Both the position numbers and the translations under genes were made by a program. A stretch of DNA of 63,066 nt, filler included, from Asterionella formosa (Eukaryota): the NCBI GenBank assembly GCA_002256025.1. It is 16 parts of 16 records of this genome, joined end to end, with 100 filler letters (N's around TTAATTAATTAA, not from the genome) between each part and the next. Parts side by side here need not be neighbours in the genome. Positions count along the whole stretch, not along the records: positions 1 to 21,574 come from NKIB01003003.1; positions 21,675 to 43,239 come from NKIB01003006.1; positions 43,340 to 44,657 come from NKIB01003023.1; positions 44,758 to 46,075 come from NKIB01003024.1; positions 46,176 to 47,492 come from NKIB01003025.1; positions 47,593 to 48,909 come from NKIB01003026.1; positions 49,010 to 50,326 come from NKIB01003027.1; positions 50,427 to 51,742 come from NKIB01003028.1; 8 more parts are not named here. One strand, given 5' to 3'. Shown in pieces: positions 1 through 63,066 of the stretch; position 1 is the first letter of the stretch; every line of letters begins with the position of its first letter. The notes under the pieces were generated by a model. It saw nothing but the letters and a program-made list of their open reading frames with translations, was not told where the DNA came from and searched no databases.

Positions 1-59
1 AAGACAACGACAACAGTTATCAAGTAGTACAATGTCTTCGAGAAACCATAAAGAGGTTC

Positions 60-2035
60 ATGGAAACAAGCGACATGTGGCAAATTGCTACTGCCGGTAT
101 TGAACAAAGAAGCAAGTTTCAAAATGAGTTTACAAAGAAAAAGCGAATAGGCGATTATCCAAAGCAACCCAATCGGCGATTGGGAGACATTGGGGGTAAT
201 ACCCCATTGTCCATGGGGACACCATCAGCTTCTAGTACAAAGGATCCCGTAATTGATACTGACAGCAATGATGACGTTTCTACTTCAGTTGTTGCTACAA
301 GAAAAATGGCTCCTGTCGATGATGACATTAATAACTCCCGGATGCAGATGGACGACATGGTACCATATCATCAATTTTACTAATCACACAAACCAACAAG
401 TACATGACAAACTGAGGGAAAAACATTTTGCACTTGCCAAAGGATGTTATCAATTGGTCAATGAACTCAATCACTACAAAAGTCGTAATTCGGTTCAAAA
501 CTCGCTTGTCCATACGAGGTTATCAAGACTCTTCAATTTCAGCAGCCTTATCGGAACGTCGTTCTCGCTTAGCTAAAATTGAACCGATCCATCAATTGTC
601 ACGAAGGTTGTGAGTTTTATATTCAAGACCAAGAAGTCTTGCTGTGAACATGTAAGTTTGATGTTATAGTTTGTGAATTGCAGGTACTGTAAAACAGAAT
701 ATCAATCAAATGTGCTTTTTCCTGGTCCCAAAAGAGAATCAAACATCCCGCCCTGCCTATCTGGTCCAAGTAGTATGAAAGGCATTTCCAATCACAAAAA
801 AGATTGGTTTGACGAATGTTGCCTAACTCGGCTATACACAGTGAAACCGGAGTTAGGCAAAGAAGTGGAGAGTGACTCAGAGCTTGCCAATTTCATATGG
901 AATGGTTCTGATGCACTACTTTCAATGAATCAGACCATTGAACGTACCAACAAGGCATGTTTAGATTACATCAAATCAACATTTGGTGTCATGTGCATTA
1001 AAAAGTTGAGTGAGAGAATGTCAGAATGTATTGAATAATCAATTTAAAGGAATCTTAGGTAAGTTCTTGCAGGGAGATGCTCCGAAAGCATGATGCTTTG
1101 TGTTGGGGATTATATTCTTATCAAATATGTTTGCTAACATAATTCATGACACACCAGCTGGTTTAACAGAATATAACTTCCAGACTATGGATATTGATGA
1201 CTTAATTAGGTGGGCGTTTCGCTTTATCGTCTTGCGCAGTCAAAGGACATTGACAGGGGAAGCCATGGATACCAAGCAAGTCTGGCGTGATGTTCTTGCT
1301 CCGGTGTATTTTATAGGCAGGACAAGCCGTGGAGAACCATTTTTAACAGGTGAAAAATCTGGTGTGACCAAATTTCAACTCAGTCTTCGGGCACAGTGTG
1401 AATTGCAAACACGTTTTGTTGGTTCGCTAATCAGTGCCAGTACAGAAGCATTTTGCTTCTTGGTGCTGAAAGGAAAATTCCGTTTACAAAAAATATATTT
1501 GGGTTTCAATCCAGATACCCATGAAATTTCAGAGAAAAAACGATATTCGTCATTCTACCGATTTTGTCGACATTGGTGGGAAACTACTTATTAAAAAAAG
1601 TGTGAGCAAGGGAAGAAAGTTCAGTTTCAATTGGTCTTACTGATCAATGGACTGATGATGTTGATTTACTCGTTTATTATAAGGAAATCTACACTGGACT
1701 TTCACAAAAGAATGGAATGATGATTTACTCGTTTATTATTAGGAAATCTACACTGGACTTTCACAAAAGAATCGATCTGAATATGGAAAGAATCCTAGTG
1801 GAAATGCTGCTTCAAGAACAAATATCATCTACCCACACTCATACTTCTCATTTCCCAACGTAAGTAAAGAGGATATGCATGACTTTGTTGGATCACTTCA
1901 ACCAAATGTTCTTGAAAAGAATATTGATTAAAATCACCGCATTAATCAATGATACATTGTTGACGATGTCGATTTTGAATGGATCTAATGGAATCCAATG
2001 CATACTTATCAGTTACATAATAATTATAGGAGACA
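60..2035 (+). pseudogene. Decayed multi-exon ORF upstream of the transposase core in the Plavaka-type element; function unknown
   Basis: Frameshifted ORF pieces (60..383, 673..1038 with CRYC..H..C, 1100..1594) and GTAAGT donor-like sites at about 1059 and 1860. Conserved in the copies at 21863-23220 and 39150-40668. Confidence 0.55.
1661..1771 (+). repeat. Local tandem duplication, period about 60 bp
   Basis: TGATTTACTCGTTTATTAT(A/T)AGGAAATCTACACTGGACTTTCACAAAAGAAT occurs twice; single in the paralog at about 39420-39470. Confidence 0.9.
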
Positions 2036-2370
2036 CCTTATGCAATGATACAACTGAATTGAGCGTTGTTGAATTTCATAACATACTTTTGGCAGCATTT
2101 CTTGTTCCTGCTTTGAAACCACAGGAATCAAGGAAATCTCTGAAATACACCGCAAGAAGTTTTGGAACAGATAAGGAAAGATAATTTTTATTTTGCCATG
2201 CCTCCACGTAATTTATGGAAATCAATCGGGTGGGACCAAAAACTAACAAGCGAACGTTGATAATTATATAAGAAGAATATAAATGATAATGGTAACAATA
2301 TAGTTTTGCATACTAAATTGATTATTATGAGGTTTTCACAAACTACAATTTCCTAAGAAATGATTATCCA

Positions 2371-4693
2371 ATGGTCCATAATTTGTTCTTTTTCACTCCC
2401 AAAGAACCTAAGATGGTCCTTCTTGTTTCGTCCGAAATTTTACTTCTCCACTTTTCAACTGGAGTTCGATATGAGTCTGCAAACTTTTTGAAGTTGATTC
2501 CAGAAAGGCTATCATCAGATACAAAATTTTCTTTCAATTTTTTATCAATTTTGATACATCCAGATATTTGGCCAAGAGGTGCATGATTATATCATTTGAA
2601 GGGAGCAAGTTTGTCATTACTTTGTTGTATCATGGATTTTACGTAGACAACTTCATCCTTCTTGAAAGAAGAGTTGCAAGGAACTCGTCCAAATACTTTG
2701 TTCAACATTTTTAAATCTAAATAGGATGTCAAAATTTTGTCGATACAAAATTGAAGAACAGTTATTTCCAACGAGAATTTGTCGTTGTCACTCGAGGCCA
2801 AACTGTGCGTTCCAAGATGAAAGTATGTTGACTTGGTTGGTGAGTCAGATGTAATGGATAAGAAATCGTCTGTTCGATCTGTTGCTACCACCTGCCTGAC
2901 GTCGTTTTAAAACTTTCCAGGACTCAGTCTCCAATCGGAAATGTGCCCGTTTGCCAAGAAATTTGGTTTTGCCATTCCTTTCCTTTCTAATTGCAATAGA
3001 GTTTCCAACACTTTCACAATTGTAAAAGGTCCACATGACCATCCACTGTCATCTTCTGGTTGAAATAACATGGAATCATGTTCAGTGGCCATACTGATCT
3101 GCAATGGTGCTTTGGTGCCAGCATAGAAAGATTCCGAGAAACCAATTTCTTCAGGTATATGGGATTCTTGTGGAAGATATCCTGTATTGGTGCATAACAA
3201 TTCCAATTCTTTTCTGCATCCGGGGATGATGCAGTACTTATAGGCAAGGTGCAATGCTTGATCATAATGTTCATCCACACTTGCACCTTTTCCTGGGTCA
3301 CTGACGTGACATAATCCATCATTTGTAGCAAAAAGATAATGCACAAAATGATTGTTTTCCTCCTCATCTGATCTTTTGCAATACACAATTAGCACACATT
3401 TACTCTCATGATGAAGTGGATGACAATCACCTTGGTATATATATGGATTGCTATTACCCTTTTCTGGGTTCTCATCCAAATCAAATATAGTATAAACTTT
3501 ACATCACTTGGATGAAGCTCATGAATTATATAATGGATCATAGAGTTGCATATATCTTGTGGTGGGGTATGAGTGTACAACTCTTTCCACAATTTTAGTT
3601 GTCCATGCGATTTCATCGATTTCGGTAAACTCAAGGAAAATGCCGTTTGCTTTGGCATAATAAATCTACACATTTCACATGCCGACTCTTCACGAAAGTA
3701 GCTGCCTTCTGGATTGTTTTCAATGATTTTACAAAGAAATTCTTTTTCTTCCATGTATGATTTGGAAAAAGATTCAATATTGTGTTTCTGACTTCGTTCC
3801 CTATTCTGAGTATCAACTGCCTTAGCCAGAATCACATCATATCTCTTTCTGCATTGATCTTCTTGAATTTTAGGTCTTGATCTAGCTCAGACTTTTTCTT
3901 GAATATCTGTTCTTTTAGAAATGCAATAGTTTTTCTGCTTTCATGATGTTCATGTTGATGTTCTGGACGGATAGTGAAATATGTTTCTTTGTTTTGCAAC
4001 TTTTCAACCATTTCTACTTCTGAAGTGTTGTCTGCCACATTTCCGCCGATATTTTCATTCATCGCATGAATTTGTTCATCAAATGAATGAGAATCACTGA
4101 GTTCTTCTTCATTATCAGCGATTTCGGGAGAATGAGGAGATAAATACGACACTGGATGGTGGAACTGTGACTCTCTACGAATAGAGTCTCCATCCACGAA
4201 GACCATTTGTTTGGGTTTCCTGTTCAAAAGCAATCTTCCCTTATTTTCAATCTCAGCCACTATTGTATCGCTTGGCATACTTCATTATTTTTCTAGAGAA
4301 TTATGAATCTGTTCAAATTCATTTGATCCTTGAGTGTATTCAAAGGAATCATCGATTGATTTCATAGCTTTCGTCATCTTCTTTTTCGGAAACATAAATT
4401 TGTGTAGTGTAAACAATGGAAGTAAGTCTCGTTTCTTGTTTGACTGATCCTTTCATTCAAATCCGTGAAATGCCATTTGGAAAGTTGTCAAAGGGCCAGA
4501 AGACTATAATGTAAAACAGTGAAAGGGAAACGCGGAGCTTTTTGCGGCGCTTGTGGAGGTGGAACTGGTGTGATGGTAACTGAGTGTAGTAATTGTTGAA
4601 CAGAGCAAAGTGTAATATGCATGTTCCGCCAGCGTAGGGTTTACACAATACACATGCTGGCATATATATAGCTAAAACAACAAAAGACGACAC
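2371..4693 (-). pseudogene. Ulp1/C48-like cysteine protease cargo gene of the Plavaka-type element (frameshifted)
   Basis: ORF 2907..3479 has NNHF (His 3348-3350), VSDP (Asp 3297-3299) and FQPEDDSGWSCGPF (Gln 3060-3062, Cys 3033-3035), the H-D-Q-C order of clan CE proteases. Upstream acidic/coiled-coil pieces lie at 3389-4278. Confidence 0.7.
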
Positions 4694-5284
4694 AACAATG
4701 AACGTGATGGCTGGTTATTGAGGATACCGGTATGTGATAGGCATCAATCCATGTCACAAATCATATTATAGTGATGTACATATCAATGCATCTGTATACT
4801 TAGATCCTATCCACTGTATAATACCATCATATTAACTGTTGACAGTAACTGTATACATTAAACGACAAACATATATATTAATTAACATATTTTATGATTG
4901 CTTGATTTATATTCTATGATGTCTTGGTAATACCTGCGTAAATATTTTATTGTACTTTATTGTCATTGTACTATTTTTACATGATCATATTTTGATCAAA
5001 ATTATATCATAAACATTTTATAAAATCAAAATAGTTTTTTTGATCAATGTATCATAGCTATGTGATGTACTTTAGTCAATATTACGTATCATACTTTGGT
5101 GATGTATGCATCGATGTAACCATATCATGATATCACGTTATCATCTTATCAATCATGATGAGATGATTGGGAAGCAACTGTATTATGCATCATGCTATGG
5201 GGTATATCATTATATCACGCAATTTAGTAGCTAACAAGTCACTCCGCCTGTAATGTACTAAAGTCGACAGTGCACATGCCGGTA

Positions 5285-5735
5285 CTCACATGCTAATCAG
5301 GTCTGAGGCAACGTACAGTGGTTCCAACGAGCGAATGATGATACCACGGGTACCAATTTTTCCAGAAAAAAAACTATTTTCTCTATTGATGAGGATGACA
5401 TGGACAGGGACACCGACTTTTCCAGGAGCAAACAACAATGAAGAGACCCACTTCGTCTGCGTCGCTCTATTGATGGTAACAAAGATGCGGACAAGTTCAA
5501 CAGTGAATACAAGAACAACATACCAATGAAAACAAGTCCACAGTGTGTGCATGCACACGCCAAGCAAGTTTGAGGCAACGGACAATTCCAACAAGCAAAT
5601 GACGATACAGATATCAAATTCTTCCTATGAGCAAACAACAGTGAAAAGAGCCACTTGCTTTCGCTCTCTTGCTTGATGGTATCAAAGATGCGGACAAGTT
5701 CAATAGTTAATTCAAGTACAGTATGCCAAATGCAG
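5285..5735. repeat. Diverged internal tandem duplication (about 267-bp period) in the element
   Basis: TGAGGCAACG at 5304 and 5571, and AAAGATGCGGACAAGTTCAA twice. Also present inverted at about 32420-32880. Confidence 0.8.
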
Positions 5736-6381
5736 AAACGAGCAAGCGATATGAAAATGAAATGCATTCTAATCAGAATCATTCTATAACTATAGCTATG
5801 TGGACAGTAGTCTGTTATGCACATTTTCGTATCTCCTTCTATATTGAATCTCAATAGTAGTGCTAGATGTAATATCATGTGAGAATTGAAAATGTCAAAG
5901 AGAACAAGTACCGGTAGAATGTGTCTGTTTACGGGATGGTTGGCAAGATTGTCATGCTGAAGTGGATGAAACGGATATACTTTGTGCACTGCATGCGGAA
6001 ACATTACGAGTTTGAATGGTTTCTTCTTTCCTGTAAACTCTTAATTGAATGGCTGATTATGAACAAAGGTACACTGCACATGACGATTACTCGAAGATAT
6101 AAAGATCACTTGACCAACAAGTTGAAGATGTTATCACAAACATTCATTCCGCTTGTCATTGCTAGTATTTCGTTGTTGTTGCAAAAATCGGAGTGATGAC
6201 GGATGAAAATGATGAGCCAAATTACATTACTTGAACTGGTACATTGTCCTACCAAGAAATTCGAATACAGGAATCAAATAGAAACAATACCTATAATAAT
6301 TAAATATATGTAGTCAAAAGGGTTACTATTTAAATTACAAAAGCATTTATCAAAATTATTAGATGATATAACGAAAAATTA

Positions 6382-6443
6382 TGATCAGATGATCACAATC
6401 CTATGATGCATCATGGAAATATGATAGTTTTTATTTGCAGACA
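6382..6443 (-). repeat. Terminal inverted repeat of the Plavaka-type element
   Basis: Nearly identical to 15721-15780 and to the reverse complement of 31734-31795. Contains the palindrome ATGATGCATCAT. Confidence 0.85.
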
Positions 6444-9400
6444 TGGGTCGCGCTCACATATTCATCTAATAACTCTTCTGCATCATTTACCGTTCGAACA
6501 TCATTACCGTTAATCTGTAACAGAATGCGACCATGGAGTAATTGCGTAGGTCCTTTGGTCATACTTCGTCCAAAGGCACTGCAAGGCTCAATACCAATAA
6601 TTTCTTAGCGAGCCAAATCAAGGAGATATTCTAACATCAGTCCATATGCCTCATCAGGGAGAAGATCTGAAATTTTCGTTATAGACATGTCATGAGGTAA
6701 CCACGGCAAACAGCTAGGTATAAGATCATCAATAGCATGTCGCAGAGCCATGGTGTGCGTTGCTACTGGTTGACCACCAGCTGGATGATCTAAGAGCGCC
6801 TTGGCAGCTGGCGAACGATCACTGGGAAGACGATGAACGCACAATTCGTCAACTAATGCATGATGTGCATATTGAATCCGACCAGAGTCATCAATATTTT
6901 GATATATATGAGCTGTTCCTTGAAAACCCACAACAATGCAAAGAAGTGTATTGAATTCTTGTCTGTGACAACTAGATCGACGATTTTTGACATGGAGGGG
7001 AGACCCAAATATGAAGGCCATGGATAAGTTAGGTGCATGCTTGTGAAACACTTCATGTGGTGTGCGGCCATTGTGCTCATCCGACGGTCGGACGTTAAGA
7101 AGGAAAGTTGCATAAGTGACTGCAAAACACCATAAGGACGCATCCATTTGAGCTCCATACATCAAGCATTGAGCAGTAAGACCGATCAATTTGATAGATA
7201 CCTCTGCTTTGCCATTTTGAGAAGATGTATATGCCTCTGTGGGTTCAGCTGTGATATGTAACAGTGACAATTGCGTTTTTAATGTGTTATTCGCAAATAA
7301 TTCACCATCCATATGAATGTGACGAACGTTGTGACCTGTTCGAATTTGAATATGTTGAATAATCCATAAAATGAGTTTGACCGGGTTGCCTTGGATTGGC
7401 GGCAGAATGTCCATCGGTGATTGGAAGTAGCTTCAGTGACGACAAGAAAACATTTGAAACCACGACATGATTGCTTCCCATAAAAACCAAAATCCATGTG
7501 CAATAATTGTCCCACTACCTTAAATGGAGATTCCTTGGTGTGATTTTTAGGAAGTGATGGTTGTTTTTCTTTTAGACAGATAGGGCATGAGAAATTGGTG
7601 GGAATAGGAACATTTGGGGGAAGACCAATAACACTCTTCCCATTGAGCAGTAGTTGCATCGCTCGATGGCCGGGACAACCCATTCGCAAGTGAATAAGGT
7701 GATATAGCCCTTCAGGTTTCATAGTATTAACTAGGTTAATAGCAGATGTAGTGATCGTGAGAGCAGGGAAATGGAGGCACACAATTAGATAATCGGCGTC
7801 ATCGAATGTAAGAAGTTTAAATGAGTATTCTTTTCCATAAGGGAGCTTTAACCAGAGGAGGTTCCCATGTCGGCGAGGGCGATGATCAGCTTCATATCCA
7901 ATTTGTTTGAGGGCATGAATACTAAGTAACCGTCGGCGATAATGGGGAAGTTCAACAGTGTTTGGCAAGAACATTTCTAATTCGAGTGTACGATCAGCAG
8001 AAATGAAACAAGGTAGTAATGTGCCAATATTACCAACTTGATCATTGTCTCCAATTTTGGCAGTTTGACAGACCACGTTAGAGCTGACCACGTTATGGAG
8101 CTCATTACTGACACATGTCACATTTCCATTTGCTCCAGTATCAACATGCATGAGAGTCTCACCATCTTGAAGGAGGGCAGCATATTCAAGAGCAGCAGTA
8201 ATTGAGGTGGAGGTGGCATGTGGTAAAGAATATGGAGCACTGTGTTGAATTTCAGTGGGATCATGATGTGAGTATGTTGGATTAGGTTCTGGATTCGGTG
8301 TCATAGCTATGCAAGAAGGATCAAGGACAGCAACCATGCCAGTATGGTAGACAGATGGTATGGTGGAAGTGTGACCAGTATGGTCCCAACTGTAGACATG
8401 GGGAGTAGGCTCAAGAGATGAAGCGAAATCTGCAGCTGAAGTAGATTGCACCTCGTCGAGCAAGGAATCAACTAGTGGTGCATGTGAGTCTTCATGGGTT
8501 GTGGATGAGATTGCGTTGACATGTAATGCACAAGAGGGTGAAGATGTTGTCTGTAGATATTGACGAGATGCACGAAGAGTGGATGGGGTACTGTCAAAAG
8601 GTGGGAGTTGAGCTGTCTGGGCGGTCTTTGCTCTGACTAATAGCTCTTTCCTGGTGTCAGATAGTCCATTGAGGTGCAAGCAATCTGGCGTCTTATGGTT
8701 GTCCCCAAACAAATACAACAACAAAGGGGATCATGTTTGACACCACACCAAGAGTAGTGGCTTACACCATGTGGATTTGCTGAACGAGCTTGTTGAATAG
8801 CAGAGACAATGAGGGAATGAATAGGATGTTGCGTAGGATCAAGAGATAAGCTGCCAGCAAGAGCACATTCCAAAGTGTGTTCAACATCAATTGCAGGTAT
8901 TAATACCTGCTTGTGAGTTGAGAAATGATTAACCGAGTGAAGCATCAAGGACCATTTGATTGCCTGAAATGGTATATTGGGGAGCTGAAGCAGTATGTTG
9001 TGCAAAGCCGAGCGCAAAGTTATCACGAAGACCAGGGTGAAAAAGAAGCATAAGTCTTGTAATACACCAAACCCATCACCTTTGGGATTGTGTTTGTCAA
9101 GAATATCTTTAGCTTTATCACCGTGATTGAGAGGTAATACATCTGGAGAGGATAGTACCGAGTACAGTGTATTACTGAACCGTTGATGTTCACTATCAAA
9201 GTGTTCAGCAGTAGCAGTGATGGAGAATTTAGGCCCAAACAGGATGTGCATGGTAGAGAGCAAGTCCCCATCGATAGGAGTCTCACAAAGATCGGCATCA
9301 TACAGTAAGTCCACGGCTGGCGGAAGTAAATCCATGTGAAAACCAGTGGAGTTGAGGGCAGAACGGAGAGAGTTGTACCATACAAAAAAATGGTGAGCAT

Positions 9401-10462
9401 CCAGAATGGAGAGTTTTGTTATAGCTTTACCCAACTGAGAGTATTGTCTACCATAAGGACCTAAAAGTACACCGGTAGAACTATAAAACCAGGCAACAGG
9501 GAGTGCATGGGGATGGCAAAGTAAAGAGTCAATGCGAAGTCCGCAAAGGAATGTGCCAAGTTCAATATCAGTGGGTGGTGTAGGACGGAAACGTGGAAGA
9601 AAAGGGTTATAGGAAGCGGAGGGAGCAATAGGAAAATGCTGTGATTCTTCATCACTGTTGGAAGAATCATCATCATCAGGGTCTTGATCCGGAGCAGGGA
9701 CAGGATGCAGGACTTTGTGATTTCGCTTGTTTTGCCATTGAAGGTAATCGTTAGCAATAGCTTCCCAAGGAAGGGAATCAAGTTCAGTTTGACTGAGGCC
9801 CTGAGTACCTGAAGGAAGAGTTGTTCTATGACTTGAACCTTTACCAAGACGCAAGTTTGCATGCCCCATAGCAGGGGCACTGTGGATGGAGGGACTTTCA
9901 TCAACAAAGGAGGTATGAGAGATAGCACCAGTGTAATAGGTGGATGATTGGCCTGGAGCAGAAGGAACCATTGAGATAGGTAGGAATCGGTCTTGAAAAG
10001 ATTGTCGATGATAACTGCGGCAACCAGGGCGGGTAGTAATGTGATGGAAAGCAGGGCGAACAGCAGTGAGATGTCCAGGATCAGAGTTGATGGAGAGGTT
10101 GGTTGGATATGATCCCTCCTGAGGAGAGTCTGGGAGAGGTACATGATGAGGGGACCCCAATTCAGCACAGAGATCATTAAGTTGAGCAGGAGATCAACAA
10201 AATAAGTTAGGCATTGGACCGGTAGGAGGGACCATGATGTGTATAGAAGCATCAGATTGAAGCTGGGTAGAACGTCAAGGAATTGCTGGCGTGCGGCGAC
10301 TGCTTTGCATGCGATTATGATTGATGTCCATTTGAGTGTAGGTATATTGCCTGTACATGATTGTAAAGCAAGACCAATATAAATGACTAGGATTACTATG
10401 TGTGAGCCTTCAATAGCACTGTCAGTCGTAGGCTCAGTGTCCCTGCTTTGGATCAATACCAA
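6444..10462 (-). mobile_element. Ty1/Copia LTR retrotransposon remnant: gag, protease, GAG-pre-integrase, integrase, PDZ-like segment; cut before RT by the Plavaka-type terminus
   Basis: Motifs: VDTGAN (protease), LIHLRMGCPG...CPICL (pre-integrase), LLHMDFG, HMDGE and SQNGKAE (integrase D,D,E). Copia domain order, with several frameshifts. Confidence 0.88.
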
Positions 10463-10612
10463 AACTAAATAGAAGTTGTATCAGGTAGCTTCTGTATTTG
10501 TAGTATAGTATTACCAGCAGGTTTGCCAGTAGAGTATACTAGCAGGCTGTACCGGCAATTGGTACCAGGTACGGAGGAAGTCTGTTCTTGGTATACCTCA
10601 GAGTACTTGAGT

Positions 10613-11791
10613 GGGCGCGCTCTAATAATAATAAATTATTATATCATGTGTGTATTATAACACAAATTATTCTGGTGATCTGCTACATAATATCGTCCTT
10701 GCGCTCTGATAATAGAGATATTTTAGATTACTTCTCTGACATTATGTATATTTTTAACTTAAATTTTCAACAGTTAAAATTTTCATATTGATGCATCCTC
10801 TTGTATGCTATGCCGCCTCTTGTTCATTTTATGCATGAGTTCTATATATTCATCATCGTCGGTCTGCTTCTTTCGAGCTCCTACACCAGCTGTTCAAACC
10901 TTGTTTTTATTCCTTCACTCCCTGTAGGAAAAATACGGATTTCATTGTTAGAAATTCAACAACAAAGAAAGGTCGGCAAAGATACCTCTGTTCCATCAGT
11001 TGTCTAGCACTTGGGTTAGCATGGACCAGGACTCTTGGAAACGTTGGTGCTTGCCTGGCAGTTGCCGTTCTTGAAACTGTTAGGGTTAGACCCAATTGGC
11101 AGGTGAGTAGAAATGGCTTGCAGCAATGAGAGAATCTCATTGATCCTGAACTGTTGACTCCGACTCTGCATGCTTCAGCGAGCTCTTGGAAACGTTGGTG
11201 CTCGCTTGGCAGTTGCCGTTCTTGAAACTGAACAAGTAGGAGCACGTGAAAAGTCCATCCTACTGTCCTCATCGTCACTGGCAAACTCATCAGCACCAGT
11301 GTCATCTTCATTCTCGTCGTCGTCCTCCTCCTCTTCTTCTAGTTGAGTCTGTTGTTGTTCTTGTTGCTGGTGACGGCGACGTTCAAGCAGCCTTGGAGAG
11401 GAAGGGAAGCCCTCCCTGGCTGCTCTCCTTTGACCAGAAGAAGATGAAGACATGGCCGAAATCTAAAAGCGATGACGATCGATTTATTGAGGAGGTTGAT
11501 TGATATGTAACGATGTGCATATGTACATGCATACCCATTTTGGCAAGAGCAAGCCATTATGAGTATGAGCAAGCAAGTCTTGAAATATTCCGGTAAATTC
11601 TATATAGTCATTCATGTCTAAACATCTTTTTATATAATGCACTGTTATTTATAACTGTAAAATTTTTATGTGAGGTGCTTACCAGGTTTACCAAATTTGG
11701 TCAACACAAACACAAATTTTGGGGTTATGGGTACAACGATTTGTGTTATAATACACATGATATAATAATTTTTTATTATCAGAGCACGCCC
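10613..11791. mobile_element. Non-autonomous TIR element (about 55-bp TIRs GGGCGCGCTC..., AGT/ACT flanks), PIF/Harbinger-related (PHIS) group likely
   Basis: 10613-10668 is the reverse complement of about 11739-11791. A second copy at 54676-55262 ends at the same base. Confidence 0.8.
11175..11453 (-). pseudogene. Gln/acidic-rich ORF N-terminus inside the TIR element
   Basis: MSSSSSGQRRAAREG...QQQEQQQTQLEEEEEDDDENEDD. Paralog near 54720-54951 carries a 4-nt frameshift. Confidence 0.5.
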
Positions 11792-12194
11792 ACTATCGAT
11801 TCACTGTAGATCAACAATCCAAAACGGTAGTGCGTACCTGGTAGGTTTCCAAGAACGGACGACGATCTCGTCACCCAGTGAATCAGAACTTCCACTGACG
11901 AGAACGAACTACCGGTACTGGTACCACTAGTGGTATTGTGGTACGTTAAGAAAAAAAATGTGTGCAGTGATCGTTTACTGTGGATTATTTCCGTAGCCAA
12001 AATAGTGTAATGGTCGGGAAAAACAAAACTTCACGACGAAAAGGAAAAAATGCCAATGTGGCGAATGAGAGGAAGAAGGCACCTTTTGAATGCCAAATAA
12101 CACCCTTTTGATAGAGATTACTCAATACAATTGACTACTGCTACTGTGTAGTGTATTATACAGCTGGACAGATGCAGACGACAAATGAACGATG

Positions 12195-12445
12195 TGAAAA
12201 CAATCGAATACAAATGAGAGTTTGTGGTTGGCCCCGATGGTGCGATTGAATCAACAATCAACAATTTCGTTTCTTTCAAGGAAACAGTTTAGGCTCATAA
12301 CCTGTAGTGAAAGAGGGAATGATGGAGAAGGACGACGAGGACGAACGAGGAGGAGGAGAGTAGTGTGAGTCGATTAACGAACCTGACAAGCTCAAAAAGA
12401 GTTTGGAAGGGGGTAAGTTAAAAGAGTGATTAGATTAGTTTAACC
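12195..12445. repeat. Dispersed repeat of unknown family
   Basis: Inverted homolog at about 29500-29750, e.g. TTAACGAACCTGACAAGCTCAA vs TTGAGCTTGTCAGGTTCGTTAA. Confidence 0.75.
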
Positions 12446-12532
12446 GGACTAGAATAACAAGTCACACAAGTACATAATACTTCATGCATCAGACAAAAAG
12501 ATAGATCAGAAGGACAGACTTGCGATTTATAA

Positions 12533-12836
12533 GAGAAAATGTCAACGAGAACAAGTAGAATGTGTTTGTTTATGGGTTGATTGGCAAGATTGTGATGCTG
12601 GTGGTCAACGAAATGGATTTACAATGTTTGCTGTGTGTGGAACCATTACGAGTTCGAATGATTTCTTCTCTGTAAACTCTTAATTGAATGATTATGAACA
12701 TATGTTCACTGCACGTGACGATTACTCAAAGATATAATGATCACATGACCAACAATTGAAGAGGTCGTTATCGCAAACAATCATTCCACTTGTCATTGCT
12801 ACTAGTATTTCATTGTTGTTGCAAAAGTCGGAGTGA
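12533..12836 (+). mobile_element. Fragment of the Plavaka-type element subterminal region
   Basis: Colinear with about 5880-6196; stops abruptly where the non-LTR element begins. Confidence 0.8.
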
Positions 12837-14550
12837 TTCTCTTGCTACCTGCCTTTGACCAACAATACATTTGCCTCATCACTATTCCACCAGACATCAC
12901 TCTCCTTCTAGGGGATATTCAAAACAATGATATCGAAATTGCTACTGATGGCTCAGTTCGTAACCCCCAAGGCTCCTATGCCTGGATTATCCATGGTCGT
13001 ACCAGCGGGGTCCAGCTCTATGGCATCAATCTCACTGGCCCAACAGCCACTTCTCTTACCTCTTTTCGCACTGAGTGTTGCGGATCTTTAGGCGCTACTC
13101 TGGCCCTACGGGCCCTCCTCATCCATTTCAACCTCCTTACCCCACCTTTCCCTTACACGGCTCGAGCCCACATCGACAATCAAGACCTATTCTCCCATCT
13201 AACTCTTCGACACACCCATTTAATCCACCACACTTTTCGGTCTAACTGTGATCTCATTTATCAGCTCTTAGAGTCCTAGACACTATCCCAGTGGACATCC
13301 AGGCTCTCTACATCAAGGGTCATTGAGACAACAACAAACCTTATTGCTCCCTTACTTTACCAGCCAAACTTAACATTCAGGCTGATGCACTAACTCACAC
13401 TGCCTACAGCCACTGCACACAACCCACTCCATTTCTTTTATCTCCATTAGTCCCCGCCACTTTACTGATTGACAACACCCCTGTCACCTCAAATCTCTTC
13501 TCCACGTCCATAACATCCTATTACAAACCCAAACAATACTTCGAGTCCAAACAAGGTTGGACTACAGCTATCTCAGACACTGTCGACTGGCCCTACTCCT
13601 CCAGTGCCTCCAAAAAACTCTCCAATGGCTTGAAAAGTGGCCATGTTCAAACTAACCAATGGTCAATGGCCAACTAATCTCACCCTCCATCGACGGGGAC
13701 ACTCATTATCCCCCATCTGTCCTCGCTGCAACTCCCTGCCAGAGTCACACTCTCACGTTCAATGTTGCGCAGCATCTACCAACATCCGGGACCCTAATTG
13801 CACTGCCATTGCGGAAACACTCAAGACCACACTCGCTCCGCACCCCTCCCCACATCGTATGGCCTACAATCCTGGGAATGGGGAGACACTACCCCTCTAT
13901 GGCCTTTTCCTACCCTACTTCTCTCTGACGCTCTCCAATTTACAGCCTACACCGCATTCCAACAGCAAACCGCACTAGGCTGGTATCACTTGCTCCGCAG
14001 CCACATCCCACTCGCTCTTTTGCGGAATTTCCATTACCACCTACCACTCACAAAGATTCCCCGAGAAGACCTACAACCCTACAATTTGGTCTTGTTGCTT
14101 TATTAATATTATTCGTTCTCATTCTATGGTGCAATGAAAAGACCGCAATGATTTTGTTCATGTCGCCTCGGCCACGGCCAAACAGGCACGCCGAGCCCGC
14201 ACCCTTCTGACCGCAGTAACATCCGCTTACTTAAATCAGTCATCCGTCCCAGCTGACGAAAGGGGACATATCTTTGGCCGACCACTGTCCTCTCGTCTGC
14301 TGAGCTCTCCCACATCTCTAGCCGCTTAATTAGCAACATATAAAGCTGGTCAAATCCGACTCATTCATCAACTCCGCCAAGATCAACGCCGGCAGGGCTC
14401 AATCCGCAACTTCCTCATTCAACGCGTTACCCCTCACCAACCATCACATCCATTCTGACACCATTCTCTTTTCTAAAAGGGCGCCACACGCCCTGGTGCG
14501 ACTCACCAAACTCCACACTAGTTGGGCATCCTCTAAGCGTACTTTAAAAT
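12837..14550 (+). mobile_element. 3' part of a non-LTR retrotransposon with RNase H and zf-RVT-like domain (Ambal-like), decayed
   Basis: RNase H motifs ATDGS, SFRTECCG, HIDNQ, YIKGH*D and LNIQADAL. Downstream CPRC...ESHSHVQCC and QQQTALGW. Confidence 0.8.
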
Positions 14551-14562
14551 TTACTAATCCAC

Positions 14563-15780
14563 TATGATGTACCAGTACACATGAAGAACTCCCGCCAAAA
14601 AAAGGGGCTTAAACAATTTGCTACCAAAATCCTTGCGTATAAATAATGATACAAATGAGTTATGACTAAGTACACCAATTTAATGGTCTAAATAATTAGT
14701 TCCAACGGACGTAGAAAATATTGATGAAAACAAATTTCAGAAACAGTACCAGTACACGAAGTCATGGAAAACAATGGACATATAGTGCATTGAATATTTT
14801 CGAATTATTTATTTGTAAATATGATCATCTCAATAATACCAGACGGTCCATATTGAGAGTGCCTTTGATTTTTATAAATGTACGACACTTGATATATTAA
14901 TATATTTACAAATTTTATAACTATGTACATGGCAAATATATTTGAAATCGCTCTGTCATGTCAACAAACAATGCCTACTTCATAAAAAGAAATATTGGAG
15001 TAAAGCGAATGACAAGAAAAGAATAATTTACGCAATAACGAAAAACATTGTGGCTTTGACACATTGCGCCTTCGAAGGGCGGATGGAGTATGTTTAAGGT
15101 AATGAAGCCATCAATGTGGTACTTGGATGAAAATCGTTGGGAGGCAGGACAACAACAAATTTTAAACTAAACGCACATTTCCTTTCTTCTCAGTTAAATC
15201 AACAGCTCGTTTTGCTTGTTGGGGAGCACCAATATAAAACAAAACAAAACAAAGTTGGTAAGTGATCTTGTCATTTGACTTATTCACTTCTGATGGAACA
15301 TCACTGACGGACACGCCACTTTACCTTCTCTCAAAGTTAAGCTAACGAAAATGAATCGGTAAGTTTTATTTGGCAACATTGGAAACCTGAAACTTACTTA
15401 TTGAAGAATTTACTGACAATTTACTATTACAGACTTATACATCACTTGCTTTGATTTGGCTGTGGTAAGTGAAGCAAGCAAGAAGATACGATGGAATGGC
15501 GTGATGTTGTGTCAGTGTAACATGTCTAGCTAACAAGTCGTTTCTTCTCATTGTTACTGTAAATGCGTAGGACAATAAAATCGATCAAAAGGAATAGCCG
15601 GCGAGTTCAGAATGACACTAACAGCAGGGAATGAGACGCAACATTATTAAGGCATTGCTTGGCACAAGATTGTTTTGATCAAAAAATTATCATATATACG
15701 AAAATCCTGTGCCACTTATTATCAGATGATCACAATCCTATGATGCATCATGGAAATATGATAGCTTTTATTTGCAGACG
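14563..15780 (+). mobile_element. Opposite (transposase-proximal) subterminal arm of the Plavaka-type element, ending in the TIR
   Basis: Homologous to 40678-41410, 45506-46075 and 56092-57200. Ends ...TTTGCAGACG at 15780, followed by TA. Confidence 0.75.
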
Positions 15781-15847
15781 TAATAAAGTCATCAATATCC
15801 ATAGTTTGGAGGTTAGATTCTTTTAGACAAGCTGGTGTGTCATGAAT
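15781..15847 (-). mobile_element. Short internal fragment of the same element family (target of the insertion ending at 15780)
   Basis: TAATAAAGTCATCAATATCCATAG...GCTGGTGTGTCATGAAT matches 39928-39994 and 22101-22167. Confidence 0.75.
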
Positions 15848-15849
15848 AT

Positions 15850-16930
15850 ACGATTGATTTGATTTCAAATCATGTCAATCACAGGGATAGGGTTAAGATG
15901 AGAGAGTGTCAGAGAGTACAAGTATCTTGGTGCCTGGTGAGTGATCTTGCACATCAATACAGATGTATATAGGGTTAGTGTTATATCATATACATCAGAA
16001 CTCAATAATGAGAGAAATCAAATGACCCTTATTGTATACTTTGTTGTCGACTAAGAGAACGAGTTACACACAAGGATTAACAATTAAGCTCATATGTTCC
16101 ACAAATACTACTGCTTTTAGTTAGATACTTCACTTTGAATTCAAAAAGATTCCAATTAGAATTAATAATGTTAATGTCCTCTCAAGTTCCAGTGGTCCCA
16201 TTGATGAAGGATAAAAACATACTAAACATCAAGATTCAAACCACTTTGTGTAACCTTACAGGCCAGGTCGACATTTGGAGTCTTACAGCAAAGATATGAT
16301 CAATTGACGCTCAGGGGAAGCTTTTTGATTGATTCTAGTAAATCCTGTGACAACATATATCTTCAGTCCAGCAGATTGCTTGCTAGTTCTCCTATTGCTA
16401 CAGAATATGCTTTATTGATATCACCTTGTCTGACTGGATGAGCGTTGTAATGCACCCAAATACTGAGTCCTTTGACACTTTCTACAAAATTATGGTGAGG
16501 GGGCTGAAGCATTATTGTACTCATGACATGTTCCTTTGAAACTCAGCATCAGCTGATGTAGCTTTTCTGATAAAACTCGATAAAAGCGTTCAATGTGCTG
16601 TTGATGAATGTCACTGCCTGTCTCAAGACCTTATTGAATTTCCTAGAACTTGTGATAACTCATCCAGAAGATCAAGAGGTTTCCGCCAAGGAAGATTTGA
16701 GGTTGATTGTCATTTTGCTTGATTGACAATGCGTGGCAACAAGTGTTTAAATGGAACAATGAAAAGGACACAAAATAATTGATTCGCTTGGTTACTTACT
16801 TCAAGAGTCAACAATCATTCAAAGATCAACTCAAGCAAATCCTCAAGCATGAGTTCTACCATCAGCCGAAATCGACTTCGCATCGCTGAAGGCAATTGTG
16901 TTCTGTCGAGAGAACGCGCGTGCCTGGTGT
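15850..16930 (-). mobile_element. Highly decayed coding-like sequence, possibly non-LTR ORF1
   Basis: Coding-like composition with many stops; no diagnostic motif. Confidence 0.25.
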
Positions 16931-17949
16931 CAATTTTCTAAAACCCAAAATCGTATATACATAGTTGAAGTTGAAGATAATCCAGTGCAGCCGGCCACGC
17001 ATGGGATATGATATAACGGTCAAACATAAGGTTCATGGATTACTAACACTACTAACCTTGTTCCTGTTCCTGTTCCTCTGGCGTAGAAATTCTATGCGGA
17101 GCAAATATCATACTAACACAGCTTACTCTATTCATGTTTTTCCTCCATGCATGTTTTATACAACAAGCAAATCCATGGGTTAACCCTATGATGATGTCTG
17201 GTTAGGGTACTGTGCCAAGGGCCATACCTGCCGACTTTTATGAATCTGCCCAGGAAATTTTAGTTGTCATAAACCCTCCTGTTGGTCAGGTAGTGGCCGA
17301 TGTGCCTATTAAAAACCAGCAGAATGCTGAACAGATCGCCTTAACAGAAGTATGTGCAACAATAGCAACAATGCTATGAATTTAATCATATACATACATA
17401 TATAATTTTATGAGCAACAGCACATTGAATACGTCTTACGTCGATCATTACCTGAATAACTTTGGTTATTTACAGGATAATTACAGGTTGGATATCACCG
17501 CTATTGTAACGCGGGATATTTTAAAATGCAAAGGTAGATTCAATATATCATTCCATATGCACATCTCAAGGCCTGATTCTAGTCTCATTCTTTCTTTGCC
17601 TAAGAATGCATAAGCTTAATTGCATTTCATTCTCATGTCATTAGCAACCCAAGGATTGGTGGCTGCATTATATATACATGACATAAGATGAATGTTACTT
17701 GATTGCGGTGGTTCCTGATCTTTAACTTATGAATCGATTGTACTTCAGGACATTTCGTTGTAAATCGAACATTTATAATCAATATATACCATGCATAGAA
17801 GGTATGATCCCATCTTTTCTTCCTTTGCCAGTACTCTTTCATAAAACATGCATGATGCTTTCAAAATTTAATCCGTCAGCTTGTATCCTGCAACAAAACT
17901 ACCTGGTCTTAGAAAAAATCAATTTGTCCAGCTGGTTAATTTATGATGG

Positions 17950-19350
17950 ATTTTGTACAAAATAATATGTCCTATGTGGTGGATATATCAGTGTTTTTCT
18001 GCATGTCCTTGATTCTTATAATGATATAGAACATTTACATAATGGATTGTTCTATTTTGATACATCTATCAAGGATTATGTTTATGCATGGAGTATTAAA
18101 GCTGCTAACTATACAGATACGGAAAGCTGCTGTTATGGCTGAAATAAATGTATTTAACAACAAGTCATCTAGTGCAATTCCGAATGAAATGTTCTAATGA
18201 AAAAACTGGCTTATTGGGATATCGATAAACTCCAACCGACTTCAAATTTTGGTCTTCAAAATTAAAAAAGTATTTACATGGAACTGGTCCATTTGTAGGG
18301 TTACCTATGCATTCATCAACAAGCTTTGAATCAATGAAAGCATTGTTAGTTGCAGATACACTCATGAGTTATCCTGATTGTTATTTTCCTTTCCATTTTT
18401 TTAATAATGTTTCTGATTTTCAATTAAGAAACTTTCAAAGAATTTCGCTCTATTTTATTGAATGCGGTTCTACATGTTCACTGATCATCGTATTTTTATC
18501 TATATTACCCTACACAGAAACTCAACGTGTTCTCCGGTGGAGACTTTATATTAAAGAATATCTTCTTACTTTTCACAATATGAAGGGTACTGATAATGTC
18601 AAATATTATATATTCTATCTCTCGCCTCCCGGGGCTTGAGTCTTTGGTGGGGGATGATATTAGGCCGAAATCTTCAGCATCAACATCCACTTCTACTTTC
18701 TCAATTGAATTAGTTGGGCCAAACCTTCAGCATCAACATCCACTTCTATTTTCTCAATTGAATTAGATGATTAAGCTGTGTTTACCTGCTTCCTCAATCT
18801 TCCAATCTTGGCAGACAATATTCAATATACTCTGGATTATAATTCAGTACATGATAAACAATTGCTGGATATACAATTGATTCTCAATCAAACAACACAA
18901 CTCATTCTCAATCAACAAACACATCCGTTAAATTTCCCTCTATCAATTTTCATGATATACATTCAATATTTTTTGTGAAGAATCCAGGAGATACTTGGCA
19001 TATTGCTATTCCTAAATCACTATTGAATCCTATTATTAATTGGTATCATCAGATATTAGCTCATGTGGGTTATAACAAGATGAAATGCTACATTTTCTAC
19101 ATATTTTCATTACCCTCCATTAAAAGCAAGAGTGAAACATATTGCAAGCAGACATGAAACATGTTAAAACGTACAAAACTACCTGGTGCTGGTTTTTGGT
19201 GAACTTCCACCAAGGAATGCAATGTTTTTACAATGCTCAGAAGTCACAGTGGATTTCATTGGTCCATGGAAGATAACAGTGACTGCACAAGCGATTGAAT
19301 TTCGTGCTCTAACTTGAGTTAACACAGTCACCAATTTACCAGAAATCTCA
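17950..19350 (+). mobile_element. Ty3/Gypsy pol remnant (RNase H and integrase)
   Basis: FESMKALLVADTLMSYPD..PF and QRVLRWRLYIKEY..FHNMKGTDNV (RNase H region). IINWYHQILAHVG (integrase Zn-binding) and VTVDFIGPW (integrase core). Confidence 0.8.
18665..18765 (+). repeat. Tandem duplication, about 53-bp period
   Basis: CTTCAGCATCAACATCCACTTCTA.TTTCTCAATTGAATTAG occurs twice. Confidence 0.85.
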
Positions 19351-19399
19351 CATATCTCCAGCAACAACTCTCCACCCTTGCCCACACTCAATTGAATAT

Positions 19400-20825
19400 C
19401 GTTGTTCCATTGGCGCCAAATTGATTCCTATAGTCAAAGGTCACGCAATTACCATCTGCAATGCACCCCCCTACCAATCTAGATCCCGTCGCCTTCTCCA
19501 AGAGGTCCTCTCCCTAGAAGAGCAAAACAAATTCCCCTCCAGATATCCATTCCAACACACTATGATATTTTTATCCCCACACTTTCTGGGTTTATCAGAC
19601 CAGACTTATTCCTTGAAGCTCCAAGAACAGGAGGAATTTCATCACAATGAAGAAGCAGTTAAAGTCACTGGTCTCCTTCCCCTGACACACAACTTCCCAG
19701 ATACCAATGAAACCCTTGGTAGTGCCCTTCTTAGTTTCTCTGAGCCTTCTCCAGGCTCCCAATATCTCATCCACAGCATTGAGTCAGATGCCTCTTACCC
19801 ATCTGCCCTCTATTTATGCAGACATTATGCCAATGTCAGCTACCTTGAATCTTTCAAAGAGGCACTCTTCCCAACACTGAAGACCAAATTCACCACAATT
19901 TCCTCCTCCAATATGTGGCATGCCCCTAATCATCACCATTCCCATCAGACCTTGGATGATCTTTTGTCCTGTTCCACTACTGCTTTATCCTCTCTTCTCC
20001 AATACTCCCCCTATGGCTCCCCCATCAATCCCCCACTACCTCCTTGAGCACCAGACCCAGCTTCTCCCAGAGCAGCAACAGAAGTGGTTGTGGCCCTAGA
20101 CGCAGCACCACCGGCCCTCGCATGCAATCATCCAAATGCCGCCTATCCAACTCATTGCCCTCTCCCTCCCAATCTTGTAACACTGGTCCCACCTCCTTGT
20201 CCAGCAATACAACCCTTTCCACCACCCTTGATTCTATTCAACCTCATATCTCCACAATCATGTCAAATATGGCTCTTCTCCAGGCTCAGGTTGAAACTTT
20301 CTCCACTTGCCTGGAGACTCAAATCTCACTCTCGCCTGGAGACTCAAATCTCAATCTCACCTAACACTCTTCCCATTCTTGATGTCAACACAATCACTGC
20401 CCTTGTTGACTCCTACTTCGACCACTTTACTTCCACTCTTTCTATTCCAGCCATCCAGGATGCCATCTCCTCAACTATCACCACGTCTATACACAAAAAT
20501 GTTCTCCCTCACCTCCAAAATATCATCGCCTCTCAAGTGGCATCCACCCTCTCTTCTAGCGCATTTGGGACAGCCATCTCCAACAATATTTGTGACCAAT
20601 TGCAATTTCTTTTTCCAGTACCCCCAATCTCACTTGAAGAAACCTAAGAGTCATCTCTCCCCACACCTATGCAAATTGGGGGAGACGACGGATGTAATTA
20701 GTCAAATTGGCAACTCTGCTCCAGTCGGCAAGCAGATGGTGCCTACTCTGACTGATAAACCCAAATCTTCCTCTCTCTCATCATTTCTTCTTTGCGCCTA
20801 TACTCCCTTTACCCCTACATATTCT
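19400..20825 (+). mobile_element. C-rich decayed retroelement ORF (possibly non-LTR ORF1)
   Basis: Long C/T-rich ORFs 19421..20047 and 20084..20647, with composition like the neighbouring retroelements; no diagnostic motif. Confidence 0.35.
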
Positions 20826-21574
20826 ACAACGCTTGCTTCCGATCCTGGGGAGCCAAAGCATTACAAGGAGGCTATGAAAGGAGACGAGAGCAAGCAGTGG
20901 ACCGTTGCTATTAAAAGTGAAATCAACAATTTCTACAAGCGAAATGTTTGGAAAATGGTTCCTCGTGACAATCTCAAGGGCAGAAAACCCTTAGGCACAC
21001 GCTGGGTATTCAAGAAGAAATCCGAGCAGGATAAGAGTATTCGATACAAAGGACGTATTGTAGTGAAAGGCTACGTTCAGATCCCAGGACTGGATTTCAC
21101 TGATTCATTTGCTCCAGTTGCAACAGATGCTTCAATGCGTATGATATTCGCTCTCTCGTTATACAAATGGGATAAGTCTGAAGAAATACGATGGGTTTGT
21201 GAAATCATTGATGTTGAAGCTGCTTTTCTTGAAGGAGACATGGAAGAGCAAATCTATATTGAATGGCCAGATGGGGTTTTAGACTTTGGTTTCGAAACAT
21301 AAGAAACAATGAAAAACAAATGCATTAAGTTGGAGAAGGCCATGTATGGCACAGTTCAAGCAGCGCTACAATTCTTCAAGAGGATGGTTCAAAACTTAAC
21401 CAAAGTTGGATTGAGGCAAAGCAAGGTCGACCCATGTGTATTCTTCTACATGTCGATGATTGTGCAATTGCTGGAAAGCCAAATGATATTAATTGGTTCA
21501 AAAATGAAATCAAGAAACACTTCACAATTAAGGAGCTTGGCCCTTTGAAGAAGCATTTGAGAGTGTGGTACGAT
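20826..21574 (+). mobile_element. Ty1/Copia reverse transcriptase (RVT_2) fragment
   Basis: EPKHYKEAM, PLGTRWVFKKK, YKGRIVVKGYVQIPGLDFTDSFAPV, IDVEAAFL, LEKAMYG, LLHVDD. One in-frame stop and one frameshift; runs into the gap. Confidence 0.93.
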
Positions 21575-21674
21575 NNNNNNNNNNNNNNNNNNNNNNNNNN
21601 NNNNNNNNNNNNNNNNNNTTAATTAATTAANNNNNNNNNNNNNNNNNNNNNNNNNNNNNNNNNNNNNNNNNNNN
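21575..21674. other. Artificial contig spacer (first of 15)
   Basis: 44N-TTAATTAATTAA-44N. Repeated at 43240, 44658, 46076, 47493, 48910, 50327, 51743, 53160, 54576, 55992, 57407, 58822, 60237 and 61652. Confidence 0.97.
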
Positions 21675-21756
21675 GATGTTGTGAAATTCTTAGTTGAGCA
21701 ATATCCTTATTCTGTCAAGTAAAAGGATCATTGCGATGGAGCTCTTCCTTTGAGTC

Positions 21757-21862
21757 TGCATGTGTGCATGTGTGCATGTGTGCATGTGTGCATGTGTGCG
21801 TGTGTGCGTGTGTGCGTGTGTGCATGTGTGCATGTGTGCGTGTGTGTGTGTGTGTGTGTGTG
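21757..21862. repeat. Compound microsatellite (TGCATGTG)n/(TGCGTGTG)n/(TG)n
   Basis: Directly visible. Confidence 0.95.
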
Positions 21863-23220
21863 ATGCTTCTGTACTGCCATTGATCAGAACCAACAAAACG
21901 TGATTGCAATTCACACTGTGCCCAAAGACTTAGTTGAAATTTGGTCACACCAGATTTGCCTCCTGTTAGAAATGGTTCTCCATGGCTTGTCCTGCCTATA
22001 AACTACACTGGAGCAAGAATATCAAGCCAGACTTTGTATCCTTGGCTTCACCTGTCAATGTCCTTTGACTGCGCAAAATGATAAAGCGTCAACGCCCACC
22101 TAATAAAGTCATCTATATCCATAATCTGGAAGTTATATTCTGTTAGACCAGCTGGTGTGTCATGAATTATGTTAGCATTTTTAAATTCAAACATATTTGA
22201 TAAGAATATAATCACCGACTCAAAACATCATGCTTTCGGAGCATCTCCCTGCAAGAACTTACCTAAGATTCCTTTAAATTGATTATTCAATACATTCTGA
22301 CATTCTCTCAACTTTTTAATGCACATGCCACCAAAAGTTGATTTGATTCAATATAAAAGTGCCTTGTTGATACGTTCAATGGTCTGATTCATCGGAAGCA
22401 GTGCATTGGAACCATTCCATATGAAATCGGCAAGCTCTGGGTCATTCTCCACTTCTTTGCCTACTAACTCCGGTTTCACTGTATATAGTCGACATAGGCA
22501 ACATTGAGCAAACTAATCCTGTTTGTGATTGGAAATGCCTTTCATAGTACTACTACTTGGACCAGATAGGCAGGGCGGGATGTTTGATTCTCTTTTGGGA
22601 ACAGAAAAAAGCACATTTGATTGATATTCTGTTTTACAGTACCTGCAATTCACAAACTATAACATCAAACTTACATGTTCACAGCAAAACTTCTTGGTCT
22701 TGAATATAAAACTCACAACCTTTGTGACAATTGATGGTTCAATTTTAGCTAAGCGACGAGAACGACGTTCTGATAAGGCTGCTGAAATGGAAGAGTCTTG
22801 ATAACCTCGTATGGACGAGTTTTGAACCGAATTACGACCTTTGTAGTGATTGAGTTCATTGACCAATTGATAATATCCTTTGGCAAATACAAAATGTTTT
22901 TCCCTCAGGTTGTCATGTACTTGTTGGTCCGTGCGATTAGAAAATTTATGATATGGTACCATGTCGTCCATATGCATCCGGGAGTTATTAATGTCATCAT
23001 CGACAGGAGCCATTTTTCTTGTATCAACAACTGAAGTAGAAACGTCATCATTGCTGTCAGTATCAATTACGGGATCCTTTGTACTAGTAGCTGATGGTGT
23101 CCCCATCTACGATGGGGTATTACCCCCAACGTCTCCCAATCGCCGATTGGGTTGCTTTGGATAATCGCCTATTCGCTTTTTCTTTGTAAACTCATTTTGG
23201 AACTTGCTTCTTTGTTCAAT
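21863..23220 (-). mobile_element. Plavaka-type element fragment (upstream ORF region)
   Basis: Inverted homolog of about 99-1452. Confidence 0.9.
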
Positions 23221-25250
23221 CAAAAAAGGAAGAGGAGGCTAGTAATGGGGCAGGGGAAAAGGAAGGAGACAATCAGAGGAGTCGTCAACCGGAAGGGCAA
23301 AAGTAGGAAAATGGAGGTAGCAGCCATAGGAGTCACCAATGAAGGTGCACCCAGATCCACGGCGGCGATGAACACGGATGGAGAGTAGGGGTGGTATATC
23401 AAGGCCAGGGACATGAAGGCAGTTAGACAACCGGACAAAGTAGCCCCTGAGTTGAATGGCAACTTTACCACGACCAGAGGAGGAGAGAGGTTTGGGAACA
23501 ATGGAGAAACGGGAGGCAACCAGACTACATGCAGCAAGGTTGTGATAATTGCAGCGATGGATGGGACATTTGAATTGCTGCATAGCCCTGGCCTGGGGGG
23601 TATTGAAGGAAGTGGTCCCAATCCATGCGGTTGGGGAGGTTGAGGAGTCAGAGGAGGAAGGAGCAGCATTACGGTGACCTGTGTGAGCCATCTTGGAGGA
23701 GTCAACCCCAGGGGTGTTGGTGTATATCTTGGCAGAAGCAGTCAGTGTGCTGACCAGGGTCATGGTGGTGATGTCCTTCTGGTGTAAGAGGTAGGATTGG
23801 ACAAAGGCATGAAAAGCAGGACCAAGAGCCAATAGAAAACGATAACAAATGAATGGTTCTGTGAATAATTGGCCAGCATCCACCGCCTTTGAAACAAGCT
23901 CACAGGTGCGGAATGAAAGTTGGAGGGGTTCCTCTTTATCCTTCTGGAAGAGATTGTCCCAAGCTGTCAAAAGGTTGATAAGCAAGTAGGAATGTGAAAC
24001 TCGATAACATTTGGGGACTTCAGCAAGGAGACCAATTCCATTGTGGAGTATATCATTACAGCTGCGCCAATGATCAGCAGCTTGGTCATGGAGGGCCACA
24101 ATGAGAACCAAATACAATGCCTGGGAGAGAGATTCATATGAGGGATCATCAGGAGAGGCAAGGTGGATGTGGCGCCAAATTGTGGTGCTCAGATGGGTGG
24201 TCAACATGGTGTATCACTCATTGAATTTTGTAGGATCCCCATTGAGCAAAGCATGGAATGCTCATGGAAAGCTCCTTTTTATTATCTGAAGATGCATGTA
24301 TCTGAAGATGTAATGGAGGCCACAAGGGCAGCCTGGATATCGGCCTTAGTGGCAACTGTGGCAACAGAGGCAGCATGGGAATATACATTGGTGAAGGAAT
24401 CAGCTGCAGAGGCCAAGCCACTAGACTGAACAGGGAGAAGGGGGATGGGGGAGGACTGGGGGGATTCATAGGGGGAATGAAAGGAGAGGTCCTTAATGGG
24501 AGAAGAGCGTGACACCGGGAAGGCAGGTGCAGACAGGAAATGGGTAGGGGCCGATGAGGGAAAGGTACATGAGGCTGGGAGAAGAGGGCCTGATAGAAGA
24601 GGGCAGGGTCCAGACCAAGATGGCCAAAAGGGATGGAGGCAGCAAGGGGGCCACAACCAGGGATAGGGGCATATGCATGGGTCAATGTCACCAGCATGCT
24701 GAAGGCATGACCCCTGAGCAGCAGAAGAAAAATCGTTAAAACCACCAACGTGGCCCCAAATTGGACCCCAGTGGTAGCCAGCAGTCAATGCCCATGCAAG
24801 AGGCCAGCTGTGAAAGATGCCGCAGGGGCAGCCATGATATAGAGTGAGCCGAGCAAGTATGGGGTGGTGGGTAGGGAGGACTCATAGAGAAAGGGGCTGA
24901 ATAGCGAAGAGGAGGCGCACACATGCGGGGTTCCATAGTAGCAAACTTGGATGATGAGGGTGGGAAAAAATGCGGAAGTGGAGCATTAGTGGAGAACTGG
25001 TGATGGCAGGTAGGGTTAGGGTTCTGGTTAGGGTTAGGGTTAAGCGGTGCCACCAAAAGTTCACGATGGGGATGGGGAAATAATGCACCAGCATTGTGTT
25101 GTTGCCATGCAGCCATTTCGCCACTGAATGCAGCTGCATCACTGTCATTGGCATCATGAGGCAATGGAGATCGCATGATGGAGGGAAGTCTGGTAAGGGA
25201 CTAGTAACCTGTGTGTGTTGAGAGGGAGAAACGCTTTCAACAGATGCCAG
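23221..25250 (-). mobile_element. LTR retrotransposon gag-like remnant (probably Copia)
   Basis: ORF 23239..24207 has a helical gag-like core and a knuckle-like CPIHRCNYHNLAAC. Pro/Ser-rich N-terminal ORFs upstream. Confidence 0.55.
25011..25042 (+). repeat. Short interstitial telomere-like (TTAGGG)n tract
   Basis: TAGGGTTAGGGTTCTGGTTAGGGTTAGGGTTA. Confidence 0.7.
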
Positions 25251-25331
25251 TGGCAGCTACATTAACAAGGAACTGAGATTCTAAAGTAGTATTTAACTAG
25301 CTGTAGAGGGACCAGTACTCACGGGAATTAA

Positions 25332-26532
25332 GGTTGCGGCCCCGCAGTTACAAATTGCGAGGTCCATTTTTTCCCAAAATATTTTTTTGATGATGTACGT
25401 CAATCCACACATCACGTACAAGTAATTATATTAATTAAAGGTAAAATTAGCTTTCACCATTACGACCACTTTGCATATGCTTAGATACTGTCATTGCTCG
25501 ACTTAGGGGTATGATCTATATACAGATATGGTAAGGACCCCATTTCTGGAGAGAAGTGGCAGTTATATATCATAGATTTGTAACTTCCGCAAAAATGGTC
25601 AAAAAAGGGGCTACGAAGCTTTTCAAAAAATCTACAATAGATAACTGCCACTTCTATCTAGAAGTTAACTCCTGACGTAATAGGGTACACGGCTATCTAT
25701 TTTAATCGTCATGAAACCCCGTAGATGTAGAGCAATCCTCTTCCAAAAAGTCGACCTGATCGGCTTTTTCATCAGTCGCCAAAATATTGGAATCGGAATC
25801 AGTACGTGCAAAAACGTTCTTGTAGACTTTGAGTCTTGTGTAGATATGTTTTGCTGAATAATTCTGTCCGAAAAGACTCCAGGGTAAGTTCCCGCATCGC
25901 TACACATATTCTGATTAGTTGAATTGAATTTACTCACCTGCTCCAGATCGGCTGGAGTATCCCGGTCTTTTAAAATTATGCCATCCATACTTGAACCACA
26001 TGTATTAGATGCTCTGTGTACCGGTACCTGGTACCAGGTACCGGTAGGTGAAATAAGTACTACCGGTAGTTTCTGTTTCATCATCCACTGTCATTGACCA
26101 AGATTATGAACTACCGGTATCAGGTACCCTGGTACCCTGGTACACCGTTACTCCGGTATTGGTTTACATACCGGTATGTGCCTTTGAGTGTAGAGTGAAA
26201 TTAAATCTACAGTCAGCAACTAAGATTCAAAATAAACGCAAAAAAATATCATGAGTATACATTTAGGCACACTCCTGATTTATATATGTGTTTTGGCGTG
26301 GAACAAAATTATATTTACATTAAGCAACCTACATACAGTATAAACGTTTAAAAATGATTTTGTTTGTTTAAAATGGAACTCTATCTATCTGGCGCCGACT
26401 CCTATTTAATTCAAATATTCAAATGGACACTCGAATCATGGGAACTCATAGCAGCAAACTCCCTGTTCCATGCCGTTTTTACAACCCTAGTGACGTTTTC
26501 TCCAAACTAGGGTTTACCCGAGGGCCGCAACC
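25332..26532. mobile_element. PIF/Harbinger-like non-autonomous element (11-bp TIR, TAA TSD)
   Basis: TAA|GGTTGCGGCCC ... GGGCCGCAACC|TAA; no transposase ORF inside. Confidence 0.75.
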
Positions 26533-27097
26533 TAAGGCACTTACAGGAATCTTTGTAGGATACACGGAGTAACCGGGATATGGTACCAACAATTACCCAC
26601 TCAAAGAGGACAAAAATGCACGCTGGTTCTACAGGCGGTAGTACGAGGCGCCTGCATGTCTTAACACACAGACCTCGCAGGACTACACCTAATATGCGTG
26701 GCTGGGTATTTTACCAAAGCGCTACAGTACAACTCCAGGAAGCATTGCAGGAGTGTGTTGGATGTAGCAGATGGCAAGACAAACAAATCAGATGCCAAAT
26801 AAAAAGAATTATGCAATGCGACAAAAGGATACCGGTAAGGACAAAAGGATACCGGTAAGGAAAAATGATGACAACTGTACCACAGCTAGACCAAAATAGA
26901 TTGGTATCAAGAAAAAATACGACAAGCAAATTAAGAGCAACATGAAGGTGCTCATTCTATTTTAAATCTCTTGGTTAACAAATATTTTTGACCACCCTGA
27001 CTCTGTTTCACACCGGATCTGTTGCTTGATTGGCACAGAGGTGTTGCAACACGAACAGTGGTTTCAACATACCGGACCAGAAAAACGAGTGTGAATA

Positions 27098-28156
27098 ATG
27101 GCGGAATATATTGCAAAAACAAGTTTCGTAATGAAACGTAAGGGTGGTTTGACGTTTCGTTATATCTTCTTTGTCCTCCTATTCGTTATAATGATCTCTG
27201 GAAGTTTATCGAGGTTTCGATTGATTAATTTTTCAATTTCAGAAAGGGAATTTCTTGATGTCCCCTTCACAACAAGCTTAAAAACTTTAAACTGTAAGCG
27301 TGCTGCAATTAATCCTTCATGGTTTTCGCAGACACAATCTTGGAACGGCTTAACAAGATACGAGAGTTACCTAACCGGAAATGAATCTCAACCCCTAACT
27401 TTTCTCGATCCAGTGTCATGCTTGATGTCGTCGACATCTTTCCAGGGAGCATCTAGTATACGTGAAGCCGGACGATCAGATACTTCAGGGAGTAGTAACA
27501 GACTTAGACAATTGACGATGGGAATAATCGACGCGGCAGCGATCATAACAGGCATTCCAACAAAACGTTTCTGTTTGACTGAATTACACAATAGGGACTT
27601 GAGTCTTTACAATACTGATTCGTACTCTCCCATTCACCATGCTTTGATGAAACTCTCTCTCAAACAATATGTGTCTTCCGAGTTTCTTCCTGGTGTATTA
27701 ACCTCTGGAACAATCGTCAATGGTGTTAGACATGAAGACCTTCAAGTCACATCCTTCAAGGACAATTCTTTTGACATTGTTATATCCCCTGAAGTATTCG
27801 AGCATATTCCTCATCCCTATAAAGCTTTCAAGGAGGTATATAGGATTTTGAAACCTGGAGGGGCACACGTATTTACAGTTCCATTTGCTGCAAATAGTAA
27901 ACTTGATATAAACATGAGTTTCATCAGTGAAGAAGGGGTGCTAATGAATGGTCCTGGTAAACCCCCTAACTTAATCCCTCCCCATTATCATGGTGACTCG
28001 CTGCGGAAAGAGGGAATAATTGTTTTCACAATCTTCACTCCTGAAATGCTGGAAAAGCTGTGCGCTATTGGCTTCAATGTTGAAACAACAATGATTCAGA
28101 ATGCCGGCTTAGGTATTGTAGGCCAAGAATCAATTGTTTTTACGGCATGGAAATAA
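27098..28156 (+). CDS. Class I SAM-dependent methyltransferase (Methyltransf_11-like) with an N-terminal transmembrane anchor
   Basis: Intact intronless 352-aa ORF. Hydrophobic YIFFVLLFVIMIS, then HEDLQVTSFKDNSFDIVISPEVFEHIPHPYKAFKEVYRILKPGGAHVFTVP. Confidence 0.88.
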   Translation: MAEYIAKTSFVMKRKGGLTFRYIFFVLLFVIMISGSLSRFRLINFSISEREFLDVPFTTSLKTLNCKRAAINPSWFSQTQSWNGLTRYESYLTGNESQPLTFLDPVSCLMSSTSFQGASSIREAGRSDTSGSSNRLRQLTMGIIDAAAIITGIPTKRFCLTELHNRDLSLYNTDSYSPIHHALMKLSLKQYVSSEFLPGVLTSGTIVNGVRHEDLQVTSFKDNSFDIVISPEVFEHIPHPYKAFKEVYRILKPGGAHVFTVPFAANSKLDINMSFISEEGVLMNGPGKPPNLIPPHYHGDSLRKEGIIVFTIFTPEMLEKLCAIGFNVETTMIQNAGLGIVGQESIVFTAWK

Positions 28157-28306
28157 ACATTAAATAAAAATATTTATCTGACTATTGTAGTATTATGAAT
28201 CATTTTTATAGGGCCTTCATCCTAGCCTATTTCCAGATTTGGTCCTTGTTGCACTCCATGTTCTTTAGAGAGGTTGGGTTGCTGGTCACTCTCTTGAGTA
28301 GGAGTT

Positions 28307-28402
28307 TTGGTAAAACAATTGGTAACTGTGGTCTTGTGTCCTATCCATGTACCTCTTGGTAAAAAATTGGTAACTGGGGTCTTGTTTCCTATCCATGTAC
28401 CA
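28307..28402 (+). repeat. Tandem duplication, about 49-bp period
   Basis: TTGGTAAAA.AATTGGTAACTG.GGTCTTGT.TCCTATCCATGTACC occurs twice. Confidence 0.85.
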
Positions 28403-28424
28403 GTAGCTAAGCAGATCAAATCAG

Positions 28425-28590
28425 CTATTGATAGTGATGATTACAATTCTGCTCTTGTTGTTGAAACCAAAAATGTGCCTCCTGTTGGTAACACCATTAA
28501 TAACTCCTGAGTGCAGATGGAAAAGGTTCCATTTCTTATTTTTTCTAATTGCGTGGACTAAGCAAGCAATGCATGACAAACTAAGGGCAA
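28425..28590 (+). mobile_element. Diverged fragment related to the Plavaka-type upstream ORF
   Basis: Aligns with about 255-420 (CATTAATAACTCC..G.TGCAGATGGA; CATGACAAACT.AGGG). Confidence 0.65.
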
Positions 28591-29499
28591 AGTTCCTTCA
28601 AATTTCAATGAGTGTGTGCCTGTGTTGAAACTAAACTAATATTTGCACTTGCGCCTGGATAGAGTCAGGGGAAATTGATAAGGTTTTGTGGGGCTGTTAG
28701 AGCACCCAAGAAAGATGACATCTTGCCACCGATTCCCATTGTGGAGCGATTTCCTTCTATGGAGAATTTTGTCGCATGTCTGCTTCTTTGTCTACTTTAA
28801 GCCTGGCTTCATTGTCAACTTTAAGCCTGGCTTCATTGTCACTAAATTTTTCGTAAATTTCCACGAACTGCTTATTGTTGCTGTGCATATGTGCTTTGTT
28901 GCCTTGCTCAGCTGCTGTTGTTGATGTTGTCCTTGTGTTTACATTGTTTACTATTTTCAGATTTAAAGTTTATTCTTTCCTTCTGTTGCCTACTAGCGTT
29001 CTTTATATTTGAATGGTACTAATCATCGCCACCAGTTTACTTTACATTATGAATATGATGCATGTGTGTTTCTTGATAATGGTGCAACAAGCCTATTTCA
29101 TTGCTTTTCCTTGAGTTATTTGCCTCTTGTTTCTTCTCTCCTTCAGAAAATAGAAAATTTCAGTGTTGATATATGCTGCTGGCCATCTTTTTCTGGTAAT
29201 ATTTGTACTTGTAGATAAGCCTAGTATTAATATCATCATTTTTACCTTCTCTATTACCTAGGATAGGATCATGTAGTGATTCCTGAATCTGACATTGTTG
29301 TATTCATCATTGTTTCCATTTCATGGAGTTTTATCGTTTGAATTCATGTGCATGTGAGTGCTCTGCTTTGTCACCATTTCTTAAGGTATTTCCATTGTTA
29401 TGGATCACCATCCTATCATGACATAGATTCATGTGTCTGTCTGTTTGTCTGTGAACGCCTGTGTCGCGTTCTCGCGCAACTCTCTATCTCTGCAAAGAT

Positions 29500-29750
29500 T
29501 ACTTTAAATATACTCTAACAATGACTCTTTTAACATACTCCCTTCCAAACTACTATTGAGCTTGTCAGGTTCGTTAATTGACTCACACTAATCTCCTCTT
29601 CCTCCTTTGTACTCATTGTCGTTCTTTATTGTTCCCTCTTTCATGACAGATTATGAGCCATACCTGTTTCCTGGAAAGGAAAGAAATTGTTGATTGTTAA
29701 TTTGATTCTACCATCTGCGCCAATTTTAAAAATCTCCTTCGCATTCGAAT
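29500..29750. repeat. Dispersed repeat (inverted copy of 12195-12445)
   Basis: See 12195-12445. Confidence 0.75.
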
Positions 29751-29789
29751 ATCAAAAGATGAAATGAAAAATTATAATTACATGATATG

Positions 29790-30420
29790 ATATCATTCTA
29801 CTGTAGGTGTACAATCTCGTCAGAAGGGGATGTAGCGACCTGGCTAGAAATGGCAATCCTTCAACATTGTCATCAGCACTATCAGAAAACATCTGTCACA
29901 CAATTCGGGCATGGCCCCATGCAAGCCTCACTATGATTTAATGGATTTACAACAGCAGCATACCAAATTCTGGAGGGAACATTATTTGAAAATACAGATG
30001 AAGGGTGCTTCCCAGCAGGTGTCAAAGAATTTGTTGCCGCCATGGCGATTTCCCAAAGAACTCAACAGGTTTCCCAAAATCAACCCAGAAATTCAGATAG
30101 AAAACTTCAAGAAACAAATAAGAGATTTGAAGAAGCTATATCTACATCACTGAGGGGAAGGCATCTAGTAGGCCACTATAAGGCAGCTTTACAGGATAAA
30201 GAACTAATCACAAGCTATGCTTTGATTTTGAACATGCCAGTGAACACAGGTTTCTCACAAAGAAGGTGGCAACAAGCAACTTCAGTTGTGCTTGAAAAAG
30301 ACAAAGGAGACCCTAAAAAATCATCTCCTTAGAATCATACACTTATTTGAAGCGGACTACAATCTGTTTTTAATTTTGATATGGGGAAGCCGTCTGGTGG
30401 GAAGAGCAGAGAAATAAGAC
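29790..30420 (+). mobile_element. Non-LTR retrotransposon RT N-terminal fragment (Ambal-like)
   Basis: GRHLVGHYKAALQD, RRWQQATSVVLEKDKGDPK, LRIIHLFEADYNLFL. Confidence 0.8.
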
Positions 30421-31334
30421 ATTCATTGCATTCATGAGCACACTCCACAATACAATAAACAAACATTTCAAGCACATCCTTACCTCAGATGAGTTCAACA
30501 CACTTCTGTAGGAAAAAGACCAATCATGAATCTCCACAGAAGCCAACTCACAAGATTGGCTTGACCGAGTAGCAACCTCAAAATTCAAATGGTTTCATGC
30601 ACGAATTGCAAAAATCCCGTTGAACAGCAAAGATAAAAACTTCCATTACTCCTAGTATACACATGCGCAATGAGTTGACACACTTTACAATTTTTAGCTA
30701 AGTATTAAAGCGAGCATAATAAAGCCTATATCAGTACAATTACGCACAGAGCAGCAAGGAATCCGCTGGTAATGTAGCTACGAAGCGTTTCCGGGTTTCC
30801 TTTCGGGAAAACTCTCCAAAAAGGCGAAAGCTCAATCGAACGCCAGCGGCCAAGAAGGCACTGGTAAACAGCAGCAAGCAACATCATCTGAAACAAAAAG
30901 CGCATCCAAAGGAGTGAAAGGAAGCAAAGCAATCACAGGAAAAATGCGAAAAGTAGCTCACATCAGCCAGGCACTGCATCTAACTATGATTGGGATGATG
31001 TTGAACTTGCAATGATGGCATCAAAGAATGAAGCGTTCGCAGCCAAACTGGCGCGTCCAAAAGCAACGGCAATGGAATGCGCTCAGAACAAATAGCGAAA
31101 CATTCTTGCTGCCCAAGAACAAGATCCAGTGTTCGTTTCTATCCTCAAGGAAGGGAAAATCGGGCAAAAACATTCAGTACTCCAAGTGACAACTCCGGTC
31201 CCTGGTTGACTATCCAGAGCCGCAAACAGAAGGAATTCAGCCCATTGAATTAACAATGCCAACACCATCTCAGCTATCCTCACCTCGTGAATATAAATTC
31301 ACTAGGCCAACCATTGAACACTCCAGCACTATCA

Positions 31335-31733
31335 ACCACCGATTCCGCAATGATAGGATTACTGCATCTGAAAATAGTAGCTTGGCCAGGAATGTTACTT
31401 TCAATTTTAACATGATAATAACAGTCAATCCTTACAATTGAAACAGGCACAACTCCATCATCAAGACTTTTAGTTCTTGCCATTTCAATTGTTGAATTCG
31501 AAATGCTCTTTATGTAGGCAGCTGGTTGCCCCCTTTGGTAAATCAGGATGATGAACCAATTGAAACAAGGGTTCATCAGCTTCTTACTCCATGATACATG
31601 CCCAATTTTATTAATTACACCTGCTATAGTCCATTAACCATTTGATGATGAAGCAGAGAATTAAACTTTAACAGGAAGGGATGGTAAATGGTTCTTGGTA
31701 GGTGATATTCCCAAATTATCAGGCGACGTACTA
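31335..31733 (-). mobile_element. Fragment of the C-terminal region of a Plavaka-type transposase (older copy)
   Basis: Colinear with about 36378-36743; interrupted at TA 31732-31733 by the TIR of copy 2. Confidence 0.8.
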
Positions 31734-33459
31734 CATCTGCAAAAAAAAACAATCATATTTCTATGATGCATCATAGGATTGTGATCATCTGATCATAATT
31801 TTTAGTTATATCATCTAATAATTTTGATAAATGCCCTTGTAATTTAAATAGTAACCCTTTTGACTACATATATTCAATTATTATATGTATTGTTTCTATT
31901 AGATTCCTGTATTCGAATTTCTAGGTAGGATAATGTACCAGCTAAAGTAATGTAATTTGGCTCATCATTTCCATCCGTCATCACTCCGATTTTTGCAACA
32001 ACAACGAAATACTAGCGATGACAAGTGGAATGATTGTCTGCGATAACGACGTCTTCAATTGTTGTTCAATTGATCATTATATCTTTGAGTAATCGTCATG
32101 CACAGTGAACCTTTGTTCATGATCATTCAATTATGAGTTTACAGAGAAGATATCATTCGAACTTGTAATGGTTCCGCACACAGCGCACATTGTAAATCCG
32201 TTAATCCGTTTTGTCGACCACCAGTATTACAATCTCGCCAATCAACCCGTAAACAAACACATTCTACTTGTTCTCGTTGACATTTTCAATTCTCACATGA
32301 TACTACTACATCTACTATTGAGATTCAGCATAGAAGGAGATATGAAAATGAAACAGACTACTGTCCACATAGCTATAGTTATAGAATGATTTTGATTACA
32401 ATTTCTTTTTCATGTCGCTCGTTTCTGCATTTGGCATGCTGTACTTGTATTTACTATTGAACTTGTCCGCATCTTTGATACCATCAAGAGAGCGAAAGCA
32501 AGTGGCTCTCTTCATTGTTGTTTCTCGTAGGAAAAATTTGATATCCGTATCGTCATTTGCTTGTTGGAACTGTCCGTTGCCTCAAACCTCCTTGGCGTGT
32601 GCATACACACACTGCCGACTTGTTTTCATTGGTATGTTGTTCTTGTATTGTATTCACTGTTGAACTTGCTTGTCCGCATCTTTGTTACCATCAATAGAGC
32701 GACAAGTGGGTCTCTTCATTGTTGTTTGCTTCTGGAAAAGTCGGTGTCCGTGTCTTCCTCATCAATAGAGGGACAAGTGTCCTTCATCATTGCGGTTTGC
32801 CGCTGGAAAAATTGGTACCCGTGGTATCGTCATTCGCTCGTTGGAACCACTGTCCGTTGCCTCAAACCTGATTAGCGTGTGTGTATGTGCACTGTCGACT
32901 TGTGTACATTATCATACTCTGTAGTACGATGCAGAATACTACATTTCCCAATCATCTCATAATGATTGATAAGATGATAATGTGTTATCATGATAGGGTT
33001 ACATCGATGCATACATCACCAAAGTATGATACATAATATTGAATAAAGTATATCACATAGCTATGCTACATTGATCATAGAACTAGGATGATTTCTTAAA
33101 ATGTTTATGATATAATTTTCATCAAAATATGATCATGTTAAAATAATACAATGACAATAAAAAAGGTAAAATATGTACGCAAGTGTTATCAATACATCAC
33201 AGAAAAAAAATAAAAAAATAAATCATAAAATATGTTACTTAATATATAAATTCGAATTCAAATGTATACAGTAAAAGCCAACAGTTAATATGATAGTATT
33301 ATACGGTGTATAGGATCTAAGTAGCCTATACGGATGCGTTGATGTGTACATCACTATAATATGATTTGTGATATGGATTGATGCATATCACATACCGGTA
33401 TCCTCAATAACAAGCCATCACGTTCATTGTCATGTCGTTTTTCCTTGTTATAGCTATAT

Positions 33460-35831
33460 ATGCCGGCATATGTATTGTGTAAACACTACGCTGCTGGCGG
33501 AACATGCATATTACACTGTGCTCTGTTCAACAATTACTACACTCGGTTACCATCACACCAGCTGCACCTCCACAAGCTCCGCGTTTCCCTTCCACTGTTT
33601 TACATCATTGTCTTCTGGCCCTTTGACAACTTTCCAAATGGCTTTCATGGATTTCATGCAAAGGATCAGTCAAAAAAGAAACGTTACTTACTTCCATTGT
33701 TTACACTACACGGCTTTATGTTTTCGGAAAAGAAGATGAAGAAACTTGTGAAATCAATCGAAGATTTGCTCCTTTGAATACACTCAAAGATCAGATGAAT
33801 TTGAACAGATTCATAATACTCCAGAAAAAATAATGAAGTATGCCGATACAATAGTGGCAGAGATTGAAAAGAAGGAAAGATTGCTTTCGAAGAGCCGATG
33901 TAGAAACCAAAACAGTTGTTCTTCGCGGATGAAGACTCTATTCCTACAGTGTCACAGTTCCATCCAGTGTCGTATTTTGCTCCTCATTCTCCTGAAATCG
34001 CTGATAATGAAGAATAACTCAGTGATTCTCATTCATTTGATGAACAAATTCATGCGATGAATGAAAATACCGGCGGAAATGTGGCAGACATTACTTCAGA
34101 AGTAGAAATGGTTGAAAAGTTGCAAAAACCAAAAAATATATCTCACTATTCGTCCAGAACATCAAGATGAACATCATGAAAGCAGAGAAACTATTGAAAT
34201 AGATTCAAGAAAAAGTCCGAGCTAGATCAAGACCTCGAAATCAAGAAGATCAATGCAGACAGAGATGTGATGACCATGCTGGCTGAGGCAGCTGATGCAC
34301 TGAGTCGGGAACGAAGTTTGAAGCACAAAATTGAACCTTTTTCCAAAACATACATGGAAGGAAAAGAATTTCTTTGTAAAATCATCGAGAACAATACCGA
34401 AGGCAGCTAGCCTATTTTTGTGAAGAGTCGGCATGTGAAATGTGTAGAGTTATTATGCCAAAGCAAACTGCATTTTCCTTGAGTTTGCCGAAAACGCAGC
34501 ATGGACAACTAAAATTGTGGAAAGAATTGTACACACGTACCCCACAAGAAATATGCAATTACGCCTCTGTATTTTATGGAGTCAAAGGTATCAAAAAATC
34601 ATCTTCAGATTTTAAAGATTTTGCATATTGGGACCTTGAAACAATTACCTCTATGATCCATTATATAATTCATGAACTTCATCCAACTGATGTAAAGGTT
34701 ATACTATATTTGATCTGGATGAGAACCCAGAAAAGGGTAATAACAAACCGTATATATACCAAGGTGATTGTCATCCACTTCATCATGACAGTAACTACTA
34801 TATGTGCTAATTGTTTATTGCAAAAGATCAGATGAGGAGCAAGGAAAACAACCATTTTGTGCATTATCTTTTTACTATTAATGATGGATTATGTCAAGTC
34901 CTTGATCCAGGAAAAGATGCAAGTTTGGATGAACATTATGATCAAGTATTTCACCTTGCCCATAAGTACTGGCACTGCATCATCCCTGGATGCACGAAAC
35001 AATTGGAATTGTTATGCACCGATACAGGATATCTTCCACAAGAATCCCATATACCTGAAGAAATTGGGTTCTCGGAATCTTTCTATACTGGCACCACAGC
35101 ACAGCACCATTGCAGATCATTATGACCACTGAACATGATTCGATGTTATTTTAACCAGAAGATGATAGTGGAGGGTCATGTGGACCATTTACAATTGTGA
35201 AAGTATTGGAAACTCTATTGCAACTAGAAAGGAATGGCAAAACCAAATTTCTTGGCAACCGGGCACAATTCCGTTTGGAGACAGAGTCCTGGAATGTTTT
35301 AAAACGTCAGGTGGTAGGACCGCAACTGATCGAACAGACGATTTGTTATCTGTTACATCTGACCCACCAACCAAATCAACATACTTTCATCTTGGAACAG
35401 TTTGGCCTCAAGTGACAACGACAAACATTCATGAGGATAAGTTTCAGTTGGAAATAACTGTTCTTCAATTTTGTATTGACAAAATTTTGACCTCCTATTT
35501 AGATTTAAAAATGTTGAACGACGTATTTGGAAGACTTCCTTGCAATTCATCTTTCAAGAACGATGATGTTGTCAAGGTGAAATCCATGATCCAACAAATG
35601 AATGAAAAAGTTGCTCCCTTCAAATGGTATAATCATGCACCTCTTGGCCAAATTTCTGGATGCATCAAAATTGACAAAAAGTTGAAAAAATATTTTGTAA
35701 CTGATGATAGCCCTTCTGGAATCAAATTGAAAAAGTTTACAGACTCATATCGAACTGCAGTTGAAAAGTGGAGAAGAAAAGAAAAATTTCGGACGAAACG
35801 AGAAGGACTATCTTATGTTCTTTGGGAGTGA
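33460..35831 (+). pseudogene. Ulp1/C48-like protease cargo gene, copy 2
   Basis: FAYWDLETITSMIHYI (W..D..I..Y-like motif), ENNHFVHYLF..VLDPG, PEDDSGGSCGPF. Gln codon changed to TAA; frameshifts. Confidence 0.7.
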
Positions 35832-36149
35832 AAAAGAACAAATAGCTAATGGACCATTGCTCGGGATCATCCAATCTCATCATTCCTCAGGACATTTTAG
35901 TTTGTGAAAACCTTCTAATAACTTAACTAGTATGTGAAACTATATTATCCCTATTATTTATATTATTCTTGTGTATTTATTAACGTTCGCTTGTTAGTTT
36001 TTGGTCCCACCCGATTGATTTCCATATTATGACGTGGAGGCATGGCAACACAAAAAAATTATCTTTCCGTATCTGGCTGCCTGTTCCAAAACTTCATGCG
36101 GTTTCAGAGATTTCCTTCGTTTGATTCCTGTGGTTTCAAAGCTGGAACA

Positions 36150-39120
36150 ACAAACATACGTTTATGAATTTTCATTTCAGTTGAACTTTTCAAGGAATGA
36201 ATACACGCTAAAAAATGGTGGTTGCGTTGGAGAAAATAACATTTCCCCAAACAAGTAGTTTTGCCGGATCTGTGTTGGAACTTGATCCATCACCTTTTTC
36301 CCAGTTCACTTCGACCCAGCCAGTCAAAACATTCACGACCAGAGATTCCTGCATTTGAATCATTATTCCATTTCGGATGGCATCTGAAAATAGTAATTTT
36401 GCATGGAACGTTGCTTTCAATTTTAACATGATAATAACAGTCAATCCTTAAAATGGAAACATCACCAGGCCCAACCCCATCTTCAAGACTTTTTATTCTT
36501 GCTATTTCTATTGCTGAATTCGCAATGCTCTTTACGTAGTTGGCCCCCTTGTTCGGTAAATCAGGATGAACCAATTGAGACAAGGGTGCATCCTTACTCC
36601 GTGATAAATGCCCAATCCTATTAGGGACACCTGCTATAGTCCATAGACCATTTGATGATGAAGCAGAGAATTGAACTTTAACAGGAAGGGATGGTGAATG
36701 GTTCTTGGTAGGCGATGTTACCAAATTATCAGGCGACGTACTAGGCAACATCCCTGTAGTATCTGGAATCATTCCTTCGAAATCAATTTCTGTTGAAATA
36801 CCCTCAGTTACATTCATATGTACTACTTTACTCATCTTCTTTTGTTTGTTTTCTGTATGTAATTAAACACTTGCAAAAACAATTTTTCATGCCAAGGCAA
36901 ACTTCCTTGTTTCATATGACCTTGTTAACATGTCATGCTTTATCGATGTAATTGTCCATTGACACGCTTACTGGGTTTCTCGTTTCAATTTGTCTTTAAA
37001 AAAGACACCAAATATCCACCAAAGAAATTAAGAGGAGATCCGAACTTCCTAATCAGATGAGGGTAATGTTTCATTACATGAAATTTTGCCATTCGCAAGC
37101 CAATTTGAGATATTATTTCCCGTTGGGGACCAATCATAATCTTAGTAACTGACATAAACCTCTTAATCCTTTCCTCTAAAAATTCAATACATGCCGATGT
37201 ATACTGCGGTATGAATAAAGTGTCATTGATAGAAATACATTACCATAACAGCAATGTGAAATCCTTTTCTAGGTGCATGTTCTCTGAACCCATCATTCCA
37301 CCCATTGAAAAAATAGTTAACAGACATAATCCGGGAATTTCTTGCCCTGACATTTTTGACAATGCTGTCATCCCAGATCTGTATGACAATTTTGGAATAT
37401 CACGATCGCTTTGCCTTATCTTTCCAAATGACTATTGATATATCTAGCACTTTGTTCGAATTATAGTATAGTTTCGAAAATACATTTCTGGTGCTGGTAC
37501 AAGTGTTGGGTCTTGATTTTTGCCAGTGTACTAGATATTTTTGGTAACTAGCTAGTGCGTGTGTCCTTTTTGGTCTTAGCCTGTTTCTTCGGTTACTTTT
37601 GATCAAGTAAAGCAATGTCTGTTGTTTCAGTGATACGTTTATGATCAGCTATGTTTCTTGGAATATTTGGTGATTTTCTTTGTTTAAAAAAGTCCATTCT
37701 TCAGGGATAGTCCGATAATTGTACAATGATTCCAAAATGTACTTAAATATTCCAAGTAGTAATTGATGAAGAACCTCAAATGGAGTTGCACCAAATATTC
37801 CTTCTAAGTCACCACCAAAAAAATGATTTATCAGTGCAGGCACAATAGGATTATGCGATATAACACGGCACCACTCGTTCGCTGTTGCGTATTTGCCATT
37901 AGATTGGGAGACACAATACTCAGGTGGGATACATGGTAATTTTCCATTGGGATATGCATTTTTGTCAAGAAATTTGTTTAAAAACATTTTAACATCTGAC
38001 ACTTTACGACATTCACATCCAATATCAGGATTATCAGCATCCTCAGTTGAAACCAGGCAATCACGACAAAGATATCGTCGATATAATCCATTACCACCCC
38101 TGAGCCACAAATTTTATTGTGTTCTTCTGTATCACCAATGATCATTCCAATCTGGAAATAAACTTTTGTCATACCAAGACCATGAACCCAAATATCGTAT
38201 GACTTATTTGGATCTTCGAAAGGCGACATTTGAAATCCTGTAACAGAATGGTATCATTTGAGTCGACATAAGGACAAGTCGTCACCAGCAGATAACTTAT
38301 TATTCATTTGTTTCTCCAGATCACTGACTTCAATGTCTGGCAAAAGAGATACCAATTGACATCCATCAACTTTTTTCCTTCCTTCTAACGTTAAGTTTAA
38401 CATTGTCAACAAAAACGGATGCTCGGAATTTTTCATTTGTTTATCAATAGGTGAACCATCACTGAAAACTGCTGGGGCAAGAAATAAACTCCCTGTCTTG
38501 ACTTCAACACTCCATTTTCTGATGCAGCAGAATTGTTGACCGCATTTTCAAACCAAGTCGCGGAAGTTACTTCGTCATATATGCATTCTCCACAAGTTGT
38601 ACGTTTCACTTGTGCTGGGTGACTTACAAAATGTTGCATGATTTCGGAATCACGTAGCAATCCTGCCATGAGCTGTACTGGTTCGAAATAATCGAGTGTG
38701 CGTGGGATGATCATGTTTGAATTGTTATCAATCTGCATTTGTTTGGTCAACAGTTGACCACCAGCTAATGTTGGTGGAAATGAAACATCGATGCGTTCCT
38801 CCAAAGTCTGGTAGAATGGAGCTTGATACCTTCCATCAAAATGTTTCATTGCTTTTGCCTTGAACAGCCATTTTATTAGATGATCAAAGTGAACTGGTGG
38901 AAGCAAGGTAATTCTCAATAAGGAATAACATGAGTTCTTATTCGATTGGATGCGCGCATGTTTAAGAATGTTTACTTGGAAGTTGAAATTGAGGAGGAAG
39001 GGGAATTTCCATTTCATTTTCAGGGAGAAAGCCGGTGTGATCTTGGAAATCTGTATATTGCATGATTTCTGCATTCAATCCTTGGATAGTCTTTAGTCTC
39101 AATTCTTCGTCTTGTTGTGA
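36150..39120 (-). pseudogene. Plavaka-family (CACTA/CMC-related) DDE transposase, decayed
   Basis: IYDEVTSATWF, VFSDG (Asp 38458-38460), HPFLLTMLNL, IIGDTEEHNKICG (Asp 38131-38133), CRDC, GIFGATPFEVLHQLLLGIFK, MAKFH, IRKFGSPLNFFGGYL(V)SFLK with the expected Glu position read as Val at 37006-37008. Confidence 0.82.
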
Positions 39121-42100
39121 CATTTATGGTATGATTTGAATTTTGTAAGTCTCACTTACTATATTTTTTATGTAACTAAGTACCGGTATGCATTGTTGGA
39201 TTATATTAGATCCATTCAAATTCATCATCAATGTCCCGTTGATTAATGCGATCATTGTACTCAATATTCTCCTCAGGAAAATTTGGTTGAAGTGGTTCAA
39301 CATATTGATGCATATCCTCTTCAATTACGTTGGGAAATGAGAAGTATGAGGGTGGGTAGATGATATCTGTGGTGGAAGTACTAGCAATTCCACTAGGACT
39401 CCTTTCATATTCAGATCGATTCTTTTGTGAAGTTCTGTGTAGATTTGCTTATAATTAGCGATTAAATCAGCAAAGAAAACCTTCAGCCCATTGATAAGTG
39501 AGACCATTTGAAACTGAAATTTCTTCCCTCACACTTTTTTGGTAAGTGGTTTTCCACCAATGTTGACAACATCAGTAGAATCACGAATATCGTTCTCTGA
39601 AATTTCGTGGGTATCTTGTTTGAAACCCAAATATTTTGGTTGCAATCGTAATTTTCCTTTCATCACCAAGAAGCAGAATGCTACTGTGCTGGTAGTGATG
39701 AGCGAACAAACAAAACGTGATAGCAATTCACACTGTGCCCAAAACACTGAGTTGAAATTTGGACACACCAGATTTGTCTCCTGTTAGAAATGGTTCTCCA
39801 CGGCTTGTCCTGCCTATAAACTACACTGGAGTAAGCACAGCCATCTCTCCAGACTTGGTATCCATGGCTTCCCCTGTCAATGTCCTTTGACTGCGCAAAA
39901 CGATAAATCGTGAACGCTAATACCACCTAATAAAGTCATCAATATCCATAGTCTGGAAGTTATATTCTGTTGGACCAGCTGGTGTGTCATGAATTATGTT
40001 AGCATATTTAAATTCAAACATATTTGATAAGAATATAATCACCAAATCAAAACATCATGCTTTGGGAGCATCTCCCTGCAAGAACTTACCTAAGATTCCT
40101 TTAAATTGATCCTTCAATACATTCTGACATTCTCTCAACTTCTTTATGCACATGCCACCAAATGCTGGTTTGATCTAATCTAAACGTGCCTTGTTGATAC
40201 ATTCAATGGTCTGATTCATCGGAAGTAGTGCATCAGAACCATTCCATATGAAATCGGCAAGCTCTGGGTCACTCTCCACTTCTTCCTAATTCCATTTTCA
40301 CTGTATAGCCGAGTTAGGCAACATTGGGAAAACCAATCCTGTTTGTGATTAGAAATGAATTTCATACTACTTGGACCAGATAGGGCGGGATGTTTGATTC
40401 TCTTTTGGGACAAGATCAGAAACTTAAACATCAAACTTACATGTTCACAGCAAAACTTCTTGGTCTTGAAAAACAACTCACAACCTTTGCGACAATTGAT
40501 GGTTCAATTTCAGCTAAGCGGGAACAACGTTCTGATTGATAAGGCTGCTGAAATACAAATTTCTTGATAACCTTGTATGGACGAGTTTTGAACAGAATTA
40601 CGACCTTTGTAGTGATTAAGTTCATTGACCAATCAATACAATTAGAAAATTTATGGTATGAAACCATGTTAGGGTTATATACAAATTTTATAACTATGAT
40701 ATACATGGCAAATATATTTGAAATTGTTCTGACATGTTAACAATCCATGCCTGCTTCTTGAAAAGAAATGTCTTAGTAGCATATGACAAAAGTTTACGCA
40801 ACGAAAAACATGGTGGCTTCGACACATTGCCCCTTCGAAGGATGGAGTATGTTTAAGCTAATGAATATATCAATGTGGTACGTGGATGACAATCTTTGGG
40901 AGGACAACATCAAATAGTAAACTAAACATTTCCTTTCTTCTCAGTTGATTCAATAGCTCATTTCGCTTGCTAGGGAGCACCAATGTAAAACAAAACAAAA
41001 TTGGCAAGTGCTCTTGTCCTTAGACCTATTCACTACTGGTGGAACATAACTGACGGACACGTTTTCGTTCGTTTCAAAGTTAAGCTAAAGAAAACAAATC
41101 AGTAAGTTTTATTCGACAACATTGGATACCTGAAACTTACTTATTCAAGCATTGACTTACAATTTACTATTTTACAGACATATACATCAGTTTGCTTTGA
41201 TTTGTGGTATGTGAAGCAAGAAGATACGATGAAATCGCGTGGTGTTGTGTTAGTGTAACATTACTAGCTAACAAGTCATTCCTTCCCATTGTTACTGTCA
41301 CTGCATAGGACAATAAAACCAATCAAACAATGGAATAGTGGGCGAGTTCAGAGTAACACTAACAGCAGCGAAAGAGACGCAAAATTAGTAAGGCACTGCT
41401 TGGCACAGGATTCACAATGGAGGAAGAAAAGGGCGAGGACAGGAACAATATACATTGAGAAGAGTGGAGAGGAGCAAAACATTCCTTGAGTCGCTGTAGA
41501 AACAGAAATGGCATTTGATAGTTAAATAACAATCCATTTTAACAATGCTTGTGATTAGAATTATGATGATGTTTAAGATAGAAATACAATGAAACTATTC
41601 ACATGATAGCATAGAATTTAGTTGCATTTCCATAACTCCGTCAGCCTCAACGACATCAAATGGTGGCTCCAGAAGCTCAGAAGCTCATCTTCGCCCTTGG
41701 CTGCTCGAATTTGCACTCTTGTTACTTGTTGAGCCACAATGACACACTTCGAGACCATACCACCCTGTCGAATTCTCTGCTTGGTTCTTGGTGACATGAT
41801 AATGACCCCAATACTGAACAACAATACGTGGGTCTGATATACCGACTAATTCTCCTATCAAACAGGCTATGGGGAGATAACTGAACCTAATTTTGTAATT
41901 AGCGCTGTCGAAGGATACCTCATAAAAAGGGTGATCACAAAGCAATATCCAACACAACTTGTTGGATCGAAAAAACTCTAAATATTCCAGATAAGGATTA
42001 CCTGTGTTAAAAGGTCTTGTACTCCTTCCCGTCTGATGGGTTGCCTCTTACGCAGGACTTACCTGTTGTACCACTAGTATTGTTATCTTCTTTATGCTGC

Positions 42101-42389
42101 TAGACTTTGTGCTAGTTTTCGCTGTTGACCTTACTCTGTCAATTCTCAGTGTTTCTTAATTATAAGCTTAATCTAAAACTAAGTTTCAATCCCATTCATC
42201 AAAATTCGAGAACCTGTTCTTTGTGTTCCCTTTTTGTTGATGTAAACCTTTTTCTGATTGATCTAAGACATCAATCTTGTTAGCAAGCTTCTTGACATGG
42301 GAACACACCATTTGACTCATTGGACTATAATCGAGTCCACAGTCCTTGTGACTCATTTTAGCCATTGATGCTATATTCTTGACATACCT

Positions 42390-42660
42390 GACCCACTCAA
42401 AGAGGACCAATATGCAAGCTGGTTCTACAGGCGATAGTACCAGGCGCCTACATGTCATAAGACAGACCTCGCAGGACTACACCTAACGGTTTTCCCCGTT
42501 GAGGAGTTGTATGGGAAAAACTCGAAATATTCCAGACAAGGATTACCCACTCAAAGAGGACCAAAATGCACGCTGGTTCTACAGACGGTAGTACCAGGCG
42601 CCTGCATATCATAAGACAGACCTCGCAGGACTACACCTAACGGTTTTCCCTGTTGAGAAC
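42390..42660 (+). repeat. Tandem duplication (about 154-bp period) upstream of the methyltransferase paralog
   Basis: ACCCACTCAAAGAGGACC...GCAGGACTACACCTAACGGTTTTCCC occurs twice; a single related copy at about 26594-26692. Confidence 0.85.
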
Positions 42661-43141
42661 AAATACCCCCTACATACCCTGAGGTATACATACCAAGAAT
42701 TTACCATCTGGAGAAGTAAACGTGAAGTACTGCCCCACTGGGGAGATAATATCAATCCGTCCATGGACGAAGGATTGCAGGAGTGTGTTGGACGTAGCAG
42801 ATGGCAAGACAAACAAATCAGAAGCCAAATAAAAAGAATTATGTAATGAGACAAAAGGATCAGGAAATGATGACGACTGGATCATACTTATGTAGACCAA
42901 AAAAGAATTAGGAGGATGATGTCACCGGAATCACCAACAAGACTGGTATTAAGAAAAAATATATGATAAACAAAATAAGCGCAACATGGAAAAGCTCATT
43001 CTATTTTAAATCTCTGGTTTACAAATATTTTTGACCACCCTAACTCTGTTTCACACCGGATCTGTTGCTTGATTGGCACAGAGGTGTTGCAACACGAGCA
43101 GTGGTTTCTACATACCGGACCAGAAGAACGAGTGTGAAAAA

Positions 43142-43239
43142 ATGGCGGAACATATTGCAAAAACAAGTTTCGTAATGAAACGTAAGGGTGGTTTAACGTT
43201 TCGTAGCCAAGTCAATATCTTCTTTGTCCTCCTATTCGT
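43142..43239 (+). CDS. 5' end of a paralog of the 27098 methyltransferase (cut by the gap)
   Basis: MAEHIAKTSFVMKRKGGLTFRSQVNIFFVLLF vs MAEYIAKTSFVMKRKGGLTFRYIFFVLLF. About 500 bp of upstream sequence is also shared. Confidence 0.8.
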
Positions 43240-44929
43240 NNNNNNNNNNNNNNNNNNNNNNNNNNNNNNNNNNNNNNNNNNNNTTAATTAATTAANNNNN
43301 NNNNNNNNNNNNNNNNNNNNNNNNNNNNNNNNNNNNNNNATTTTCTTGCATTTTGACCTGTTGCTTGCTTTCCGAGATTTCATTTTCTCAACAATACACT
43401 TGATAAAAATAATCATTTAGCATAAGTCATCAAGCTAGCTACTATGGACTCAATTGTGTCTCTACTTTGGTAATACTCTACAATTGGGCACAACACTCCC
43501 AAAACTAATTCTAGCAGTGATTTCAGTTTTGTTGTCAACATTTATGAAAAAATCATTTTTGAACAATTACCTTCTCTATGTTGGGCTAGATATATGGGCG
43601 AAATAGGAATGATTCATTGTTAATTTTCGTGGAGATATTGAGTCTGATCAGTTCATTATGAAGGTCAAGACAGAGATGATGAATCATTGGCCCCTACAAT
43701 GTCATGGCAGTTGTACAAAATCAAATTTACTTATGTATGTGTAGTACCTAGACTTTTTTAACAAAGCAACTTGCAACTTTCTGGTGGTGTATTTTTCATC
43801 CTCCACACTGGTACTGGCTCTACAGCCCTCCTTACGTGCTGCTGCTGAAATTTTCGCCCCCACCATGGTGTCTTTGGACAAGGCAGATTGCACTGTTGCC
43901 CCTCCACCAAGCAACCCCCATATCGACAACAATGTGCAACCTAGGAATCAAAGCTTGACATATCTGTTGGCTGGCACAGGACATCAATGCCCACTACATT
44001 TGTAGGCGTGGCCTAGTACTAGTACCTACTGCTCTTGTTTCTTTTGCTTACATGCAAAACAAGAAAGTGCTCATTCCTCCAGATCTTATGACCCCTGCTC
44101 CGCTGGCAGATGATATCTTGCTTGCTTGTTGACATTCTGACATGATGCTTTTGTAATCTATTTTAGGATTGGTGATAAACTGTAATTGTAGGCCTACCTT
44201 GTGGCCCCAAAAATTGCATCCAACCATACTTTAGCAAAGGGAGGACTATCATCGGTGCATTAGTGTGCACGAAATTTTTTCCAATGCATTGGAAATTTTC
44301 AATTCCCATCGTCGTTTTAGCCCAAATCAACTATTTTGAGTCATCATGGCTTCGTACATTGGGGCTTGTAACACTGGAAATTGTAGTACTGCTAGTTATT
44401 ACACTCTTTTCTAATGATGTATTTCCCTGAGGATGCAATTGGCTGGCAATGGTGTGGTGTGTTGGCACCAGAACCTAATCTAGAACTTTCAACAAAGAAT
44501 GATCCTTTGTATTCTAACTTTCATTTCTCAAGCTTTGTAAATAAAAATTCATGCCAAGATCAGCTAAGAAGGGACCATCTTAGGTTTGAACCTAGCCCTG
44601 AATGGCAGGCACACCTAGACTTGAAAATGGAATCTTGCCTGAGTTGCCACCTCGCTCNNNNNNNNNNNNNNNNNNNNNNNNNNNNNNNNNNNNNNNNNNN
44701 NTTAATTAATTAANNNNNNNNNNNNNNNNNNNNNNNNNNNNNNNNNNNNNNNNNNNNATTCCTCGTCAGGACTAGTTTCGTTTTTGCTTGATTCCTATGG
44801 GGAAAGATGGAAGTAAGAATTTTTATTTACTCATAAATAGTTACTAACAAAATGGTTATTTGTTTTTAATCAAGTACAGCCATTTGCAAATAACCGGACG
44901 CTGGTGTTGTTTCTTTTGCTCCATCGACC

Positions 44930-45150
44930 GAGTCGGACAGAAGTGTCATGTTTATGACAAGTCTCTTCGTTCCAACCACTCCTCATATTCGAAACCCGTT
45001 TGATTCGTCGTTGTGGCAAGTTTTGTTGTGTTGCGCAGGAAGTCACAAATAGGTGGGAGACATCCATTGACCAAGTCGGACAGAAGTGTCAGGTCAGTTC
45101 TTGTCACATCTCTTCGTTCCAACTCCTCTTATTCGAAACCGTTTGATACG
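44930..45150. repeat. Diverged tandem duplication (about 145-bp period)
   Basis: GTCGGACAGAAGTGTCA and TCTTCGTTCCAAC..CTCCTC.TATTCGAAACC.GTTTGAT each occur twice. Confidence 0.75.
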
Positions 45151-45505
45151 GCGAGATACAACCTTCCTCGCTGTTTCCCAAGTCCAATGGTACCACCAGA
45201 ATGCAGCAAAGTTTTCTTCCCATTCATGATCCTTGGGACTTCGTCATGTTGTGCCGTTGCAACGCACGATAATTGGTGATGTACCGCCGCAATAGCAGCA
45301 GTCATAGACATTTCGTGTTCTATTGATTTTTAGTTTTACGATCATACAATCCTAAAACTATGATGATTTACTGTCCCACTGCAGTAGCAACAGTCCTGAA
45401 CATATGGTGTTCTGTTGCTAGTTTACTACTCCGACTACCCCCAGTATATCACTTACTACCTGCTACTGGTACCCTGTATGTATATATGATACATTGTTAT
45501 TGTCA

Positions 45506-46075
45506 TATGATGTCCCGGTACACATGAAGAGCTCCCGCCCAAAAAAGGGGCTTAAACAATTTGCTACCAAAACCCTTGCGGCATTTGAACGGTCTAAATA
45601 AACAAATTTCAGAGATAATACCGGTACACATACCGGTAGTCGTGAAAAAAATGGACATATAGTGCATTGAGTATTTTCGAATTATGTATATGCGAGTATG
45701 ATCATCTCAACCATATCAGATGTTACATATCGAGAGCGCCTTTGAATTTTATAAAATGTTTAACACTTAATATATATATATATATATATTTACAAATTTT
45801 ATTGTTATATTCATGGCCAATATATTTTTCAAATCGTTCTGTCATGTTAACAAACAATGCCTGCTGCTTCATGGAAACATATGTCGTAGTAAAGCACATG
45901 ACAAGAAAAGAAAATTTTTGCAATACATAACGAAAAACATTGTGACTTCGACACATTGCGCCTTCGAAGGATGGAGAATGTTTAAGGTAATGAAGCCATC
46001 AATGTGCGTGGTACTTGGATGACAATCGTTGGGAGGCAGGCAGGCAGCACAACAACAAATTGTTAACTAAACACA
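45506..46075 (+). mobile_element. Plavaka-type subterminal arm fragment
   Basis: Homologous to about 14563-15175. Confidence 0.75.
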
Positions 46076-46175
46076 NNNNNNNNNNNNNNNNNNNNNNNNN
46101 NNNNNNNNNNNNNNNNNNNTTAATTAATTAANNNNNNNNNNNNNNNNNNNNNNNNNNNNNNNNNNNNNNNNNNNN

Positions 46176-47492
46176 TCCTACAAGGACGGAACAACTACCC
46201 CAATGGCACGCGCTACGCAAAGTAGGGGCAGTAGGCGATGGTGTATCCTTTCACAACGTGGATGACGAAGATGGAACGACACTGAACAACAACAGCGAGA
46301 ATGGTGCACGGAAAAGGCCAAAAGGCAAGGCGCACATCATGTGCCACCGATGCCAAAAGAAGGGGCACTATGCCATGGAATGTGAGGAGCCTGCACCTGT
46401 CCCTAGGAATTTGACTACTAGTAATCCTCCCGCAGCTGAAACATCAACCCAGTCCGCCACCACACTATTAATGGGGGCTGGCATGCATGAGGATGAATTC
46501 GAGGAAAATGTCCACTTCCAATTTTTAAATCAAGGAGGAGTGAGTCTAAAGATTGGGCCTGATGGAAGGCTACCACATACATGGATACTATTAGACAACC
46601 AATCAACAGTTGATGTGTTCCATATTGCGGAACTCTCACGCAGCATCCATATCCACACCAGTAAGATGGATATCCACTGCCTGCAACAGCTTATAATCAG
46701 CACCCAACTCATAGGAGACCTTCATGGATACGGAACAGTACTATGGTACAACCCAAAGGGGATCGCGAACATCCTGTCCCTTGCACGTGTCAAAGAGCAT
46801 GGATACAGGGTAACGTTTGATAGCAGCCAGGGCAATGAATTCCATGTTCACAAACCTGACGGAACCTGTAGAGTGTTCAAAGAATCAATGAAAGGCCTAT
46901 ATTACATGGATACAAAGGATAGCTCCCTCGTCTGGAGTCACACTTATCAATACGGTAGACGATAACCGTACTAGCTACTAATCCCAACATGACTACTCAC
47001 AAGCTGTGCTAGCTCGAAAGATACAGAAGATTATTGGACGTCCTAGTACCCACACATTCATCAAGATTGTCGAGAACAACCTGTTCCCAAACTGCCCAAT
47101 CACATGCGATGAAATTATAGCGGCAGAACGAATCTTTGGACCAGATGTGGGTTCGCTAAAAGGGAAGACAGTACATCGCAGCTCAGTGCCAGTCAGGACT
47201 AGCTCTACCAACATACCCGCCAGGGTTATCGATAAATACCGTAAGGTAACACTTGCAGGTGACATCATGTTTGTCAACAGTATGCCCTTCCTCGTTACCA
47301 TATCAAGACACATCAAATTTAGCACAAATGAGCTCCTTGAAAACCAATGGCTACCAACAATAATCAAGGCCATTGACAATGTGCGCAAGCTCTACAAGAA
47401 AAGAGGTTTCCACACCAAAACAATCATCATGGATGGACAATTTGACGGACTGCGGGCCAACTTAGCCGAAATGGGAATGACACTCAACAGTT
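46176..47492 (+). mobile_element. Diatom-type Copia (CoDi-like) gag-pol fragment: Zn knuckle, protease, integrase start
   Basis: CHRCQKKGHYAMEC, WILLDNQSTVDVF, WYNPKGIANILSL, IFGPDVGSLKGKT, LAGDIMFVN, MDGQF. Confidence 0.85.
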
Positions 47493-47592
47493 NNNNNNNN
47501 NNNNNNNNNNNNNNNNNNNNNNNNNNNNNNNNNNNNTTAATTAATTAANNNNNNNNNNNNNNNNNNNNNNNNNNNNNNNNNNNNNNNNNNNN

Positions 47593-48909
47593 CCCTGTCC
47601 CACCTTCTCTCCTTATCCCAAATTTGGCATTGGTCCTGGCACAGCATCCTCCTCATACTCCCTCCCTCACTCATACTGGCACTTTCACACCTCTTGCTCA
47701 TCGTATCACCACCCCTCATACTTCCACTCGGCAAACCAATGCCTCTCACCAGCAGCCCTCATCAACCCCAACCCCTTCCCACCCTTTCCGTCAATGTGAG
47801 GACATCCAGTGTGTAGCCTGTAGTACTTGGGGCCATTCTGCTTCTCGCTGTTCCTCCCTTGCCAAAGCTGCCCTTCTTCAGACATACATTCTTGCTAATC
47901 CCTCCCATGCTGAGAATGCTGCCACTGCTTGGAGGAATCTTCATAGCATGAACCATTGTCAGGCCATTGCCCGTCATCTTCAACACCTCCATCCTGAAGA
48001 ATTTTTACCTGACCTCCATGTAGATGATATTTATGAAGCAAATTTTCTCTAGGCCGGTCATTCTCCCCTTCCAGGAATGATGAACGGCTACGGGTTTGCG
48101 GAATGACTGTCAGAGAGAATTCTTCTCCTAATAGTAGGACTCTGTCGTTGCCGCTTCCTCTTCCTCTGAAACCTTCTTGTCCATCTTTAAATCGCCTTTA
48201 TACCTGTGCATTCACCATTCCTCATCTTCCTACTGATTGTTTTGACTGTTTTTCCCTTGTTCATCCATTTCTCCCCTATGCCAACAATTCCAACACTCTT
48301 CTCCCTATTGCTCATGTTGCTCGGCTCTGTTCTGAATCCACAGGTCTTCACCAATGTGACCTAGGTGCAAATGTCTGTGCTACATCCACTCTATCACTAC
48401 TCCAGAACTATACTCCCCTTTCTGTTCCCGTTGACCTTCTAGGTGCTGATGCATCTGTTCAGGGTATGCTCTGTCCAGGTTATGGTTATTATCCACTCCA
48501 ATTCTCTGATGGTTCTACCACCCCTGTCATCATGTACTACTGCCCTCAGTTGTCTGAGACTCTTCTGTCCCCACAACACATCTGCACTCAAATGTCCAAC
48601 AATTACTCTGGCTTTGATATTTGCTGCCAGGACCTTGATCAGGCATACATTCGCTTCTATGGCCCTTCTGGATGCTTCTCAGTTATTGCACCCTTGACTA
48701 GATCAAATAATCTTTTTTATTTCAATCAGATTTCCTTTCAGCCCACCACACACCGCTTATCTCCTATTCTCAGCTCAGAGTTGTGGCATCAACGACTTGG
48801 TCATCCTGGCATGCATCAACTTCGCCATCTTCAACAATGCAGCACTGGCCTTCCTTCTGATCTCCATCACCTTATACACCCACTCCATCATTGTCCCATC
48901 TGCAGTCAA
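47593..48909 (+). mobile_element. Copia gag end, protease and GAG-pre-integrase fragment
   Basis: CVACSTWGHSASRC, QCDLGAN, LWHQRLGHPG...CPIC. Confidence 0.85.
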
Positions 48910-50189
48910 NNNNNNNNNNNNNNNNNNNNNNNNNNNNNNNNNNNNNNNNNNNNTTAATTAATTAANNNNNNNNNNNNNNNNNNNNNNNNNNNNNNNNNNN
49001 NNNNNNNNNACATAGTAATTAATAGCGGCGGTGGTATCTTAATTAATCTTCCGGTATCTGGTAGTCTACCAGGTCTACCTACTAACGGGCACACAGCGAT
49101 GAGCATGATACCGATTCCTGGAACTCCGAATTGGTAGTCTTGTACGCTACCAGGTAGTCTACGGAGTCGTACGGTAGTTATTACTTGAAATGGTGCTGCA
49201 GCTGCGACAGTCAAAGTAAACACAAGGAGATTCCTGATTCCCAGTTAGCTTATGGGTGTTTGAAAATAGAACTAGTATTCCCCTTCATAGTTTTGATATT
49301 GAAACAAGCAATAGAAAATATTAGTTAGATGTCCTTACAATCACTCTTAAGTAACTCTCAGAAGGTGCTAGGTTGTATCTATGTTGACAAAACCCCCAGA
49401 CTGATGGTCATTGTCTAGAGAAAACAGATTCAATGTCCCAGAGCAATCAGCCAATGAACACTGATTGGATCTAGGATTATGTCTAGAACATCTAGACCTT
49501 ACAGCATACTTAAGTAAGATTAACCACTATTTTAGGAAGAGAATGTCATCCTAGCCTCCACAAACAAAGGAAGAACAATTCATAACTGAGACATGTCTGA
49601 ACTTGATGTTTCATTTAAAATACATTTCAAATTATGGTTCAAATCAAATTCTCCTTTTTACAACGATAGCTAAGAAACCATATAGCAAAGACATCGCTCT
49701 TGGGAACATTTTTCTAAGAAATGTTCATCTAGGCGTGTTGCTGGCGGAGACATACTGCAAATTTGATGGTAATACTTTATTGCCATTGTATGATGAAGCA
49801 GTTCACTGCTCTGGTTTTGATCTCATCTAAACTGATAGTCCATCTTTATTGAGAATACGATGATTACACATGTAATAAGGTTATCTACCTAACGGTAGAG
49901 TATCTGGGATGGAAACTGATGATCGACTCGAAAGCCAATTTAGCTGGCCTTGCACTTAGACATGTATATGGTAGCTGTGGAGGAAGCCGAACCAACTGGG
50001 TCGAACTTAAGTCATGTTGTCAGCAGTCAACTAAATGCAACTCGATAACAATAAATGTGAATGTACATAAAATAAATATATATATATATCTCTTTTTGGC
50101 AATAACAGTCTGGTCGGTCATTATTCCTTCACTCATTTAATGACGAATCACAGGTTGTGATCCTGATACTGATAATTCGATTGCGATCT

Positions 50190-50324
50190 TTACGCCACCT
50201 CCATTTGCTCACCTCCACCAGTGGTAGACTCCAACTTCTGCCCCGTCTGCTTCTTTCGCATTGCAATTCTCGCTCGTGCACTGTCCACAACATTGCGCAT
50301 TACCTCCTCTCTATCGGCCACAGC
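50190..50324 (-). CDS. Probable 3' end of an unidentified host gene
   Basis: Open frame from the gap, AVADREEVMRNVVDSARARIAMRKKQTGQKLESTTGGGEQMEVA-stop, followed by AT-rich sequence. Confidence 0.4.
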   Translation of the reverse strand, partial: AVADREEVMRNVVDSARARIAMRKKQTGQKLESTTGGGEQMEVA

Positions 50325-50499
50325 CGNNNNNNNNNNNNNNNNNNNNNNNNNNNNNNNNNNNNNNNNNNNNTTAATTAATTAANNNNNNNNNNNNNNNNNN
50401 NNNNNNNNNNNNNNNNNNNNNNNNNNTCCATTGTTGTCTTACAGATACAATAGAATACAGTCCGAACTTGTGGATTTAACATAATTAGTAAAGAAAAAG

Positions 50500-51742
50500 G
50501 TGAATACAATGGGAGGTGGCAATACGGCAGCCGATGATGGTGGCGGCGGTGATGCCACACCAAAAGACAAGAAGGAAAGTGTTGGTGGCAAGAAGCTACC
50601 ATATCGATATGGAATCCACGGAAACCAGAAGAATGCTGTCCCACGGCAGCCCAAGTTTGAAGGGAAGTGCGACGAGTTGAAAGGTCATGTCTACGATTGC
50701 TCAGATGCAAGACAGGCAGACTTGTTTATCAAGACAACAAAGGAGGTGGCCGAGTTTGTGGGGCGGACCTACAAGTATGGCGGTGACATCCGATTGGCAG
50801 TAGAAAACCTGCAGGTGCCAAACATCGCTGAGCCATATGACCCACCAGCAGGCGCATCCAGGACTCAGGAGCGCATTTGGGAAAAACAGGTAGATGAATA
50901 TGTTAAGCGAACAACCTACATAAGCGAGAATATTAAGACCCTATATTCACTAGTCTGGGGCCAATGCACAGACATTATGAGGCAAAAAATCGAGGCTTTG
51001 CATGATTTCGAGGAGATGTCGACCAACGGTGATGGTCTTGCATTACTCAAAGCAATCAAAAACACTGCTTTCAACTTCCAAAGCCAAAAGTACCTTCCAC
51101 ATTCACTGTATGAATCGACTCGGCGTTTCTGCATGACGGTCCAAGGAAAGTATATGACAACCCAGGCTTATCTTGAACAGTTTCAAAACATGATAGATGT
51201 CATTGGACATACAGGAGGAATGGTGGGCCATCAACCAGGAATCGAAAGAGCCATAATGAGGAAGAGGGGCATTGATCCAACAAACGCCACAACCATGCAA
51301 CAAATGGAAATAGAGAAAGAGCCCAGAACCGCTATTTGGCTGTTGCATTCATGCTTGGTTCGGATAAGGCTAGGTTTAGTCGCCTGCTTGAGAACTTCTT
51401 GGAGAATGACTATCTCCAAGGCCAAAATAATTACCCAACATCCATCACTGCAGCCTATAATCTGCTTACTAATTGGAAACAAGACCCCCGCAATCTCATA
51501 CGTACAAGTGGACCAGTCAGCGATGGAGTATCATTTACCAATGTAGACGGTGAACATGGAGAACAAGACATTGCGCTTGCAAACAATGGACACACTAAAT
51601 CTGGACGAAATAAACTGTCACACATCACATGCCACAAATGTGGCAAACAGGGACATTTTGCTGACAAATGCGAAGAGGAGCAGCGTCAGGAGCATCAAAC
51701 TGGCTCCATGCTTTTGACGGCAGGTATAGAGAATGGAGAATT
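50500..51742 (+). mobile_element. Diatom-type Copia (CoDi-like) gag, one frameshift near 51325
   Basis: KFEGKCDELKGHVYD, LYSLVWGQCT, GDGLALLKAIK, LENDYLQGQNNYP, HITCHKCGKQGHFADKC. Same family as 46176-47492 (shared DGVSF.NVD). Confidence 0.85.
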
Positions 51743-51842
51743 NNNNNNNNNNNNNNNNNNNNNNNNNNNNNNNNNNNNNNNNNNNNTTAATTAATTAANN
51801 NNNNNNNNNNNNNNNNNNNNNNNNNNNNNNNNNNNNNNNNNN

Positions 51843-53159
51843 TATTATTGCTGCAACTTGACATTATGACCATTCTATGATGTTGGTGACTGTTCCAATA
51901 TCAAGATAAGGATACAATCTCGTTCTATACAGCCTCCCAGTCAATTGAGATGTCCAACATCATGGAAAGATCTCGTAGTTGTAAAGTTATGGAATATCCA
52001 GTAATAGAAACCTATCATTTGAATTTTGTGTATTATTGCTGCAACATGACATAATGACCTTTCTATGGTGTAAGTCCTTGTGCCAATATCGAAATAAGGA
52101 TACAGTCTCGTTCTATACAGCCTCCCAGTCAATTGAGATGTCCAACATCATGGAAAGATCTCGTAGTTGTAAAGTTATGGAATATCCAGTAGTAGAAACC
52201 TATCATTTTAATATTGTGTGTATATGCTGCAACATGACATGATGACCATTCTATGGCATTAGTCATTGTTCCCATTTTGAGATTTGGATACAATCTCATT
52301 CTATACAACTACCCAGTCAATTGAGATGTTCAACATCTTGGAAAGGTCGCAAAGTTGTAAAGTTATGGAATGTCCAGTAGTAGAAACCAATCATTTGAAT
52401 TTTTTGTGTTATTGCTGCAACATGACATGATGACCATTCTATGGCATTTGTCATTGTTTCCATTTTGAGATTTAGATACAATCTCGTTCTATACAGCCTC
52501 CCAGTCAATTGAGATGTCCGACATCATGGAAAGATCTCGTAGTTGTAAAGTTATGGAATATCCAGTAGTAGAAACCTATCATTTGAATTTTGTGTGTAAT
52601 TGCTGCAACATGACATGATGACCATTCTATGGCATTAGTCATTGTTCCCATTTTGCGATTTGGATAAAATCTCATTCTATACAACTACCCAATCAATTGA
52701 GATGTCCAACATCATGGAGTGGTTGCATAGTTGTGAAGTTATGGAATATCCAGTAGTAGAAACCTATCATTTTAATATTGTGTGTTATTGCTGCAACATG
52801 ACATGATGACCATTCTATGGCATTTGTCATTGTTCCCATTTTGTGATTTTGATACAATCTCATTCTATACAACTACCCAGTCAATTGAGATGTCCAACAT
52901 CATGGAGTGGTCGCATAGTTGTAAAGTTATGGAATATCCAGTAGTAGAAACCTATCATTTGAATTTTTTGTGTTATTGCTGCAACATGACATGATGACCA
53001 TTCTATGGCGTTTGTCATTGTTCCCATTTTGTGATTTTGATACAATCTCATTCTATACAACTACCCAGTCAATTGAGATGTCCAACATCATGGAGTGGTC
53101 GCATAGTTGTAAAGTTATGGAATATCCAGTAGTAGAAACCTATCATTTGAATTTTTTGT
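51843..53159. repeat. Tandem satellite, 188-bp monomer, 7 copies filling the whole contig
   Basis: CTGCAAC anchors at 51851, 52039, 52227, 52415, 52603, 52791 and 52979. Confidence 0.96.
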
Positions 53160-53259
53160 NNNNNNNNNNNNNNNNNNNNNNNNNNNNNNNNNNNNNNNNN
53201 NNNTTAATTAATTAANNNNNNNNNNNNNNNNNNNNNNNNNNNNNNNNNNNNNNNNNNNN

Positions 53260-53533
53260 ATCCAGGATAGTAATCATCTAAAATGTTGGTCCGAAGATTC
53301 TTTTTGTTTCTTGTTCTTCCAGCAGCTTCTTTCTTTTTCGATTGTTCCAGACAAAATCCCTCGTACCAAGTTGGGACAATGTACTCTTGAGGAGGATAAC
53401 GTACTCCTGCTGTTGTTCGTGCTGCTGCTGCAGTTGCTGTTGCTATTTTTCTTGCTGTTTCTTCTGCTTCTGTGGTTTCTTCAGCTTCTACTTTCACTTC
53501 TACTGCGTTTGTTCTTTTAAATCTGTCTGTCAT
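53260..53533 (-). CDS. 5' part of an unidentified ORF
   Basis: MTDRFKRTNAVEVKVEAEETTEAEETARK... stays open into the gap; GA-rich leader upstream. Confidence 0.45.
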
Positions 53534-54424
53534 GATGATTACGATGATAATGCTGAGAAGGGTGTCAATGACGTGGAAAAGAGAGAGAGAAAGAGTGAGG
53601 GAGAGCGAGAGATGACAACGACAAGGGTGACGTTTTTTGAAGAACCAATAAAAAATGTGGGAAGATAGCATTACCGCAAATTGCGGTAAATTTCCTGAAA
53701 CTAAAGATTTAGTTTTCTTTATCCGATATTAAATTGTTTATTTAAGCAAAATGACCGCAGCTTGCCGGTATACGGACCGATGAGACATAAAAATAGTTCA
53801 TTGCTTTAAATGTATTCATGTATATATATGTAAAATATGGTTAGGCAGGCTCTACTGGACAATGGTGAGTCATACACTTGCTGGATTGTGTTGATGTGCT
53901 TGAGTACCGGTACCAGGTACCTTGTACCAGGTACTCCCTACCAGTTGCTCCCTTTACCTGGTACCAGGTACCAGGTACCTATTTACATACCGGTGTACAT
54001 TTCAGCATCATATATATATGCTTATAATTTTATACAGATATATCGGTATGCATTGGCACCAGTACAGGTATCTCTGTACGTTTGTATCATAGGTACCTGG
54101 TACTGGTACCTTGGTTTAATATTGTGCCGTGGCTCAGTAAACTGTGTACATGATTTTTTTGTATCCACATCCTCTGCAACTACGACCGGTACTCAGTACA
54201 GTACCAGGTATTCCTTACCCAGGTTGCTAAAAAGCAAAGAAGAATCTTTGCCAGGCACACACTACCGGTACGTAGTATCAGCCAGCAAAGGAAAGTGATG
54301 GACTAAAATAAAATGTCGGTATAAAATCTTGATCGTCTTCGATTGCCATATACTCTCAATCCTTCTTCTTCTTCTTCTTCTTACTATTATTAATTATATT
54401 ATTATAACCTCTGACTGCAGATCA

Positions 54425-54575
54425 ATGAGGAGTACTACCATCACAGAGCTCCCTCTGGTCACAGCCAACGATGGCGCTATTATTCGTTCCTTTGAATTGT
54501 CCAATAGCAGTGGGATTGTTGTTGTCCTTTCCTCGGTCGGTGCTTCCATTCAATCCATCCTAGTTCCTAATTATT
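54425..54575 (+). CDS. Aldose 1-epimerase (galactose mutarotase)-like N-terminus
   Basis: IRSFELSNSSGIVVVLSSVGASIQSILVP matches the GalM pattern F.L.N..G..V.....GA.I.S..VP; cut by the gap. Confidence 0.65.
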
Positions 54576-54675
54576 NNNNNNNNNNNNNNNNNNNNNNNNN
54601 NNNNNNNNNNNNNNNNNNNTTAATTAATTAANNNNNNNNNNNNNNNNNNNNNNNNNNNNNNNNNNNNNNNNNNNN

Positions 54676-55262
54676 TTCATTGTTAGAAATTCAACAACAA
54701 AGAAAGGTCGGCAAAGATCAATCTGAGAAACACCTGGGACACCCATCCTACTGTCCTCATCGTCACTGGCAAACTCATCAGCACCAGTGTCATCTTCATT
54801 CTCGTCGTCCTCCTCCTCCTCCTCCTCTTCTTCTGGTTGAGTCTGTTGTTGTTCTTGTTGCTGGTGACGGCGACGTTCAGCCAAGCAGCCTTGGAGAGGA
54901 AGGGAAGCCCTCCCTGGCTGCTCTCCTTTGACCAGAAGAAGATGAAGACATGGCCGAAATCTTAAAGCGATGACGATCGATTTAGTGAGGAGGTTGATTG
55001 ATATGTAACGATAGCTATGCATATGTATATGCATACCTATTTTGGCAAGAGCAAGCCATTTTGAGTATGAGCAAGCAAGTCTTGAAATATCCCGGGAAAT
55101 TCTATATAGTCATTCATGTCTAAACATCTTTTTACATAATGCACTGTTATTTATAACTGTAAAAAATTTGTGGTTGTGTTGACCAAATTTTGGGGTTATG
55201 GGTACAACGATTTATGTTATAATACACATGATATAATAATTTTTTATTATCAGAGCGCGCCC
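54676..55262. mobile_element. Second copy of the GGGCGCGCTC-TIR element (right part)
   Basis: Homologous to about 10940-11791 with an internal deletion; ends GAGCGCGCCC|AGT. Confidence 0.85.
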
Positions 55263-56091
55263 AGTACCGGTAGCTAATTGTCTCGAAGTTACATCGCTTC
55301 CTATATTTGCGATACTGAAAAGAATAGGGTGTGGTGGACTGTCTATCAGGTGGTACCGCTACCTGGTACAACAGTATATACCGGTACACTTGAAAGCATG
55401 GAATACATCCATATTAATTACCGGGATGTAATCATGTGGTAATTTACAGCGATTTGGACTGCATACCGGTACACATCATGATGTTCCTATTTGGCGGCTG
55501 TACACATGTACTGTATGTATACCAGACTGCAGGCAACATTTCTGCCGCGTATCTTCTCCATGCATATGTTACTCGGTTTTTCTGGGACTTGGTACAGGTA
55601 TCTGGGGGGTACCTGATACATGTCATACCGGTATCTACAGTACCAGGTACCACGTACCCAGCTATTGTTAATACCTTTCTCAATTGCCGCGTATCGGATC
55701 TTATTACAGGTACATACATACTACGTATGTATGTAGGACTGTCCTTTTATGATTTATGATACTATGGAGCACTGGTATTCGGTACCAGGTACGGTACTAC
55801 ATATACTCTGGTCATCGATTATAATAATTAAGAATATCCAGTTGTCTTTTACCGGTAGGAGTAAAAATCATTCCTATACTGGTAGGTGCGCACTGTCAAG
55901 CGTTCCATTTTCCTTGGATCGCCAAGCCATTGCTGTGTGCCATTACGATGTGGTCCGTATCGCTCAATTCCGAGATCTACCTGTACTTGTGNNNNNNNNN
56001 NNNNNNNNNNNNNNNNNNNNNNNNNNNNNNNNNNNTTAATTAATTAANNNNNNNNNNNNNNNNNNNNNNNNNNNNNNNNNNNNNNNNNNNN

Positions 56092-57406
56092 ATATATGAT
56101 AAAATGTTATGATCATATGATGCACACACGAAGAACTCCCGCCAAGTAAGGGGCTTAAATAATCAGCTACCAAAATCCTTGCATATAAATAATGATACAC
56201 ATGGGTTGTGACTTACACCAATTTAATGGTCTAAATAGTTAGTTCCAACAGACATAGAAGATATTGATGCAAACAAATTTCAGAAACAGCACCGGTACAC
56301 GAAATTGTGGAAAACAATGGACATATGGTGCATTGCATATTTTCGAATTATCTATATGCAAATATGATCATTGGTACTAGCAGATGTGCCATATTGAAAG
56401 TGCCTTTGAATTGTTTAAATGTTCGACACTTCATATATTTACACATTTTATAGCTATATACCTGGCAAATATATTTGAAATTGTTCTTTCATGTTAACAA
56501 ACAATGCCTGCTTCTTGAGAAGAAATATCGTAGAAGCATATGACAAGGAAAGTTTACGCAATAACGAAAAACTCTGTGGCTTCGATACATTGCGCCTTCT
56601 ATGGATGGAGTATGTTTAAGGTAATGAAGCCATCAATGTGGTACATAGATGACAATCGTTGGGAGTGGACAACAACAAATTGTAAACTAAATGCACGTTT
56701 CCTTTCTTCTCAGTTGATTCAATAGCTCATTTCGCTTGTTGGGGAGCACCAATGTAAAATAAAACAAAATTGGTAAGTGCTCTTGTCGTTGGACCTATTC
56801 ACTCTTGATGGAACATAACTGGCGGACACGCCATGCATGTTTACCTTCTCTCAAAGTTAAGCTAACGAAAATGAATCGGTAAGTTCTATTCGACAACATT
56901 GGATACCTGAAACTTGCTTACTTATTCAAGAATTTACTGACAATTTACTATTACAGACTTATGCATCACTTGCTTTGATTTGGCTGTGGTAAGTGAAGCA
57001 AGCAAGAGGATACGACGGAATTGCGTGATGTTGTGTCAGTGTAACATGTCTAGCTAACAAGTCATTCCTTCTCATTGTTACCACTGTAACTGTATAGAAC
57101 AATAAAAACAATCAAACAAAGAAATAGTCGGCGAGTTCAGAGTGTCACTTACAGCAGGGAGAGAGTCGATACCTTAAGCACTGCATGGTACAAGATTCAG
57201 AATGTAGGAAGAAAAGGGCGAGACAGGAACAATATACATTGAGCCAAGTGGAGAGAGAAACATTGGTTTGCTGGCCTGTAGAATCATAGATAGCACTGCT
57301 AAATTTGATAGTTAAATTACGATCCATTTCAATCTATTTTGAACAAAGCTCGTGATTAGAATTATGATCATGTTTAGGATAGATATATGATGAAACAATT
57401 GAAATG
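56092..57406 (+). mobile_element. Plavaka-type subterminal arm copy
   Basis: Homologous to 14563-15670 and 40678-41600. Confidence 0.8.
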
Positions 57407-60400
57407 NNNNNNNNNNNNNNNNNNNNNNNNNNNNNNNNNNNNNNNNNNNNTTAATTAATTAANNNNNNNNNNNNNNNNNNNNNNNNNNNNNNNNNNNNNN
57501 NNNNNNAAAACATGACAGGTTTTTCCTTTTATGTCGCTATGGCTGTACCGGTAGGAGTAGAAGTGCGTATCATGATCTGTCGCAAGTCGGCAAAGCCAAT
57601 GAGTTGAGGGTGAACACCAGCCAACATGACTACCGGTACTTCCCCAGTACATTGTACGTACCAGGTACCTGGGTACCTGGTACCAAATATTCCATGTACT
57701 GCTGGATGCAGTCTGTTCGTATTTTCTTAGCATGCTGCATAGGCTTTGTTTCACCAGACCAGCGCTGACGGTTCCATTTCGACTCGTGCTAACAGTATGT
57801 AGCCGTAAGTACCGGTAGATACACATAAAAAAAAATTATCCTCAGGAGCGGAGTTTGTACATACCAATGTAGAGTAACAGGTACCCCCTGGTACCAAGGA
57901 ACCTTCTGCAAATTGGGATACCGGCAGCATGCGTAACTCCTGACCTAACCCTATGCAACAGATTCACGTTTCGCTGCTCAAGTTTAAGTAAGATGTCAGT
58001 TCCCTGCTTACCGGTAGTAAGATAAAAGTTTCCTCGGTGGGAAGGCCGGCGTGCATGCATTTTACCCCGCCGGCCCATCCCAAAGGACGTCAACATATTT
58101 TTACAGCGCCTTTAGTTTTTGCGGCGAATTTTGAAACGTGCATAAAAAATTCACTTCCATGTGTACAAGCACGTTTTCCGTATGTCCCCTGTTTTCTAGT
58201 ATACATCGCGAGCGATGTCGAAGGTGCAATTTAACTACCAGTGCAGTACATGGCAACGACTGTATGTATGCCCATAAACAAAGGTTTCGCTGAGAGTTAA
58301 TTATTTTTCGGACACTTTCGCAGTACATATCGATAGCCATAACTGTTTGTACCTGCTACCTGGTAGACGATCTTGTAGCATCCAACAAATATATTAGGTA
58401 CATGTAAAAATGACTGGTAGCCTGCTACCGTACTCCATGTAGGTTCATCATATCATGTGCAATTGAACTAACAGCTTTATTTTTTTACTTTCAAATTAGT
58501 GTACCGAGCCTGCTATCTCCTCCCCGACATCCTCTACGGAGCGGGGACTAAGTGGCCATTTAATATATTTTTACTCCTGGGAGTACGGTACCTACCGGTA
58601 TTTCATTTATTTATGTGTGAACGCCGGTTGTGCTTGATATGCAAAGCTCATTCAAGGTTGCGGGACTACCTATGAAGGTACAATATAAATGTTGGAGCAC
58701 TCCCGGTCTACGTTTACATGTTGTGCATATTTGAATTTTGTGTCAAGAAGAGATGCATTTATCCACGTACATTCTTTGAAGCATCACAATAATAGGTTCA
58801 CCTATTGAGGCTTCTCGTATTNNNNNNNNNNNNNNNNNNNNNNNNNNNNNNNNNNNNNNNNNNNNTTAATTAATTAANNNNNNNNNNNNNNNNNNNNNNN
58901 NNNNNNNNNNNNNNNNNNNNNCTGTATTTGTATGATTACTTTGTGGTTACCATTATGAGTCAATATGGATCAATATTAGAACCATATGATCAAATATTAT
59001 AAGTATAAACATGCTTATCAAATATTCATATATAAGGGCCGTTCTTATAATTTTTTTTCGGGTATCACGGAATTTGAATTTTTTTGAAAATGTATCAGCA
59101 ACGGTAACTCGATTTGAACTGAATTTCATTCATTCCAAAAGTGTCACTGTATCACTAATTTGTGATCACAGTGTATCATAAAAACAACCATGCATGGTTT
59201 AAACTAGTATGCTTTAACGCTTACTTTGAACTCGTTATAATATTATCTCTGTAGACTCGGTATTATTTTTACGAGACCTGAAATGTTGAATTATATTGTT
59301 CACATATTCATTGATTTTACGTACCGTATGCCCGATTTCGTCCTCACAAATATAGTTCTCACTCTATCTTGCCTGCCTTTGCTCTATTCGGGCTTGCAAT
59401 AGGCAATGTTCGTCTTTCTTTGATCCCATAGTCTGCTGCTTTTTATGCTAGTTGAAGCGGATTGGTGAGTACAACAGTGAAATACTGAATGTGGATTGTA
59501 GATCGTATTTATCGACTTTCCGATTTGATTGCTTCCGTGGTTTGTTTTGATTGCTTCCATCGTTGTTTGTTGTTACGCACTGTCGTTTTGTTTCAATTGT
59601 ACATATCTACATAAGAACCAATGCATTTATCAATGACTACTCATTGAAGATGTGGTATTGTGCCGTTGTTGATCGTATTTGTTGATTTGAATAGTCATTG
59701 ACAATCATGTCAATATTGCCACCAAGCAATGCTTTTCTTGTACTAACACGCTTTGCTACATTTCTACTACAAGTTCGTATCAGAAGCTACATGAATACTC
59801 AGCTACAGAGAGTCAATAGTGCTGGAGCAGCGTGGCGATCATGCTTGCTCAGAATGGAATGATCAGGGTTGCTTGTTTGGTGGGCAGAGAGGAATGACTG
59901 TGGCGGAAATACTGCTACTGGTGTCAGGCTGCTACTAGAGCGATGCGCATGGTTGCAGCAACCCGAAAATTTACGCTAGATAACGATGCAGGTCTAAATT
60001 GGGTTCAGCTTTTTTTATTCTTCTTTCGGTCTTCGATTTTGTGTTGATGGAAAGTCAATGTGGCCTGTGGAAGTACTACAATGATTCACAATGCATACGT
60101 CTCCATTGGAACTATTATTTTTTAATTTCATTTCTAACCCAAAACAATTTTTTCTATTTCTCATTTGATGCTACTTATTACATCGCATTTCATACTTTGG
60201 TTGCTCCAAACATCATGTTCAATTTTCATTGATGTTNNNNNNNNNNNNNNNNNNNNNNNNNNNNNNNNNNNNNNNNNNNNTTAATTAATTAANNNNNNNN
60301 NNNNNNNNNNNNNNNNNNNNNNNNNNNNNNNNNNNNGGGGGATACAGGACACCAGCTTTGTTGGCACTGCATACCTGAGTTCGCCCATTCCCCAAACCTA

Positions 60401-60955
60401 CCTAGTATCTGGTTAAGGTTCCTGCATTTGAACCCCATAGGCAAAAATTAAAATATTGCTTCGGGTTACCGAAATTCCCTGGAACTAAGAACTTTTATGT
60501 TCTAATTTTGAATATCAATGATTCCGTTTAAAATATTGAAATCAGTGGAAATGTGCGTGTACGAATGTATCCTTTTCAAATTCATTAAATATGTATAAAC
60601 AGATTCTACATCGCTTAATGTATAAAAAGCTACTCTACCGATAGTATACCTACTCGGATCAACAAATATGTATCATATGCATGACCTGGCGGCTCAGAAA
60701 AATATTTGAATGTGCATCCTGGTACTATGACCAATGATGATCAGCTACCAGTACCTGGCACCGGTAGGTTTACCCAGTACCTGGTGCTCATTATTCCTAC
60801 TCCATACGGATACTGGTATAAGGGAAGCATTGGCCAACACCCAAGAAAATGCTTCATGTGCATCCAGTGTGGCCGGCGTGGGATTGCAAGAACTCGCAAA
60901 CCGTGCCAATCGAACGGATATAAGTATAACCAATCAGAATATGAATAGTACAGCA

Positions 60956-61052
60956 TGTAATTACAATGGAACTTTTTTCTACAGGAGATTTTATGACTAA
61001 AATTGTAATTACAATGGAACTTTTTTCTACAGGAGATTTTATGACTAAAATT
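60956..61052 (+). repeat. Perfect tandem duplication, about 48-bp period
   Basis: TGTAATTACAATGGAACTTTTTTCTACAGGAGATTTTATGACTAAAAT occurs twice. Confidence 0.9.
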
Positions 61053-61238
61053 TTTCGCACAAGACTACCATTCTGATGATGACGTTTCGGCGATTAGTGA
61101 TTCTGATTCCGACATTTTGGTGACTGTTGAAAAAGCCGATATTGTCGAATTTTTGGACGGCAATAGCTCAATGTTGGCAGGGTTTGAAGAAGAGTTAAGT
61201 ACATAGGTAATCTTCAAATAGCCCCAGAAGTTAACTTT

Positions 61239-61362
61239 TGGTGAGAAACTACAGAAAGGAACTTCGGTTTCTTTACTAGGCCAAATAAACGAGTTGGCCT
61301 GGTAAAATCCACTATTTCAGCATAGTTAAAAAACCGAAGTTCCTTTCTGGAGTTTCTCGCCA
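61239..61362. repeat. Fold-back element with about 40-bp inverted arms (MITE-like)
   Basis: TGGTGAGAAACTACAGAAAGGAACTTCGGTTTCTTTACTA pairs with TAGTTAAAAAACCGAAGTTCCTTTCTGGAGTTTCTCGCCA. Confidence 0.8.
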
Positions 61363-61848
61363 GATCCTATATCCTGACAAAATGCAGCATTGACCTATGC
61401 CGCTACTTTGATAAATGACAGTATTTAAGCATATGGAAAGGGTGTGTATTGGTGAATTACAGTACACTACATTGTGGTTTTGAGCCTACATTCTGGTACC
61501 AGGTAGTACAATTAACTAACAACTGTAAGTTTGCAGATTTTTCCTTTCCTCAAAAGGCTCCCTCCCTGATGGTGTCTTCCTCTACTCCTTGGCGTCAGTA
61601 AATGCTTTTCTAGGTACAGATTGCGTAGAGCATATTAGGGGTATACTATCCNNNNNNNNNNNNNNNNNNNNNNNNNNNNNNNNNNNNNNNNNNNNTTAAT
61701 TAATTAANNNNNNNNNNNNNNNNNNNNNNNNNNNNNNNNNNNNNNNNNNNNACGAAACTCGCATATCGCTATCGATTGTTGCTCTTGACAGCGCCAAAAT
61801 AATCCAACTTTGGTTCTGTCTGAAACCGACAATGAATCATCCTCGTTG

Positions 61849-61896
61849 GCTGCTGCTCCTGCTGCTCCTGCTGCTCCTGCTGCTCCTGCTGCTCCT
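61849..61896. repeat. 9-bp minisatellite (GCTGCTCCT)x5
   Basis: Directly visible; would encode GAAGAA on the minus strand. Confidence 0.85.
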
Positions 61897-63066
61897 TCCC
61901 ATGCAGCATCCTGCTTTGACAACAATGGATGACGATATCCTACTGGGATCGTCGAAGACTCAAAGGACAATATTTTATAGATAGCTGCCGGTATTATTCA
62001 AAGGTTTTTGTACTTAAGTTTATTATTTGTCTACATCAAGAGAGTACGGTAAATGTGTATTGTAAGCGTTTGTGGATCAATGAAACAGTTGACGTTATGT
62101 TGCCGGCGCGAACCACAATCTAAACCAATAGAAATGCTCCTTTTATTTGGCTACAGTCGGAGTCTAATCGACCAAATACCAGATATTTGGTCGATAAGGG
62201 GGTCATCCTCGATCAAGACCAAAGCATATTTGGTCTTGGTCGATGCGGTGGCTAAAATATTTTTGCTTTTTCGACCAAAACAACGCATCATGACGTGTAA
62301 TGACCCGCAACTTCAATTGGCTTGGTATTTGGTCGATGCGGTGGCGATGCTCTTACGGTAGTTGTGTTTTCTAACTTTTAAAAATACCTGTACTCTAAAA
62401 CTGTTTGAAAACCGCTTTCACATACATGTAAAAGTATACATGTCGGTAATATAATAGCTCTGGAAGGACGACTGATGACATTTCGCGCTTCAAGTGGGTG
62501 TCCTACCGGTAGTTCATTTACTGATCGAAAGGTAGGTTAGGTACCTGGTACCTGTTACCTGGTATTGGGTTGACATTGTGTATGAACCATACAAACATCA
62601 GTTGACAGTTGACAACAGCAACTCTTCAAGCGAACATCTGCGCGAACATTTGCTTCCTTTTGTGTGCTCATGCTCACACATGTGCAGAGTCCTATGGGTC
62701 GAGATAGCCCGCAATGGCGCTGATACATAATTTTATTTAGCAGAAATACCGGCAATTTGATTCCATTGACCATAGGTACCATGTACCAGGTACCATTACC
62801 GGTACTGTACTATATTTAACAACCATATTTATACAATACAGTAGTACTACTACTGGAGACCAGATGACGATATCTGTCACCATTTTCTAATGTTCCTTGT
62901 TCCCTACCGTTATGCTCCGATGTACGTACTGCAGGTGCTAGTACTAACTAGTAACGTAAGAACAAATGATATTTATGATGAATCACAGTATGTACGTACA
63001 TTTTATCATGTTGGACAAGTGTGAAATTCCTGCCGTTGCTGTCCACATAGCGATTATGCAAGACAA

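Follow-up and report, generated by a model that had tools for sequence, protein, structure and literature searches.

When Tc1, Sleeping Beauty or Mos1 elements excise, they leave short, stereotyped and often palindromic scars that consist of the target-duplication copies plus 1-3 terminal element bases. Footprints of mariner/Stowaway elements likewise retain the target duplications and short element ends, as described in the available text of PMC4561436. In a stretch of 63,066 nucleotides from Asterionella formosa (assembly GCA_002256025.1; hereafter the window), repeat copies differ from one another by a duplicated dinucleotide around a fixed GC (XY-GC-XY, where XY is the dinucleotide), and by a second, TA-specific class, TA-CCGG-TA or TA-CCWGG-TA. 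The GC class resembles Tc1/mariner (ITm; e.g. Stowaway/Osmar) in that two copies of a 2-bp duplication surround a short filler, but it occurs at almost any dinucleotide instead of TA alone, and its filler is G/C and not CC...GG. The TA class, by comparison, fits Tc1/mariner fully, TA target duplication included.

A 2-bp duplication of variable sequence is shared by the GC class and the CMCT group (CACTA/Mirage/Plavaka). In the available text of PMC12730594, CMCT target duplications measure 2 to 5 bp and are not sequence-specific (2 bp for PlavakaA, 2 or 3 bp for PlavakaB), and the portions available of PMC4482050 and PMC12730594 give the ends of CMCT elements with 2-bp duplications as CA...TG, TGT...ACA or CATCA...TGATG. 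Going by these portions, CMCT is the only eukaryotic group among those compared in which target duplications of 2 bp occur without a fixed sequence. Direct retention of such ends would leave a central CG or TA, however, and not GC, which would require a putative route by way of the complement, after a flank hairpin has opened. CMCT relatives do form flank hairpins, and their scars should vary with the flank instead of keeping a constant GC. ISL2EU elements (PIF-Harbinger, PHIS superfamily), like the GC class, have a 2-bp duplication, which is always AT, within A-AT-T, and PHIS TIRs usually start with G or A (PMC4482050, available text), while PIF/Pong excision is precise according to the accessible part of PMC4561436. 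The GC class is unlike both ISL2EU (AT) and PIF (TWA), as its XY varies and a filler remains between the two copies. For hAT elements (Ac/Ds), the same part of PMC4561436 gives 8-bp duplications and palindromic bases derived from the flank. Short palindromic additions between kept target duplications are common to hAT and the GC class, but the filler here is GC regardless of XY, with no flank-dependent palindrome. Fill-in of TOP2-type staggered breaks produces pure 2-4 bp tandem duplications with no constant filler; the scars share with these the short direct duplication at a staggered break, but the scars normally contain the GC filler, and XY-XY by itself is seldom seen. Judged by their descriptions, none of the superfamilies compared appears to match the GC class and, because no compared superfamily combines an any-sequence 2-bp duplication with a uniform GC, the source element is possibly a new lineage or uses a new cutting geometry. 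No description of the XY-GC-XY or TACCGGTA signatures was found in the literature searched, the coverage of which was partial.

An earlier note on this DNA had listed XY-GC-XY scar sites, and all 17 positions checked hold the sequence given for them, while the paralogs cited for comparison lack the extra 4 or 5 nt. The reiterated AG-GC-AG-GC-AG-GC-AG at 46034 (AGGCAGGCAGGCAG), the nested form CTGGCTGCCTG at 36073 and the TA-GCC-TA variant at 33322 and 34408 are also present (Table 1). In window self-alignments, gaps of 4 nt are more frequent than those of any other length (59 of 260 gaps, with 56 of 260 for 1 nt). When indels between repeat copies of the window and 10 metagenome copies were reduced to non-redundant clusters, there were 48 clusters of 4-nt indels, 44 of them left after removal of 4 low-complexity ones, and 32 of the 44 had microhomology of 2 nt or more. 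The XY-GC-XY parse applies to 25 of these 32 4-nt indels with a flanking repeat of at least 2 nt, compared to 3.0 expected (P = 4.7e-22). Of the 13 events whose microhomology is exactly 2 nt, 11 have GC at the centre and the remaining two have CA (P = 2.4e-14), and the filler is never CG, GG or CC; these 11 are XY-GC-XY and not tandem copies, in line with the claim that slippage alone is inadequate. An alignment-free count in the window gave 278 XY-GC-XY hexamers versus 177.2 expected (ratio 1.57, z = 7.6), GC having the top ratio among the 16 possible centres, and the reverse-complement hexamers XY-GC-Y'X' showed no enrichment (191 versus 187.1). XY is AT in 52 of the 278 hexamers, and the GC class includes AA/TT, AT, TA, CA/TG, AG/CT, AC/GT, GA/TC and GG, at least 10 dinucleotide types in all. 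Outside microsatellites, plain XY-XY duplications of 2 nt that lack a filler are seldom seen. Roughly half of the 4-nt indels, and many of those of 3 nt, belong to the GC scar class. A local template for the filler (polymerase-theta-type) was considered and rejected, as a donor 5-mer was present within 45 nt in 6 of 20 events, with a chance level of about 5.8.

Table 1. Scar sites, second-class arrays and the candidate filled site, in window coordinates
Feature	Position	Remark
CT-GC-CT (CTGCCT), family A	753..758	also in copy near 22569; missing at 40382
AA-GC-AA scar CAAGCAAG	1274..1279	1 long vs 2 short
GT-GC-GT (GTGCGT)	2805..2810	missing from paralog near 35397
CT-GC-CT (CTGCCT)	2892..2897	3-nt scar GT-C-GT 6 nt downstream
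TT-GC-TT scar CTTGCTTG	5669..5674	1 long vs 2 short
AT-GC-AT scar	5762..5767	
TG-GC-TG scar	6050..6055	1 long vs 2 short
GG-GC-GG (GGGCGG), family C	15077..15082	private; 1 long vs 13 short partners
AG-GC-AG (AGGCAG)	15142..15147	reiterated here in other copies
AC-GC-AC	15171..15176	second CA-GC-CA nested within (ACGCAGCCAC) in 8/10 metagenome copies
TG-GC-TG (TGGCTG)	15457..15462	common to copy at 56981
TA-CCGG-TA-CCTGG-TA-CCAGG-TA-CCGG-TA, second-class array	26019..26046	
TT-GC-TT (TTGCTT)	32666..32671	1 long vs 3 short
TA-GCC-TA (TAGCCTA), 5-nt variant	33322..33328	
TA-GCC-TA (TAGCCTA), 5-nt variant	34408..34414	
TA-GC-TA (TAGCTA)	35843..35848	
Nested scar CTGGCTGCCTG	36073..36083	parsed as CT-GC-CT, then TG-GC-TG within
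Candidate filled site, 142-bp putative element	37660..37801	GG...CC ends, TT/TT flanks
CA-GC-CA scar	39838..39843	
GT-GC-GT (GTGCGT)	46004..46009	private to this copy; 1 long vs 13 short partners
Reiterated AG-GC-AG-GC-AG-GC-AG (AGGCAGGCAGGCAG)	46034..46047	
TA-CCGG-TA + TA-CCWGG-TA cluster	53905..53977	
CA-GC-CA (CAGCCA), TIR-element copy, family D	54878..54883	
TA-GC-TA (TAGCTA), family D	55012..55017	
AT-GC-AT scar CATGCATG	56833..56838	
TT-GC-TT (TTGCTT)	56914..56919	1 long vs 9 short partners
TG-GC-TG scar	56981..56986	

The GC class has shorter and longer relatives. Half-scars of 3 nt, XY-G/C-XY, have a G or C centre in 9 of the 10 indels with exactly 2-nt microhomology (P = 0.0014), and 5-nt forms XY-GGC/GCC-XY are represented by TT-GGC-TT and, twice, by TA-GCC-TA. 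Nested and reiterated scars (36073, 46034 and ACGCAGCCAC) are expected if an existing scar is struck again, and the reiterated arrays at 46034 and 15474-15484 may have grown later by slippage. The TA class, the stronger signature of the two, comprises 28 sites of TA-CCGG-TA (TACCGGTA) versus 0.29 in shuffles and 22 sites of TA-CCWGG-TA (TACCWGGTA) versus 0.35 expected, and paralogs with plain TA exist. By its sequence, this class reads as classic Tc1/mariner-type footprint grammar, and the presence of such a textbook class suggests that the genome keeps target duplications and end bases after excision.

Our preferred reading, to which we give a probability of about 0.5, is that XY-GC-XY, XY-G/C-XY and XY-GGC/GCC-XY are excision footprints of a family of cut-and-paste DNA transposons or their miniature derivatives. 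The scars have the grammar of footprints, with a 2-bp direct duplication flanking a constant, strand-symmetric filler, and from this pattern we infer both the transposon origin and the manner of end cutting. Insertion would proceed by a 2-bp staggered cut at nearly any dinucleotide, those rich in A/T being mildly preferred; on excision both copies of the target duplication would remain, and each flank would retain one or occasionally two terminal element bases, with G to the left and C to the right. These bases could come from ends of the form 5'-G(G)...(C)C-3' if, as happens in Tc1/mariner, the 5' strand is cut within the element, or from C...G ends that are read as their complement after the opening of a flank hairpin. 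If both bases are kept, end joining would give GC, single-base tails overlapping as a mismatch would give G or C alone, and one side keeping two bases would give GGC or GCC. The rarity of plain XY-XY favours bases carried by an element over simple fill-in.

The earlier note had pointed to a Plavaka-type source, for which no confirmation was obtained. The two TIR elements of the window with C...G-type ends (10610-11794 and 24215-28614) lack matching 2-bp flanks; the second, with ends CACTCATTG...CAATGAGTG, has the mismatched flanks AT and TG (TAT and TGT). The outer inverted repeat CCAGGTACG...CGTACCTGG at 10565/11841 was tried as element ends and discarded, since it matches over 9 nt only and its motif belongs to the abundant TA scars. 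In the window and the metagenome copies, no element was found between the XY copies at any site for which a paralog is empty or carries the scar, and paralog-specific large insertions proved on inspection to be intron-like segments or internal deletions. A metagenome scan gave 10 further family C copies with no filled site, and scans of viral contigs gave no match. No DDE transposase domain was detected among the 101 window ORFs of at least 90 aa, nor did the ORFs of the 24215-28614 element or of families A/B give any Pfam hit (E up to 1), CMCT transposases included. TIR scans of the window under a 2-bp flank rule returned no element in several copies that has G...C ends and a 2-bp target duplication, and only chance-level hits except for the candidate at 37660-37801. 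This putative element, of the kind that the footprint reading predicts, has a perfect 13-nt TIR (GGAATATTTGGTG...CACCAAATATTCC), and its 12-nt terminus occurs again at 57682-57693; the one complete copy lies inside an open reading frame, and the candidate may be a chance inverted repeat. The footprint reading proposed earlier fits the duplication, the symmetric filler and its want of a local template, the half-scars, the nesting, the polarity and the co-occurrence of a TA footprint class, but neither a filled allele nor a transposase accompanies it in these searches.

XY-GC-XY scars exist, are derived insertions, are inherited, and are concentrated in old non-coding repeats. The opposite polarity, with the long form ancestral and the short form arising by deletion between the 2-nt microhomologies, was named in the earlier note as a possible refutation, and we find it very improbable. 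The long form is in the minority against at least 2 short partners in 12 of the 25 XY-GC-XY clusters, up to 1 long versus 13 short at each of 15077 and 46004, and at the singletons 15077, 46004 and 56914 the other copies lack it; deletion would also leave the constant GC in the lost 4 nt unexplained, and the hexamer excess is a net gain. It would better suit the 6 of 25 clusters with a long majority, although at least at 15142 and 15171 the sole short copy is also the one that diverges most; a further 7 of 25, with 1 versus 1, cannot be polarised. It would also suit contig L008, which is 99.07% identical to L010 and one XY-GC-XY indel apart from it, lacking a scar found in L010 and 7 other copies; this resembles secondary loss or a chimeric contig, and metagenome contigs of high-copy repeats may be chimeric. 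Where direction can be read from the copies, the long form usually proves to be the derived insertion. Because short contigs are joined in the window and the genome is very rich in repeats, an artefact of sequencing or assembly was also weighed, but identical scars, nested ones included, are carried by the ten contigs L001-L010 from other assemblies (JGI, ENA), and they track the family tree of the repeat copies. Since independent assemblies carry identical scars, they are not artefacts, and the chance that they are is close to nil.

The distribution of the scars bears on how they form. Families A, B and C hold 103 hexamers versus 46.6 expected (2.2-fold), with 2.5 to 6.9 excess scars per kb, compared to 66 versus 61.4 (1.07-fold) in the copia, LTR-RT and 23-31 kb stretches together; neither intact multi-copy copia sequence (11 versus 12.8) nor the 23-31 kb stretch (33 versus 30.3) shows an excess. 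The term pervasive therefore holds for old non-coding repeats, where scars are common, but not for intact coding transposon sequence or 23-31 kb. Such a contrast would be produced by a process coupled to the repeats, either a copying-error signature of families A/B/C or a repeat-directed, frameshifting mutagenic defence. Sub-lineages of family C have many scars in common, as if from master copies, and the intron-like segments, which vary in presence between repeat copies, are missing from some, suggesting an RNA intermediate. We nevertheless hold this coupling to be unlikely. Scars also occur in the TIR DNA-transposon family D (54878, 55012) and in unrelated small contigs (13 versus 5.0 and 10 versus 4.4), so the process is not tied to one family's copying; intact multi-copy copia is spared, unlike what a repeat-sensing defence would do, and age with relaxed selection is a simpler account of the distribution. 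To our knowledge, no polymerase or reverse-transcriptase error yields a fixed GC between 2-nt repeats. A non-element nuclease (a domesticated transposase, or a topoisomerase- or Spo11-like enzyme), whose breaks have 2-nt 5' overhangs that are filled in, so duplicating XY, before an end-joining polymerase puts one G on either 3' end to yield XY-G + C-XY, would not need a transposon visit for each scar at this high density, and would accommodate the source element not being found in the window, a strand-symmetric filler without a local template, and 3-nt forms readable as one-sided additions. It is doubtful all the same, as XY-XY, the expected commonest fill-in product, is rare outside microsatellites, and the strictly ordered filler (GC in 11 of 13) demands that a single G be added at each end, and we know of no end-joining polymerase that does so; moreover, the CC...GG fillers of the TA class are impossible by a G-adding rule and resemble element ends. 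That a host or domesticated nuclease makes 2-nt staggered breaks mainly in non-coding repeats, with repair adding a fixed palindromic GC, seems quite improbable; if true, it would amount to an indel-based, frameshifting degradation of repeats, with an effect like that of repeat-induced point mutation. Excision footprints, our preferred reading, also have to meet this distribution: the excess of scars in families A/B/C is high for footprints, and the null in the 23-31 kb stretch would have to reflect selection or a young age.

If the scars are footprints, one cut-and-paste family wrote the main indel class of neutral DNA in an abundant lake eukaryote, and left several scars per kilobase. As they are easily recognised, they could be used to date and map past transposon traffic, and would provide a ready read-out for excision assays. 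If no element exists, the signature would represent an undescribed break-and-repair process.

Even at E values up to 1, Pfam gave no hit for families A/B/mid/C, and no longer homologues were found for them, their 28 matches among 1.84 billion representatives all being short same-family fragments; a sub-threshold assignment to capsid-like proteins of Preplasmiviricota (Atlas score 0.88) was not relied on. Rfam gave no match for the window. Contigs of four public runs were compared with the window over positions 1-20000, and the 12 listed of 30 small indels include no XY-GC-XY, so ongoing activity is not demonstrated. Summed contig depth over families A/B/C was hundreds of times that of 13341-14007, a ratio that is not a copy number, and most joints in the public-run contigs resemble intron-like or internal deletions.

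Between paralogous repeat copies, the earlier note had described insertions that duplicate any dinucleotide XY around a fixed GC (XY-GC-XY), and all the cited sites that were looked up carry the stated motif, with paralogs that are free of the extra bases. The commonest gap length in self-alignments of the window was 4 nt (59 of 260 gaps, with 56 gaps of 1 nt). Repeat family C was extended by ten copies found in public metagenome contigs. Gaps were called in all pairwise alignments and left-normalised, and gaps sharing a context were merged, which gave 48 clusters of 4-nt indels, four of them homopolymer or dinucleotide runs. Microhomology of at least 2 nt was present in 32 of the remaining 44, and an XY-GC-XY parse was possible for 25 of these 32, compared to the 3.0 that the GC dinucleotide frequency predicts (Poisson-binomial P=4.7e-22). 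With a microhomology of exactly 2 nt, which makes the centre unambiguous, the centre was GC in 11 of 13 clusters and CA in two (P=2.4e-14). In some cases, several clusters represent a single site, e.g. the AG site at 15142, 46034 and in metagenome copies L003 and L004, giving ~22 independent sites. An alignment-free count found 278 XY-GC-XY hexamers against 177.2 expected from tetramer counts, and the ratio of 1.57 is the highest among all 16 centres (z=7.6). The reverse-complement arrangement XY-GC-Y'X' showed no enrichment (191 vs 187.1), and the hexamer excess is specific to the direct repeat. The XY-GC-XY observation is confirmed and strengthened.

The long form, i.e. the copy with the insertion, is in the minority against at least two short partners in 12 of the 25 clusters (one long copy against 13 short at both 15077 and 46004, one against 9 at 56914) and in the majority in six; at least at 15142 and 15171, the sole short copy is the most divergent one. 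The other seven are one against one. Most scars whose direction can be read are therefore derived insertions, and we rejected an origin of the short forms by microhomology deletion from an ancestral long form. Contigs of other, independent assemblies carry the same scars, including nested ones, with a distribution that tracks the relatedness of the copies, which rules out an artefact of assembly. Two metagenome copies with 99.07% identity to each other differ by a TG-GC-TG indel, hinting at a recent change, although such contigs can be chimeric.

Coordinates of repeat families, candidate elements and TA-class sites in the window
Feature	Position	Remarks
Tandem satellite, 188-bp unit	51843-53159	Copies 85-91% identical, no indels among them
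Repeat family A	99-2029, 21863-23220, 39159-40633	
Repeat family B	2098-6441, 31736-36154	
Repeat family C	14560-15720, 40640-41640, 45480-46075, 56092-57406	
Repeat family D	11255-11798, 54743-55269	TIR element
Intron-like segments	34559-34648; 4930-5235	Also ~330 bases in metagenome copy L002 vs other family C copies
1.2-kb TIR element	10610-11794; second copy 54676-55269	53-nt TIRs (AGTGGGCGCGCTC...), ends AGTGGGCG...CGCCCACT
4.4-kb CACTA-like element	24215-28614	Ends CACTCATTG...CAATGAGTG
142-bp candidate	37660-37801	Perfect 13-nt TIR GGAATATTTGGTG, GG...CC ends, TT/TT flanks
Array TA-CCGG-TA-CCTGG-TA-CCAGG-TA-CCGG-TA	26019-26046	
TA-class sites, examples	26019-26176, 53905-54270, 55265-55857, 57546-57817, 62504-62804	

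The grammar of the scars is wider than the 4-nt form. The centre of 3-nt indels with exactly 2-nt microhomology is G or C in 9 of 10 (P=0.0014), as in TA-C-TA, GT-C-GT, AC-C-AC (three times) and others, and 5-nt forms occur as TT-GGC-TT and TA-GCC-TA (twice). Scars are also nested (CTGGCTGCCTG at 36073, and ACGCAGCCAC in 8 of the 10 metagenome copies) or reiterated (AGGC three times at 46034), and 2-nt duplications with no filler are rare outside microsatellites. XY includes every dinucleotide class but CG, with some preference for AA/TT, AT and TA, and there is a slight bias towards C before and G after the scar. The filler is not templated by neighbouring DNA, as a 5-mer donor for the inserted bases was found within 45 nt in 6 of 20 events, about the level of chance. 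The description of the scars as pervasive holds for old non-coding repeats, where families A, B and C have 103 hexamers compared to 46.6 expected, but not for the copia element (11 vs 12.8), the LTR-RT stretch (22 vs 18.3) and the 23-31 kb stretch (33 vs 30.3), which show no enrichment when combined (66 vs 61.4). No enrichment is seen in small contigs that have long gag/pol ORFs (4 vs 4.2; 3 vs 4.6); unrelated non-coding contigs are enriched (13 vs 5.0 at 43340-44657; 10 vs 4.4 at 58922-60236), and the family D element carries two scars in 558 aligned bases. The simplest reading of this uneven distribution would be accumulation with age in DNA without selection.

A second signature turns TA into TA-CCGG-TA or TA-CCWGG-TA. 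TACCGGTA occurs 28 times compared to 0.29 in shuffles, accounting for 28 of the 93 CCGG tetramers, and TACCWGGTA occurs 22 times compared to 0.35; CCAGG (13) and CCTGG (9) are similar in frequency and CCATGG is absent. An unaltered TA is seen in paralogs at positions of this kind (5908 and, in family C, the GTAC site). The signature is about 100-fold above shuffles and often lies in arrays. The footprints of Tc1, Sleeping Beauty and Mos1 match a pattern of both TA copies plus end bases. PMC4561436 describes the residue of Tc1/mariner-type excision as both TA copies with a few end bases, the central mismatch being resolved either way. TA-CCGG-TA and TA-CCWGG-TA are what such an excision leaves, and a mariner-type element ending in CC(W)...(W)GG is the likely origin of the class, although no source element with these ends was found in the window. 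The TA class shows a genome heavily scarred by cut-and-paste elements, in which end joining retains both duplications and end bases.

The best available interpretation of the XY-GC-XY scars, to which we assign a probability of about one half, is that they are excision footprints, as the earlier note had proposed. The 2-bp direct repeat would require a 2-nt staggered break with filled-in 5' overhangs. As the filler is constant whatever the flank, the flank is not its origin, and a strand-symmetric filler (G then C) is the residue expected from two identical inverted ends; the combination of such a filler with the 2-bp repeat favours excision footprints. Element ends of the form 5'-G(G)...(C)C-3', with the 5' strands cut one base inside and occasionally two, would leave XY-G and C-XY. 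Tails joined without overlap would then give GC, two unpaired G tails that overlap would give G or C alone, and two bases retained on one side would give GGC or GCC. The 3-nt scars are about as many as the 4-nt ones, as are CCWGG and CCGG in the TA class, which is in keeping with joining with or without overlap. Alternatively, the 2-nt self-complementary tails of GC...GC ends could anneal directly, or, as the second option of the earlier note, C...G ends could be read as their complement once a hairpin of the flank plus the first base of the element is opened on its 5' side; sequence alone does not separate these geometries. The grammar fits excision, but neither a filled allele, with an element between the two XY copies, nor a transposase was seen (no transposase domain in 101 ORFs of at least 90 aa in the window, nor in 22 selected ORFs when E values up to 1 were admitted), and the footprint reading is therefore unproven.

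A nuclease without a visible element, if its breaks were filled in and a single G were added to each end, would account for both the missing source and the high density of scars. However, neither the many plain XY-XY products nor the CG, GG or CC centres that it predicts are seen, and it could not produce the CC...GG fillers of the TA class. The uneven distribution fits a process tied to the repeats themselves, whether errors in their copying or a defence directed at repeats, but scars are also found in the family D DNA element and in unrelated contigs, and the intact multi-copy copia is spared.

Compared with known systems, the GC scars are like Tc1/mariner footprints in function but fail the TA rule for members, and their constant filler differs from the flank-dependent scars of hAT elements. 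According to PMC4482050 and PMC4561436, ISL2EU also makes 2-bp duplications, restricted to AT where XY here is variable, and PIF elements excise precisely. The CMCT clade makes 2-5 bp duplications of free sequence (2 bp in PlavakaA) and has CA...TG, TGT...ACA or CATCA...TGATG ends, according to PMC12730594. A full-text literature search of partial coverage, weak evidence of absence, returned no description of the XY-GC-XY or TACCGGTA signature.

The search for a source of the GC scars identified none. Large insertions in single paralogs are intron-like segments or internal deletions, with no TIR elements among them. The 1.2-kb TIR element, which TA adjoins at the right end in both copies, is probably a non-autonomous Tc1/mariner-like element. 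The inverted ends of the CACTA-like element (CACTCATTGAATTTTGTAGGA and TCCTTCAAATTTCAATGAGTG) are 90% complementary, and it contains a SAM-methyltransferase ORF of bacterial type (27095-28153), whose nearest relative, at 91% identity, is a cluster with 58 member sequences. Clean 2-bp flanking repeats were found at neither of the two. A scan for short elements with such repeats gave one match of the predicted kind, the 142-bp candidate, whose 12-nt terminus GGAATATTTGGT occurs once more at 57682-57693; it is complete only once and lies within an open frame, and is a lead only.

The window is eukaryotic, repeat-rich DNA of two 21.6-kb contigs and fourteen of ~1.3 kb, not one locus, and the 15 joints N44-TTAATTAATTAA-N44 (at 21575-21674 and, from 43240 to 61751, at intervals of ~1417 bases) make distances across them meaningless. 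Fragments of copia and gypsy type occur in it (RVT_2, gag_pre-integrase, integrase zinc domain), and copies of the diverged repeat families differ by 9-25%. Families C and A, a 3-kb middle part and family B recur in the same order in contig 2 (1-6441 vs 31736-40633 inverted, plus 40676-41605) and may form one unit of ~11 kb. Its ORFs matched no Pfam family, and the sole lead from an Atlas search, to capsid-like proteins of polinton-like viruses, was below threshold (0.88); among 1.84 billion representatives, the family B ORFs had only 28 relatives, all fragments from that family itself. Some copies have intron-like segments, bounded by GT...AG-type ends and containing a pyrimidine tract, that are cleanly missing in others, which suggests that families A, B and C spread at least partly via spliced RNA. 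A 64-base terminal sequence ending ...TTTTTATTTGCAG, common to families B and C (6379-6442, 15716-15779, 31729-31798; end of L002), resembles a 3' splice site or an element end shared by the two. In L003 (761-1031) and L004 (1311-1626), a truncated family C copy is followed by a foldback whose arms, at least 150 bases long, are distinguished by a TA-G-TA scar.

Positions 1-20000 were compared with contigs from four public runs, and the best-matching run is labelled algae metagenome. In two lake-water runs, pieces of 1205 and 1231 nt from the low-depth stretch at 12.8-14.0 kb had 0 and 5 differences, which places the organism, or one closely related to it, in the plankton of lakes. One run had 346,889 contigs aligned onto this 20 kb, and the summed contig depth of families A, B and C, which is no copy number, is hundreds of times that at 13341-14007 (runs X1-X3 and X6); these repeats are probably very high-copy. 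CpG is under-represented throughout the window (observed/expected 0.61) and TG/CA are in excess (1.30/1.28), as under cytosine methylation, and TA is also low (0.74).

Follow-up and report, generated by a model that had tools for sequence, protein, structure and literature searches.

Why does a stretch of Asterionella formosa DNA carry the same short, TA-bounded palindromes dozens of times over, some of them stacked into chains? The window, by which we mean the whole 63,066-nt stretch that was analysed, contains 28 copies of TACCGGTA, its top over-represented 8-mer. Across 100 dinucleotide-preserving shuffles of the window the mean count was 0.29 and the highest 2, and none of the 100 reached 28. 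The related word TACCWGGTA is present 22 times, against a shuffle mean of 0.35 and a maximum of 2; the methods used placed the expectation for either word at ~0.3-0.6. These counts bear out the over-representation that a sequence-only reading of this DNA had predicted. The enrichment belongs to the TA bracket: among 16 words of the form XY-CCGG-XY tested in the window, only XY = TA was enriched (28 vs. 0.46 expected), the remaining 15 having 0-2 sites apiece. Sequence around the 28 TACCGGTA sites is otherwise unconstrained. The 50 strict units of the window form 44 runs (41 single, one double, one triple and one quadruple) and are unevenly spread, with 31 of the 50 falling in 53260-63066.

A four-unit chain, TA-CCGG-TA-CCTGG-TA-CCAGG-TA-CCGG-TA, occupies 26019..26046 just as the sequence-only reading had described, and is a perfect 28-base palindrome. 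Together with a cluster at 26061..26176 (TACCGGTA at 26061, 26112 and 26169; TA-CCCTGG-TA-CCCTGG-TA at 26125-26142), it is carried by a 1.2-kb high-copy TIR element (25332..26532) that has GGTTGCGGCCC ends and TAA on both sides, and across which the contigs of 4 of 4 runs join. Two TACCGGTA units lie within a 20-base tandem duplication at 26830..26857, and a pair at 11835..11917 (TACCTGGTA at 11835-11843, TACCGGTA at 11910-11917) lies immediately to the right of a TIR element. Single TACCAGGTA units are found at 10563..10571, 49148..49156 and 61497..61505. The three other chains singled out in that reading do exist. The first, 53905-53977, is three runs with degenerate units between them, and belongs to a cluster at 53905..54270 in which nine strict units stand amid many degenerate ones (53905-53919, 53925-53933, 53955-53977, 54094, 54202 and 54263). 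The second, 57659-57682, reads TA-CCAGG-TA-CCTGGG-TA-CCTGG-TA, one of its units being CCTGGG, and is included in a cluster of eight strict units at 57546..58600. At 62542-62564 two units flank a mutated one, within a cluster of five units with mutated units between them at 62504..62804 (62504, 62542, 62556, 62784 and 62797). A further cluster of eight units spans 55265..55857 (55265, 55360, 55379, 55464, 55626, 55641, 55783 and 55850). ORF and domain searches placed no genes near the unit clusters of the window.

Paralogous copies within the window show how units differ between otherwise alignable sequences. Paralog alignments covered seven distinct motif sites, four of which show a 6-base gap at TA relative to a paralog. 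As had been claimed, the TACCGGTA unit at 5909..5916 faces plain TA in both of its paralogs (12556 and 32265), and that at 39181..39188 faces TA in the paralog at ~2003. A third site, 5277..5284, likewise corresponds to TA in the paralog near 32885, though its unit is TGCCGGTA, with one substitution, and not the TACCGGTA it had been taken for. At these three sites the empty paralog has one TA where the filled copy has two. The fourth case is less clean: of two TACCGGTA units separated by 4 bases at 45619..45638, the first is common to three copies with point changes (TACCAGTA at 14741, CACCGGTA at 56284), and the second (45631-45638), which the sequence-only reading did not list, has no counterpart in either paralog, where a 6-base gap and two substitutions stand in its place. 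Two of the seven sites are gap-free in their paralogs, namely 45619 and the TACCGGTA unit at 4725..4732, which occupies the same ancestral site in an inverted paralog (33393..33400) and is therefore older than that duplication. The 26830/26850 pair aligned poorly with its paralog. Gain and loss both fit the indels, because the two 'empty' copies are mutual closest relatives in both three-copy cases. In repeat-dominated short contigs (4 runs, 23300-43200), none of the 12 indels listed, out of 125, fell at a unit.

The bracket extends beyond one filler word. In the window, palindromic or near-palindromic fillers between two TAs exceeded expectation 1.9-fold, 4.0-fold and 2.5-fold at lengths of 2, 4 and 5 bases; in 256 kb of diatom-like metagenome contigs the excess was 2.4-fold, 7.7-fold and 3.0-fold at lengths of 3, 5 and 6. 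Non-palindromic fillers between TAs stayed at 0.8-1.3 times expectation, and palindromic fillers between AT, CG, GC, CA, AC, GA or AA were mostly at 0.4-1.4 times, with a few small-count outliers of up to 3.9-fold. The palindromic excess is confined to the TA bracket, with CCGG, CCWGG, GWC and CTCGAG all present among the fillers.

These fillers also come in graded lengths. In 373 kb of low-G+C contigs, the CTC..GAG series between TAs comprised CTCGAG (16 observed, 0.6 expected), CTCCGAG or CTCGGAG (11 vs. 0.2) and CTCCGGAG (4 vs. 0.0), and that of CC(A)..(T)GG comprised CCGG (57 vs. 6.8), CCWGG (621 vs. 7.1), CCAG or CTGG (182 vs. 31) and CCATGG (6 vs. 1.1); three control end sequences were close to empty, with at most one site per cell from 3+3 through 4+4. 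Within the window, clear enrichment was confined to 2+2 and 3+2, and CCATGG (3+3) between TAs occurred 0 times (0.1 expected). A graded series of this kind is what joining two inverted transposon ends would leave. Since CC..GG ends cannot give rise to GC or GWC fillers, those require additional families of element.

Our preferred explanation, to which we assign about an even chance, is that the units are excision scars of Tc1/mariner-type cut-and-paste transposons, with arrays partly lengthened by slippage. By the published rule, a Tc1/mariner footprint consists of 2-4 terminal bases from either end of the element, enclosed by TAs; Sleeping Beauty leaves TACAGTA or TACTGTA, odd scars with either central base, and footprints of 1-2 bases also occur (PMC6943129). 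The units share the duplicated TA around a few bases that read as inverted ends, and TA-CC(A/T)GG-TA and TA-G(A/T)C-TA have the same form, although the odd scar here is 5 bases rather than 3. An element would insert at TA and duplicate it; on excision, each flank would retain TA and a few of the outermost bases of the inverted ends, and end-joining would seal TA, x left-end bases, y right-end bases and TA. Ends that start CC(A/T)GG could give CCGG as 2+2, and CCAGG or CCTGG as 3+2, as 2+3 or by overlap with a central mismatch. Each scar would supply a new TA, such that chains would grow by later events at scar TAs and by ordinary slippage of the replication machinery over the 6-7 base period. 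On this account the paralog indels would be gains.

In the related contigs units sit mostly upstream of genes. Across 256 kb of diatom-like contigs, tandem and divergent spacers carried 2.2-2.6 units per kb, versus 0.10 per kb in convergent (3'-3') spacers (1 unit in 9.8 kb) and 0.02 per kb in coding ORFs (3 units in 141 kb). The tandem and divergent spacers together accounted for 161 units. The distance to the next ATG, measured 5' of it, was 212-1673 bases (5th-95th percentile), and strict chains of at least three units covered 4-5% of promoter DNA against 0.02% expected. Scars might accumulate in the non-transcribed DNA upstream of genes in these related algae if insertions there are tolerated or the DNA is more accessible. 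The units differ from familiar Tc1/mariner footprints in this abundance of 2-3 per kb upstream of genes, in their stacked chains and in their several filler families; we know of no footprint load of that size.

The sequence-only reading had further posited an element with CC..GG ends flanked by TA, and a mariner-type transposase to move it, and here the searches gave it no support. No such element was found in the 63-kb window, a small sample of the genome, where the 53 candidate pairs comprised chains matched to other chains and weak cases. Pfam searches of the window's ORFs, 364 in total (91 with a length of 90 aa or more and 273 of 55-89 aa), detected no Tc1/mariner transposase domain. Nor was such a transposase present among the 161 ORFs that reached 180 aa in the low-G+C contigs (373 kb), whose sole DDE match was a DDE_Tnp_4 of PIF/Harbinger type at L076:16811-17374. 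No recurrent sequence followed TACCWGG, unlike a shared transposon end. A TIR search of all loci with 20-base arms returned chain matches and L076 only, and searches of the loci with end cores gave no CTCC..GGAG element. The footprint reading draws on the indels at TA, the TA-only bracket, the palindromic fillers, their graded series and the agreement with published Tc1/mariner rules.

The one candidate element with matching ends is L076:7467-7934, the only non-chain match (3 of 61 end pairs matched vs. 0.01 expected). It is possibly TA-flanked, and ambiguous: it carries CCAGG at both ends as a direct, not inverted, repeat, and reads equally well as an element that entered an older TACCAGGTA and duplicated 3 of its bases, CAG; no further copies of it were found. 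The related contigs also contain a TA-flanked TIR element at L067:12965-13422. Two more, L047:4263-9289 and L050:5149-7729, were set aside as chance or gene paralogs, being inside long ORFs. A short end motif of plant mariner-like/Stowaway elements gave 39 loose matches and no element in the loci; near 8824 of L070 there is one good Stowaway-type end without a partner.

The second reading of the L076 element reverses the order of events: the units could be targets, if elements of the PIF/Harbinger type, with their 3-base duplications, favour CCWGG at its CWG centre. A vertebrate Harbinger element has a palindromic target centred on CWG. The L076 element reads cleanly as GAAGAGAC...GTCTCTTC with CAG on both sides, its contig encodes the DDE_Tnp_4 protein, and the window has its own TAA-flanked high-copy TIR element; TIR elements with 3-base flanks, TAA at 25332-26532 and possibly CAG in L076, lie in or beside units. 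Yet this is a single case, the duplication is of 3 bases and not of TA, and ends in GGTTGCGG... or GAAGAGAC... give neither CCGG nor CCWGG; the idea would leave unexplained the TA bracket, TACCGGTA, in which CWG is absent, and how the units arose, and we regard it as highly improbable. That the searches found neither donor nor transposase speaks for breakage and repair free of any transposon, in which a nuclease, perhaps a domesticated transposase, would cut TA in accessible upstream DNA and repair would fill the 2-base stagger and add symmetric bases. The very high unit density upstream of genes suits this mechanism, and repair in this genome does make such products: ~17 short insertions, over many XY, convert XY to XY-GC-XY with a 2-base duplication. 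However, those events are not TA-specific, as CCGG and CCWGG are, and the specific, graded filler words (CTC(C)(G)GAG, CC(W)GG) point to defined ends and not to untemplated addition. We consider breakage and repair unlikely.

Two further explanations were weighed. Units might be selected regulatory palindromes, GGTACC- or ACCGGT-type sites for dimeric factors that were locally multiplied in promoters, with the indels arising by deletion between TAs. Their concentration in tandem and divergent spacers would follow, and loss fits the paralog indels as well as gain does. Promoter sites, however, give no reason for exact 6-base indels inside decayed repeats, the unconstrained flanks of the window's TACCGGTA sites are hard to square with them, and several unrelated palindromes have the TA bracket alone in common; no positional conservation of units could be shown with L009, the single related contig, over the ~100 bases that align. 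Selection of this kind is, in our view, an improbable source of the units. Slippage alone seems slightly less probable again: a 6-7 base GGTACC/GGTACCW repeat would expand and decay, leaving single units as remnants. Its best evidence lies in arrays. The same 20-base chain word occurs at no fewer than 110 loci in prokaryote genomes, where arrays, viewed with 300 bases of flank, are homogeneous: among the matches listed, neighbouring units have the same W in 171 of 195 pairs and a different W in 24. High-G+C metagenome contigs are alike (same W in 84 of 93 pairs), an excess of same W extends to low-G+C algal contigs (138 of 220 pairs), and 75-79% of CCWGG units have C next, mostly within arrays. 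Plain (GGTACCW)n heptanucleotide repeats are common in prokaryotes, so arrays alone prove nothing. In the window, however, 41 of the 44 runs consist of one unit apiece, in contexts unrelated to one another. A lone TA can show a clean 6-base indel with no template nearby, other palindromic fillers are in excess between TAs alone, and chains of mixed filler are not tandem repeats. Head-to-tail copies beside old ones, as tandem slippage would leave, are not the pattern of the window and are seen in part in CCWGG arrays. The different W in 82 of the 220 algal pairs, compared with the 24 in prokaryotes, fits partly independent events; chain growth by re-use of TA, as the sequence-only reading had it, has ordinary slippage as a rival.

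If the units are true excision scars, they testify to a huge number of insertions followed by excision. Excision footprints are usually a single-locus curiosity; here they could shape whole promoter regions in a major algal group, would be a source, new in kind, of short indel mutation as well as of regulatory sequence, and would provide a k-mer signature, TA + palindrome + TA, that traces the past activity of vanished elements. A more speculative extension, which we think unlikely, is that diatom-like algae have a TA-cutting transposase system, whether domesticated or free-living, that goes on adding palindromes with TA brackets to accessible DNA upstream of genes, and that GGTACC-type arrays have been co-opted as promoter or chromatin elements. 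Were such a system at work, a measurable share of promoter DNA would be transposon scar tissue. If the units are not scars, a TA-specific process that writes palindromes needs explaining and is worth finding.

Cyanobacterial HIP1 is a comparable case of abundance, being a highly iterated, perfect 8-base palindrome found genome-wide at tens of times the level set by composition, and TACCGGTA is likewise an 8-base palindrome tens of times above expectation. To our knowledge HIP1 is not an insertion at a duplicated dinucleotide, whereas the word described here is a 6-base indel at TA and one of a family of TA-bracketed palindromes. In the open literature the words had no description, only primer matches; searches there gave no paper on mariner-like elements in diatoms or on their excision footprints. 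At least 124 metagenome matches had suggested a eukaryote-wide trait, a suggestion dropped in view of the plain repeats at the prokaryote loci. The chain pattern had 0 matches in viral contigs, and when the metagenome loci were compared with one another by BLAST, allelic pairs were almost absent. In the window, neither Rfam nor tRNA scanning produced a match; a methyltransferase ORF is present at 27098-28153.

The sequence-only reading had held that TA-CCGG-TA and TACCWGGTA (W = A or T) are over-represented words that stack into chains. The over-representation was confirmed: TACCGGTA occurs 28 times in the window against a shuffle mean of 0.29 (0 of 100 shuffles reached 28) and is its most over-represented 8-mer, and TACCWGGTA occurs 22 times against 0.35. 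Among the 16 words XY-CCGG-XY, enrichment was seen only when XY was TA (28 vs. 0.46); the others had 0-2 sites. Stacking was borne out by a quadruple run at 26019-26046, a perfect 28-base palindrome, but the 50 strict (exactly matching) units otherwise comprise one triple run, one double and 41 singles. The segment 53260-63066 contains 31 of the 50.

Repetition within the window is extensive (76-91% identity), and its self-comparison yielded 236 indels. As had been reported, the unit at 5909 faces plain TA in two paralogous copies, and that at 39181 faces TA in its paralog. The third such case, 5277, also has TA opposite, but its sequence is TGCCGGTA, not TACCGGTA. The site at 45631 shows a 6-base gap plus two substitutions relative to two copies; 4725 and 33393 are a single site common to both copies, 45619 is common to three copies with point changes, and 26830 and 26850 align poorly. 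From this behavior, the main difference at motif sites is an exact 6-base indel at TA. The words are real and TA-specific, and they come or go as whole units. In each of the two cases with three copies, those lacking the unit resemble each other more closely (87.8% and 84.9% identity) than they do the unit-bearing copy (76-84%), so the alignments are equally consistent with one loss on a shared stem and with one gain. The largest indel size class in the paralog alignments was 4 bases (54 of 236). About 17 indels had the form XY to XY-GC-XY, with XY being TG, GG, TT, TA, GT, AC, AT, CT or CA (4-base or XY-GC-XY examples lie at 6050, 15459, 35846, 55014 and 56913), and XY-GC-XY words were 1.4-2.8 times above expectation in the window, except CGGCCG. 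We know of no mechanism for these indels.

Among the metagenome matches listed, 23 contigs (256 kb in total, G+C ~0.45) formed a distinct group with long, intron-poor ORFs encoding PAP_fibrillin, a plastid-type sigma factor, DUF6824 (6 ORFs), HA and DUF285, a mix that we take to be typical of diatoms. These contigs contained TACCWGGTA 305 times (3.7 expected), TA-GWC-TA 169 times (29.5 expected) and TA-GC-TA 191 times (63 expected), and their intergenic DNA carried mixed chains such as TA-G-TA-GTC-TA-G-TA-CCAGG-TA-CCTGG-TA-G-TA-C-TA. Every locus was chosen for containing one chain, which inflates the totals. CCGG/CCWGG units numbered 3 in 141 kb of ORFs of at least 200 aa (0.02/kb) and 1 in 9.8 kb of convergent spacers (n=20; 0.10/kb), vs. 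115 in 53 kb of tandem spacers (n=42; 2.2/kb) and 46 in 17.6 kb of divergent spacers (n=16; 2.6/kb). Strict chains of at least three units covered 0.2%, 0.4%, 4.3% and 4.7% of these regions, respectively, against 0.02% when that upstream DNA was resampled at first order. Choosing chain-bearing loci does not produce the difference between spacer types. In tandem spacers, the distance from a unit to the next downstream ATG was 212-1673 bases (5th-95th percentile), and few units were less than 300 bases from the upstream stop.

TA-bracketed fillers that were palindromic, or palindromic bar the central base, exceeded expectation at each length from 2 to 6, by 1.9, 1.35, 4.0, 2.5 and 1.6 times in the window and 1.6, 2.4, 1.15, 7.7 and 3.0 times in the 23 contigs; non-palindromic fillers stood at 0.8-1.3 times. 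Between AT, CG, GC, CA, AC, GA or AA brackets, palindromic fillers were at ~1 times expectation, apart from small-count outliers. Mariner proper typically has ends of the CC-A-GG type, and plant mariner-like and Stowaway elements have ends of the CTCC type. Counting bases that would be kept from the left and right inverted ends in 373 kb of low-G+C contigs (among the metagenome matches listed), the CC(A)..(T)GG series gave 57 vs. 6.8 expected (2+2), 621 vs. 7.1 (3+2), 182 vs. 31 (3+1) and 6 vs. 1.1 (3+3), and the CTCC..GGAG series gave 16 vs. 0.6 (3+3, CTCGAG), 11 vs. 0.2 (3+4/4+3) and 4 vs. 0.0 (4+4). Three control end sequences had at most one site in each cell.

In Tc1/mariner transposition the transposase cleaves the non-transferred strand within the element, a few bases from its end, and the footprint that end-joining then leaves between the TAs equals the element's first or last 2-4 bases, as in TACAGTA or TACTGTA for Sleeping Beauty; shorter footprints of 1-2 bases occur in some cell types (PMC6943129). 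TA-CC(A/T)GG-TA, TA-G(A/T)C-TA, TA-S-TA and the CTC(C)(G)GAG series match exactly this footprint form. The units would then be transposon excision scars, plus some slippage; this is the most economical mechanism, to which we give about an even chance. Searches of open-access full text gave nothing relevant on these words or on diatom mariner footprints.

The predicted donor, a TA-flanked element with CC..GG inverted ends, did not materialize: 271 left and 263 right ends in the window gave 53 candidate pairs, all chain-against-chain or weak. Nor did the predicted mariner-type transposase: the 364 window ORFs included no match to any DNA transposase family, Tc1/mariner among them, and the 161 ORFs of 180 aa or longer in related contigs included none to Tc1/mariner. 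Absence from the contigs is weak evidence, because repeats are under-represented in metagenome assemblies. One of the 161, L076:16811-17374, matched DDE_Tnp_4 (PIF/Harbinger type; E 1.8e-7). Related contigs had no recurrent sequence 3' of TACCWGG and no CTCC..GGAG element. The sole donor candidate, and sole non-chain match (61 end pairs tested; 3 vs. 0.01 expected), was L076:7467-7934, on the same contig as the DDE_Tnp_4 ORF, but its two ends carry CCAGG in direct orientation. An equally good reading is GAAGAGAC...GTCTCTTC flanked by a CAG duplication of 3 bases, within a pre-existing TACCAGGTA. Contig L067 (low G+C) carries chains as well as a clean TA-flanked TIR element of 454 bases at 12965-13422 (GCAGATCGCAAG...CTTGCGATCTGC, GCAG...CTGC).

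A rival account takes the units to be targets of 3-base-duplication elements. One 1.2-kb TIR element at 25332-26532 (GGTTGCGGCCC...GGGCCGCAACC) encloses the four-unit chain; TAA on both sides marks it as PIF/Harbinger-like, a 3-base-duplication element and not a TA element. Its contig depth, ~100 times that of neighboring single-copy DNA, makes it high-copy, and contigs from 4 of 4 metagenome runs join 25331 to 26537, making it an insertion polymorphism. Another 1.2-kb element at 10613-11795 has inverted ends of ~55 bases (GGGCGCGCTCT...), and the right end of its second, partial copy (54743-55264) adjoins the TACCGGTA unit at 55265; the element is flanked not by TA but by AGT/ACT-like sequence. 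Other rivals are a TA-specific repair process without a transposon, promoter palindromes under selection, and microsatellite dynamics alone. Slippage clearly contributes to arrays, given that adjacent units share the same W in excess (138 of 220 pairs in low-G+C contigs among the matches listed) and that 75-79% of CCWGG units have C next; against microsatellite dynamics alone, the 28 TACCGGTA sites of the window have unconstrained flanks, unlike array-embedded CCWGG units.

The chain word GGTACCWGGTACCWGGTACC was found in at least 124 metagenome stretches, a count that is not evidence by itself since prokaryote genomes also gave at least 110 loci; viral contigs gave no matches. Among the matches listed, the prokaryote loci were plain homogeneous heptamer repeats (171 of 195 neighboring pairs had identical W), and high-G+C metagenome contigs were alike (84 of 93). 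Many bacterial MAGs and genomes in that list (L124 onwards) carry (GGTACCW)n repeats, some with several arrays per genome (Acidimicrobiia, Gemmatimonadaceae, Planctomycetota), often adjoining other heptamer repeats. Contig L006, with 5 TACCWGGTA units, has TTTAGGG-type telomere-like repeats at 190-1450, and the window has TTAGGG-type repeats, which indicates that chain-bearing contigs come from more than one lineage.

The window (G+C ~39%) is eukaryotic nuclear DNA in which scans gave no tRNA genes or Rfam matches. The only Pfam matches in the 91 ORFs of 90 aa or longer were copia-type retroelement fragments (gag_pre-integrs, zf-RVT, Integrase_H2C2, RVT_2) and one methyltransferase gene (27098-28156). 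Parts of 25500-29500 occurred in at least 14 studies (20 rows), in runs labelled algae metagenome or freshwater, riverine or lake metagenomes. Thirty runs of exactly 44 N (21575-21674 and 43240-61751), paired 12 bases apart, with one pair per ~1417 bases from 43240 onward, look like masking or scaffolding, not biology. A 188-base unit is tandemly repeated ~7 times at 51845-53159 (82-91% identity). The interstitial TTAGGG-type repeats lie at 25010-25045, and 27 contigs of run X8 reach a longer TTAGGG array leftwards from 25011.
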